Origin: Eledone cirrhosa
Taxonomy: Eukaryota
Assembly (NCBI GenBank): GCA_964016885.1
Contig: OZ024744.1
Span: 129,084,001-129,148,000 of the forward strand
Length of the DNA stretch: 64,000 nucleotides
Reading direction: 5' to 3'
The notes under the pieces were generated by a model. The model saw only the letters and a list, made by a program, of their open reading frames with translations. It had not been told where the DNA came from and ran no database searches. A program made the position numbers and the translations under genes. Below are positions 1-64,000 of the stretch, piece by piece. The stretch's first letter is position 1. Every line of letters begins with the position of its first letter.

Positions 1-3000
1 ATTTAAATTGGGGTTAATTTAAATTTGTTGTTAAGTTAAGTTGGGGTTAATTTAAGTTGGGGTTAAGTTAAGTTGGGGTTGAGTTAAGTTGGGGTTGAGT
101 GAAGTTGGGGTTAAGTTAAGTTGGGGTTGGGTTGAGTTAAGTTGGGGTTAATTTAAGTTGGGGCTAAGTTCATTTGGGGTTCAGTTAAGTTGGGGTTAAA
201 TTAAGTTGGGGTTAAGTTAAGTTGGGGTTAAATTAAGTTGGGGTTAAGTTAAGTTGGGGTTAAGTTAAGTTGGGGTTAAGTTAATTTGGGGTTAAGTGAA
301 GTTAGGGTTAAGTTAAGTTGGGGTTGAGTTAAGTTGGGGGTAAGTTAAGTTGGGGTTATGTTAAGTTGGGGTTACGTTAAGTTGGGTTTAAGTTAAGTTG
401 GGGTTAAGTTAAGTTGGGGTTAAGTTAAGTTGGTGTTAATTTAAGTTGGGGTTAAGTTAAGTTGGGATTAATTTAAGTTGGGGTTAAGTTAAGTTGGGGT
501 TAAGTTAAGTTGGGGTTAAATTAAGTTGGGGTTAAGTTAAGTTGGGGTTAAGTTAAGTTGGGGTTAAGTTAATTTGGGGTTAAGTTAAGTTAGGGTAAAG
601 TTAAGTTGGGGTTGAGTTAAGTTGGGGTAAGTTAAGTTGGGGTTAAGTTAAGTTGGGGTTAAGTTAAGTTGGGGTTAAGTTAAGTTAGGCTTAACTTAAG
701 TTGGGGTTAAGTTAAGTTGGGGGTGAGTTAAGTTGGGGGTAAGTTAAGTTGGGGTTAAGTTAAGTTGGGGTTAAGTTGGGGTTAAGTTAAGTTAGGGTTA
801 AGTTAATTTGGGGTTGAGTTAAGTTGGGGTTAAGTTAAGTGGTGGTTATGTTAAGTTGGGGTTAAGTTAAGTTGGGGTTAATTTAAATTGGGGTTAATTT
901 AAATTTGTTGTTAAGTTAAGTTGGGGTTAATTTAAGTTGGGGTTAAGTTAAGTTGGGGTTGAGTTAAGTTGTGGTTGAGTGAAGTTGGGGTTAAGTTAAG
1001 TTGGGGTTAAATTAAGTTGGGGTTAAGTTAAGTTGGGGTTGAGTTAAGTTGGGGTTAATTTAAGTTGGGGCTAAGTTAATTTGGGGTTAAGTTAAGTTGG
1101 GGTTAAATTAAGTTGGGGTTAAGTTAAGTTGGGGTTAAGTTAAGTTGGGGTTAAGTTAATTTGGGGTTAAGTGAAGTTAGGGTTAAGTTAAGTTGGGGCT
1201 GAGTTAAGTTGGGGGTAAGTTAAGTTGGGGTTATGTTAAGTTGGGGTTAAGTTAAGTTGGGGTTAAGTTAAGTTGGGGTTCAGTTAAGTTGCGGTTAAGT
1301 TAAGTTGGGGTTAAGTTAAGTTGGGGTTAAGTTAAGTTGGGGTTAATTTAAGTTGGGGTTAAGTTAAGTTGGGGTTAAGTTAATTTGTGGTTAAGTTAAG
1401 TTGGGGTTAAGTTAAGTTGGGGTTAAATTCAGTCGGGGTTAAGTTAAGTCGGGGTTAAGTTACGTTGGGGTTAAGTTAAGTTGGGGTTAAGTTAAGTTGG
1501 GGTTGAGTTAAGTTGGGGTTAAGTTAAGTTGGGGTTAAGTTAAGTTGGGGTTAAGTTAAGTTGGGGTTAAGTTAAGTTGGGGTTAATTTAAGTTGGGGTT
1601 AAGTTAAGTTGGGGTTAATTTAAGTTGGGGTTAATTTAAGTTGGGGTTAAGTTAAGTTGGGGTTAAGTTAAGTTGGGGTTAAGTTAAGTTGGGGTTAAGT
1701 TGGGGTTAAGTTAAGTTAGGGTTAACTTAAGTTGGGGTTGTGTTAAGTGGTGGTTATGTTAAGTGGTGGTTATGTTAAGTTGGGGTTAAGTTAAGTTGGG
1801 GTTAAGTTAAGTTGGGGTTAAGTTAAGTTGGGGTTAAGTTAATTAGGGTTAAGTTAAGTTGGGTTTAAGTTAAGTTGGGGTTAAGTTAATTTGTGGTTAA
1901 GTTAAGTTGGGGTTAAGTTAAGTTGGGGTTAAGTTAAGTTGGGGATACGTTAAGTTGGGGATAAGTTAAGTTGGGGTTAATTAAGTTGGGTTTAAGTTAA
2001 GTTGGGGTTAAGTTAAGTCGGGGTTAAGTTAAGTTGGGGTTAAGTTAAGTTGGGGGTAAGATAAGTTGGGGTTAGTTAAGTTGCGGTTAAGTTAAGTTGG
2101 GGTTAAGTTAAGTTGGGGTTAAGTTAAGTTGGGGTTAAGTTAAGTTGGGGTTAATTTAAGTTGGGGTTAATTTAAGTTGGGGTAAAGTTAAGTTGGGGGT
2201 AAGTTAAGTTGGGGTTAAGTTAAGTTGGGGTTAAGTTGGGGTTAAGTTAAGTTAGGGTTAACTTAAGTTGGGGTTGTGTTAAGTGGTGGTTATGTTAAGT
2301 GGTGGTTATGTTAAGTTGGGGTTAAGTTAAGTTGGGGTTAAGTTAAATTGGGGTTAAGTTAAGTTGCGGTTAAGTTAAGTTGGGGTTAAGTTAAGTTGGG
2401 GTTAAGTTAATTAGGGTTAAGTTAAGTTGGGGTTAAGTTAAGTTGGGGTTAAGTTAAGTTGGGGTTAAGTTAATTTGTGGTTAAGTTAAGTTGGGGTTAA
2501 GTTAAGTTGGGGTTAAGTTAAGTTGGGGATAAGTTAAGTTGAGGATAAGTTAAGTTGGGGTTAATTAAGTTGGGTTTAAGTTAAGTTGGGGTTAAGTTAA
2601 GTTGGGGTTAAGTTAAGTTGGGCTTAAGTTAAGTTGGTTAGTTAAGTTGAGTTTAAGTTAAGTTGGGGTTAATTTAAGTTGGGGTTAAGTTAAGTTGGGG
2701 TTAAGTTAATTTGGGGTTAAGTTAAGTTGGGGTTCAGTTAAGTTGGGGTTAAGTTAAGTTGGGGTTAAGTTGGGGTAAAATTAAGTTGGGGTTAAGTTAA
2801 GTTGCGGTTAAGTTAAAATGAGGTTAAGTTAAGTTGGGGTTAAGTTAAGTTGGGGTTAAGTTAAGTTGGGGCTAAGTTAAGTTGGGGCTAAGTTAAGTTG
2901 GGGCTAAGTTAAGTTGGGATTAAGTTAACTTTGGGTTAAGTTAAGTTGGGTTTGAGTTAAGTTGGGGTTAATTAAGTTGGGGTTAAGTTAAGTTGGGGTT

Positions 3001-6000
3001 AAGTTAAGTTGGGGTTAAGTTAAGTTGGGGTTAAGTTAAGTTGATGTTAAGTTAAGTTGGGGTTAATTTAAGTTGGGGTTAAGTTAAGTTGGGGCTAAGT
3101 TAAGTTGGGGTTAAGTTAATTAGGGTTAAGTTAAGTTGGGGTTAAGTTAAGTTGGGGTTAAGTTAAGTTGGGGTTAAGTTAATTTGTGGTTAAGTTAAGT
3201 TGGGGTTAAGTTAAGTTGGGGTTAAGTTAAGTTGGGGATAAGTTAAGTTGAGGATAAGTTAAGTTGGGGTTAATTAAGTTGGGTTTAAGTTAAGTTGGGG
3301 TTAAGTTAAGTTGGGGTTAAGTTAAGTTGGGGTTAAGTTAAGTTGGGGTTAAGTTAAGTTGGTTAGTTAAGTTGAGTTTAAGTTAAGTTGGGGTTAATTT
3401 AAGTTGGGGTTAAGTTAAGTTGGGGTTAAGTTAATTTGGGGTTAAGTTAAGTTGGGGTTCAGTTAAGTTGGGGTTAAGTTGTAGTTGGGGTTAAGTTGGG
3501 GTAAAATTAAGTTGGGGTTAAGTTAAGTTGCGGTTAAGTTAAAATGAGGTTAAGTTAAGTTGGGGTTAAGTTAAGTTGGGGTTAAGTTAAGTTGGGGCTA
3601 AGTTAAGTTGGGGCTAAGTTAAGTTGGGGCTAAGTTAAGTTGGGGTTAAGTTAACTTTGGGTTAAGTTAAGTTGGGTTTGAGTTAAGTTGGGGTTAATTA
3701 AGTTGGGGTTAAGTTAAGTTGGGGTTAAGTTAAGTTGGGGTTAAGTTAAGTTGGGGTTAAGTTAAGTTGATGTTAAGTTAAGTTGGGGTTAATTTAAGTT
3801 GGGGTTAAATTAAGTTGGGGCTAAGTTAAGTTGGAGCTAAGTTAAGTTGGGGCTAAGTTAAGTTGGGGTTAAGTTAAGTTGGGGTTAAGTTAAGGTGGGG
3901 TTAAGTTAAGTTGGGGTCAACTTAAGTTGGGGTTAAGTTAAGTTGGGGTTAACTTAAGTTGGGGTTAAGTTAAGTTGGGGTTAAGTTAAGTTGGGGTTAA
4001 GTTAAGTTGGGGTTACTTTAAGTTGGGGGTAAGTTAAGTTGGTGGTAAGTTAAGTTGGGGGTAAGTTAAGATGGGGTTAAGTTAGGGTTAAGTTAAGTTA
4101 GGGTTAAGTTAATTTGGGGTTGAGTTAAGTTGGGGTTAAGTTAAGTGGTGGTTATGTTAAGTTGGGGTTAAGTTAAGTTGGGGTTAATTTAAATTGGGGT
4201 TAATTTAAATTTGTTGTTAAGTTAAGTTGGGGTTAATTTAAGTTGGGGTTAAGTTAAGTTGGGGTTGAGTTAAGTTGGGGTTGAGTGAAGTTGGGGTTAA
4301 GTTAAGTTGGGGTTGAGTTAAGTTGGGGTTAATTTAAGTTGGGGCTAAGTTCATTTGGGGTTCAGTTAAGTTGGGGTTAAATTAAGTTGGGGTTAAGTTA
4401 AGTTGGGGTTAAATTAAGTTGGGGTTAAGTTAAGTTGGGGTTAAGTTAAGTTGGGGTTAAGTTAATTTGGGGTTAAGTGAAGTTAGGGTTAAGTTAAGTT
4501 GGGGTTGAGTTAAGTTGGGGGTAAGTTAATTTGGGGTTATGTTAAGTTGGGGTTACGTTAAATTGGGTTTAAGTTAAGTTGGGGTTAAGTTAAGTTGGGG
4601 TTAAGTTAAGTTGGGGTTAATTTAAGTTGGGGTTAAGTTAAGTTGGGATTAATTTAAGTTGGGGTTAAGTTAAGTTGGGGTTAAGTTAAGTTGGGGTTAA
4701 ATTAAGTTGGGGTTAAGTTAAGTTGGGGTTAAGTTAAGTTGGGGTTAAGTTAATTTGGGGTTAAGTTAAGTTAGGGTAAAGTTAAGTTGGGGTTGAGTTA
4801 AGTTGGGGTAAGTTAAGTTGGGGTTAAGTTAAGTTGGGGTTAAGTTAAGTTGGGGTTAAGTTAAGTTAGGCTTAACTTAAGTTGGGGTTAAGTTAAGTTG
4901 GGGGTGAGTTAAGTTGGGGGTAAGTTAAGTTGGGGTTAAGTTAAGTTGGGGTTAAGTTGGGGTTAAGTTAAGTTAGGGTTAAGTTAATTTGGGGTTGAGT
5001 TAAGTTGGGGTTAAGTTAAGTGGTGGTTATGTTAAGTTGGGGTTAAGTTAAGTTGGGGTTAATTTAAATTGGGGTTAATTTAAATTTGTTGTTAAGTTAA
5101 GTTGGGGTTAATTTAAGTTGGGGTTAAGTTAAGTTGGGGTTGAGTTAAGTTGTGGTTGAGTGAAGTTGGGGTTAAGTTAAGTTGGGGTTAAATTAAGTTG
5201 GGGTTAAGTTAAGTTGGGGTTGAGTTAAGTTGGGGTTAATTTAAGTTGGGGCTAAGTTAATTTGGGGTTAAGTTAAGTTGGGGTTAAATTAAGTTGGGGT
5301 TAAGTTAAGTTGGGGTTAAGTTAAGTTGGGGTTAAGTTAATTTGGGGTTAAGTGAAGTTAGGGTTAAGTTAAGTTGGGGCTGAGTTAAGTTGGGGGTAAG
5401 TTAAGTTGGGGTTATGTTAAGTTGGGGTTAAGTTAAGTTGGGGTTAAGTTAAGTTGGGGTTCAGTTAAGTTGCGGTTAAGTTAAGTTGGGGTTACGTTAA
5501 GTTGGGGTTAAGTTAAGTTGGGGTTAATTTAAGTTGGGGTTAAGTTAAGTTGGGGTTAAGTTAAGTTGGGGTTAAATTCAGTCGGGGTTAAGTTAAGTCG
5601 GGGTTAAGTTACGTTGGGGTTAAGTTAAGTTGGGGTTAAGTTAAGTTGGGGTTGAGTTAAGTTGGGGTTAAGTTAAGTTGGGGTTAAGTTAAGTTGGGGT
5701 TAATTTAAGTTGGGGTTAAGTTAAGTTGGGGTTAATTTAAGTTGGGGTTAATTTAAGTTGGGGTTAAGTTAAGTTGGGGTTAAGTTAAGTTGGGGTAACG
5801 TTAAGTTGGGGGTAAGTTAAATTGGGGTTAAGTTAAGTTGGGGTTAAGTTGGGGTTAAGTTAAGTTAGGGTTAACTTAAGTTGGGGTTGTGTTAAGTGGT
5901 GGTTATGTTAAGTGGTGGTTATGTTAAGTTGGGGTTAAGTTAAGTTGGGGTTAAGTTAAGTTGGGGTTAAGTTAATTAGGGTTAAGTTAAGTTGGGTTTA

Positions 6001-9000
6001 AGTTAAGTTGGGGTTAAGTTAAGTTGGGGTTGAGTTAAGTTGGGGGTAAGTTAAGTTGGGGTTATGTTAAGTTGGGGTTACGTTAAGTTGGGTTTAAGTT
6101 AAGTTGGGGTTAAGTTAAGTTGGGGTTAAGTTAAGTTGGGGTTAATTTAAGTTGGGGTTAAGTTAAGTTGGGATTAATTTAAGTTGGGGTTAAGTTAAGT
6201 TGGGGTTAAGTTAAGTTGGGGTTAAATTAAGTTGGGGTTAAGTTAAGTTGGGGTTAAGTTAAGTTGGGGTTAAGTTAATTTGGGGTTAAGTTAAGTTAGG
6301 GTAAAGTTAAGTTGGGGTTGAGTTAAGTTGGGGTTGAGTTAAGTTGGGGTAAGTTAAGTTGGGGTTAAGTTAAGTTGGGGTTAAGTTAAGTTGGGGTTAA
6401 GTTAAGTTAGGCTTAACTTAAGTTGGGGTTAAGTTAAGTTGGGGGTGAGTTAAGTTGGGGGTAAGTTAAGTTGGGGTTAAGTTAAGTTGGGGTTAAGTTG
6501 GGGTTAAGTTAAGTTAGGGTTAAGTTAATTTGGGGTTGAGTTAAGTTGGGGTTAAGTTAAGTGGTGGTTATGTTAAGTTGGGGTTAAGTTAAGTTGGGGT
6601 TAATTTAAATTGGGGTTAATTTAAATTTGTTGTTAAGTTAAGTTGGGGTTAATTTAAGTTGGGGTTAAGTTAAGTTGGGGTTGAGTTAAGTTGTGGTTGA
6701 GTGAAGTTGGGGTTAAGTTAAGTTGGGGTTAAATTAAGTTGGGGTTAAGTTAAGTTGGGGTTGAGTTAAGTTGGGGTTAATTTAAGTTGGGGCTAAGTTA
6801 ATTTGGGGTTAAGTTAAGTTGGGGTTGAATTAAGTTGGGGTTAAGTTAAGTTGGGGTTAAGTTAAGTTGGGGTTAAGTTAATTTGGGGTTAAGTGAAGTT
6901 AGGGTTAAGTTAAGTTGGGGCTGAGTTAAGTTGGGGGTAAGTTAAGTTGGGGTTATGTTAAGTTGGGGTTAAGTTAAGTTGGGGTTAAGTTAAGTTGGGG
7001 TTCAGTTAAGTTGCGGTTAAGTTAAGTTGGGGTTAAGTTAAGTTGGGGTTAAGTTAAGTTGGGGTTAAGTTAAGTTGGGGTTGAGTTAAGTTGGGGTTAA
7101 GTTAAGTTGGGGTTAAATTCAGTCGGGGTAACGTTAAGTTGGGGTTAAGTTAAGTTGGGGTTAATTTAAGTTGGGGTTAAGTTAAGTTGGGGTTAATTTA
7201 AGTTGGGGTTAATTTAAGTTGGGGTTAAGTTAAGTTGGGGTTAAGTTAAGTTGGGGTAACGTTAAGTTGGGGGTAAGTTAAGTTGGGGTTAAGTTAAGTT
7301 GGGGTTAAGTTGGGGTTAAGTTAAGTTAGGGTTAACTTAAGTTGGGGTTGTGTTAAGTGGTGGTTATGTTAAGTGGTGGTTATGTTAAGTTGGGGTTAAG
7401 TTAAGTTGGGGTTAAGTTAAGTTGGGGTTAAGTTAAGTTGGGGTTAAGTTAAGTTGGGGATACGTTAAGTTGGGGATAAGTTAAGTTGGGGTTAATTAAG
7501 TTGGGTTTAAGTTAAGTTGGGTTTAAGTTAAGTTGGGGTTAAGTTAATTTGTGGTTAAGTTAAGTTGGGGTTAAGTTAAGTTGGGGTTAAGTTAAGTTGG
7601 GGATACGTTAAGTTGGGGATAAGTTAAGTTGGGGTTAATTAAGTTGGGTTTAAGTTAAGTTGGGGTTAAGTTAAGTCGGGGTTAAGTTAAGTTGGGGTTA
7701 AGTTAAGTTGGGGGTAAGATAAGTTGGGGTTAGTTAAGTTGCGGTTAAGTTAAGTTGGGGTTAAGTTAAGTTGGGGTTAAGTTAAGTTGGGGTTAATTTA
7801 AGTTGGGGTTAATTTAAGTTGGGGTAAAGTTAAGTTGGGGGTAAGTTAAGTTGGGGTTAAGTTAAGTTGGGGTTAAGTTGGGGTTAAGTTAAGTTAGGGT
7901 TAACTTAAGTTGGGGTTGTGTTAAGTGGTGGTTATGTTAAGTGGTGGTTATGTTAAGTTGGGGTTAAGTTAAGTTGGGGTTAAGTTAAATTGGGGTTAAG
8001 TTAAGTTGCGGTTAAGTTAAGTTGGGGTTAAGTTAAGTTGGGGTTAAGTTAATTAGGGTTAAGTTAAGTTGGGGTTAAGTTAAGTTGGGGTTAAGTTAAG
8101 TTGGGGTTAAGTTAATTTGTGGTTAAGTTAAGTTGGGGTTAAGTTAAGTTGGGGTTAAGTTAAGTTGGGGATAAGTTAAGTTGAGGATAAGTTAAGTTGG
8201 GGTTAATTAAGTTGGGTTTAAGTTAAGTTGGGGTTAAGTTAAGTTGGGGTTAAGTTAAGTTGGGCTTAAGTTAAGTTGGTTAGTTAAGTTGAGTTTAAGT
8301 TAAGTTGGGGTTAATTTAAGTTGGGGTTAAGTTAAGTTGGGGTTAAGTTAATTTGGGGTTAAGTTAAGTTGGGGTTCAGTTAAGTTGGGGTTAAGTTAAG
8401 TTGGGGTTAAGTTGGGGTAAAATTAAGTTGGGGTTAAGTTAAGTTGCGGTTAAGTTAAAATGAGGTTAAGTTAAGTTGGGGTTAAGTTAAGTTGGGGTTA
8501 AGTTAAGTTGGGGCTAAGTTAAGTTGGGGCTAAGTTAAGTTGGGGCTAAGTTAAGTTGGGATTAAGTTAACTTTGGGTTAAGTTAAGTTGGGTTTGAGTT
8601 AAGTTGGGGTTAATTAAGTTGGGGTTAAGTTAAGTTGGGGTTAAGTTAAGTTGGGGTTAAGTTAAGTTGGGGTTAAGTTAAGTTGATGTTAAGTTAAGTT
8701 GGGGTTAATTTAAGTTGGGGTTAAGTTAAGTTGGGGCTAAGTTAAGTTGGGGTTAAGTTAATTAGGGTTAAGTTAAGTTGGGGTTAAGTTAAGTTGGGGT
8801 TAAGTTAAGTTGGGGTTAAGTTAATTTGTGGTTAAGTTAAGTTGGGGTTAAGTTAAGTTGGGGTTAAGTTAAGTTGGGGATAAGTTAAGTTGAGGATAAG
8901 TTAAGTTGGGGTTAATTAAGTTGGGTTTAAGTTAAGTTGGGGTTAAGTTAAGTTGGGGTTAAGTTAAGTTGGGGTTAAGTTAAGTTGGTTAGTTAAGTTG

Positions 9001-12000
9001 AGTTTAAGTTAAGTTGGGGTTAATTTAAGTTGGGGTTAAGTTAAGTTGGGGTTAAGTTAATTTGGGGTTAAGTTAAGTTGGGGTTCAGTTAAGTTGGGGT
9101 TAAGTTGTAGTTGGGGTTAAGTTGGGGTAAAATTAAGTTGGGGTTAAGTTAAGTTGCGGTTAAGTTAAAATGAGGTTAAGTTAAGTTGGGGTTAAGTTAA
9201 GTTGGAGTTAAGTTAAGTTGGGGCTAAGTTAAGTTGGGGCTAAGTTAAGTTGGGGCTAAGTTAAGTTGGGGTTAAGTTAACTTTGGGTTAAGTTAAGTTG
9301 GGTTTGAGTTAAGTTGGGGTTAATTAAGTTGGGGTTAAGTTAAGTTGGGGTTAAGTTAAGTTGGGGTTAAGTTAAGTTGGGGTTAAGTTAAGTTGATGTT
9401 AAGTTAAGTTGGGGTTAATTTAAGTTGGGGTTAAGTTAAGTTGGGGCTAAGTTAAGTTGGAGCTAAGTTAAGTTGGGGCTAAGTTAAGTTGGGGTTAAGT
9501 TAAGTTGGGGTTAAGTTAAGGTGGGGTTAAGTTAAGTTGGGGTCAACTTAAGTTGGGGTTAAGTTAAGTTGGGGTTAACTTAAGTTGGGGTTAAGTTAAG
9601 TTGGGGTTAAGTTAAGTTGGGGTTAAGTTAAGTTGGGGTTACGTTAAGTTGGGGGTAAGTTAAGTTGGTGGTAAGTTAAGTTGGGGGTAAGTTAAGATGG
9701 GGTTAAGTTAGGGTTAAGTTAAGTTAGGGTTAAGTTAATTTGGGGTTGAGTTAAGTTGGGGTTAAGTTAAGTGGTGGTTATGTTAAGTTGGGGTTAAGTT
9801 AAGTTGGGGTTAATTTAAATTGGGGTTAATTTAAATTTGTTGTTAAGTTAAGTTGGGGTTAATTTAAGTTGGGGTTAAGTTAAGTTGGGGTTGAGTTAAG
9901 TTGGGGTTGAGTGAAGTTGGGGTTAAGTTAAGTTGGGGTTGAGTTAAGTTGGGGTTAATTTAAGTTGGGGCTAAGTTCATTTGGGGTTCAGTTAAGTTGG
10001 GGTTAAATTAAGTTGGGGTTAAGTTAAGTTGGGGTTAAATTAAGTTGGGGTTAAGTTAAGTTGGGGTTAAGTTAAGTTGGGGTTAAGTTAATTTGGGGTT
10101 AAGTGAAGTTAGGGTTAAGTTAAGTTGGGGTTGAGTTAAGTTGGGGGTAAGTTAAGTTGGGGTTATGTTAAGTTGGGGTTACGTTAAGTTGGGTTTAAGT
10201 TAAGTTGGGGTTAAGTTAAGTTGGGGTTAAGTTAAGTTGGGGTTAATTTAAGTTGGGGTTAAGTTAAGTTGGGATTAATTTAAGTTGGGGTTAAGTTAAG
10301 TTGGGGTTAAGTTAAGTTGGGGTTAAATTAAGTTGGGGTTAAGTTAAGTTGGGGTTAAGTTAAGTTGGGGTTAAGTTAATTTGGGGTTAAGTTAAGTTAG
10401 GGTAAAGTTAAGTTGGGGTTGAGTTAAGTTGGGGTAAGTTAAGTTGGGGTTAAGTTAAGTTGGGGTTAAGTTAAGTTGGGGTTAAGTTAAGTTAGGCTTA
10501 ACTTAAGTTGGGGTTAAGTTAAGTTGGGGGTGAGTTAAGTTGGGGGTAAGTTAAGTTGGGGTTAAGTTAAGTTGGGGTTAAGTTGGGGTTAAGTTAAGTT
10601 AGGGTTAAGTTAATTTGGGGTTGAGTTAAGTTGGGGTTAAGTTAAGTGGTGGTTATGTTAAGTTGGGGTTAAGTTAAGTTGGGGTTAATTTAAATTGGGG
10701 TTAATTTAAATTTGTTGTTAAGTTAAGTTGGGGTTAATTTAAGTTGGGGTTAAGTTAAGTTGGGGTTGAGTTAAGTTGTGGTTTAGTGAAGTTGGGGTTA
10801 AGTTAAGTTGGGGTTAAATTAAGTTGGGGTTAAGTTAAGTTGGGGTTGAGTTAAGTTGGGGTTAATTTAAGTTGGGGCTAAGTTAATTTGGGGTTAAGTT
10901 AAGTTGGGGTTAAATTAAGTTGGGGTTAAGTTAAGTTGGGGTTAAGTTAAGTTGGGGTTAAGTTAATTTGGGGTTAAGTGAAGTTAGGGTTAAGTTAAGT
11001 TGGGGCTGAGTTAAGTTGGGGGTAAGTTAAGTTGGGGTTATGTTAAGTTGGGGTTAAGTTAAGTTGGGGTTAAGTTAAGTTGGGGTTCAGTTAAGTTGCG
11101 GTTAAGTTAAGTTGGGGTTAAGTTAAGTTGGGGTTAAGTTAAGTTGGGGTTAATTTAAGTTGGGGTTAAGTTAAGTTGGGGTTAAGTTAAGTTGGGGTTA
11201 AATTCAGTCGGGGTTAAGTTAAGTCGGGGTTAAGTTACGTTGGGGTTAAGTTAAGTTGGGGTTAAGTTAAGTTGGGGTTGAGTTAAGTTGGGGTTAAGTT
11301 AAGTTGGGGTTAAGTTAAGTTGGGGTTAATTTAAGTTGGGGTTAAGTTAAGTTGGGGTTAATTTAAGTTGGGGTTAATTTAAGTTGGGGTTAAGTTAAGT
11401 TGGGGTTAAGTTAAGTTGGGGTAACGTTAAGTTGGGGGTAAGTTAAATTGGGGTTAAGTTAAGTTGGGGTTAAGTTGGGGTTAAGTTAAGTTAGGGTTAA
11501 CTTAAGTTGGGGTTGTGTTAAGTGGTGGTTATGTTAAGTGGTGGTTATGTTAAGTTGGGGTTAAGTTAAGTTGGGGTTAAGTTAAGTTGGGGTTAAGTTA
11601 AGTTGGGGTTAAGTTAATTAGGGTTAAGTTAAGTTGGGTTTAAGTTAAGTTGGGGTTAAGTTAATTTGTGGTTAAGTTAAGTTGGGGTTAAGTTAAGTTG
11701 GGGTTAAGTTAAGTTGGGGATAAGTTAAGTTGGGGATAAGTTAAGTTGGGGTTAATTAAGTTGGGTTTAAGTTAAGTTGGGGTTAAGTTAAGTCGGGGTT
11801 AAGTTAAGTTGGGGTTAAGTTAAGTTGGTTAGTTAAGTTGAGTTTAAGTTAAGTTGGGGTTAATTTAAGTTGGGGTTAAGTTAAGTTGGGGTTAAGTTAA
11901 GTTGGGGTTCAGTTAAGTTGGGGTTAAGTTAAGTTGGGGTTAAGTTGGGGTAAAATTAAGTTGGGGTTAAGTTAAGTTGGGGTTAAGTTAAGTTGCGGTT

Positions 12001-13709
12001 AAGTTAAGTTGCCGTTAAGTTAAGTTGAGGTTAAGTTAAGTTGGGGTTAAGTTAAGTTGGGGTTAAGTTAAGTTGGGGCTAAGTTAAGTTGGGGCTAAGT
12101 TAAGTTGGGGTTAAGTTAACTTTGGGTTAAGTTAAGTTGGGTTTGAGTTAAGTTGGGGTTAATTAAGTTGGGGTTAAGTTAAGTTGGGGTTAAGTTGGGG
12201 TTAAGTTAAGTTGCGGTTAAGTTAAGTTGATGTTAAGTTAAGTTGGGGTTAAGTTAAGTTGGGGTTAAGTTAAGTTGGGGCTAAGTTAAGTTGGAGCTGA
12301 GTTAAGTTGGGGCTAAGTTAAGTTGGGGTCAACTTAAGTTGGGGTTAAGTTAAGTTGGGGTTAACTTAAGTTGGGGTTAAGTTAAGTTGGGGTTAAGTTA
12401 AGTTGGGGTTAAGTTAAGTTGGGGTTACGTTAAGTTGGGGGTAAGTCAAGTTGGTGTTAAGTTAAGTTGGCGGTAAGTTAAGATGGGGTTAAGTTAAGTT
12501 GGGGTTAATTTAATTTGGGGTTAAGTTAAGTTAGGGTTAAGTTAAGTTGGGGTTGAGTTAAGTTGGGGTTAAGTTAAGTTGGGGTTATGTTAAGTTGGGG
12601 TTAAGTTAAGTTGGGGTTAAGTTAAGTTGGGGTTCAATTAAGTTGCGGATAATTTAAGTTGGGGTTAAGTTAAGTTGGGGTTAAGTTAAGTTGGGGTTAA
12701 GTTAAGTTGGGGTTAAATTAAGTTGGGGTTAAATTAAGTTGGGGTTAAGTTAAGTTGGGGTTATGTTAAGTTGGTGTTAAGTTAAGTTGGGGTTAAGTTA
12801 AGTTGGGGTTAAGTTAGGTTGGTGTTAATTTAAGTTGGGGGTAAGTTAAGTTGGGGTAAGTTAAGTTGGTGTTAAGTTAAGTTGGGGTTAAGTTAAGTTG
12901 GGGTTAAGTTAAGTTGGGTTTAAGTTAAGTTGGGGCTAAGTTAAGTTAGGGCTAAGTTAAGTTGGGGTTAAGTAAAGTTAGGGCTAAGTTAAGTTGGGGT
13001 TAAGTTAAGTTGGGGTTAATTTAAGTTGGGGTTACATTAAGTTGATGTTAAGTTAAGTTGGAGTTAAGTTAAGTTGGGGTTAAGTTAAGTTGGGGTTAAA
13101 TTAAGTTGGGGTTAAATTAAGTTGGGGTTAAGTTAAGTTGGGGTTAAGTTAGGTTGGTGTTAAGTTAAGTTGGGGTTAAGTTAATTTGTGGTTAAGTTAA
13201 GTTGGGGTTAAGTTAAGTTGGGGTTAAGTTCAGTCGGGGTTAAGTTAAGTCGGGGTTAAGTTAAGTTGGGGTTAAGTTAAGTTGCGGTTAAGTTAAGTTG
13301 GGGTTAAGTTAAGTTGGGGTTAAGTTAATTAGGGTTAAGTTAAGTTGGGGTTAAGTTAAGTTGGGGTTAAGTTAAGTTGGGGTTAAGTTAAGTTGGGTTT
13401 AAGTTAAGTTGGGGCTAAGTTAAGTTAGGGCTAAGTTAAGTTGGGGTTAAGTTAAGTTGGGGTTAATTTAAGTTGGGGTTACATTAAGTTGAGGTTAAGT
13501 TAAGTTGTGGTTATGTTAAGTTAGGGTTAATTTAAGTTAGGGTTATGTTAAGTTGGGGTTAAGTTAAGTTGGGGTTAAGTTAGGTTGGTGTTAAGTTAAG
13601 TTGGGGTTAAGTTAAGTTGGGGTTATGTTAAGTTGGGGTTAAGTTAATTTGGGGTTAAGTTAAGTTGGGGGTAAGTTAAGTTGGGTTTGAGTTAAGTTGG
13701 GGTTAAGTT
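1..13709 (+). repeat. 16-bp telomere-like satellite (TTAAGTTAAGTTGGGG)n, block 1, with higher-order structure
   Basis: Continuous tandem monomer (TTAAG)2-TTGGGG with single-base variants (ttgcgg, ttaggg, ttgtgg, ttgagttaag) and occasional 11-bp units TTAAGTTGGGG. The + strand is almost free of C. The block runs off the window start. Confidence 0.98.
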
Positions 13710-14460
13710 AGGTTTTTCGAAAACCTTATATAATCATTTTTTTTTAGGTTTTTCGAAACACCTTATATAATCAATTTTTTTATGTTTTTCGAAAAACCTT
13801 ATATAATCATTTTTTTTATACTTTTAGAAATATTTATATCTGATTTCAAATATTTATTTTTCTAGGTTTTTCAAAAAACCTTATATAATCAATTTTTTTT
13901 AGGTTTTTCGAAAAATGTTATATAATCAATTTTTTTTAGGTTTTTCGAAAAACCTTATATAATCATTTTTTTTATACTTTTAGAAATATTTATATCTGAT
14001 TTCAAATATTTATTTTTCTAGGTTTTTCAAAAAACCTTATATAATCAATTTTTTTTAGGTTTTTCGAAAAATGTTATATAATCAATTTTTTTTAGGTTTT
14101 TCGAAAAACCTTATATAATCAATTTTTTTTTAGGTTTTTCGAAACACCTTATATAATCAATTTTTTTTAGGTTTTTCGAAAAACCTTATATAATCAATTT
14201 TTTTTAGGTTTTTCGAAAAACCTTATATAATCAATTTTTTTAGGTTTTTCGTAAAACCTTATATAATCAATTTTTTTAGGTTTTTCGAAAAACCTTATAT
14301 AATCAATTTTTTTTAGGTTTTTCGAAGTACCTTATATAATTAATTTTTTTTAGGTTTTTCGAAAAATCTTATATAATTAATTTATATCTGATTTCAAATA
14401 TTGATTTTTTTAGGTTTTTCGAAAACCTTATATAATCAATTTTTTTTAGGTTTTTCGAAA
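13710..14460. repeat. ~37-bp tandem minisatellite AGGTTTTTCGAAAAACCTTATATAATCAA(T)7-9, left array of island 1; the same array opens all five islands
   Basis: Period is 37 bp (agg at 14169 and 14206). The 18-bp perfect palindrome lies at 14169-14186. The array is occasionally interrupted by the module atacttttagaaatatttatatctgatttcaaatatt. Confidence 0.95.
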
Positions 14461-16090
14461 AAGAATGAATTCATATTCGAAATATATACTTCTGCATTAA
14501 TCTTTTTACGTTTTTCTGATTTTTTGCATGTTTTGAAATTTAAAAAAAAAGTAAAAAATTAATGCTTTTACAAATATTTTGAAATATTTACTTTCTGGTT
14601 TCGAATTTTGCAAATTAAATTTTTTTCGAAAAACCTAAAAAAATCAGTTTTCGAAATCAGAAGTTAATATTTCGAAAAACGCAATTTGAAAAACTCATAT
14701 TAATTTTTTTTCGAATGAATTCTTTCATACTTTTAGAAATATTTATATCTGATTTCAAATATTGATTTTTTTAGGTTTTTCGAAATATCTTATATAATCA
14801 ATTTTTTTTAGGTTTTTCGAAAAAGAATGAATTTGAGTTCATAGTCGAAATATATACTTCTGCATTAATCTTTTTACGTTTTTCTGATTTTTTGTATGTT
14901 TTGAAATTTAAAAAAAAACGTTATAAATTAATGCTTTTACAAATATTTTGAAATATTTACTTTCTGGTTTCGAAATTTTGCAAATTAAATTTTTTTCGAA
15001 AAACCTAAAAAAATCAGTTTTCGAAATCAGAAGTTAATATTTCGAAAAACGCAATTTGAAAAACTCATATTAATTTTTTTTCGAATGAAGTTTTTTTATG
15101 CTTTTAGAAATATTTATATCTGATTTCAAATATTGATTTTTTTTAGGTTTTTCGAAAAAGAATGAATTTGAGTTCATAGTCGAAATATATATTTCTGCAT
15201 TGATCTTTGATCTTTTGTATGTTTTGAAATTTTAAAAAAACGTAAAAAATTAATGCTTTTACAAATATTTTAAAATATTTACTTTCTGGTTTCAAAGTTT
15301 GCAAATTAAATTTTTTTCGAAAAACCTAAAAAAATCAGTTTTCGAAATCAGAAGTTAATATTTCGAAAAACGCAATTTGAAAAACTCATATTAATTTTTT
15401 TTCGAATGAATTCTTTCATACTTTTAGAAATATTTATATCTGATTTCAAATATTGATTTTTTTAGGTTTTTCGAAAAATCTTATATAATCAATTTTTTTT
15501 AGGTTTTTCGAAAAAGAATGAATTTGAGTTCATAGTCGAAATATATACTTCTGCATTAATCTTTGATTTTTTGCATGTTTTGAAATTTAAAAAAAACGTA
15601 AAAAATTAATATTTCGAAAAACGCAATTTGAAAAACTCATATTAATTTTTTTTCGAATGAATTCTTTTATACTTTTAGAAATATTTATATCTGATTTTAA
15701 ATATTGATTTTTTTAGGTTTACCTTATATAATCAAATTTTTTTAGGTTGTTCGAAAAATCTTATATAATCAAATTTTTTTAGGTTTTTCGAAAAAGAATT
15801 TGAGTTCATAGTCGAAATATATACTTCTGCATTAATCTTTTTACGTTTTTCTGATTTTTTGCATGTTTTGAAATTTAAAAAAAACGTAAAAAATTAATGC
15901 TTTTACAAATATTTTGAAATATTTACTTTCTGGTTTCAAATTTTGCAAATTAAATTTTTTTCGAAAAACCTAAAAAAATCAGTTTTCGAAATCAGAAGTT
16001 AATATTTCGAAAAACGCAATTTAAAAAACTCATATTAATTTTTTTTCGAATGAATTCTTTTAGAAATATTTATATCTGATTTCAAATATT
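14400..16090. repeat. Tandem ~280-360 bp AT-rich fold-back units forming the island core (MITE/foldback-like)
   Basis: Repeated unit gaatgaatttgagttcatagtcgaaatatatacttctgcattaatc...gcaatttgaaaaactcatattaat...gaatgaattc, with outer and inner inverted arms in full-length units. Confidence 0.9.
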
Positions 16091-16099
16091 GATTTTTTT

Positions 16100-16495
16100 A
16101 GGTTTACCTTATATAATCAAATTTTTTTAGGTTTTTCAAAAACCTTATATAATCAATTTTTTTTAGGTTTTTCTAAAAACCTTACATAATCAATTTTTTT
16201 TAGGTTTTTTTCGAAAAACCTTATATAATCAATTTTTTACGTTTTTAGAAAAACCTTATATAATCAATTTTTTTTATACTTTTAGAAATATTTATATCTT
16301 ATTTCAAATATTGATTTTTTTAGATTTTTCGAAATACCTTATATAATCAATTTTTCTAGGTGTTTCGAAAAACCTTATATAATCAATTTTTTTTAGGTTT
16401 TTCGAAAGACCTTATATAATCAATTTTTTTTAGGTTTTTCGAAAAACCTTATATAATCAATTTTTTTAGGTTTTTCGACAACCTTATATAATCAA
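16100..16495. repeat. ~37-bp minisatellite, right array of island 1; the same array closes all islands
   Basis: Same monomer and orientation as the left array but more variant (ggtgtttcg, cgaaagacc, terminal cgacaacc). Confidence 0.93.
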
Positions 16496-19400
16496 GTTGA
16501 GTTTAAGTTAAGTTGGGATTAAGTTAAGTTGGGGTTAAGTTAAGATGGGGTTAAGTTATGTTGAGGTTAAGTTAAGTTGGGGTTAAATTAAGTTGGGGTT
16601 AAGTTAAGTTGGGGTTAAGTTAAGTTGGGGTTAGGTTAAGTTGGGTTTAAGTTAAGTTGGGGATAAGTTAAGTTGGGGTTAAGTTAAGTTGGGTTTAAGT
16701 TAAGTTGGGGTTAAGTTAAGTTGGGGTTAAGTTAAGTTGGGGTTAAATTAAGTTGGGGTTAAGTTAAGTTGGGGTTGAGTGAAGTTGGGGTTAAGTTAAG
16801 TTGGGGTTAAATTAAGTTGGGGTTAAGTTAAGTTGGTGTTAAATTAAGTTGGGGTTAAATTAAGTTGGTGTTAAGTTAAGTTGGGGTTAAGTTAAGTTGG
16901 GGTTAATTAAGTTGGGGTTAAGTTAAGTTGGGGTTAAGTTAATTGGGGTTAAATTAAGTTAGGGTTGAGTTAAGTTGGGGTTAAGTTAAGTTGGGGTTAT
17001 ATTAAGTTGGGGTTAAGTTAAGTTGGGGTTAAGTTAAGTTAGGGTTAATTTAAGTTAGGGTTATGTTAAGTTGGGGTTAAGTTAAGTTGGGGTTAAGTTA
17101 GGTTGGTGTTAAGTTAAGTTGGGGTTAAGTTAAGTTGGGGTTATGTTAAGTTGGGGTTAAGTTAAGTTGGGGTTGAGTTAAGTTGGGGTTGAGTTAAGTT
17201 GGGGTTGAGTGAAGTTGGGGTTAAGTTAAGTTGGGGTTAAATTAAGTTGGGGTTAAGTTAAGTTGGGGTTGAGTTAAGTTGGGGTTAATTTAAGTTGGGG
17301 CTAAGTTAATTTGTGGTTAAGTTAAGTTGGGGTTAAGTTAAGTTGGGGTTAAGTTAAGTTGGGGTTGAGTTAAGTAGGGGTTGAGTTAATTTGGGGTTAA
17401 GTTAAGTTGGGGTTAAGTTAAGTTGGGTTTAAGTTAAGTTGGGGTTAAATTAAGTTGGGGTTAAATTAAGTTGGGGTTAAGTTAAGTTGGGGGTAAGTTA
17501 AGTTGGGGGCAAGTTAAGTTGGGGTTAAGTTAAGTTGGGGTTAAGTTAAGTTGGGGTTAATTTAAGTTGGGGTTATGTTAAGTTGGGGTTAAGTTAAGTT
17601 GGGGTTAAGTTAAGTTGGGGTTAAGTTAAGTTGGGGGTAAGTTACGTTAGGGCTAAGTTACGTTGGGGTTAACTTAACCCCAACTTAACTTAACCCCAAC
17701 TTAACTTAGACCCAACTTAACTGAGCCCCAACTTAACTTAACCCCAACGTAACTTAGCCCTAACGTAACTTACCCCCAACTTAACTTAACACCAACTTAA
17801 CTTAACCCCAACTTAACTTACCCCCAACTTAACTTACCCCCAACTTAACTTAACCCCAACTTAACTTAACTTAACCCCAACTTAAGTTAAGTTTGGGTTA
17901 AGGTTGGGGTTAAATTAAGTTGGGGTTAAGTTAAGTTGGGGTTAAGTTAAGTTGGGGTTAAGTTAAGTTGGGGTTAAGTTAAGTTGGTGTTAAGTTAAGT
18001 TGGGGCTGAGTTAAGTTGGGGCTAAGTTAAGTTGGGTCTAAGTTAAGTTGGGGTTAAGTTAAGTTGGGGTTAAGTTAAGTTGGTGTTAAATTAAGTTGGG
18101 GTTAAATTAAGTTGGTGTTAAGTTAAGTCGGGGTTAAGTTAAGTTGGGGTTAATTAAGTTGGGGTTAAGTTAAGTTGGGGTTAAGTTAATTGGTGTTAAA
18201 TTAAGTTAGGGTTGAGTTAAGTTGGGGTTAAGTTAAGTTGGGGTTATATTAAGTTGGGGTTAAGTTAAGTTGGGGTTAAGTAAAGTTGGGGTTCAGTTAA
18301 GTTGCGGTTAAGTTAAGTTGGGGTTAAGTTAAGTTAGGCTTAACTTAAGTTGGGGTTAAGTTAAGTTGTGGGTGAGTTAAGTTGGGGGTAAGTTAAGTTG
18401 GGGTTAAGTTAAGTTGGGGTTAAGTTGGGGTTAAGTTAATTTAGGGTTAAGTTAAGTTGGGGTTGAGTTAAGTTGGGGTTAAGTTAAGTGGTGGTTATGT
18501 TAAGTTGGGGTTAAGTTAAGTTGGGGTTAATTTAAATTGGGGTTAATTTAACTTTGTGGTTAAGTTAATTTGGGGTTAATTTAAGTTGGGGTTAAGTTAA
18601 GTTGGGGTTAATTTAATTTGTGGTTAAGTTAAGTTGGGGTTAAGTTAAGTTGGGGTTGAGTGAAGCTGGGGTTAAGTTAAGTTGGGGTTAAAATAAGTTG
18701 GGGTTAAGTTAAGTTGGGGTTAAGTTAAGTTGCGGTTAAGTTAAGTTGGGGTTAAGTTAAGTTGGGGTTAAGTTAATTAGGGTTAAGTTAAGTTGGGGTT
18801 AAGTTAAGTTGGGGTTAAGTTAAGTTGGGGTTAAGTTAATTTGTGGTTAAGTTAAGTTGGGGTTAAGTTAAGTTGGGGTTAAGTTAAGTTGGGGATAAGT
18901 TAAGTTGAGGATAAGTTAAGTTGGGGTTAATTAAGTTGGGTTTAAGTTAAGTTGGGGTTAAGTTAAGTTGGGGTTAAGTTAAGTTGGGGTTAAGTTAAGT
19001 TGGTTAGTTAAGTTGAGTTTAAGTTAAGTTGGGGTTAATTTAAGTTGGGGTTAAGTTAAGTTGGGGTTAAGTTAATTTGGGGTTAAGTTAAGTTGGGGTT
19101 CAGTTAAGTTGGGGTTAAGTTAAGTTGGGGTTAAGTTGGGGTAAAATTAAGTTGGGGTTAAGTTAAGTTGCGGTTAAGTTAAAATGAGGTTAAGTTAAGT
19201 TGGGGTTAAGTTAAGTTGGGGTTAAGTTAAGTTGGGGCTAAGTTAAGTTGGGATTAAGTTAACTTTGGGTTAAGTTAAGTTGGGTTTGAGTTAAGTTGGG
19301 GTTAATTAAGTTGGGGTTAAGTTAAGTTGGGGTTAAGTTAAGTTGGGGTTAAGTTAAGTTGGGGTTAAGTTAAGTTGGGGTTAAGTTAAGTTGATGTTAA

Positions 19401-21435
19401 GTTAAGTTGGGGTTAATTTAAGTTGGGGTTAAGTTAAGTTGGGGCTAAGTTAAGTTGGGGTTAAGTTAATTAGGGTTAAGTTAAGTTGGGGTTAAGTTAA
19501 GTTGGGGTTAAGTTAAGTTGGGGTTAAGTTAATTTGTGGTTAAGTTAAGTTGGGGTTAAGTTAAGTTGGGGTTAAGTTAAGTTGGGGATAAGTTAAGTTG
19601 AGGATAAGTTAAGTTGGGGTTAATTAAGTTGGGTTTAAGTTAAGTTGGGGTTAAGTTAAGTTGGGGTTAAGTTAAGTTGGGGTTAAGTTAAGTTGGTTAG
19701 TTAAGTTGAGTTTAAGTTAAGTTGGGGTTAATTTAAGTTGGGGTTAAGTTAAGTTGGGGTTAAGTTAATTTGGGGTTAAGTTAAGTTGGGGTTCAGTTAA
19801 GTTGGGGTTAAGTTAAGTTGGGGTTAAGTTGGGGTAAAATTAAGTTGGGGTTAAGTTAAGTTGCGGTTAAGTTAAAATGAGGTTAAGTTAAGTTGGGGTT
19901 AAGTTAAGTTGGGGTTAAGTTAAGTTGGGGCTAAGTTAAGTTGGGGCTAAGTTAAGTTGGGGCTAAGTTAAGTTGGGGTTAAGTTAACTTTGGGTTAAGT
20001 TAAGTTGGGTTTGAGTTAAGTTGGGGTTAATTAAGTTGGGGTTAAGTTAAGTTGGGGTTAAGTTAAGTTGGGGTTAAGTTAAGTTGGGGTTAAGTTAAGT
20101 TGATGTTAAGTTAAGTTGGGGTTAATTTAAGTTGGGGTTAAGTTAAGTTGGGGCTAAGTTAAGTTGGAGCTAAGTTAAGTTGGGGCTAAGTTAAGTTGGG
20201 GTTAAGTTAAGTTGGGGTTAAGTTAAGGTGGGGTTAAGTTAAGTTGGGGTCAACTTAAGTTGGGGTTAAGTTAAGTTGGGGTTAACTTAAGTTGGGGTTA
20301 AGTTAAGTTGGGGTTAAGTTAAGTTGGGGTTAAGTTAAGTTGGGGTTACGTTAAGTTGGGGGTAAGTTAAGTTGGTGGTAAGTTAAGTTGGGGGTAAGTT
20401 AAGATGGGGTTAAGTTAGGGTTAAGTTAAGTTAGGGTTAAGTTAATTTGGGGTTGAGTTAAGTTGGGGTTAAGTTAAGTGGTGGTTATGTTAAGTTGGGG
20501 TTAAGTTAAGTTGGGGTTAATTTAAATTGGGGTTAATTTAAATTTGTTGTTAAGTTAAGTTGGGGTTAATTTAAGTTGGGGTTAAGTTAAGTTGGGGTTG
20601 AGTTAAGTTGGGGTTGAGTGAAGTTGGGGTTAAGTTAAGTTGGGGTTGAGTTAAGTTGGGGTTAATTTAAGTTGGGGCTAAGTTCATTTGGGGTTCAGTT
20701 AAGTTGGGGTTAAATTAAGTTGGGGTTAAGTTAAGTTGGGGTTAAATTAAGTTGGGGTTAAGTTAAGTTGGGGTTAAGTTAAGTTGGGGTTAAGTTAATT
20801 TGGGGTTAAGTGAAGTTAGAGTTAAGTTAAGTTGGGGTTGAGTTAAGTTGGGGGTAAGTTAAGTTGGGGTTATGTTAAGTTGGGGTTACGTTAAGTTGGG
20901 TTTAAGTTAAGTTGGGGTTAAGTTAAGTTGGGGTTAAGTTAAGTTGGGGTTAATTTAAGTTGGGGTTAAGTTAAGTCGGGGTTAAGTTAAGTTGGGGTTA
21001 AGTTAAGTTGCGGTTAAGTTAAGTTGGGGTTAAGTTAAGTTGGGGTTAAGTTAATTAGGGTTAAGTTAAGTTGGGGTTAAGTTAAGTTGGGGTTAAGTTA
21101 AGTTGGGGTTAAGTTAAGTTGGGTTTAAGTTAAGTTGGGGCTAAGTTAAGTTAGGGCTAAGTTAAGTTGGGGTTAAGTTAAGTTGGGGTTAATTTAAGTT
21201 GGGGTTACATTAAGTTGAGGTTAAGTTAAGTTGTGGTTATGTTAAGTTAGGGTTAATTTAAGTTAGGGTTATGTTAAGTTGGGGTTAAGTTAAGTTGGGG
21301 TTAAGTTAGGTTGGTGTTAAGTTAAGTTGGGGTTAAGTTAAGTTGGGGTTATGTTAAGTTGGGGTTAAGTTAAGTTGGGGTTAAGTTAAGTTGGGGGTAA
21401 GTTAAGTTGGGTTTGAGTTAAGTTGGGGTTAAGTT
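16496..21435 (+). repeat. 16-bp satellite block 2 (contains one inverted patch)
   Basis: Same monomer. Begins with the invariant post-island signature gttgagtttaagttaagttgggattaag...aagatgggg...ttatgttgagg. Confidence 0.98.
17671..17883 (-). repeat. 213-bp inverted satellite patch (CCCCAACTTAACTTAA)n, copy 1
   Basis: Strand switches at ggggtt|aactt and returns at ccccaactt|aagtt. Confidence 0.97.
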
Positions 21436-23887
21436 AGGTTTTTCGAAAACCTTATATAATCATTTTTTTTTAGGTTTTTCGAAACACCTTATATAATCAA
21501 TTTTTTTATGTTTTTCGAAAAACCTAATATAATCATTTTTTTTATACTTTTAGAAATATTTATATCTGATTTCAAATATTTATTTTTCTAGGTTTTTCAA
21601 AAAACCTTATATAATCAATTTTTTTTAGGTTTTTCGAAAAATGTTATATAATCAATTTTTTTTAGGTTTTTCGAAAAACCTTATATAATCAATTTTTTTT
21701 TAGGTTTTTCGAAACACCTTATATAATCAATTTTTTTTAGGTTTTTCGAAAAACCTTATATAATCAATTTTTTTTAGGTTTTTCGAAAAACCTTATATAA
21801 TCAATTTTTTTAGGTTTTTCGTAAAACCTTATATAATCAATTTTTTTAGGTTTTTCGAAAAACCTTATATAATCAATTTTTTTTAGGTTTTTCGAAGTAC
21901 CTTATATAATTAATTTTTTTTAGGTTTTTCGAAAAATCTTATATAATTAATTTATATCTGATTTCAAATATTGATTTTTTTAGGTTTTTCGAAAACCTTA
22001 TATAATCAATTTTTTTTAGGTTTTTCGAAAAAGAATGAATTCATATTCGAAATATATACTTCTGCATTAATCTTTTTACGTTTTTCTGATTTTTTGCATG
22101 TTTTGAAATTTAAAAAAAAAGTAAAAAATTAATGCTTTTACAAATATTTTGAAATATTTACTTTCTGGTTTCGAATTTTGCAAATTAAATTTTTTTCGAA
22201 AAACCTAAAAAAATCAGTTTTCGAAATCAGAAGTTAATATTTCGAAAAACGCAATTTGAAAAACTCATATTAATTTTTTTTCGAATGAATTCTTTCATAC
22301 TTTTAGAAATATTTATATCTGATTTCAAATATTGATTTTTTTTAGGTTTTTCGAAAAAGAATGAATTTGAGTTCATAGTCGAAATATATATTTCTGCATT
22401 GATCTTTGATCTTTTGTATGTTTTGAAATTTAAAAAAAACGTAAAAAATTAATGCTTTTACAAATATTTTGAAATATTTACTTTCTGGTTTCAAAGTTTG
22501 CAAATTAAATTTTTTTCGAAAAACCTAAAAAAATCAGTTTTCGAAATCAGAAGTTAATATTTCGAAAAACGCAATTTGAAAAACTCATATTAATTTTTTT
22601 TCGAATGAATTCTTTCATACTTTTAGAAATATTTATATCTGATTTCAAATATTGATTTTTTTAGGTTTTTCGAAAAATCTTATATAATCAATTTTTTTTA
22701 GGTTTTTCGAAAAAGAATGAATTTGAGTTCATAGTCGAAATATATACTTCTGCATTAATCTTTGATTTTTTGCATGTTTTGAAATTTAAAAAAAACGTAA
22801 AAAATTAATATTTCGAAAAACGCAATTTGAAAAACTCATATTAATTTTTTTTCGAATGAATTCTTTTATACTTTTAGAAATATTTATATCTGATTTTAAA
22901 TATTGATTTTTTTAGGTTTACCTTATATAATCAAATTTTTTTAGGTTGTTCGAAAAATCTTATATAATCAAATTTTTTTAGGTTTTTCGAAAAAGAATTT
23001 GAGTTCATAGTCGAAATATATACTTCTGCATTAATCTTTTTACGTTTTTCTGATTTTTTGCATGTTTTGAAATTTAAAAAAAACGTAAAAAATTAATGCT
23101 TTTACAAATATTTTGAAATATTTACTTTCTGGTTTCAAATTTTGCAAATTAAATTTTTTTCGAAGAACCTAAAAAAATCAGTTTTCGAAATCAGAAGTTA
23201 ATATTTCGAAAAACGCAATTTAAAAAACTCATATTAATTTTTTTTCGAATGAATTCTTTTAGAAATATTTATATCTGATTTCAAATATTGATTTTTTTAG
23301 GTTTACCTTATATAATCAAATTTTTTTAGGTTTTTCAAAAACCTTATATAATCAATTTTTTTTAGGTTTTTCTAAAAACCTTACATAATCAATTTTTTTT
23401 AGGTTTTTTCGAAAAACCTTATATAATCAATTTTTTACGTTTTTAGAAAAACCTTATATAATCAATTTTTTTTATACTTTTAGAAATATTTATATCTTAT
23501 TTCAAATATTGATTTTTTTTAGATTTTTCGAAATACCTTATATAATCAATTTTTCTAGGTGTTTCGAAAAACCTTATATAATCAATTTTTTTTAGGTTTT
23601 TCGAAAGACCTTATATAATCAATTTTTTTTAGGTTTTTCGGAAAACCTTATATAATCAATTTTTTTTATACTTTTAGAAATATTTATATCTAATTTCAAA
23701 TATTGATTTTTTTTAGATTTTTCGAAATACCTTATATAATCAATTTTTCTAGGTGTTTCGAAAAACCTTATATAATCAATTTTTTTTAGGTTTTTCGAAA
23801 GACCTTATATAATCAATATTTTTAGGTTTTTCGAAAAACCTTATATAATCAATTTCTTTAGGTTTTTCGACAACCTTATATAATCAA
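21436..23887. repeat. AT-rich composite island, copy 2 (~2.45 kb)
   Basis: Same junctions as copy 1. Four long units (about 22033, 22359, 22715, 22995) and an extended right 37-bp array. Confidence 0.96.
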
Positions 23888-26800
23888 GTTGAGTTTAAGT
23901 TAAGTTGGGATTAAGTTAAGTTGGGGTTAAGTTAAGATGGGGTTAAGTTATGTTGAGGTTAAGTTAAGTTGGGGTTAAATTAAGTTGGGGTTAAGTTAAG
24001 TTGGGGTTAAGTTAAGTTGGGGTTAGGTTAAGTTGGGTTTAAGTTAAGTTGGGGATAAGTTAAGTTGGGGTTAAGTTAAGTTGGGTTTAAGTTAAGTTGG
24101 GGTTAAGTTAAGTTGGGGTTAAGTTAAGTTGGGGTTAAATTAAGTTGGGGTTAAGTTAAGTTGGGGTTGAGTAAAGTTGGGGTTAAGTTAAGTTGGGGTT
24201 AAATTAAGTTGGGGTTAAGTTAAGTTGGGGTTGAGTGAAGTTGGGGTTAAGTTAAGTTGGGGTTAAATTAAGTTGGGGTTAAGTTTAGTTGGGGTTGAGT
24301 TTAGTTGGGGTTAATTTAAGTTGGGGTTAAGTTAAGTTGGTTAGTTAAGTTGAGTTTAAGTTAAGTTGGGGTTAATTTAAGTTGGGGTTAAGTTAAGTTG
24401 GGGTTAAGTTAATTTGGGGTTAAGTTAAGTTGGGGTTCAGTTAAGTTGGGGTTCAGTTAAGTTGGGGTTAAGTTGGGGTAAAATTAAGTTGGGGTTAAGT
24501 TAAGTTGCGGTTAAGTTAAAATGAGGTTAAGTTAAGTTGGGGTTAAGTTAAGTTGGGGTTAAGTTAAGTTGGGGCTAAGTTAAGTTGGGGCTAAGTTAAG
24601 TTGGGGCTAAGTTAAGTTGGGATTAAGTTAACTTTGGGTTAAGTTAAGTTGGGTTTGAGTTAAGTTGGGGTTAATTAAGTTGGGGTTAAGTTAAGTTGGG
24701 GTTAAGTTAAGTTGGGGTTAAGTTAAGTTGGGGTTAAGTTAAGTTGATGTTAAGTTAAGTTGGGGTTAATTTAAGTTGGGGTTAAGTTAAGTTGGGGCTA
24801 AGTTAAGTTGGGGTTAAGTTAATTAGGGTTAAGTTAAGTTGGGGTTAAGTTAAGTTGGGGTTAAGTTAAGTTGGGGTTAAGTTAATTTGTGGTTAAGTTA
24901 AGTTGGGGTTAAGTTAAGTTGGGGTTAAGTTAAGTTGGGGATAAGTTAAGTTGAGGATAAGTTAAGTTGGGGTTAATTAAGTTGGGTTTAAGTTAAGTTG
25001 GGGTTAAGTTAAGTTGGGGTTAAGTTAAGTTGGGGTTAAGTTAAGTTGGTTAGTTAAGTTGAGTTTAAGTTAAGTTGGGGTTAATTTAAGTTGGGGTTAA
25101 GTTAAGTTGGGGTTAAGTTAATTTGGGGTTAAGTTAAGTTGGGGTTCAGTTAAGTTGGGGTTAAGTTAAGTTGGGGTTAAGTTGGGGTAAAATTAAGTTG
25201 GGGTTAAGTTAAGTTGCGGTTAAGTTAAAATGAGGTTAAGTTAAGTTGGGGTTAAGTTAAGTTGGGGTTAAGTTAAGTTGGGGCTAAGTTAAGTTGGGGC
25301 TAAGTTAAGTTGGGGCTAAGTTAAGTTGGGGTTAAGTTAACTTTGGGTTAAGTTAAGTTGGGTTTGAGTTAAGTTGGGGTTAATTAAGTTGGGGTTAAGT
25401 TAAGTTGGGGTTAAGTTAAGTTGGGGTTAAGTTAAGTTGGGGTTAAGTTAAGTTGATGTTAAGTTAAGTTGGGGTTAATTTAAGTTGGGGTTAAGTTAAG
25501 TTGGGGCTAAGTTAAGTTGGAGCTAAGTTAAGTTGGGGCTAAGTTAAGTTGGGGTTAAGTTAAGTTGGGGTTAAGTTAAGGTGGGGTTAAGTTAAGTTGG
25601 TGGTAAGTTAAGTTGGGGGTAAGTTAAGATGGGGTTAAGTTAGGGTTAAGTTAAGTTAGGGTTAAGTTAATTTGGGGTTGAGTTAAGTTGGGGTTAAGTT
25701 AAGTGGTGGTTATGTTAAGTTGGGGTTAAGTTAAGTTGGGGTTAATTTAAATTGGGGTTAATTTAAATTTGTTGTTAAGTTAAGTTGGGGTTAATTTAAG
25801 TTGGGGTTAAGTTAAGTTGGGGTTGAGTTAAGTTGGGGTTGAGTGAAGTTGGGGTTAAGTTAAGTTGGGGTTAAGTTAAGTTGGGGTTGAGTTAAGTTGG
25901 GGTTAATTTAAGTTGGGGCTAAGTTCATTTGGGGTTCAGTTAAGTTGGGGTTAAATTAAGTTGGGGTTAAGTTAAGTTGGGGTTAAATTAAGTTGGGGTT
26001 AAGTTAAGTTGGGGTTAAGTTAAGTTGGGGTTAAGTTAATTTGGGGTTAAGTGAAGTTAGGGTTAAGTTAAGTTGGGGTTGAGTTAAGTTGGGGGTAAGT
26101 TAAGTTGGGGTTATGTTAAGTTGGGGTTACGTTAAGTTGGGTTTAAGTTAAGTTGGGGTTAAGTTAAGTTGGGGTTAAGTTAAGTTGGGGTTAATTTAAG
26201 TTGGGGTTAAGTTAAGTTGGGATTAATTTAAGTTGGGGTTAAGTTAAGTTGGGGTTAAGTTAAGTTGGGGTTAAATTAAGTTGGGGTTAAGTTAAGTTGG
26301 GGTAAAGTTAAGTTGGGGTTAAGTTAATTTGGGGTTAAGTTAAGTTAGGGTAAAGTTAAGTTGGGGTTGAGTTAAGTTGGGGTAAGTTAAGTTGGGGTTA
26401 AGTTAAGTTGGGGTTAAGTTAAGTTGGGGTTAAGTTAAGTTAGGCTTAACTTAAGTTGGGGTTAAGTTAAGTTGGGGGTGAGTTAAGTTGGGGGTAAGTT
26501 AAGTTGGGGTTAAGTTAAGTTGGGGTTAAGTTGGGGTTAAGTTAAGTTAGGGTTAAGTTAATTTGGGGTTGAGTTAAGTTGGGGTTAAGTTAAGTGGTGG
26601 TTATGTTAAGTTGGGGTTAAGTTAAGTTGGGGTTAATTTAAATTGGGGTTAATTTAAATTTGTTGTTAAGTTAAGTTGGGGTTAATTTAAGTTGGGGTTA
26701 AGTTAAGTTGGGGTTGAGTTAAGTTGTGGTTGAGTGAAGTTGGGGTTAAGTTAAGTTGGGGTTAAATTAAGTTGGGGTTAAGTTAAGTTGGGGTTGAGTT

Positions 26801-29140
26801 AAGTTGGGGTTAATTTAAGTTGGGGCTAAGTTAATTTGGGGTTAAGTTAAGTTGGGGTTAAATTAAGTTGGGGTTAAGTTAAGTTGGGGTTAAGTTAAGT
26901 TGGGCTTAAGTTAATTTGGGGTTAAGTGAAGTTAGGGTTAAGTTAAGTTGGGGCTGAGTTAAGTTGGGGGTAAGTTAAGTTGGGGTTATGTTAAGTTGGG
27001 GTTAAGTTAAGTTGGGGTTAAGTTAAGTTGGGGTTCAGTTAAGTTGCGGTTAAGTTAAGTTGGGGTTAAGTTAAGTTGGGGTTAAGTTAAGTTGGGGTTA
27101 ATTTAAGTTGGGGTTAAGTTAAGTTGGGGTTAAGTTAATTTGTGGTTAAGTTAAGTTGGGGTTAAGTTAAGTTGGGGTTAAATTCAGTCGGGGTTAAGTT
27201 AAGTCGGGGTTAAGTTACGTTGGGGTTAAGTTAAGTTGGGGTTAAGTTAAGTTGGGGTTGAGTTAAGTTGGGGTTAAGTTAAGTTGGGGTTAAGTTAAGT
27301 TGGGGTTAAGTTAAGTTGGGGTTAAGTTAAGTTGGGGTTAAGTTAAGTTGGGGTTAATTTAAGTTGGGGTTAATTTAAGTTGGGGTTAAGTTAAGTTGGG
27401 GTTAAGTTAAGTTGGGGTAACGTTAAGTTGGGGGTAAGTTAAGTTGGGGTTAAGTTAAGTTGGGGTTAAGTTGGGGTTAAGTTAAGTTAGGGTTAACTTA
27501 AGTTGGGGTTGTGTTAAGTGGTGGTTATGTTAAGTGGTGGTTATGTTAAGTTGGGGTTAAGTTAAGTTGGGGTTAAGTTAAGTTGGGGTTAAGTTAAGTT
27601 GGGGTTAAGTTAATTAGGGTTAAGTTAAGTTGGGTTTAAGTTAAGTTGGGGTTAAGTTAATTTGTGGTTAAGTTAAGTTGGGGTTAAGTTAAGTTGGGGT
27701 TAAGTTAACTTTGGGTTAAGTTAAGTTGGGTTTGAGTTAAGTTGGGGTTAATTAAGTTGGGGTTAAGTTAAGTTGGGGTTAAGTTAAGTTGGGGTTAAGT
27801 TAAGTTGGGGTTAAGTTAAGTTGATGTTAAGTTAAGTTGGGGTTAATTTAAGTTGGGGTTAAGTTAAGTTGGGGCTGAGTTAAGTTGGAGCTAAGTTAAG
27901 TTGGGGCTAAGTTAAGTTGGGGTTAAGTTAAGTTGGGGTTAAGTTAAGGTGGGGTTAAGTTAAGTTGGGGTCAACTTAAGTTGGGGTTAAGTTAAGTTGG
28001 GGTTAACTTAAGTTGGGGTTAAGTTAAGTTGGGGTTAAGTTAAGTTGGGGTTAAGTTAAGTTGGGGTTACGTTAAGTTGGGGGTAAGTTAAGTTGGTGGT
28101 AAGTTAAGTTGGGGGTAAGTTAAGATGGGGTTAAGTTAGGGTTAAGTTAAGTTAGGGTTAAGTTAATTTGGGGTTGAGTTAAGTTGGGGTTAATTTAAAT
28201 TGGGGTTAATTTAAATTTGTTGTTAAGTTAAGTTGGGGTTAATTTAAATTGGGGTTAATTTAAATTTGTTGTTAAGTTAAGTTGGGGTTAATTTAAGTTG
28301 GGGTTAAGTTAAGTTGGGGTTGAGTTAAGTTGGGGTTGAGTGAAGTTGGGGTTAAGTTAAGTTGGGGTTGAGTTAAGTTGGGGTTAATTTAAGTTGGGGC
28401 TAAGTTCATTTGGGGTTCAGTTAAGTTGGGGTTAAATTAAGTTGGGGTTAAGTTAAGTTGGGGTTAAATTAAGTTGGGGTTAAGTTAAGTTGGGGTTAAG
28501 TTAAGTTGGGGTTAAGTTAATTTGGGGTTAAGTGAAGTTAGAGTTAAGTTAAGTTGGGGTTGAGTTAAGTTGGGGGTAAGTTAAGTTGGGGTTATGTTAA
28601 GTTGGGGTTACGTTAAGTTGGGTTTAAGTTAAGTTGGGGTTAAGTTAAGTTGGGGTTAAGTTAAGTTGGGGTTAATTTAAGTTGGGGTTAAGTTAAGTCG
28701 GGGTTAAGTTAAGTTGGGGTTAAGTTAAGTTGCGGTTAAGTTAAGTTGGGGTTAAGTTAAGTTGGGGTTAAGTTAATTAGGGTTAAGTTAAGTTGGGGTT
28801 AAGTTAAGTTGGGGTTAAGTTAAGTTGGGGTTAAGTTAAGTTGGGTTTAAGTTAAGTTGGGGCTAAGTTAAGTTGGGGTTAAGTTAAGTTGGGGTTAATT
28901 TAAGTGGGGTTACATTAAGTTGAGGTTAAGTTAAGTTGTGGTTATGTTAAGTTAGGGTTAATTTAAGTTAGGGTTATGTTAAGTTGGGGTTAAGTTAAGT
29001 TGGGGTTAAGTTAGGTTGGTGTTAAGTTAAGTTGGGGTTAAGTTAAGTTTGGGTTATGTTAAGTTGGGGTTAAGTTAAGTTGGGGTTAAGTTAAGTTGGG
29101 GGTAAGTTAAGTTGGGTTTGAGTTAAGTTGGGGTTAAGTT
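23888..29140 (+). repeat. 16-bp satellite block 3
   Basis: Same monomer. The variant series is repeated about 7.41 kb downstream. Confidence 0.98.
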
Positions 29141-31298
29141 AGGTTTTTCGAAAACCTTATATAATCATTTTTTTTTAGGTTTTTCGAAACACCTTATATA
29201 ATCAATTTTTTTATGTTTTTCGAAAAACCTTATATAATCATTTTTTTTATACTTTTAGAAATATTTATATCTGATTTCAAATATTTATTTTTCTAGGTTT
29301 TTCAAAAGACCTTATATAATCAATTTTTTTTAGGTTTTTCGAAAAATGTTATATAATCAATTTTTTTTAGGTTTTTCGAAAAACCTTATATAATCAATTT
29401 TTTTTTAGGTTTTTCGAAACACCTTATATAATCAATTTTTTTTAGGTTTTTCGAAAAACCTTATATAATCAATTTTTTTTAGGTTTTTCGAAAAACCTTA
29501 TATAATCAATTTTTTTAGGTTTTTCGTAAAACCTTATATAATCAATTTTTTTAGGTTTTTCGAAAAACCTTATATAATCAATTTTTTTTAGGTTTTTCGA
29601 AGTACCTTATATAATTAATTTTTTTTAGGTTTTTCGAAAAATCTTATATAATTAATTTATATCTGATTTCAAATATTGATTTTTTTAGGTTTTTCGAAAA
29701 CCTTATATAATCAATTTTTTTTAGGTTTTTCGAAAAAGAATGAATTCATATTCGAAATATATACTTCTGCATTAATCTTTTTACGTTTTTCTGATTTTTT
29801 GCATGTTTTGAAATTTAAAAAAAAAGTAAAAAATGAATGCTTTTACAAATATTTTGAAATATTTACTTTCTGGTTTCGAATTTTGCAAATTAAATTTTTT
29901 TCGAAAAACCTAAAAAAATCAGTTTTCGAAATCAGAAGTTAATATTTCGAAAAACGCAATTTGAAAAACTCATATTAATTTTTTTTCGAATGAATTCTTT
30001 CATACTTTTAGAAATATTTATATCTGATTTCAAATATTGATTTTTTTTAGGTTTTTCGAAAAAGAATGAATTTGAGTTCATAGTCGAAATATATATTTCT
30101 GCATTGATCTTTGATCTTTTGTATGTTTTGAAATTTAAAAAAAACGTAAAAAATTAATGCTTTTACAAATATTTTGAAATATTTACTTTCTGGTTTCAAA
30201 GTTTGCAAATTAAATTTTTTTCGAAAAACCTAAAAAAATCAGTTTTCGAAATCAGAAGTTAATATTTCGAAAAACGCAATTTGAAAAACTCATATTAATT
30301 TTTTTTCGAATGAATTCTTTCATACTTTTAGAAATATTTATATCTGATTTCAAATATTGATTTTTTTAGGTTTTTCGAAAAATCTTATATAATCCATTTT
30401 TTTTTAGGTTTTTCGAAAAAGAATGAATTTGAGTTCATAGACGAAATATATACTTCTGCATTAATCTTTGATTTTTTGCATGTTTTGAAATTTAAAAAAA
30501 ACGTAAAAAATTAATATTTCGAAAAACGCAATTTGAAAAACTCATATTAATTTTTTTTCGAATGAATTCTTTTATACTTTTAGAAATATTTATATCTGAT
30601 TTTAAATATTGATTTTTTTAGGTTTACCTTATATAATCAAATTTTTTTAGGTTGTTCGAAAAATCTTATATAATCAAATTTTTTTAGGTTTTTCGAAAAA
30701 GAATTTGAGTTCATAGTCGAAATATATACTTCTGCATTAATCTTTTTACGTTTTTCTGATTTTTTGCATGTTTTGAAATTTAAAAAAAACGTAAAAAATT
30801 AATGCTTTTACAAATATTTTGAAATATTTACTTTCTGGTTTCAAATTTTGCAAATTAAATTTTTTTCGAAAAACCTAAAAAAATCAGTTTTCGAAATCAG
30901 AAGTTAATATTTCGAAAAACGCAATTTAAAAAACTCATATTAATTTTTTTTCGAATGAATTCTTTTAGAAATATTTATATCTGATTTCAAATATTGATTT
31001 TTTTAGGTTTTTCGAAAGACCTTATATAATCAATTTTTTTTAGGTTTTTCGGAAAACCTTATATAATCAATTTTTTTTATACTTTTAGAAATATTTATAT
31101 CTAATTTCAAATATTGATTTTTTTTAGATTTTTCGAAATACCTTATATAATCAATTTTTCTAGGTGTTTCGAAAAACCTTATATAATCAATTTTTTTTAG
31201 GTTTTTCGAAAGACCTTATATAATCAATATTTTTAGGTTTTTCGAAAAACCTTATATAATCAATTTCTTTAGGTTTTTCGACAACCTTATATAATCAA
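29141..31298. repeat. AT-rich composite island, copy 3 (~2.16 kb)
   Basis: Same junctions. Four long units; the right array is internally deleted relative to copy 2. Confidence 0.96.
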
Positions 31299-34200
31299 GT
31301 TGAGTTTAAGTTAAGTTGGGATTAAGTTAAGTTGGGGTTAAGTTAATATGGGGTTAAGTTATGTTGAGGTTAAGTTAAGTTGGGGTTAAATTAAGTTGGG
31401 GTTAAGTTAAGTTGGGGTTAAGTTAAGTTGGGGTTAGGTTAAGTTGGGTTTAAGTTAAGTTGGGGATAAGTTAAGTTGGGGTTAAGTTAAGTTGGGTTTA
31501 AGTTAAGTTGGGGTTAAGTTAAGTTGGGGTTAAGTTAAGTTGGGGTTAAATTAAGTTGGGGTTAAGTTAAGTTGGGGTTGAGTAAAGTTGGGGTTAAGTT
31601 AAGTTGGGGTTAAATTAAGTTGGGGTTAAGTTAAGTTGGGGTTGAGTGAAGTTGGGGTTAAGTTAAGTTGGGGTTAAATTAAGTTGGGGTTAAGTTTAGT
31701 TGGGGTTGAGTTTAGTTGGGGTTAATTTAAGTTGGGGTTAAGTTAAGTTGGTTAGTTAAGTTGAGTTTAAGTTAAGTTGGGGTTAATTTAAGTTGGGGTT
31801 AAGTTAAGTTGGGGTTAAGTTAATTTGGGGTTAAGTTAAGTTGGGGTTCAGTTAAGTTGGGGTTCAGTTAAGTTGGGGTTAAGTTGGGGTAAAATTAAGT
31901 TGGGGTTAAGTTAAGTTGCGGTTAAGTTAAAATGAGGTTAAGTTAAGTTGGGGTTAAGTTAAGTTGGGGTTAAGTTAAGTTGGGGCTAAGTTAAGTTGGG
32001 GCTGAGTTAAGTTGGGGCTAAGTTAAGTTGGGATTAAGTTAACTTTGGGTTAAGTTAAGTTGGGTTTGAGTTAAGTTGGGGTTAATTAAGTTGGGGTTAA
32101 GTTAAGTTGGGGTTAAGTTAAGTTGGGGTTAAGTTAAGTTGGGGTTAAGTTAAGTTGATGTTAAGTTAAGTTGGGGTTAATTTAAGTTGGGGTTAAGTTA
32201 AGTTGGGGCTAAGTTAAGTTGGGGTTAAGTTAATTAGGGTTAAGTTAAGTTGGGGTTAAGTTAAGTTGGGGTTAAGTTAAGTTGGGGTTAAGTTAATTTG
32301 TGGTTAAGTTAAGTTGGGGTTAAGTTAAGTTGGGGTTAAGTTAAGTTGGGGATAAGTTAAGTTGAGGATAAGTTAAGTTGGGGTTAATTAAGTTGGGTTT
32401 AAGTTAAGTTGGGGTTAAGTTAAGTTGGGGTTAAGTTAAGTTGGGGTTAAGTTAAGTTGGTTAGTTAAGTTGAGTTTAAGTTAAGTTGGGGTTAATTTAA
32501 GTTGGGGTTAAGTTAAGTTGGGGTTAAGTTAATTTGGGGTTAAGTTAAGTTGGGGTTCAGTTAAGTTGGGGTTAAGTTAAGTTGGGGTTAAGTTGGGGTA
32601 AAATTAAGTTGGGGTTAAGTTAAGTTGCGGTTAAGTTAAAATGAGGTTAAGTTAAGTTGGGGTTAAGTTAAGTTGGGGTTAAGTTAAGTTGGGGCTAAGT
32701 TAAGTTGGGGCTAAGTTAAGTTGGGGCTAAGTTAAGTTGGGGTTAAGTTAACTTTGGGTTAAGTTAAGTTGGGTTTGAGTTAAGTTGGGGTTAATTAAGT
32801 TGGGGTTAAGTTAAGTTGGGGTTAAGTTAAGTTGGGGTTAAGTTAAGTTGGGGTTAAGTTAAGTTGATGTTAAGTTAAGTTGGGGTTAATTTAAGTTGGG
32901 GTTAAGTTAAGTTGGGGCTAAGTTAAGTTGGAGCTAAGTTAAGTTGGGGCTAAGTTAAGTTGGGGTTAAGTTAAGTTGGGGTTAAGTTAAGGTGGGGTTA
33001 AGTTAAGTTGGTGGTAAGTTAAGTTGGGGGTAAGTTAAGATGGGGTTAAGTTAGGGTTAAGTTAAGTTAGGGTTAAGTTAATTTGGGGTTGAGTTAAGTT
33101 GGGGTTAAGTTAAGTGGTGGTTATGTTAAGTTGGGGTTAAGTTAAGTTGGGGTTAATTTAAATTGGGGTTAATTTAAATTTGTTGTTAAGTTAAGTTGGG
33201 GTTAATTTAAGTTGGGGTTAAGTTAAGTTGGGGTTGAGTTAAGTTGGGGTTGAGTGAAGTTGGGGTTAAGTTAAGTTGGGGTTGGGTTGAGTTAAGTTGG
33301 GGTTAATTTAAGTTGGGGCTAAGTTCATTTGGGGTTCAGTTAAGTTGGGGTTAAATTAAGTTGGGGTTAAGTTAAGTTGGGGTTAAATTAAGTTGGGGTT
33401 AAGTTAAGTTGGGGTTAAGTTAAGTTGGGGTTAAGTTAATTTGGGGTTAAGTGAAGTTAGGGTTAAGTTAAGTTGTGGTTGAGTTAAGTTGGGGGTAAGT
33501 TAAGTTGGGGTTATGTTAAGTTGGGGTTACGTTAAGTTGGGTTTAAGTTAAGTTGGGGTTAAGTTAAGTTGGGGTTAAGTTAAGTTGGGGTTAATTTAAG
33601 TTGGGGTTAAGTTAAGTTGGGATTAATTTAAGTTGGGGTTAAGTTAAGTTGGGGTTAAGTTAAGTTGGGGTTAAATTAAGTTGGGGTTAAGTTAAGTTGG
33701 GGTAAAGTTAAGTTGGGGTTAAGTTAATTTGGGGTTAAGTTAAGTTAGGGTAAAGTTAAGTTGGGGTTGAGTTAAGTTGGGGTAAGTTAAGTTGGGGTTA
33801 AGTTAAGTTGGGGTTAAGTTAAGTTGGGGTTAAGTTAAGTTAGGCTTAACTTAAGTTGGGGTTAAGTTAAGTTGGGGGTGAGTTAAGTTGGGGGTAAGTT
33901 AAGTTGGGGTTAAGTTAAGTTGGGGTTAAGTTGGGGTTAAGTTAAGTTAGGGTTAAGTTAATTTGGGGTTGAGTTAAGTTGGGGTTAAGTTAAGTGGTGG
34001 TTATGTTAAGTTGGGGTTAAGTTAAGTTGGGGTTAATTTAAATTGGGGTTAATTTAAATTTGTTGTTAAGTTAAGTTGGGGTTAATTTAAGTTGGGGTTA
34101 AGTTAAGTTGGGGTTGAGTTAAGTTGTGGTTGAGTGAAGTTGGGGTTAAGTTAAGTTGGGGTTAAATTAAGTTGGGGTTAAGTTAAGTTGGGGTTGAGTT

Positions 34201-37200
34201 AAGTTGGGGTTAATTTAAGTTGGGGCTAAGTTAATTTGGGGTTAAGTTAAGTTGGGGTTAAATTAAGTTGGGGTTAAGTTAAGTTGGGGTTAAGTTAAGT
34301 TGGGGTTAAGTTAATTTGGGGTTAAGTGAAGTTAGGGTTAAGTTAAGTTGGGGCTGAGTTAAGTTGGGGGTAAGTTAAGTTGGGGTTATGTTAAGTTGGG
34401 GTTAAGTTAAGTTGGGGTTAAGTTAAGTTGGGGTTCAGTTAAGTTGCGGTTAAGTTAAGTTGGGGTTAAGTTAAGTTGGGGTTAAGTTAAGTTGGGGTTA
34501 ATTTAAGTTGGGGTTAAGTTAAGTTGGGGTTAAGTTAATTTGTGGTTAAGTTAAGTTGGGGTTAAGTTAAGTTGGGGTTAAATTCAGTCGGGGTTAAGTT
34601 AAGTCGGGGTTAAGTTACGTTGGGGTTAAGTTAAGTTGGGGTTAAGTTAAGTTGGGGTTGAGTTAAGTTGGGGTTAAGTTAAGTTGGGGTTAAGTTAAGT
34701 TGGGGTTAAGTTAAGTTGGGGTTAAGTTAAGTTGGGGTTAATTTAAGTTGGGGTTAAGTTAAGTTGGGGTTAATTTAAGTTGGGGTTAATTTAAGTTGGG
34801 GTTAAGTTAAGTTGGGGTTAAGTTAAGTTGGGGTAACGTTAAGTTGGGGGTAAGTTAAGTTGGGGTTAAGTTAAGTTGGGGTTAAGTTGGGGTTAAGTTA
34901 AGTTAGGGTTAACTTAAGTTGGGGTTGTGTTAAGTGGTGGTTATGTTAAGTGGTGGTTATGTTAAGTTGGGGTTAAGTTAAGTTGGGGTTAAGTTAAGTT
35001 GGGGTTAAGTTAAGTTGGGGTTAAGTTAATTAGGGTTAAGTTAAGTTGGGTCTAAGTTAAGTTGGGGTTAAGTTAATTTGTGGTTAAGTTAAGTTGGGGT
35101 TAAGTTAAGTTGGGGTTAAGTTAACTTTGGGTTAAGTTAAGTTGGGTTTGAGTTAAGTTGGGGTTAATTAAGTTGGGGTTAAGTTAAGTTGGGGTTAAGT
35201 TAAGTTGGGGTTAAGTTAAGTTGGGGTTAAGTTAAGTTGATGTTAAGTTAAGTTGGGGTTAATTTAAGTTGGGGTTAAGTTAAGTTGGGGCTAAGTTAAG
35301 TTGGAGCTAAGTTAAGTTGGGGCTAAGTTAAGTTGGGGTTAAGTTAAGTTGGGGTTAAGTTAAGGTGGGGTTAAGTTAAGTTGGGGTCAACTTAAGTTGG
35401 GGTTAAGTTAAGTTGGGGTTAACTTAAGTTGGGGTTAAGTTAAGTTGGGGTTAAGTTAAGTTGGGGTTAAGTTAAGTTGGGGTTACGTTAAGTTGGGGGT
35501 AAGTTAAGTTGGTGGTAAGTTAAGTTGGGGGTAAGTTAAGATGGGGTTAAGTTAGGGTTAAGTTAAGTTAGGGTTAAGTTAAGTTGGGGTTGAGTTAAGT
35601 TGGGGTTGAGTGAAGTTGGGGTTAAGTTAAGTTGGGGTTGAGTTAAGTTGGGGTTAATTTAAGTTGGGGCTAAGTTCATTTGGGGTTCAGTTAAGTTGGG
35701 GTTAAATTAAGTTGGGGTTAAGTTAAGTTGGGGTTAAATTAAGTTGGGGTTAAGTTAAGTTGGGGTTAAGTTAAGTTGGGGTTAAGTTAATTTGGGGTTA
35801 AGTGAAGTTAGAGTTAAGTTAAGTTGGGGTTGAGTTAAGTTGGGGGTAAGTTAAGTTGGGGTTATGTTAAGTTGGGGTTACGTTAAGTTGGGTTTAAGTT
35901 AAGTTGGGGTTAAGTTAAGTTGGGGTTAAGTTAAGTTGGGGTTAATTTAAGTTGGGGTTAAGTTAAGTCGGGGTTAAGTTAAGTTGGGGTTAAGTTAAGT
36001 TGCGGTTAAGTTAAGTTGGGGTTAAGTTAAGTTGGGGTTAAGTTAATTAGGGTTAAGTTAAGTTGGGGTTAAGTTAAGTTGGGGTTAAGTTAAGTTGGGG
36101 TTAAGTTAAGTTGGGATTAAGTTAAGTTGGGGTTAAGTTAAGATGGGGTTAAGTTATGTTGAGGTTAAGTTAAGTTGGGGTTAAATTAAGTTGGGGTTAA
36201 GTTAAGTTGGGGTTAAGTTAAGTTGGGGTTAGGTTAAGTTGGGTTTAAGTTAAGTTGGGGATAAGTTAAGTTGGGGTTAAGTTAAGTTGGGTTTAAGTTA
36301 AGTTGGGGTTAAGTTAAGTTGGGGTTAAGTTAAGTTGGGGTTAAATTAAGTTGGGGTTAAGTTAAGTTGGGGTTGAGTGAAGTTGGGGTTAAGTTAAGTT
36401 GGGGTTAAATTAAGTTGGGGTTAAGTTAAGTTGGTGTTAAATTAAGTTGGGGTTAAATTAAGTTGGTGTTAAGTTAAGTTGGGGTTAAGTTAAGTTGGGG
36501 TTAATTAAGTTGGGGTTAAGTTAAGTTGGGGTTAAGTTAATTGGGGTTAAATTAAGTTAGGGTTGAGTTAAGTTGGGGTTAAGTTAAGTTGGGGTTATAT
36601 TAAGTTGGGGTTAAGTTAAGTTGGGGTTAAGTTAAGTTAGGGTTAATTTAAGTTAGGGTTATGTTAAGTTGGGGTTAAGTTAAGTTGGGGTTAAGTTAGG
36701 TTGGTGTTAAGTTAAGTTGGGGTTAAGTTAAGTTGGGGTTATGTTAAGTTGGGGTTAAGTTAAGTTGGGGTTAAGTTAAGTTGGGGTTGAGTTAAGTTGG
36801 GGTTGAGTTAAGTTGGGGTTGAGTGAAGTTGGGGTTAAGTTAAGTTGGGGTTAAATTAAGTTGGGGTTGAGTTAAGTTGGGGTTGAGTTAAGTTGGGGTT
36901 AATTTAAGTTGGGGCTAAGTTAATTTGTGGTTAAGTTAAGTTGGGGTTAAGTTAAGTTGGGGTTAAGTTAAGTTGGGGTTGAGTTAAGTAGGGGTTGAGT
37001 TAATTTGGGGTTAAGTTAAGTTGGGGTTAAGTTAAGTTGGGTTTAAGTTAAGTTGGGGTTAAATTAAGTTGGGGTTAAATTAAGTTGGGGTTAAGTTAAG
37101 TTGGGGGTAAGTTAAGTTGGGGGCAAGTTAAGTTGGGGTTAAGTTAAGTTGGGGTTAAGTTAAGTTGGGGTTAATTTAAGTTGGGGTTATGTTAAGTTGG

Positions 37201-40200
37201 GGTTAAGTTAAGTTGGGGTTAAGTTAAGTTGGGGTTAAGTTAAGTTGGGGGTAAGTTACGTTAGGGCTAAGTTACGTTGGGGTTAACTTAACCCCAACTT
37301 AACTTAACCCCAACTTAACTTAGACCCAACTTAACTGAGCCCCAACTTAACTTAACCCCAACGTAACTTAGCCCTAACGTAACTTACCCCCAACTTAACT
37401 TAACACCAACTTAAATTAACCCCAACTTAACTTACCCCCAACTTAACTTACCCCCAACTTAACTTAACCCCAACTTAACTTAACTTAACCCCAACTTAAG
37501 TTAAGTTTGGGTTAAGGTTGGGGTTAAATTAAGTTGGGGTTAAGTTAAGTTGGGGTTAAGTTAAGTTGGGGTTAAGTTAAGTTGGGGTTAAGTTAAGTTG
37601 GGGTTAATTTAAGTTGGGGTTAAGTTAAGTTGGTGTTAAGTTAAGTTGGGGCTGAGTTAAGTTGGGGCTAAGTTAAGTTGGGTCTAAGTTAAGTTGGGGT
37701 TAAGTTAAGTTGGGGTTAAGTTAAGTTGGTGTTAAATTAAGTTGGGGTTAAATTAAGTTGGTGTTAAGTTAAGTCGGGGTTAAGTTAAGTTGGGGTTAAT
37801 TAAGTTGGGGTTAAGTTAAGTTGGGGTTAAGTTAATTGGTGTTAAATTAAGTTAGGGTTGAGTTAAGTTGGGGTTAAGTTAAGTTGGGGTTATATTAAGT
37901 TGGGGTTAAGTTAAGTTGGGGTTAAGTAAAGTTGGGGTTCAGTTAAGTTGCGGTTAAGTTAAGTTGGGGTTAAGTTAAGTTAGGCTTAACTTAAGTTGGG
38001 GTTAAGTTAAGTTGTGGGTGAGTTAAGTTGGGGGTAAGTTAAGTTGGGGTTAAGTTAAGTTGGGGTTAAGTTGGGGTTAAGTTAATTTAGGGTTAAGTTA
38101 AGTTGGGGTTGAGTTAAGTTGGGGTTAAGTTAAGTGGTGGTTATGTTAAGTTGGGGTTAAGTTAAGTTGGGGTTAATTTAAATTGGGGTTAATTTAACTT
38201 TGTGGTTAAGTTAATTTGGGGTTAATTTAAGTTGGGGTTAAGTTAAGTTGGGGTTAATTTAATTTGTGGTTAAGTTAAGTTGGGGTTAAGTTAAGTTGGG
38301 GTTGAGTGAAGCTGGGGTTAAGTTAAGTTGGGGTTAAAATAAGTTGGGGTTAAGTTAAGTTGGGGTTGAGTTAAGTTGGGGTTGAGTTAATTTGGGGTTA
38401 AGTTAAGTTGGGGTTAACTTAAGTTGGGTTTAATTTAAGTTGGGGTTAAGTTAAGTTGGGGTTATAATTAAGTTGGGGTTAAGTTAAGTTGGGGGTAAGA
38501 TAAGTTGGGGTTAGTTAAGTTGCGGTTAAGTTAAGTTGGGGTTAAGTTAAGTTGGGGTTAAGTTAAGTTGGGGTTAATTTAAGTTGGGGTAAAGTTAAGT
38601 TGGGGGTAAGTTAAGTTGGGGTTAAGTTAAGTTGGGGTTAAGTTAAGTTAGGGTTAACTTAAGTTGGGGTTGTGTTAAGTGGTGCTTATGTTAAGTGGTG
38701 GTTATGTTAAGTTGGGGTTAAGTTAAGTTGGGGTTAAGTTAAATTGGGGTTAAGTTAAGTTGCGGTTAAGTTAAGTTGGGGTTAAGTTAAGTTGGGGTTA
38801 AGTTAATTAGGGTTAAGTTAAGTTGGGGTTAAGTTAAGTTGGGGTTAAGTTAAGTTGGGGTTAAGTTAATTTGTGGTTAAGTTAAGTTGGGGTTAAGTTA
38901 AGTTGGGGTTAAGTTAAGTTGGGGATAAGTTAAGTTGAGGATAAGTTAAGTTGGGGTTAATTAAGTTGGGTTTAAGTTAAGTTGGGGTTAAGTTAAGTTG
39001 GGGTTAAGTTAAGTTGGGGTTAAGTTAAGTTGGTTAGTTAAGTTGAGTTTAAGTTAAGTTGGGGTTAATTTAAGTTGGGGTTAAGTTAAGTTGGGGTTAA
39101 GTTAATTTGGGGTTAAGTTAAGTTGGGGTTCAGTTAAGTTGGGGTTAAGTTAAGTTGGGGTTAAGTTGGGGTAAAATTAAGTTGGGGTTAAGTTAAGTTG
39201 CGGTTAAGTTAAAATGAGGTTAAGTTAAGTTGGGGTTAAGTTAAGTTGGGGTTAAGTTAAGTTGGGGCTAAGTTAAGTTGGGGCTAAGTTAAGTTGGGGC
39301 TAAGTTAAGTTGGGATTAAGTTAACTTTGGGTTAAGTTAAGTTGGGTTTGAGTTAAGTTGGGGTTAATTAAGTTGGGGTTAAGTTAAGTTGGGGTTAAGT
39401 TAAGTTGGGGTTAAGTTAAGTTGGCGTTAAGTTAAGTTGAGGTTAATTTAAGTTGGGGTTAAGTTAAGTTGGGGCTAAGTTAAGTTGGGGTTAAGTTAAT
39501 TAGGGTTAAGTTAAGTTGGGGTTAAGTTAAGTTGGGGTTAAGTTAAGTTGGGGTTAAGTTAATTTGTGGTTAAGTTAAGTTGGGGTTAAGTTAAGTTGGG
39601 GTTAAGTTAAGTTGGGGATAAGTTAAGTTGAGGATAAGTTAAGTTGGGGTTAATTAAGTTGGGTTTAAGTTAAGTTGGGGTTAAGTTAAGTTGGGGTTAA
39701 GTTAAGTTGGGGTTAAGTTAAGTTGGTTAGTTAAGTTGAGTTTAAGTTAAGTTGGGGTTAATTTAAGTTGGGGTTAAGTTAAGTTGGGGTTAAGTTAATT
39801 TGGGGTTAAGTTAAGTTGGGGTTCAGTTAAGTTGGGGTTAAGTTAAGTTGGGGTTAAGTTGGGGTAAAATTAAGTTGGGGTTAAGTTAAGTTGCGGTTAA
39901 GTTAAAATGAGGTTAAGTTAAGTTGGGGTTAAGTTAAGTTGGGGTTAAGTTAAGTTGGGGCTAAGTTAAGTTGGGGCTAAGTTAAGTTGGGGCTAAGTTA
40001 AGTTGGGGCTAAGTTAAGTTGGGGTTAAGTTAACTTTGGGTTAAGTTAAGTTGGGTTTGAGTTAAGTTGGGGTTAATTAAGTTGGGGTTAAGTTAAGTTG
40101 GGGTTAAGTTAAGTTGGGGTTAAGTTAAGTTGGGGTTAAGTTAAGTTGATGTTAAGTTAAGTTGGGGTTAATTTAAGTTGGGGTTAAGTTAAGTTGGGGC

Positions 40201-43200
40201 TAAGTTAAGTTGGAGCTAAGTTAAGTTGGGGCTAAGTTAAGTTGGGGTTAAGTTAAGTTGGGGTTAAGTTAAGGTGGGGTTAAGTTAAGTTGGGGTCAAC
40301 TTAAGTTGGGCTTAAGTTAAGTTGGGGTTAACTTAAGTTGGGGTTAAGTTAAGTTGGGGTTAAGTTAAGTTGGGGTTAAGTTAAGTTGGGGTTACGTTAA
40401 GTTGGGGGTAAGTTAAGTTGGTGGTAAGTTAAGTTGGGGGTAAGTTAAGATGGGGTTAAGTTAGGGTTAAGTTAAGTTAGGGTTAAGTTAATTTGGGGTT
40501 GAGTTAAGTTGGGGTTAAGTTAAGTGGTGGTTATGTTAAGTTGGGGTTAAGTTAAGTTGGGGTTAATTTAAATTGGGGTTAATTTAAATTTGTTGTTAAG
40601 TTAAGTTGGGGTTAATTTAAGTTGGGGTTAAGTTAAGTTGGGGTTGAGTTAAGTTGGGGTTGAGTGAAGTTGGGGTTAAGTTAAGTTTGGGTTGAGTTAA
40701 GTTGGGGTTAATTTAAGTTGGGGCTAAGTTCATTTGGGGTTCAGTTAAGTTGGGGTTAAATTAAGTTGGGGTTAAGTTAAGTTGGGGTTAAATTAAGTTG
40801 GGGTTAAGTTAAGTTGGGGTTAAGTTAAGTTGGGGTTAAGTTAATTTGGGGTTAAGTGAAGTTAGAGTTAAGTTAAGTTGGGGTTGAGTTAAGTTGGGGG
40901 TAAGTTAAGTTGGGGTTATGTTAAGTTGGGGTTACGTTAAGTTGGGTTTAAGTTAAGTTGGGGTTAAGTTAAGTTGGGGTTAAGTTAAGTTGGGGTTAAT
41001 TTAAGTTGGGGTTAAGTTAAGTTGGGATTAATTTAAGTTGGGGTTAAGTTAAGTTGGGGTTAAGTTAAGTTGGGGTTAAATTAAGTTGGGGTTAAGTTAA
41101 GTTGGGGTTAAGTTAAGTTGGGGTTAAGTTAATTTGGGGTTAAGTTAAGTTAGGGTAAAGTTAAGTTGGGGTTGAGTTAAGTTGGGGTAAGTTAAGTTGG
41201 GGTTAAGTTAAGTTGGGGTTAAGTTAAGTTGGGGTTAAGTTAAGTTAGGCTTAACTTAAGTTGGGGTTAAGTTAAGTTGGGGGTGAGTTAAGTTGAGGGT
41301 AAGTTAAGTTGGGGTTAAGTTAAGTTGGGGTTAAGTTGGGGTTAAGTTAAGTTAGGGTTAAGTTAATTTGGGGTTGAGTTAAGTTGGGGTTAAGTTAAGT
41401 GGTGGTTATGTTAAGTTGGGGTTAAGTTAAGTTGGGGTTAATTTAAATTGGGGTTAATTTAAATTTGTTGTTAAGTTAAGTTGGGGTTAATTTAAGTTGG
41501 GGTTAAGTTAAGTTGGGGTTGAGTTAAGCTGTGGTTGAGTGAAGTTGGGGTTAAGTTAAGTTAGGGTTAAGTTAAGTTGGGGTTGAGTTAAGTTGGGGTT
41601 AATTTAAGTTGGGGCTAAGTTAATTTGGGGTTAAGTTAAGTTGGGGTTAAATTAAGTTGGGGTTAAGTTAAGTTGGGGTTAAGTTAAGTTGGGGTTAAGT
41701 TAATTTGGGGTTAAGTGAAGTTAGGGTTAAGTGAAGTTGGGGCTGAGTTAAGTTGGGGGTAAGTTAAGTTGGGGTTATGTTAAGTTGGGGTTAAGTTAAG
41801 TTGGGGTTAAGTTAAGTTGGGGTTCAGTTAAGTTGCGGTTAAGTTAAGTTGGGGTTAAGTTAAGTTGGGGTTAAGTTAAGTTGGGGTTAATTTAAGTTGG
41901 GGTTAAGTTAAGTTGGGGTTAAGTTAAGTTGGGGTTAAATTCAGTCGGGGTTAAGTTAAGTCGGGGTTAAGTTACGTTGGGGTTAAGTTAAGTTGCGGTT
42001 AAGTTAAGTTGGGGTTGAGTTAAGTTGGGGTTAAGTTAAGTTGGGGTTAAGTTAAGTTGGGGTTAATTTAAGTTGGGGTTAAGTTAAGTTGGGGTTAATT
42101 TAAGTTGGGGTTAATTTAAGTTGGGGTTAAGTTAAGTTGGGGTTAAGTTAAGTTGGGGTAACGTTAAGTTGGGGGTAAGTTAAATTGGGGTTAAGTTAAG
42201 TTGGGGTTAAGTTGGGGTTAAGTTAAGTTAGGGTTAACTTAAGTTGGGGTTGTGTTAAGTGGTGGTTATGTTAAGTGGTGGTTATGTTAAGTTGGGGTTA
42301 AGTTAAGTTGGGGTTAAGTTAAGTTGGGGTTAAGTTAAGTTGGGGTTAAGTTAATTAGGGTTAAGTTAAGTTGGGTTTAAGTTAAGTTGGGGTTAAGTTA
42401 ATTTGTGGTTAAGTTAAGTTGGGGTTAAGTTAAGTTGGGGTTAAGTTAAGTTGGGGATAAGTTAAGTTGGGGATAAGTTAAGTTGGGGTTAATTAAGTTG
42501 GGTTTAAGTTAAGTTGGGGTTAAGTTAAGTCGGGGTTAAGTTAAGTTGGGGTTAAGTTAAGTTGGTTAGTTAAGTTGAGTTTAAGTTAAGTTGGGGTTAA
42601 TTTAAGTTGGGGTTAAGTTAAGTTGGGGTTAAGTTAAGTTGGGGTTAAGTTAAGTTGGGGTTCAGTTAAGTTGGGGTTAAGTTAAGTTGGGGTTAAGTTG
42701 GGGTAAAATTAAGTTGGGGTTAAGTTAAGTTGGGGTTAAGTTAAGTTGCGGTTAAGTTAAGTTGCCGTTAAGTTAAGTTGAGGTTAAGTTAAGTTGGGGT
42801 TAAGTTAAGTTGGGGTTAAGTTAAGTTGGGGCTAAGTTAAGTTGGGGCTAAGTTAAGTTGGGGTTAAGTTAACTTTGGGTTAAGTTAAGTTGGGTTTGAG
42901 TTAAGTTGGGGTTAATTAAGTTGGGGTTAAGTTAAGTTGGGGTTAAGTTGGGGTTAAGTTAAGTTGCGGTTAAGTTAAGTTGATGTTAAGTTAAGTTGGG
43001 GTTAAGTTAAGTTGGGGTTAAGTTAAGTTGGGGCTAAGTTAAGTTGGAGCTGAGTTAAGTTGGGGCTAAGTTAAGTTGGGGTTAAGTTAAGTTGGGGTTA
43101 AGTTAAGGTGGGGTTAAGTTAAGTTGGGGTCAACTTAAGTTGGGGTTAAGTTAAGTTGGGGTTAACTTAAGTTGGGGTTAAGTTAAGTTGGGGTTAAGTT

Positions 43201-44493
43201 AAGTTGGGGTTAAGTTAAGTTGGGGTTACGTTAAGTTGGGGGTAAGTCAAGTTGGTGTTAAGTTAAGTTGGCGGTAAGTTAAGATGGGGTTAAGTTAAGT
43301 TGGGGTTAATTTAATTTGGGGTTAAGTTAAGTTAGGGTTAAGTTAAGTTGGGGTTGAGTTAAGTTGGGGTTAAGTTAAGTTGGGGTTATGTTAAGTTGGG
43401 GTTAAGTTAAGTTGGGGTTAAGTTAAGTTGGGGTTCAATTAAGTTGCGGATAATTTAAGTTGGGGTTAAGTTAAGTTGGGGTTAAGTTAAGTTGGGGTTA
43501 AGTTAAGTTGGGGTTAAATTAAGTTGGGGTTAAATTAAGTTGGGGTTAAGTTAAGTTGGGGTTATGTTAAGTTGGTGTTAAGTTAAGTTGGGGTTAAGTT
43601 AAGTTGGGGTTAAGTTAGGTTGGTGTTAATTTAAGTTGGGGGTAAGTTAAGTTGGGGTAAGTTAAGTTGGTGTTAAGTTAAGTTGGGGTTAAGTTAAGTT
43701 GGGGTTAAGTTAAGTTGGGTTTAAGTTAAGTTGGGGCTAAGTTAAGTTAGGGCTAAGTTAAGTTGGGGTTAAGTAAAGTTAGGGCTAAGTTAAGTTGGGT
43801 TAAGTTAAGTTGGGGTTAATTTAAGTTGGGGTTACATTAAGTTGATGTTAAGTTAAGTTGGGGTTAAGTTAAGTTGGGGTTAAGTTAAGTTGGGGTTAAA
43901 TTAAGTTGGGGTTAAGTTAAGTTGGGGTTAAGTTAGGTTGGTGTTAAGTTAAGTTGGGGTTAAGTTAATTTGTGGTTAAGTTAAGTTGGGGTTAAGTTAA
44001 GTTGGGGTTAAGTTCAGTCGGGGTTAAGTTAAGTCGGGGTTAAGTTAAGTTGGGGTTAAGTTAAGTTGCGGTTAAGTTAAGTTGGGGTTAAGTTAATTTG
44101 GGGTTAAGTTAATTAGGGTTAAGTTAAGTTGGGGTTAAGTTAAGTTGGGGTTAAGTTAAGTTGGGGTTAAGTTAAGTTGGGTTTAAGTTAAGTTGGGGCT
44201 AAGTTAAGTTAGGGCTAAGTTAAGTTGGGGTTAAGTTAAGTTGGGGTTAATTTAAGTTGGGGTTACATTAAGTTGAGGTTAAGTTAAGTTGTGGTTATGT
44301 TAAGTTAGGGTTAATTTAAGTTAGGGTTATGTTAAGTTGGGGTTAAGTTAAGTTGGGGTTAAGTTAGGTTGGTGTTAAGTTAAGTTGGGGTTAAGTTAAG
44401 TTGGGGTTATGTTAAGTTGGGGTTAAGTTAAGTTGGGGTTAAGTTAAGTTGGGGGTAAGTTAAGTTGGGTTTGAGTTAAGTTGGGGTTAAGTT
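31299..44493 (+). repeat. 16-bp satellite block 4 (contains an island-less junction and one inverted patch)
   Basis: Same monomer throughout. Confidence 0.98.
37285..37497 (-). repeat. 213-bp inverted satellite patch, copy 2
   Basis: Same breakpoints as copy 1, with one private variant (ttaaattaac near 37414). Confidence 0.97.
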
Positions 44494-46751
44494 AGGTTTT
44501 TCGAAAACCTTATATAATCATTTTTTTTTAGGTTTTTCGAAACACCTTATATAATCAATTTTTTTATGTTTTTCGAAAAACCTTATATAATCATTTTTTT
44601 ATACTTTTAGAAATATTTATATCTGATTTCAAATATTTATTTTTCTAGGTTTTTCAAAAAACCTTATATAATCAATTTTTTTTAGGTTTTTCGAAAAATG
44701 TTATATAATCAATTTTTTTTAGGTTTTTCGAAAAACCTTATATAATCAATTTTTTTTTAGGTTTTTCGAAACACCTTATATAATCAATTTTTTTTAGGTT
44801 TTTCGAAAAACCTTATATAATCAATTTTTTTTAGGTTTTTCGAAAAACCTTATATAATCAATTTTTTTAGGTTTTTCGTAAAACCTTATATAATCAATTT
44901 TTTTAGGTTTTTCGAAAAACCTTATATAATCAATTTTTTTTAGGTTTTTCGAAGTACCTTATATAATTAATTTTTTTTAGGTTTTTCGAAAAATCTTATA
45001 TAATTAATTTATATCTGATTTCAAATATTGATTTTTTTAGGTTTTTCGAAAACCTTATATAATCAATTTTTTTTAGGTTTTTCGAAAAAGAATGAATTCA
45101 TATTCGAAATATATACTTCTGCATTAATCTTTTTACGTTTTTCTGATTTTTTGCATGTTTTGAAATTTAAAAAAAAAGTAAAAAATTAATGCTTTTACAA
45201 ATATTTTGAAATATTTACTTTCTGGTTTCGAATTTTGCAAATTAAATTTTTTTCGAAAAACCTAAAAAAATCAGTTTTCGAAATCAGAAGTTAATATTTC
45301 GAAAAACGCAATTTGAAAAACTCATATTAATTTTTTTTCGAATGAATTCTTTCATACTTTTAGAAATATTTATATCTGATTTCAAATATTGATTTTTTTT
45401 AGGTTTTTCGAAAAAGAATGAATTTGAGTTCATAGTCGAAATATATATTTCTGCATTGATCTTTGATCTTTTGTATGTTTTGAAATTTAAAAAAAACGTA
45501 AAAAATTAATGCTTTTACAAATATTTTGAAATATTTACTTTCTGGTTTCAAAGTTTGCAAATTAAATTTTTTTCGAAAAACCTAAAAAAATCAGTTTTCG
45601 AAATCAGAAGTTAATATTTCGAAAAACGCAATTTGAAAAACTCATATTAATTTTTTTTCGAATGAATTCTTTCATACTTTTAGAAATATTTATATCTGAT
45701 TTCAAATATTGATTTTTTTAGGTTTTTCGAAAAATCTTATATAATCAATTTTTTTTAGGTTTTTCGAAAAAGAATGAATTTGAGTTCATAGTCGAAATAT
45801 ATACTTCTGCATTAATCTTTGATTTTTTGCATGTTTTGAAATTTAAAAAAAACGTAAAAAATTAATATTTCGAAAAACGCAATTTGAAAAACTCATATTA
45901 ATTTTTTTTCGAATGAATTCTTTTATACTTTTAGAAATATTTATATCTGATTTTAAATATTGATTTTTTTAGGTTTACCTTATATAATCAAATTTTTTTA
46001 GGTTGTTCGAAAAATCTTATATAATCAAATTTTTTTAGGTTTTTCGAAAAAGAATTTGAGTTCATAGTCGAAATATATACTTCTGCATTAATCTTTTTAC
46101 GTTTTTCTGATTTTTTGCATGTTTTGAAATTTAAAAAAAACGTAAAAAATTAATGCTTTTACAAATATTTTGAAATATTTACTTTCTGGTTTCAAATTTT
46201 GCAAATTAAATTTTTTTCGAAGAACCTAAAAAAATCAGTTTTCGAAATCAGAAGTTAATATTTCGAAAAACGCAATTTAAAAAACTCATATTAATTTTTT
46301 TTCGAATGAATTCTTTTAGAAATATTTATATCTGATTTCAAATATTGATTTTTTTAGGTTTACCTTATATAATCAAATTTTTTTAGGTTTTTCAAAAACC
46401 TTATATAATCAATTTTTTTTAGGTTTTTCTAAAAACCTTACATAATCAATTTTTTTTAGGTTTTTTCGAAAAACCTTATATAATCAATTTTTTACGTTTT
46501 TAGAAAAACCTTATATAATCAATTTTTTTTATACTTTTAGAAATATTTATATCTTATTTCAAATATTGATTTTTTTTAGATTTTTCGAAATACCTTATAT
46601 AATCAATTTTTCTAGGTGTTTCGAAAAACCTTATATAATCAATTTTTTTTAGGTTTTTCGAAAGACCTTATATAATCAATTTTTTTTAGGTTTTTCGAAA
46701 AACCTTATATAATCAATTTTTTTAGGTTTTTCGACAACCTTATATAATCAA
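44494..46751. repeat. AT-rich composite island, copy 4 (~2.26 kb)
   Basis: Same junctions. Four long units (about 45090, 45416, 45772, 46052). Confidence 0.96.
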
Positions 46752-47576
46752 GTTGAGTTTAAGTTAAGTTGGGATTAAGTTAAGTTGGGGTTAAGTTAAG
46801 ATGGGGTTAAGTTATGTTGAGGTTAAGTTAAGTTGGGGTTAAATTAAGTTGGGGTTAAGTTAAGTTGGGGTTAAGTTAAGTTGGGGTTAGGTTAAGTTGG
46901 GTTTAAGTTAAGTTGGGGATAAGTTAAGTTGGGGTTAAGTTAAGTTGGGTTTAAGTTAAGTTGGGGTTAAGTTAAGTTGGGGTTAAGTTAAGTTGGGGTT
47001 AAATTAAGTTGGGGTTAAGTTAAGTTGGGGTTGAGTGAAGTTGGGGTTAAGTTAAGTTGGGGTTAAATTAAGTTGGGGTTAAGTTAAGTTGGGGTTGAGT
47101 GAAGTTGGGGTTAAGTTAAGTTGCGGTTAAATTAAGTTGGGGTTAAGTTTAGTTGGGGTTGAGTTAAGTTGGGGTTAATTTAAGTTGGGGCTAAGTTAAT
47201 TTGTGGTTAAGTTAAGTTGGGGTTAAGTTAAGTTGGGGTTAAGTTAAGTTGGGGTTGAGTTAAGTTGGGGTTAAGTTAAGTTGGGTTTAAGTTAAGTTGG
47301 GGTTAAATTAAGTTGGGGTTAAATTAAGTTGGGGTTAAGTTAAGTTGGGGGTAAGTTAAGTTGGGGGCAAGTTAAGTTGGGGTTAAGTTAAGTTGGGGTT
47401 AAGTTAAGTTGGGGTTAATTTAAGTTGGGGTTATGTTAAGTTGGGGTTAAGTTAAGTTGGGGTTAAGTTAAGTTGGGGGTAAGTTACGTTAGGGCTAAGT
47501 TAAGTTGGGGTTAAGTTAAGTTGGTGTTAAGTTAAGTTGGGGGTAAGTTACGTTAGGGCTAAGTTACGTTGGGGTT

Positions 47577-47789
47577 AACTTAACCCCAACTTAACTTAAC
47601 CCCAACTTAACTTAGACCCAACTTAACTGAGCCCCAACTTAACTTAACCCCAACGTAACTTAGCCCTAACGTAACTTACCCCCAACTTAACTTAACACCA
47701 ACTTAACTTAACCCCAACTTAACTTACCCCCAACTTAACTTACCCCCAACTTAACTTAACCCCAACTTAACTTAACTTAACCCCAACTT
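47577..47789 (-). repeat. 213-bp inverted satellite patch, copy 3
   Basis: Same sequence and breakpoints as the other patches. Confidence 0.97.
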
Positions 47790-48871
47790 AAGTTAAGTTT
47801 GGGTTAAGGTTGGGGTTAAATTAAGTTGGGGTTAAGTTAAGTTGGGGTTAAGTTAAGTTGGGGTTAAGTTAAGTTGGGGGTAAGTTAAGTTGGGGTTAAG
47901 TTAAGTTCGGGTTAAGTTAAGTTGGTGTTAAGTTAAGTTGGGGCTGAGTTAAGTTGGGGCTAAGTTAAGTTGGGTCTAAGTTAAGTTGGGGTTAAGTTAA
48001 GTTGGGGTTAAGTTAAGTTGGTGTTAAATTAAGTTGGGGTTAAATTAAGTTGGTGTTAAGTTAAGTTGGGGTTAAGTTAAGTTGGGGTTAATTAAGTTGG
48101 GGTTAAGTTAAGTTGGGGTTAAGTTAATTGGGGTTAAATTAAGTTAGGGTTGAGTTAAGTTGGGGTTAAGTTAAGTTGGGGTTATATTAAGTTGGGGTTA
48201 AGTTAAGTTGGGGTTAAGTTAAGTTAGGGTTAATTTAAGTTAGGGTTATGTTAAGTTGGGGTTAAGTTAAGTTGGGGTTAAGTTAGGTTGGTGTTAAGTT
48301 AAGTTGGGGTTAAGTTAAGTTGGGGTTATGTTAAGTTGGGGTTAAGTTAAGTTGGGGTTAAGTTAAGTTGGGGTTGAGTTAAGTTGGGGTTGAGTTAAGT
48401 TGGGGTTGAGTGAAGTTGGGGTTAAGTTAAGTTGGGGTTAAATTAAGTTGGGGTTAAGTTAAGTTGGGGTTGAGTTAAGTTGGGGTTAATTTAAGTTGGG
48501 GCTAAGTTAATTTGTGGTTAAGTTAAGTTGGGGTTAAGTTAAGTTGGGGTTAAGTTAAGTTGGGGTTGAGTTAAGTAGGGGTTGAGTTAATTTGGGGTTA
48601 AGTTAAGTTGGGGTTAAGTTAAGTTGGGTTTAAGTTAAGTTGGGGTTAAATTAAGTTGGGGTTAAATTAAGTTGGGGTTAAGTTAAGTTGGGGGTAAGTT
48701 AAGTTGGGGGCAAGTTAAGTTGGGGTTAAGTTAAGTTGGGGTTAAGTTAAGTTGGGGTTAATTTAAGTTGGGGTTATGTTAAGTTGGGGTTAAGTTAAGT
48801 TGGGGTTAAGTTAAGTTGGGGTTAAGTTAAGTTGGGGGTAAGTTACGTTAGGGCTAAGTTACGTTGGGGTT

Positions 48872-49084
48872 AACTTAACCCCAACTTAACTTAACCCCAA
48901 CTTAACTTAGACCCAACTTAACTGAGCCCCAACTTAACTTAACCCCAACGTAACTTAGCCCTAACGTAACTTACCCCCAACTTAACTTAACACCAACTTA
49001 ACTTAACCCCAACTTAACTTACCCCCAACTTAACTTACCCCCAACTTAACTTAACCCCAACTTAACTTAACTTAACCCCAACTT
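48872..49084 (-). repeat. 213-bp inverted satellite patch, copy 4
   Basis: Same sequence; 1295 bp after copy 3. Confidence 0.97.
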
Positions 49085-52000
49085 AAGTTAAGTTTGGGTT
49101 AAGGTTGGGGTTAAATTAAGTTGGGGTTAAGTTAAGTTGGGGTTAAGTTAAGTTGGGGTTAAGTTAAGTTGGGGTTAAGTTAAGTTGGGGTTAAGTTAAG
49201 TTGGTGTTAAGTTAAGTTGGGGCTGAGTTAAGTTGGGGCTAAGTTAAGTTGGGTCTAAGTTAAGTTGGGGTTAAGTTAAGTTGGGGTTAAGTTAAGTTGG
49301 TGTTAAATTAAGTTGGGGTTAAATTAAGTTGGTGTTAAGTTAAGTCGGGGTTAAGTTAAGTTGGGGTTAATTAAGTTGGGGTTAAGTTAAGTTGGGGTTA
49401 AGTTAATTGGTGTTAAATTAAGTTAGGGTTGAGTTAAGTTGGGGTTAAGTTAAGTTGGGGTTATATTAAGTTGGGGTTAAGTTAAGTTGGGGTTAAGTAA
49501 AGTTGGGGTTCAGTTAAGTTGCGGTTAAGTTAAGTTGGGGTTAAGTTAAGTTAGGCTTAACTTAAGTTGGGGTTAAGTTAAGTTGTGGGTGAGTTAAGTT
49601 GGGGGTAAGTTAAGTTGGGGTTAAGTTAAGTTGGGGTTAAGTTGGGGTTAAGTTAATTTAGGGTTAAGTTAAGTTGGGGTTGAGTTAAGTTGGGGTTAAG
49701 TTAAGTGGTGGTTATGTTAAGTTGGGGTTAAGTTAAGTTGGGGTTAATTTAAATTGGGGTTAATTTAACTTTGTGGTTAAGTTAATTTGGGGTTAATTTA
49801 AGTTGGGGTTAAGTTAAGTTGGGGTTAATTTAATTTGTGGTTAAGTTAAGTTGGGGTTAAGTTAAGTTGGGGTTGAGTTAAGCTGGGGTTAGGTTAAGTT
49901 GGGGTTAAAATAAGTTGGGGTTAAGTTAAGTTGGAGTTGAGTTAAGTTGGGGTTGAGTTAATTTGGGGTTAAGTTAAGTTGGGGTTAACTTAAGTTGGGT
50001 TTAATTTAAGTTGGGGTTAAGTTAAGTTGGGGTTATAATTAAGTTGGGGTTAAGTTAAGTTGGGGATAAGATAAGTTGGGGTTAGTTAAGTTGCGGTTAA
50101 GTTAAGTTGGGGTTAAGTTAAGTTGGGGTTAAGTTAAGTTGGGGTTAATTTAAGTTGGGGTAAAGTTAAGTTGGGGGTAAGTTAAGTTGGGGTTAAGTTA
50201 AGTTGGGGTTAAGTTAAGTTAGGGTTAACTTAAGTTGGGGTTGTGTTAAGTGGTGCTTATGTTAAGTGGTGGTTATGTTAAGTTGGGGTTAAGTTAAGTT
50301 GGGGTTAAGTTAAATTGGGGTTAAGTTAAGTTGCGGTTAAGTTAAGTTGGGGTTAAGTTAAGTTGGGGTTAAGTTAATTAGGGTTAAGTTAAGTTGGGGT
50401 TAAGTTAAGTTGGGGTTAAGTTAAGTTGGGGTTAAGTTAATTTGTGGTTAAGTTAAGTTGGGGTTAAGTTAAGTTGGGGTTAAGTTAAGTTGGGGATAAG
50501 TTAAGTTGAGGATAAGTTAAGTTGGGGTTAATTAAGTTGGGTTTAAGTTAAGTTGGGGTTAAGTTAAGTTGGGGTTAAGTTAAGTTGGGGTTAAGTTAAG
50601 TTGGTTAGTTAAGTTGAGTTTAAGTTAAGTTGGGGTTAATTGAAGTTGGGGTTAAGTTAAGTTCGGGTTAAGTTAATTTGGGGTTAAGTTAAGTTGGGGT
50701 TCAGTTAAGTTGGGGTTAAGTTAAGTTGGGGTTAAGTTGGGGTAAAATTAAGTTGGGGTTAATTTAAGTTGCGGTTAAGTTAAAATGAGGTTAAGTTAAG
50801 TTGGGGTTAAGTTAAGTTGGGGTTAAGTTAAGTTGGGGCTAAGTTAAGTTGGGGTTAAGTTAACTTTGGGTTAAGTTAAGTTGGGTTTGAGTTAAGTTGG
50901 GGTTAATTAAGTTGGGGTTAAGTTAAGTTGGGGTTAAGTTAAGTTGGGGTTAAGTTAAGTTGATGTTAAGTTAAGTTGGGGTTAATTTAAGTTGGGGTTA
51001 AGTTAAGTTGGGGCTAAGTTAAGTTGGAGCTAAGTTAAGTTGGGGCTAAGTTAAGTTGGGGTTAAGTTAAGTTGGGGTTAAGTTAAGGTGGGGTTAAGTT
51101 AAGTTGGGGTCAACTTAAGTTGGGGTTAAGTTAAGTTGGGGTTAACTTAAGTTGGGGTTAAGTTAAGTTGGGGTTAAGTTAAGTTGGGGTTAAGTTAAGT
51201 TGGGGTTACGTTAAGTTGGGGGTAAGTTAAGTTGGTGGTAAGTTAAGTTGGGGGTAAGTTAAGATGGGGTTAAGTTAGGGTTAACTTAAGTTAGGGTTAA
51301 GTTAATTTGGGGTTGAGTTAAGTTGGGGTTAAGTTAAGTGGTGGTTATGTTAAGTTGGGGTTAAGTTAAGTTGGGGTTAATTTAAATTGGGGTTAATTTA
51401 AATTTGTTGTTAAGTTAAGTTGGGGTTAATTTAAGTTGGGGTTAAGTTAAGTTGGGGTTGAGTTAAGTTGGGGTTGAGTGAAGTTGGGGTTAAGTTAAGT
51501 TGGGGTTAAGTTAAGTTGGGGTTGAGTTAAGTTGGGGTTAATTTAAGTTTGGGCTAAGTTCATTTGGGGTTCAGTTAAGTTGGGGTTAAATTAAGTTGGG
51601 GTTAAGTTAAGTTGGGGTTAAGTTAAGTTGGGGTTAAGTTAAGTTGGGGTTAAGTTAATTTGGGGTTAAGTGAAGTTAGGGTTAAGTTAAGTTGGGGTTG
51701 AGTTAAGTTGGGGGTAAGTTAAGTTGGGGTTATGTTAAGTTGGGGTTACGTTAAGTTGGGTTTAAGTTAAGTTGGGGTTAAGTTAAGTTGGGGTTATGTT
51801 AAGTTGGGGTTAATTTAAGTTGGGGTTAAGTTAAGTTGGGATTAATTTAAGTTGGGGTTAAGTTAAGTTGGGGTTAAGTTAAGTTGGGGTTAAATTAAGT
51901 TGGGGTTAAGTTAAGTTGGGGTTAAGTTAAGTTGGGGTTAAGTTAATTTGGGGTTAAGTTAAGTTAGGGTAAAGTTAAGTTGGGGTTGAGTTAAGTTGGG

Positions 52001-55000
52001 GTAAGTTAAGTTGGGGTTAAGTTAAGTTGGGGTTAAGTTAAGTTGGGGTTAAGTTAAGTTAGGCTTAACTTAAGTTGGGGTTAAGTTAAGTTGGGGGTGA
52101 GTTAAGTTGGGGGTAAGTTAAGTTGGGGTTAAGTTAAGTTGGGGTTAAGTTGGGGTTAAGTTAAGTTAGGGTTAAGTTAATTTGGGGTTGAGTTAAGTTG
52201 GGGTTAAGTTAAGTGGTGGTTATGTTAAGTTGGGGTTAAGTTAAGTTGGGGTTAATTTAAATTGGGGTTAATTTAAATTTGTTGTTAAGTTAAGTTGGGG
52301 TTAATTTAAGTTGGGGTTAAGTTAAGTTGGGGTTGAGTTAAGTTGTGGTTGAGTGAAGTTGGGGTTAAGTTAAGTGGTGGTTATGTTAAGTTGGGGTTAA
52401 GTTAAGTTGGGGTTAATTTAAATTGGGGTTAATTTAAATTTGTTGTTAAGTTAAGTTGGGGTTAATTTAAGTTGGGGTTAAGTTAAGTTGGGGTTGAGTT
52501 AAGTTGGGGTTAATTTAAGTTGGGGCTAAGTTAATTTGGGGTTAAGTTAAGTTGGGGTTAAATTAAGTTGGGGTTAAGTTAAGTTGGGGTTAAGTTAAGT
52601 TGGGGTTAAGTTAATTTGGGGTTAAGTGAAGTTAGGGTTAAGTTAAGTTGGGGCTGAGTTAAGTTGGGGGTAAGTTAAGTTGGGGTTATGTTAAGTTGGG
52701 GTTAAGTTAAGTTGGGGTTAAGTTAAGTTGGGGTTCAGTTAAGTTGCGGTTAAGTTAAGTTGGGGTTAAGTTAAGTTGGGGTTAAGTTAAGTTGGGGTTA
52801 ATTTAAGTTGGGGTTAAGTTAAGTTGGGGTTAAGTTAAGTTGGGGTTAAATTCAGTCGGGGTTAAGTTAAGTCGGGGTTAAGTTACGTTGGGGTTAAGTT
52901 AAGTTGGGGTTAAGTTAAGTTGGGGTTGAGTTAAGTTGGGGTTATTTTAAGTTGGGGTTAAGTTAAGTTGGGGTTAAGTTAAGTTGGGGTTAATTTAAGT
53001 TGGGGTTAAGTTAAGTTGGGGTTAATTTAAGTTGGGGTTAATTTAAGTTGGGGTTAAGTTAAGTTGGGGTTAAGTTAAGTTGGGGTAACGTTAAGTTGGG
53101 GGTAAGTTAAGTTGGGGTTAAGTTAAGTTGGGGTTAAGTTAAGTTAGGGTTAACTTAAGTTGGGGTTGTGTTAAGTGGTGGTTATGTTAAGTGGTGGTTA
53201 TGTTAAGTTGGGGTTAAGTTAAGTTGGGGTTAAGTTGGGGTTAAGTTAAGTTGGGGTTAAGTTAATTAGGGTTAAGTTAAGTTGGGTTTAAGTTAAGTTG
53301 GGGTTAAGTTAATTTGTGGTTAAGTTAAGTTGGGGTTAAGTTAAGTTGGGGTTAAGTTAAGTTGGGGATAAGTTAAGTTGGGGATAAGTTAAGTTGGGGT
53401 TAATTAAGTTGGGTTTAAGTTAAGTTGGGGTTAAGTTAAGTCGGGGTTAAGTTAAGTTGGGGTTAAGTTAAGTTGGTTAGTTAAGTTGAGTTTAAGTTAA
53501 GTTGGGGTTAATTTAAGTTGGGGTTAAGTTAAGTTGGGGTTAAGTTAAGTTGGGGTTAAGTTAAGTTGGGGTTCAGTTAAGTTGGGGTTAAGTTAAGTTG
53601 GGGTTAAGTTGGGGTAACATTAAGTTGGGGTTAAGTTAAGTTGGGGTTAAGTTAAGTTGCGGTTAAGTTAAGTTGCCGTTAAGTTAAGTTGAGGTTAAGT
53701 TAAGTTGGGGTTAAGTTAAGTTGGGGTTAAGTTAAGTTGGGGCTAAGTTAAGTTGGGGCTAAGTTAAGTTGGGGTTAAGTTAACTTTGGGTTAAGTTAAG
53801 TTGGGTTTGAGTTAAGTTGGGGTTAATTAAGTTGGGGTTAAGTTAAGTTGGGGTTAAGTTGGGGTTAAGTTAAGTTGCGGTTAAGTTAAGTTGATGTTAA
53901 GTTAAGTTGGGGTTAAGTTAAGTTGGGGTTAAGTTAAGTTGGGGCTAAGTTAAGTTGGAGCTGAGTTAAGTTGGGGCTAAGTTAAGTTGGGGTTAAGTTA
54001 AGTTGGGGTTAAGTTAAGGTGGGGTTAAGTTAAGTTGGGGTCAACTTAAGTTGGGGTTAAGTTAAGTTGGGGTTAACTTAAGTTGGGGTTAAGTTAAGTT
54101 GGGGTTAAGTTAAGTTGGGGTTAAGTTAAGTTGGGGTTACGTTAAGTTGGGGGTAAGTCAAGTTGGTGTTAAGTTAAGTTGGCGGTAAGTTAAGATGGGG
54201 TTAAGTTAAGTTGGGGTTAATTTAATTTGGGGTTAAGTTAAGTTAGGGTTAAGTTAAGTTGGGGTTGAATTAAGTTGGGGTTAAGTTAAGTTGGGGTTAT
54301 GTTAAGTTGGGGTTAAGTTAAGTTGGGGTTAAGTTAAGTTGGGGTTCAATTAAGTTGCGGATAATTTAAGTTGGGGTTAAGTTAAGTTGGGGTTAAGTTA
54401 AGTTGGGGTTAAGTTAAGTTGGGGTTAAATTAAGTTGGGGTTAAGTTAAGTTGGGGTTATGTTAAGTTGGTGTTAAGTTAAGTTGGGGTTAAGTTAAGTT
54501 GGGGTTAAGTTAGGTTGGTGTTAATTTAAGTTGGGGGTAAGTTAAGTTGGGGTAAGTTAAGTTGGTGTTAAGTTAAGTTGGGGTTAAGTTAAGTTGGGGT
54601 TAAGTTAAGTTGGGTTTAAGTTAAGTTGGGGCTAAGTTAAGTTAGGGCTAAGTTAAGTTGGGGTTAAGTAAAGTTAGGGCTAAGTTAAGTTGGGGTTAAG
54701 TTAAGTTGGGGTTAATTTAAGTTGGGGTTACATTAAGTTGATGTTAAGTTAAGTTGGGGTTAAGTTAAGTTGGGGTTAAGTTAAGTTGGGGTTAAATTAA
54801 GTTGGGGTTAAATTAAGTTGGGGTTAAGTTAAGTTGGGGTTAAGTTAGGTTGGTGTTAAGTTAAGTTGGGGTTAAGTTAAGTTGGGGTTAAGTTAAGTTG
54901 GGGTTAAGTTCAGTCGGGGTTAAGTTAAGTCGGGGTTAAGTTAAGTTGGGGTTAAGTTAAGTTGCGGTTAAGTTAAGTTGGGGTTAAGTTAAGTTGGGGT

Positions 55001-55384
55001 TAAGTTAATTAGGGTTAAGTTAAGTTGGGGTTAAGTTAAGTTGGGGTTAAGTTGGGGTTAAGTTAAGTTGGGTTTAAGTTAAGTTGGGGCTAAGTTAAGT
55101 TAGGGCTAAGTTAAGTTGGGGTTAAGTTAAGTTGGGGTTAATTTAAGTTGGGGTTACATTAAGTTGAGGTTAAGTTAAGTTGTGGTTATGTTAAGTTAGG
55201 GTTAATTTAAGTTAGGGTTATGTTAAGTTGGGGTTAAGTTAAGTTGGGGTTAAGTTAGGTTGGTGTTAAGTTAAGTTGGGGTTAAGTTAAGTTGGGGTTA
55301 TGTTAAGTTGGGGTTAAGTTAAGTTGGGGTTAAGTTAAGTTGGGGGTAAGTTAAGTTGGGTTTGAGTTAAGTTGGGGTTAAGTT

Positions 55385-58267
55385 AGGTTTTTCGAAAACC
55401 TTATATAATCATTTTTTTTTAGGTTTTTCGAAACACCTTATATAATCAATTTTTTTATGTTTTTCGAAAAACCTTATATAATCATTTTTTTTATACTTTT
55501 AGAAATATTTATATCTGATTTCAAATATTTATTTTTCTAGGTTTTTCAAAAAACCTTATATAATCAATTTTTTTTAGGTTTTTCGAAAAATGTTATATAA
55601 TCAATTTTTTTTAGGTTTTTCGAAAAACCTTATATAATCAATTTTTTTTTAGGTTTTTCGAAACACCTTATATAATCAATTTTTTTTAGGTTTTTCGAAA
55701 AACCTTATATAATCAATTTTTTTTAGGTTTTTCGAAAAACCTTATATAATCAATTTTTTTAGGTTTTTCGTAAAACCTTATATAATCAATTTTTTTAGGT
55801 TTTTCGAAAAACCTTATATAATCAATTTTTTTTAGGTTTTTCGAAATACCTTATATAATTAATTTTTTTTAGGTTTTTCGAAAAATCTTATATAATTAAT
55901 TTATATCTGATTTCAAATATTGATTTTTTTAGGTTTTTCGAAAACTTTATATAATCAATTTTTTTTAGGTTTTTCGAAAAAGAATGAATTCATATTCGAA
56001 ATATATACTTCTGCATTAATCTTTTTACGTTTTTTTGATTTTTTGCATTTTTTTAAAATTTAAAAAAAAAGTAAAAAATTAATGCTTTTACAAATATTTT
56101 GAAATATTTACTTTCTGGTTTCAAATTTTGCAAATTAAATTTTTTTCTAAAAAAATCAGTTTTCGAAATCAGAAGTTAATATTTCGAAAAACGCAATTTA
56201 AAAAACTCATATTAATTTTTTTTCGAATGAAGTTTTTTTATGCTTTTAGAAATATTTATATCTGATTTAAAATATTGATTTTTTTAGGTTTACCTTATAT
56301 AATCAAATTTTTTTAGGTTTTTCGAAATATCTTATATAATCAATTTTTTTTAGGTTTTTCGAAAAATTTGAGTTCATAGTCGAAATATATACTTCTGCAT
56401 TAATCTTTGATTTTTTGCATGTTTTGAAATTTAAAAAAAACGTAAAAAATTAATATTTCGAAAAACGCAATTTGAAAAACTCATATTAATTTTTTTTCGA
56501 ATGAATTCTTTTATACTTTTAGAAATATTTATATCTGATTTTAAATATTGATTTTTTTAGGTTTACCTTATATAATCAAATTTTTTTAGGTTGTTCGAAA
56601 AATCTTATATAATCAAATTTTTTTAGGTTTTTCGAAAAAGAATTTGAGTTCATAGTCGAAATATATACTTCTGCATTAATCTTTTTACGTTTTTCTGATT
56701 TTTTGCATGTTTTGAAATTTAAAAAAAACGTAAAAAATTACAAATATTTTGAAATATTTACTTTCTGGTTTCAAAGTTTGCAAATTAAATTTTTTTCGAA
56801 AAACCTAAAAAAATCAGTTTTCGAAATCAGAAGTTAAAAACGCAATTTGAAAAACTCATATTAATTTTTTTTCGAATGAAGTTTTTTATACTTTTAGAAA
56901 TATTTATATCTGATTACAAATATTGATTTTTTTAGGTTTTTCGAAAAATCTTATATAATCAATTTTTTTTAGGTTTTTCGAAAAAGAATGAATTTGAGTT
57001 CATAGTCGAAATATATATTTCTGCACTAATCTTTTTACGTTTTTCTGATTTTTTGCATGTTTTGAAATTTAAAAAAAACGTAAAAAATCAATATTTTGAA
57101 AAACGCAATTTGAAAAACTCATATTAATTTTTTTTCGAATGAATTCTTTCATACTTTTAGAAATATTTATATCTGATTTTAAATATTGATTTTTTTAGGT
57201 TTACCTTATATAATCAAATTTTTTTAGGTTTTTCGAAAAAGAATGAATTTGAGTTCATAGTCGAAATATATACTTCTGCATTAATCTTTTTACGTTTTTC
57301 TGATTTTTTGTATGTTTTGAAATTTAAAAAAAAACGTTATAAATTAATGCTTTTACAAATATTTTGAAATATTTACTTTCTGGTTTCGAAATTTTACAAA
57401 TTAAATTTTTTTCGAAAAACCTAAAAAAATCAGTTTTCGAAATCAGAAGTTAATATTTCGAAAAACGCAATTTGAAAAACTCATATTAATTTTTTTTCGA
57501 ATGAAGTTTTTTTATGCTTTTAGAAATATTTATATCTGATTTCAAATATTGATTTTTTTTAGGTTTTTCGAAAAAGAATGAATTTGAGTTAATAGTCGAA
57601 ATATATATTTCTGCATTGATCTTTGATCTTTTGTATGTTTTGAAATTTAAAAAAAACGTAAAAAATTAATGCTTTTACAAATATTTTGAAATATTTACTT
57701 TCTGGTTTCAAATTTTGCAAATTAAATTTTTTTCGAAGAACCTAAAAAAATCAGTTTTCGAAATCAGAAGTTAATATTTCGAAAAACGCAATTTAAAAAA
57801 CTCATATTAATTTTTTTTCGAATGAATTCTTTTAGAAATATTTATATCTGATTTCAAATATTGATTTTTTTAGGTTTACCTTATATAATCAAATTTTTTT
57901 AGGTTTTTCAAAAACCTTATATAATCAATTTTTTTTAGGTTTTTCTAAAAACCTTACATAATCAATTTTTTTTAGGTTTTTTCGAAAAACCTTATATAAT
58001 CAATTTTTTACGTTTTTAGAAAAACCTTATATAATCAATTTTTTTTATACTTTTAGAAATATTTATATCTTATTTCAAATATTGATTTTTTTTAGATTTT
58101 TCGAAATACCTTATATAATCAATTTTTCTAGGTGTTTCGAAAAACCTTATATAATCAATTTTTTTTAGGTTTTTCGAAAGACCTTATATAATCAATTTTT
58201 TTTAGGTTTTTCGAAAAACCTTATATAATCAATTTTTTTAGGTTTTTCGACAACCTTATATAATCAA
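55385..58267. repeat. AT-rich composite island, copy 5 (~2.88 kb, most divergent core)
   Basis: Same junctions. Six long units (about 55982, 56366, 56640, 56986, 57241, 57576) with private small deletions. Confidence 0.96.
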
Positions 58268-59092
58268 GTTGAGTTTAAGTTAAGTTGGGATTAAGTTAAG
58301 TTGGGGTTAAGTTAAGATGGGGTTAAGTTATGTTGAGGTTAAGTTAAGTTGGGGTTAAATTAAGTTGGGGTTAAGTTAAGTTGGGGTTAAGTTAAGTTGG
58401 GGTTAGGTTAAGTTGGGTTTAAGTTAAGTTGGGGATAAGTTAAGTTGGGGTTAAGTTAAGTTGGGTTTAAGTTAAGTTGGGGTTAAGTTAAGTTGGGGTT
58501 AAGTTAAGTTGGGGTTAAATTAAGTTGGGGTTAAGTTAAGTTGGGGTTGAGTGAAGTTGGGGTTAAGTTAAGTTGGGGTTAAATTAAGTTGGGGTTAAGT
58601 TAAGTTGGGGTTGAGTGAAGTTGGGGTTAAGTTAAGTTGCGGTTAAATTAAGTTGGGGTTAAGTTTAGTTGGGGTTGAGTTAAGTTGGGGTTAATTTAAG
58701 TTGGGGCTAAGTTAATTTGTGGTTAAGTTAAGTTGGGGTTAAGTTAAGTTGGGGTTAAGTTAAGTTGGGGTTGAGTTAAGTTGGGGTTAAGTTAAGTTGG
58801 GTTTAAGTTAAGTTGGGGTTAAATTAAGTTGGGGTTAAATTAAGTTGGGGTTAAGTTAAGTTGGGGGTAAGTTAAGTTGGGGGCAAGTTAAGTTGGGGTT
58901 AAGTTAAGTTGGGGTTAAGTTAAGTTGGGGTTAATTTAAGTTGGGGTTATGTTAAGTTGGGGTTAAGTTAAGTTGGGGTTAAGTTAAGTTGGGGGTAAGT
59001 TACGTTAGGGCTAAGTTAAGTTGGGGTTAAGTTAAGTTGGTGTTAAGTTAAGTTGGGGGTAAGTTACGTTAGGGCTAAGTTACGTTGGGGTT

Positions 59093-59305
59093 AACTTAAC
59101 CCCAACTTAACTTAACCCCAACTTAACTTAGACCCAACTTAACTGAGCCCCAACTTAACTTAACCCCAACGTAACTTAGCCCTAACGTAACTTACCCCCA
59201 ACTTAACTTAACACCAACTTAACTTAACCCCAACTTAACTTACCCCCAACTTAACTTACCCCCAACTTAACTTAACCCCAACTTAACTTAACTTAACCCC
59301 AACTT
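59093..59305 (-). repeat. 213-bp inverted satellite patch, copy 5
   Basis: Same sequence; 11516 bp after copy 3. Confidence 0.97.
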
Positions 59306-60387
59306 AAGTTAAGTTTGGGTTAAGGTTGGGGTTAAATTAAGTTGGGGTTAAGTTAAGTTGGGGTTAAGTTAAGTTGGGGTTAAGTTAAGTTGGGGGTAAG
59401 TTAAGTTGGGGTTAAGTTAAGTTCGGGTTAAGTTAAGTTGGTGTTAAGTTAAGTTGGGGCTGAGTTAAGTTGGGGCTAAGTTAAGTTGGGTCTAAGTTAA
59501 GTTGGGGTTAAGTTAAGTTGGGGTTAAGTTAAGTTGGTGTTAAATTAAGTTGGGGTTAAATTAAGTTGGTGTTAAGTTAAGTTGGGGTTAAGTTAAGTTG
59601 GGGTTAATTAAGTTGGGGTTAAGTTAAGTTGGGGTTAAGTTAATTGGGGTTAAATTAAGTTAGGGTTGAGTTAAGTTGGGGTTAAGTTAAGTTGGGGTTA
59701 TATTAAGTTGGGGTTAAGTTAAGTTGGGGTTAAGTTAAGTTAGGGTTAATTTAAGTTAGGGTTATGTTAAGTTGGGGTTAAGTTAAGTTGGGGTTAAGTT
59801 AGGTTGGTGTTAAGTTAAGTTGGGGTTAAGTTAAGTTGGGGTTATGTTAAGTTGGGGTTAAGTTAAGTTGGGGTTAAGTTAAGTTGGGGTTGAGTTAAGT
59901 TGGGGTTGAGTTAAGTTGGGGTTGAGTGAAGTTGGGGTTAAGTTAAGTTGGGGTTAAATTAAGTTGGGGTTAAGTTAAGTTGGGGTTGAGTTAAGTTGGG
60001 GTTAATTTAAGTTGGGGCTAAGTTAATTTGTGGTTAAGTTAAGTTGGGGTTAAGTTAAGTTGGGGTTAAGTTAAGTTGGGGTTGAGTTAAGTAGGGGTTG
60101 AGTTAATTTGGGGTTAAGTTAAGTTGGGGTTAAGTTAAGTTGGGTTTAAGTTAAGTTGGGGTTAAATTAAGTTGGGGTTAAATTAAGTTGGGGTTAAGTT
60201 AAGTTGGGGGTAAGTTAAGTTGGGGGCAAGTTAAGTTGGGGTTAAGTTAAGTTGGGGTTTAGTTAAGTTGGGGTTAATTTAAGTTGGGGTTATGTTAAGT
60301 TGGGGTTAAGTTAAGTTGGGGTTAAGTTAAGTTGGGGTTAAGTTAAGTTGGGGGTAAGTTACGTTAGGGCTAAGTTACGTTGGGGTT

Positions 60388-60600
60388 AACTTAACCCCAA
60401 CTTAACTTAACCCCAACTTAACTTAGACCCAACTTAACTGAGCCCCAACTTAACTTAACCCCAACGTAACTTAGCCCTAACGTAACTTACCCCCAACTTA
60501 ACTTAACACCAACTTAACTTAACCCCAACTTAACTTACCCCCAACTTAACTTACCCCCAACTTAACTTAACCCCAACTTAACTTAACTTAACCCCAACTT
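60388..60600 (-). repeat. 213-bp inverted satellite patch, copy 6
   Basis: Same sequence; 11516 bp after copy 4 and 1295 bp after copy 5. Confidence 0.97.
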
Positions 60601-63600
60601 AAGTTAAGTTTGGGTTAAGGTTGGGGTTAAATTAAGTTGGGGTTAAGTTAAGTTGGGGTTAAGTTAAGTTGGGGTTAAGTTAAGTTGGGGTTAAGTTAAG
60701 TTGGGGTTAAGTTAAGTTGGGGTTAAGTTAAGTTGGTGTTAAGTTAAGTTGGGGCTGAGTTAAGTTGGGGCTAAGTTAAGTTGGGTCTAAGTTAAGTTGG
60801 GGTTAAGTTAAGTTGGGGTTAAGTTAAGTTGGTGTTAAATTAAGTTGGGGTTAAATTAAGTTGGTGTTAAGTTAAGTCGGGGTTAAGTTAAGTTGGGGTT
60901 AATTAAGTTGGGGTTAAGTTAAGTTGGGGTTAAGTTAATTGGTGTTAAATTAAGTTAGGGTTGAGTTAAGTTGGGGTTAAGTTAAGTTGGGGTTATATTA
61001 AGTTGGGGTTAAGTTAAGTTGGGGTTAAGTAAAGTTGGGGTTCAGTTAAGTTGCGGTTAAGTTAAGTTGGGGTTAAGTTAAGTTAGGCTTAACTTAAGTT
61101 GGGGTTAAGTTAAGTTGTGGGTGAGTTAAGTTGGGGGTAAGTTAAGTTGGGGTTAAGTTAAGTTGGGGTTAAGTTGGGGTTAAGTTAATTTAGGGTTAAG
61201 TTAAGTTGGGGTTGAGTTAAGTTGGGGTTAAGTTAAGTGGTGGTTATGTTAAGTTGGGGTTAAGTTAAGTTGGGGTTAATTTAAATTGGGGTTAATTTAA
61301 CTTTGTGGTCAAGTTAATTTGGGGTTAATTTAAGTTGGGGTTAAGTTAAGTTGGGGTTAATTTAATTTGTGGTTAAGTTAAGTTGGGGTTAAGTTAAGTT
61401 GGGGTTGAGTTAAGCTGGGGTTAGGTTAAGTTGGGGTTAAAATAAGTTGGGGTTAAGTTAAGTTGGGGTTGAGTTAAGTTGGGGTTGAGTTAATTTGGGG
61501 TTAAGTTAAGTTGGGGTTAACTTAAGTTGGGTTTAATTTAAGTTGGGGTTAAGTTAAGTTGGGGTTATAATTAAGTTGGGGTTAAGTTAAGTTGGGGGTA
61601 AGATAAGTTGGGGTTAGTTAAGTTGCGGTTAAGTTAAGTTGGGGTTAAGTTAAGTTGGGGTTAAGTTAAGTTGGGGTTAATTTAAGTTGGGGTAAAGTTA
61701 AGTTGGGGGTAAGTTAAGTTGGGGTTAAGTTAAGTTGGGGTTAAGTTAAGTTAGGGTTAACTTAAGTTGGGGTTGTGTTAAGTGGTGCTTATGTTAAGTG
61801 GTGGTTATGTTAAGTTGGGGTTAAGTTAAGTTGGGGTTAAGTTAAATTGGGGTTAAGTTAAGTTGCGGTTAAGTTAAGTTGGGGTTAAGTTAAGTTGGGG
61901 TTAAGTTAATTAGGGTTAAGTTAAGTTGGGGTTAAGTTAAGTTGGGGTTAAGTTAAGTTGGGGTTAAGTTAATTTGTGGTTAAGTTAAGTTGGGGTTAAG
62001 TTAAGTTGGGGTTAAGTTAAGTTGGGGATAAGTTAAGTTGAGGATAAGTTAAGTTGGGGTTAATTAAGTTGGGTTTAAGTTAAGTTGGGGTTAAGTTAAG
62101 TTGGGGTTAAGTTAAGTTGGGGTTAAGTTAAGTTGGTTAGTTAAGTTGAGTTTAAGTTAAGTTGGGGTTAATTTAAGTTGGGGTTAAGTTAAGTTGGGGT
62201 TAAGTTAATTTGGGGTTAAGTTAAGTTGGGGTTCAGTTAAGTTGGGGTTAAGTTAAGTTGGGGTTAAGTTGGGGTAAAATTAAGTTGGGGTTAATTTAAG
62301 TTGCGGTTAAGTTAAAATGAGGTTAAGTTAAGTTGGGGTTAAGTTAAGTTGGGGTTAAGTTAAGTTGGGGCTAAGTTAAGTTGGGGTTAAGTTAACTTTG
62401 GGTTAAGTTAAGTTGGGTTTGAGTTAAGTTGGGGTTAATTAAGTTGGGGTTAAGTTAAGTTGGGGTTAAGTTAAGTTGGGGTTAAGTTAAGTTGATGTTA
62501 AGTTAAGTTGGGGTTAATTTAAGTTGGGGTTAAGTTAAGTTGGGGCTAAGTTAAGTTGGAGCTAAGTTAAGTTGGGGCTAAGTTAAGTTGGGGTTAAGTT
62601 AAGTTGGGGTTAAGTTAAGGTGGGGTTAAGTTAAGTTGGGGTCAACTTAAGTTGGGGTTAAGTTAAGTTGGGGTTAACTTAAGTTGGGGTTAAGTTAAGT
62701 TGGGGTTAAGTTAAGTTGGGGTTAAGTTAAGTTGGGGTTACGTTAAGTTGGGGGTAAGTTAAGTTGGTGGTAAGTTAAGTTGGGGGTAAGTTAAGATGGG
62801 GTTAAGTTAGGGTTAACTTAAGTTAGGGTTAAGTTAATTTGGGGTTGAGTTAAGTTGGGGTTAAGTTAAGTGGTGGTTATGTTAAGTTGGGGTTAAGTTA
62901 AGTTGGGGTTAATTTAAATTGGGGTTAATTTAAATTTGTTGTTAAGTTAAGTTGGGGTTAATTTAAGTTGGGGTTAAGTTAAGTTGGGGTTGAGTTAAGT
63001 TGGGGTTGAGTGAAGTTGGGGTTAAGTTAAGTTGGGGTTAAGTTAAGTTGGGGTTGAGTTAAGTTGGGGTTAATTTAAGTTTGGGCTAAGTTCATTTGGG
63101 GTTCAGTTAAGTTGGGGTTAAATTAAGTTGGGGTTAAGTTAAGTTGGGGTTAAGTTAAGTTGGGGTTAAGTTAAGTTGGGGTTAAGTTAATTTGGGGTTA
63201 AGTGAAGTTAGGGTTAAGTTAAGTTGGGGTTGAGTTAAGTTGGGGGTAAGTTAAGTTGGGGTTATGTTAAGTTGGGGTTACGTTAAGTTGGGTTTAAGTT
63301 AAGTTGGGGTTAAGTTAAGTTGGGGTTATGTTAAGTTGGGGTTAATTTAAGTTGGGGTTAAGTTAAGTTGGGATTAATTTAAGTTGGGGTTAAGTTAAGT
63401 TGGGGTTAAGTTAAGTTGGGGTTAAATTAAGTTGGGGTTAAGTTAAGTTGGGGTTAAGTTAAGTTGGGGTTAAGTTAATTTGGGGTTAAGTTAAGTTAGG
63501 GTAAAGTTAAGTTGGGGTTGAGTTAAGTTGGGGTAAGTTAAGTTGGGGTTAAGTTAAGTTGGGGTTAAGTTAAGTTGGGGTTAAGTTAAGTTAGGCTTAA

Positions 63601-64000
63601 CTTAAGTTGGGGTTAAGTTAAGTTGGGGGTGAGTTAAGTTGGGGGTAAGTTAAGTTGGGGTTAAGTTAAGTTGGGGTTAAGTTGGGGTTAAGTTAAGTTA
63701 GGGTTAAGTTAATTTGGGGTTGAGTTAAGTTGGGGTTCAGTTAAGTGGTGGTTATGTTAAGTTGGGGTTAAGTTAAGTTGGGGTTAATTTAAATTGGGGT
63801 TAATTTAAATTTGTTGTTAAGTTAAGTTGGGGTTAATTTAAGTTGGGGTTAAGTTAAGTTGGGGTTGAGTTAAGTTGTGGTTGAGTGAAGTTGGGGTTAA
63901 GTTAAGTGGTGGTTATGTTAAGTTGGGGTTAAGTTAAGTTGGGGTTAATTTAAATTGGGGTTAATTTAAATTTGTTGTTAAGTTAAGTTGGGGTTAATTT

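What the first reader, a model, noticed from the sequence alone, without database searches (positions are those of the whole stretch)
1..64000. Composite array of telomere-like 16-mer plus a fixed AT-rich cassette, amplified as multi-kb units: candidate recombination-maintained telomere or centromere
Seen: G-strand-biased repeats alternate with one cassette whose junctions never vary. Satellite variants, inverted patches and cassette are copied together in 7-11.5 kb blocks. Known: telomerase gives template-determined, largely homogeneous repeats, whereas telomerase-independent ends copy composite units of telomeric repeat plus a fixed non-telomeric segment (yeast type I survivors with Y' elements, C. 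elegans TALT survivors, complex terminal satellites of Chironomus). Inference: this array is propagated by block copying and could be a natural telomerase-independent chromosome end, or a centromeric array derived from a telomere motif with AT-rich islands. The window cannot distinguish these options.
Basis: partly seen in the sequence, partly recalled or inferred. Interest (0 to 1): 0.75.

Follow-up and report, generated by a model that had tools for sequence, protein, structure and literature searches.

The report
Internal mixed satellite, not a telomere
The alternating repeats are real, but they lie inside an 8.4-million-base internal block of an octopus-type chromosome whose genome ends in ordinary TTAGGG, so this is likely centromere-region satellite DNA that once captured a piece of a second satellite and copied it along, not a new kind of chromosome end.

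Summary
Observation largely confirmed; telomere reading refuted; centromere reading open. The window holds a G-rich 16-mer satellite, five AT-rich cassettes (2.2-2.9 kb, identical junctions) and six copies of one 220-bp inversion, copied together in near-identical blocks. It lies at 129.1 Mb of a 136.5-Mb scaffold, inside an 8.38-Mb array that ends, without a gap, 1.15 Mb before the scaffold end and switches strand internally. Of 54 ends of the 27 large scaffolds, 10 carry plain TTAGGG and none the 16-mer; a TERT exon is present. The cassette is a piece of a second satellite with its own arrays elsewhere. Its left junction occurs 59 times, all on this scaffold, in two sub-domains that likely share one origin; the right junction varies outside the window. 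Nearby copies share their upstream flank most, and the two flanks are shuffled across the cassette, as local unequal exchange would give. Host: an octopod. Closest known: Tribolium madens TmSat1/TmSat2 mosaics and human Yq12. A (peri)centromeric role is about even odds and untested. This scan reported the same array from neighbouring windows before.

The parts
1..13710 (+). 16-mer G-rich satellite tract
13711..16495 (+). AT-rich cassette 1 (2,785 bp): 37-mer tandem arms around ~350-bp units; piece of a second satellite family
16496..21436 (+). 16-mer tract
17671..17890 (-). inverted 16-mer patch, copy 1 of 6 (bounds to about 10 bp); contains a 53-bp exact inverted copy of 17620-17672
21437..23887 (+). 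AT-rich cassette 2 (2,451 bp)
21200..34699 (+). 7.4-7.7-kb tandem duplication, mosaic: pieces 21200-22689, 23587-25848 and 25887-27299 recur at 99.7-99.9% identity at offsets 7,705, 7,411 and 7,400
23888..29141 (+). 16-mer tract
29142..31298 (+). AT-rich cassette 3 (2,157 bp)
31299..44494 (+). 16-mer tract
37281..37500 (-). inverted patch, copy 2
44495..46751 (+). AT-rich cassette 4 (2,257 bp)
46119..63926 (+). 11.5-kb tandem duplication: 46119-49142 recurs at 57635-60658 (100%), 49167-52394 at 60699-63926 (99.8%)
46752..55385 (+). 16-mer tract with inverted patches 3 and 4 (47571-47790, 48871-49090)
55386..58267 (+). AT-rich cassette 5 (2,882 bp)
58268..64000 (+). 16-mer tract with inverted patches 5 and 6 (59091-59310, 60381-60610)

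Best explanation
This is part of an internal, 8.4-Mb satellite block in which a piece of a second, AT-rich satellite likely entered once and was then likely carried along passively as the block grew by local unequal exchange, and the block is likely (peri)centromeric heterochromatin rather than a chromosome end. Shown: internal position, TTAGGG at ends, cassette = piece of a satellite with its own arrays, shared junctions, near-identical blocks, shuffled flanks. Inferred steps: (1) a 16-mer, possibly from degenerate telomere hexamers, expanded; (2) one microhomology-mediated recombination or templated repair joined it to the neighbouring AT-rich satellite; (3) a template switch made one small inversion; (4) out-of-register exchange or break-induced replication between nearby copies multiplied multi-kb pieces, stretched or shrank the cassette's inner repeats and made new right junctions; (5) the block sits at or beside the centromere of an acro/telocentric chromosome (about even odds, untested).
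For: Array edges at C28:126,967,457 and about 135,348,000 of 136,499,333, no N at either edge; strand reversed at 133.0 Mb, mixed at 132.0 Mb and at the distal edge. Ends: TTAGGG at 10 of 54, 16-mer 0 of 54, AT family 0 of 54; TERT_C exon over Pfam cut-off (PDB TERT hit). Cassette family has its own arrays: C18 12.85-13.05 Mb or more, C21 35.14 Mb, C916, a related 37-mer array on C2. One origin: 59 of 59 left junctions on C28; in the 49 of 59 examined, both sub-domains share the first ~75 bases of the cassette (a few substitutions apart) and a flank variant that occurs in 0.35% of monomers. Local exchange: among 31 copies, upstream-flank divergence rises with distance (Mantel 0.615, p 0.001), the most similar copy is the adjacent one for 21 of 31, and upstream and downstream flanks are uncorrelated (-0.013, p 0.51). 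The same two-satellite design with another partner repeats at about 15 kb on C21. Other 16-mer arrays lie at 50% of C2 and 49% of C3, the latter 0.3 Mb from a degenerate hexamer tract.
Against: Downstream-flank divergence does not follow distance (Mantel 0.028, p 0.34) and the cassette only weakly (0.185, p 0.025); these are 500-700-bp alignments of repeats and are rough. The left junction is kept in all 59 exact hits although the flanks of the two sub-domains are only 88% alike, which could hint at selection (but the search could only find exact junctions). No listed contig or read from independent runs bridged the left junction (only the longest pieces shown, so inconclusive); the fine order could be partly an assembly product. 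For the centromere step: most of the 16-mer seems to lie in this one block and it was located on 4 of 27 large scaffolds only; a ~196-bp family is a rival (18,414 exact hits of a 22-mer). C28's own tips are not assembled to TTAGGG.
Confidence: 0.8

Rival explanations
1. Active centromere: the AT-rich cassette domains (or the 16-mer sea) are the CENP-A seat of C28, and the AT family is a shared centromere repeat of this genome.
For: Largest 16-mer block; relatives at the midpoints of two giant scaffolds; the AT family sits beside G-rich partners on C2, C18, C21, C28 and C916; the 37-mer holds an 18-bp perfect palindrome (shuffle p 0.001-0.003, a second test chosen after the first failed); T. 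madens mosaics are thought (peri)centromeric (PMC13081366).
Against: Overall dyad cover of the cassette is not above shuffles (0.208 vs 0.217; 20 of 30 shuffles as high). Cassettes are a few percent of the block, split in two domains about 2.4 Mb apart. C18 has two 16-mer arrays and an AT array at three places. A rival ~196-bp family exists. No chromatin data.
Confidence: 0.25
2. Chromosome-specific inert heterochromatin, like human Yq12, with no tie to the centromere.
For: The genome-wide amount of pure 16-mer (about 8.3 Mb implied) is about the size of this one block; alternating GC-richer and AT-rich arrays as in Yq12 (10.1101/2022.12.01.518658, passages).
Against: Mid-chromosome position of the C2 and C3 arrays; subterminal place fits an acro/telocentric centromere, which octopods have (PMC5646656, passages).
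Confidence: 0.4
3. Recombination-maintained, telomerase-independent chromosome end.
For: G-strand bias towards the scaffold end in most samples; block copying; C28's right tip is not assembled to TTAGGG.
Against: 1.15 Mb of other DNA lies distal, joined without a gap at the edge; strand flips; 0 of 54 ends carry it, 10 of 54 carry TTAGGG, 98.0-99.7% pure in the 6 measured; TERT exon; interstitial copies on C2, C3, C18.
Confidence: 0.02
4. The cassette is a mobile element that inserted repeatedly into the 16-mer.
For: Constant ends in the window; the family is found on several scaffolds.
Against: Flanks are the same in all copies of a domain; no terminal inverted repeat, no target duplication, longest stop-free frame 60 aa; ends differ on C18, C21, C916 and C2.
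Confidence: 0.04

Closest known systems
Tribolium madens TmSat2 cassettes inside TmSat1 (PMC13081366; abstract and whole section 7 read)
   Same: Multi-megabase mosaic; minor satellite as ~2-kb cassettes with conserved transition zones and variable inner copy number; conserved inversion sites; putative (peri)centromere.
   Different: There both satellites come from one ~110-bp element, form macro-dyads and lie on all chromosomes; here the two are unrelated, cassettes run one way in 5 of 5 window copies, the inversion is a 220-bp patch, and the composite junction is on one scaffold.
Human Yq12 DYZ1/DYZ2 heterochromatin (10.1101/2022.12.01.518658; passages)
   Same: Alternating GC-richer simple satellite and AT-rich ~2.4-kb unit in one very large, chromosome-specific block with local expansion and contraction.
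   Different: Yq12 alternates long arrays (tens of kb to Mb) at a 1:1 unit ratio; here single cassettes sit in a sea of 16-mer, in two sub-domains only.
Pericentromeric megabase blocks of telomere variants in Cycas (PMC9827991; abstract)
   Same: Canonical repeat at ends, heterogeneous telomere-like blocks inside, near centromeres of telocentric chromosomes.
   Different: Cycas blocks are the telomere heptamer and one- or two-base variants; this 16-mer matches the hexamer array at 12 of 16 positions at best (p 0.056) and carries foreign cassettes.
C. elegans TALT survivors (PMC4595603; abstract) and yeast type I survivors (PMC6071591; search listing)
   Same: Composite unit of telomere-like repeat plus a fixed non-telomeric segment, copied in blocks.
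   Different: Those are terminal, spread to all chromosome ends and arise without telomerase; this array is internal, at no sampled end, in a genome with TTAGGG ends and a TERT exon.
Drosophila centromere islands in satellite (PMC6516634; abstract)
   Same: Islands of other DNA inside simple satellite.
   Different: Those islands are complex, retroelement-rich and shown to bind CENP-A; these are short tandem-repeat pieces with no coding remnant found and no chromatin data.

Membership tests
Telomerase-independent (ALT/TALT/type I-like) terminal array | Lies at the chromosome end | tested here: not met
   Array ends at ~135.348 Mb of 136.499 Mb, next DNA joined without N
Telomerase-independent (ALT/TALT/type I-like) terminal array | Present on many or all ends in place of homogeneous telomerase repeats | tested here: not met
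   16-mer at 0 of 54 sampled ends, TTAGGG at 10 of 54; the other 44 end in neither
Telomerase-independent (ALT/TALT/type I-like) terminal array | Telomerase absent or lost | tested here: inconclusive
   TERT_C exon found three times on C27; TRBD family found nothing, control silent too; whole gene and telomerase RNA not tested
Telomerase-independent (ALT/TALT/type I-like) terminal array | G strand uniformly towards the end | tested here: not met
   Reversed at 133.0 Mb, mixed at 132.0 Mb and at the distal edge
Telomerase-independent (ALT/TALT/type I-like) terminal array | Composite units copied as blocks | tested here: met
Satellite-type centromere (criteria of 10.64898/2026.09.17.752431, passage) | Long contiguous array | tested here: met
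   8.38 Mb between edges; all interior samples were 16-mer or cassette; interior sampled, not read through
Satellite-type centromere (criteria of 10.64898/2026.09.17.752431, passage) | Family shared by several chromosomes | tested here: inconclusive
   16-mer located on 4 of 27 large scaffolds, AT family on 4 of 27 plus C916; pattern lists stop at 100 places, so these are lower bounds
Satellite-type centromere (criteria of 10.64898/2026.09.17.752431, passage) | Homogenisation and higher-order repeats | tested here: met
   Blocks at 99.6-100% identity against about 91% for random pairs
Satellite-type centromere (criteria of 10.64898/2026.09.17.752431, passage) | Gene-poor, transposon-enriched surroundings | not tested
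   No gene or transposon annotation was run on the flanks
Satellite-type centromere (criteria of 10.64898/2026.09.17.752431, passage) | CENP-A occupancy / primary constriction | not testable with these tools
   No chromatin, Hi-C or cytology data
TmSat2-in-TmSat1-type cassette mosaic | Conserved transition zones with variable inner copy number | tested here: met
TmSat2-in-TmSat1-type cassette mosaic | Macro-dyad symmetry of cassettes and arrays | tested here: not met
   Cassettes run one way in the window and in the copies painted; one inverted pair at C28:128.585 Mb
Transposable element (MITE/Helitron-like) | Independent insertion sites, terminal repeats or target duplication, coding remnant | tested here: not met
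   Shared flanks; no terminal repeat, no duplication, longest frame 60 aa
Interstitial telomeric sequence / telomere-variant block | Built of the telomere hexamer or close variants | tested here: inconclusive
   Against TTAGGG: ungapped 12/16, p 0.056; gapped p 0.014; against TTGGGG gapped p 0.003; six tests, uncorrected

The most novel reading that the evidence does not exclude
Octopod centromeres are built from an AT-rich, palindrome-bearing satellite paired with interchangeable telomere-derived G-rich partners (16-, 23- and 32-mers), and on C28 the cassette domains inside the 16-mer sea are the CENP-A seat, kept by selection on the junction: a first candidate centromere DNA for cephalopods, marking old telomere fusion points on the giant chromosomes.
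Probability: 0.15. Interest if true: 0.6.

Novelty: new member of a known kind. Interest (0 to 1): 0.24.

Why it matters
As a telomere system it does not stand. As a satellite it is a clean natural record of how such arrays evolve: one junction and one inversion act as lineage tags across 59 and many copies and show local copying with flank shuffling. It also gives concrete probes (16-mer, 37-mer, junctions) for finding centromeres in a cephalopod; my three literature searches listed no paper on cephalopod centromere satellites, and the 325-genome centromere atlas has no 'octop', 'cephalopod' or 'mollus' in its main text (its supplements were not seen).

Tried and rejected
rDNA-spacer origin: none of the 29 listed 5.8S matches is on C28 (40 of 52,904 candidates scored), Rfam found nothing in 10 loci; not supported, weakly tested. 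Cruciform enrichment of the whole cassette: not above shuffles; only the single 18-bp palindrome of the 37-mer is unusual. TRBD search for TERT: nothing, and nothing in controls. Sampling the AT family over chromosomes with one rare variant: 1 hit only, the copy it came from; uninformative. Independent runs: both repeat families are present in all 7 runs laid (X1-X3 are one sample), but no listed piece bridges a junction; best word share 0.26; no RNA holder listed. Neither confirms nor refutes the junctions. Protein atlas gave no answer. The density part used a variant monomer by mistake and was redone. A gradient of homogeneity along the array was not seen: canonical share 0.32-0.48 in 20 samples of C28.

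Full report
What is in the window. Tandem Repeats Finder and composition show a 16-mer array with G-strand skew near 0.95, broken by five stretches of GC 0.19. Of 2,940 matched monomers 42% are canonical and mean divergence is 5.2%. The five cassettes (13711-16495, 21437-23887, 29142-31298, 44495-46751, 55386-58267) share both junctions in 5 of 5 copies. They are made of 37-mer tandem arms and ~350-bp units, with no terminal inverted repeat, no target duplication and no frame over 60 aa. Taking the cassette out would leave the 16-mer in phase, with 1-3 shared bases at each side (read). Six inverted patches of about 220 bp differ by 0-1 base in all 15 pairs, and the one examined holds a 53-bp exact inverted copy of the DNA just upstream, the mark of a single template switch (inference).

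Block copying. 77% of 10-monomer words with four or more variant units recur exactly, against 0% in 20 of 20 shuffles. There are 27 diagonals of 0.9-3.2 kb, 23 at 99.6% identity or more, at offsets of 5.6-53 kb; random satellite pairs are about 91% alike.

Where it lies. The window is G000:C28:129,084,001-129,148,000; C28 is 136,499,333 bases. The array starts at 126,967,457 and ends near 135,348,000, where a short inverted patch runs straight into a 32-mer satellite; no N lies at either edge. The right edge was read continuously from 135.254 to 135.380 Mb; the interior was sampled only. It is reversed at 133.0 Mb and mixed at 132.0 Mb. So it is an 8.38-Mb internal block, 1.15 Mb from the scaffold end. 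C28's own tips are a 48-mer and a 30-mer satellite, not TTAGGG, so the true tip is not assembled.

What the ends carry. I sampled both ends of all 27 large scaffolds: 10 of 54 are TTAGGG arrays in the right orientation, 0 of 54 hold the 16-mer or the AT family, 44 end in other DNA. Six ends measured are 98.0-99.7% pure hexamer. Pfam TERT_C hits an exon above cut-off on C27, three times, whose only PDB match is telomerase reverse transcriptase (E 0.0056); the TRBD family found nothing and the whole gene was not reconstructed. Telomerase-type ends make a recombination-maintained end unnecessary, and the position excludes it. The host is an octopod: the best match of a CELSR N-terminus is Octopus vulgaris at 78% identity, the next named invertebrate at 27%, and clustered ~800-aa single-frame cadherins lie on C2 and C7 (that this expansion is typical of coleoids is recalled).

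What the cassette is. A 58-mer of the cassette has 177 exact hits, the first 100 in a 200-kb array on C18. Arrays on C18, C21 and C916 align with the cassette at 73-85%, a 37-mer array on C2 at 67%. There the family abuts other partners: a 32-mer on C18 and C916, a 23-mer on C21 (same junction again about 15 kb on), a 520-bp unit holding 16-mers on C2, each with different ends. So it is a satellite, not an element with fixed termini.

History of the junction. The exact left junction occurs 59 times, all on C28: 31 at 128.56-129.60 Mb, 26 at 132.04-132.74 Mb, 2 inverted at 124.64 Mb outside the main block. The window's right junction occurs 40 times, all at 128.56-129.60 Mb. I fetched 49 of the 59 copies (31 of 31, 16 of 26, 2 of 2). 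All 31 of the first domain have the window's right junction (2,036-3,623 bp); of the other 18, 5, 9 and 1 have three other right junctions and 3 ran past the fetched stretch (808 to at least 5,965 bp). Both domains share the first ~75 cassette bases up to a few substitutions, and a flank variant found in 25 of about 7,060 monomers, while their flanks are 88% alike against 96-98% within domains: one old junction, two lineages (inference). Among the 31 copies upstream divergence rises with distance (Mantel 0.615, p 0.001), the cassette weakly (0.185, p 0.025), the downstream flank not at all (0.028, p 0.34); the two flanks are uncorrelated (-0.013). Local copying with exchange across the cassette fits this; the downstream result shows that longer jumps occur too.

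Centromere or not. Other 16-mer arrays lie at 209.2 of 416 Mb on C2, 184.9-185.4 of 379 Mb on C3 (0.3 Mb from a degenerate hexamer tract) and at 4.8 and 9.9-10.3 of 44 Mb on C18. Mid-point positions on two giant scaffolds and a subterminal one on C28 fit centromeres or old fusion points; octopods have localised centromeres, telocentrics included (PMC5646656, passages). Against a general centromere repeat: 29,906 exact 48-mers imply about 8.3 Mb in all, about this one block; it was located on 4 of 27 scaffolds; a ~196-bp family has 18,414 exact 22-mer hits starting on C1. The cassette as a whole has no excess of dyads, though its 37-mer has an 18-bp palindrome (p 0.001-0.003, second test). Likeness of the 16-mer to the telomere hexamer is modest (p 0.056 ungapped, 0.014 gapped; 0.003 to TTGGGG, a variant seen inside the C19 telomere). 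I put the block at about even odds of holding or flanking C28's centromere, and the cassettes as the seat at about 0.15.

Independent data. Both repeat families are in all 7 public runs laid, so they are real; no listed piece bridges a junction, only the longest pieces are shown, and the best run holds 26% of the cassette's words, so the fine order is unconfirmed outside the assembly.

Comparison. It works like the T. madens TmSat2-in-TmSat1 mosaic (fixed transitions, elastic interior; PMC13081366, abstract and section 7) and like human Yq12 (10.1101/2022.12.01.518658, passages); intermixed two-family arrays are a listed class in the centromere atlas (10.64898/2026.09.17.752431, passages; supplements not seen). 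It shares only the composite unit with TALT (PMC4595603, abstract) and type I survivors (PMC6071591, listing); Chironomus ends were not read. Cycas (PMC9827991, abstract) shows telomere-like megabase blocks at centromeres. Searches listed no description of these repeats. Earlier notes of this scan on neighbouring windows reached the same verdict; my reading was written before them, they supplied the Tribolium, Yq12 and atlas leads and the 196-bp rival, which lowered my centromere odds.

Verdict. Real feature, new member of a known kind, interest 0.24.

Noticed in passing
G000:C27:13,140,648, 14,254,631 and 14,728,979 (L183-L185): The TERT C-terminal exon is present three times with identical translation and about 99% identical flanks: a recent triplication of all or part of TERT, or an assembly duplication.
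   Followed up: partly
L033 (C28:126.000-126.004 Mb): 172-bp and 730-780-bp repeats, the latter holding short pieces that look like 18S and 28S rRNA (recognised from recall); Rfam at gathering score found nothing.
   Followed up: partly
L059:2780-3220 (start of C19): About 400 bp of TTGGGG variant repeats inside the terminal TTAGGG array.
   Followed up: no
L037-L038 (C2:209.196-209.40 Mb): A 520-bp composite unit of 16-mers plus a piece of the ~196-bp family, abutting a 37-mer AT array at the midpoint of C2; the same pieces recur at C28:126.25 Mb.
   Followed up: partly
L017-L019 (C21:35.13-35.16 Mb): A second two-satellite macro-repeat: 23-mer plus about 9 kb of the AT family, same junction again about 15 kb on, 0.24 Mb from the scaffold end.
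   Followed up: partly
L178 (C28:126.96 Mb) and L113 (C18:4.80 Mb): The left edge of the C28 array and the edge of the C18 4.8-Mb array share flank sequence and a 72-mer satellite, so one edge was likely copied between scaffolds.
   Followed up: partly
L094 (C28:128.585 Mb): A short cassette with the right junction on both sides, in opposite orientation.
   Followed up: no
L120 (C3:184.60 Mb): Degenerate interstitial telomere-hexamer tract (81% matches) 0.3 Mb from the mid-C3 16-mer array.
   Followed up: no
L078 (end of C19), L067 (end of C7), L172-L174 (C28:135.348-135.372 Mb): Further short-period satellites of similar style (5-mer-based 50-mer, 33-mer, 32-mer) suggest a wider family of telomere-like minisatellites.
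   Followed up: no
window 13711-16495: The cassette is CpG-rich for its composition (observed/expected 2.65; 48 TTCGAA sites), so methylation could be read on it directly.
   Followed up: no
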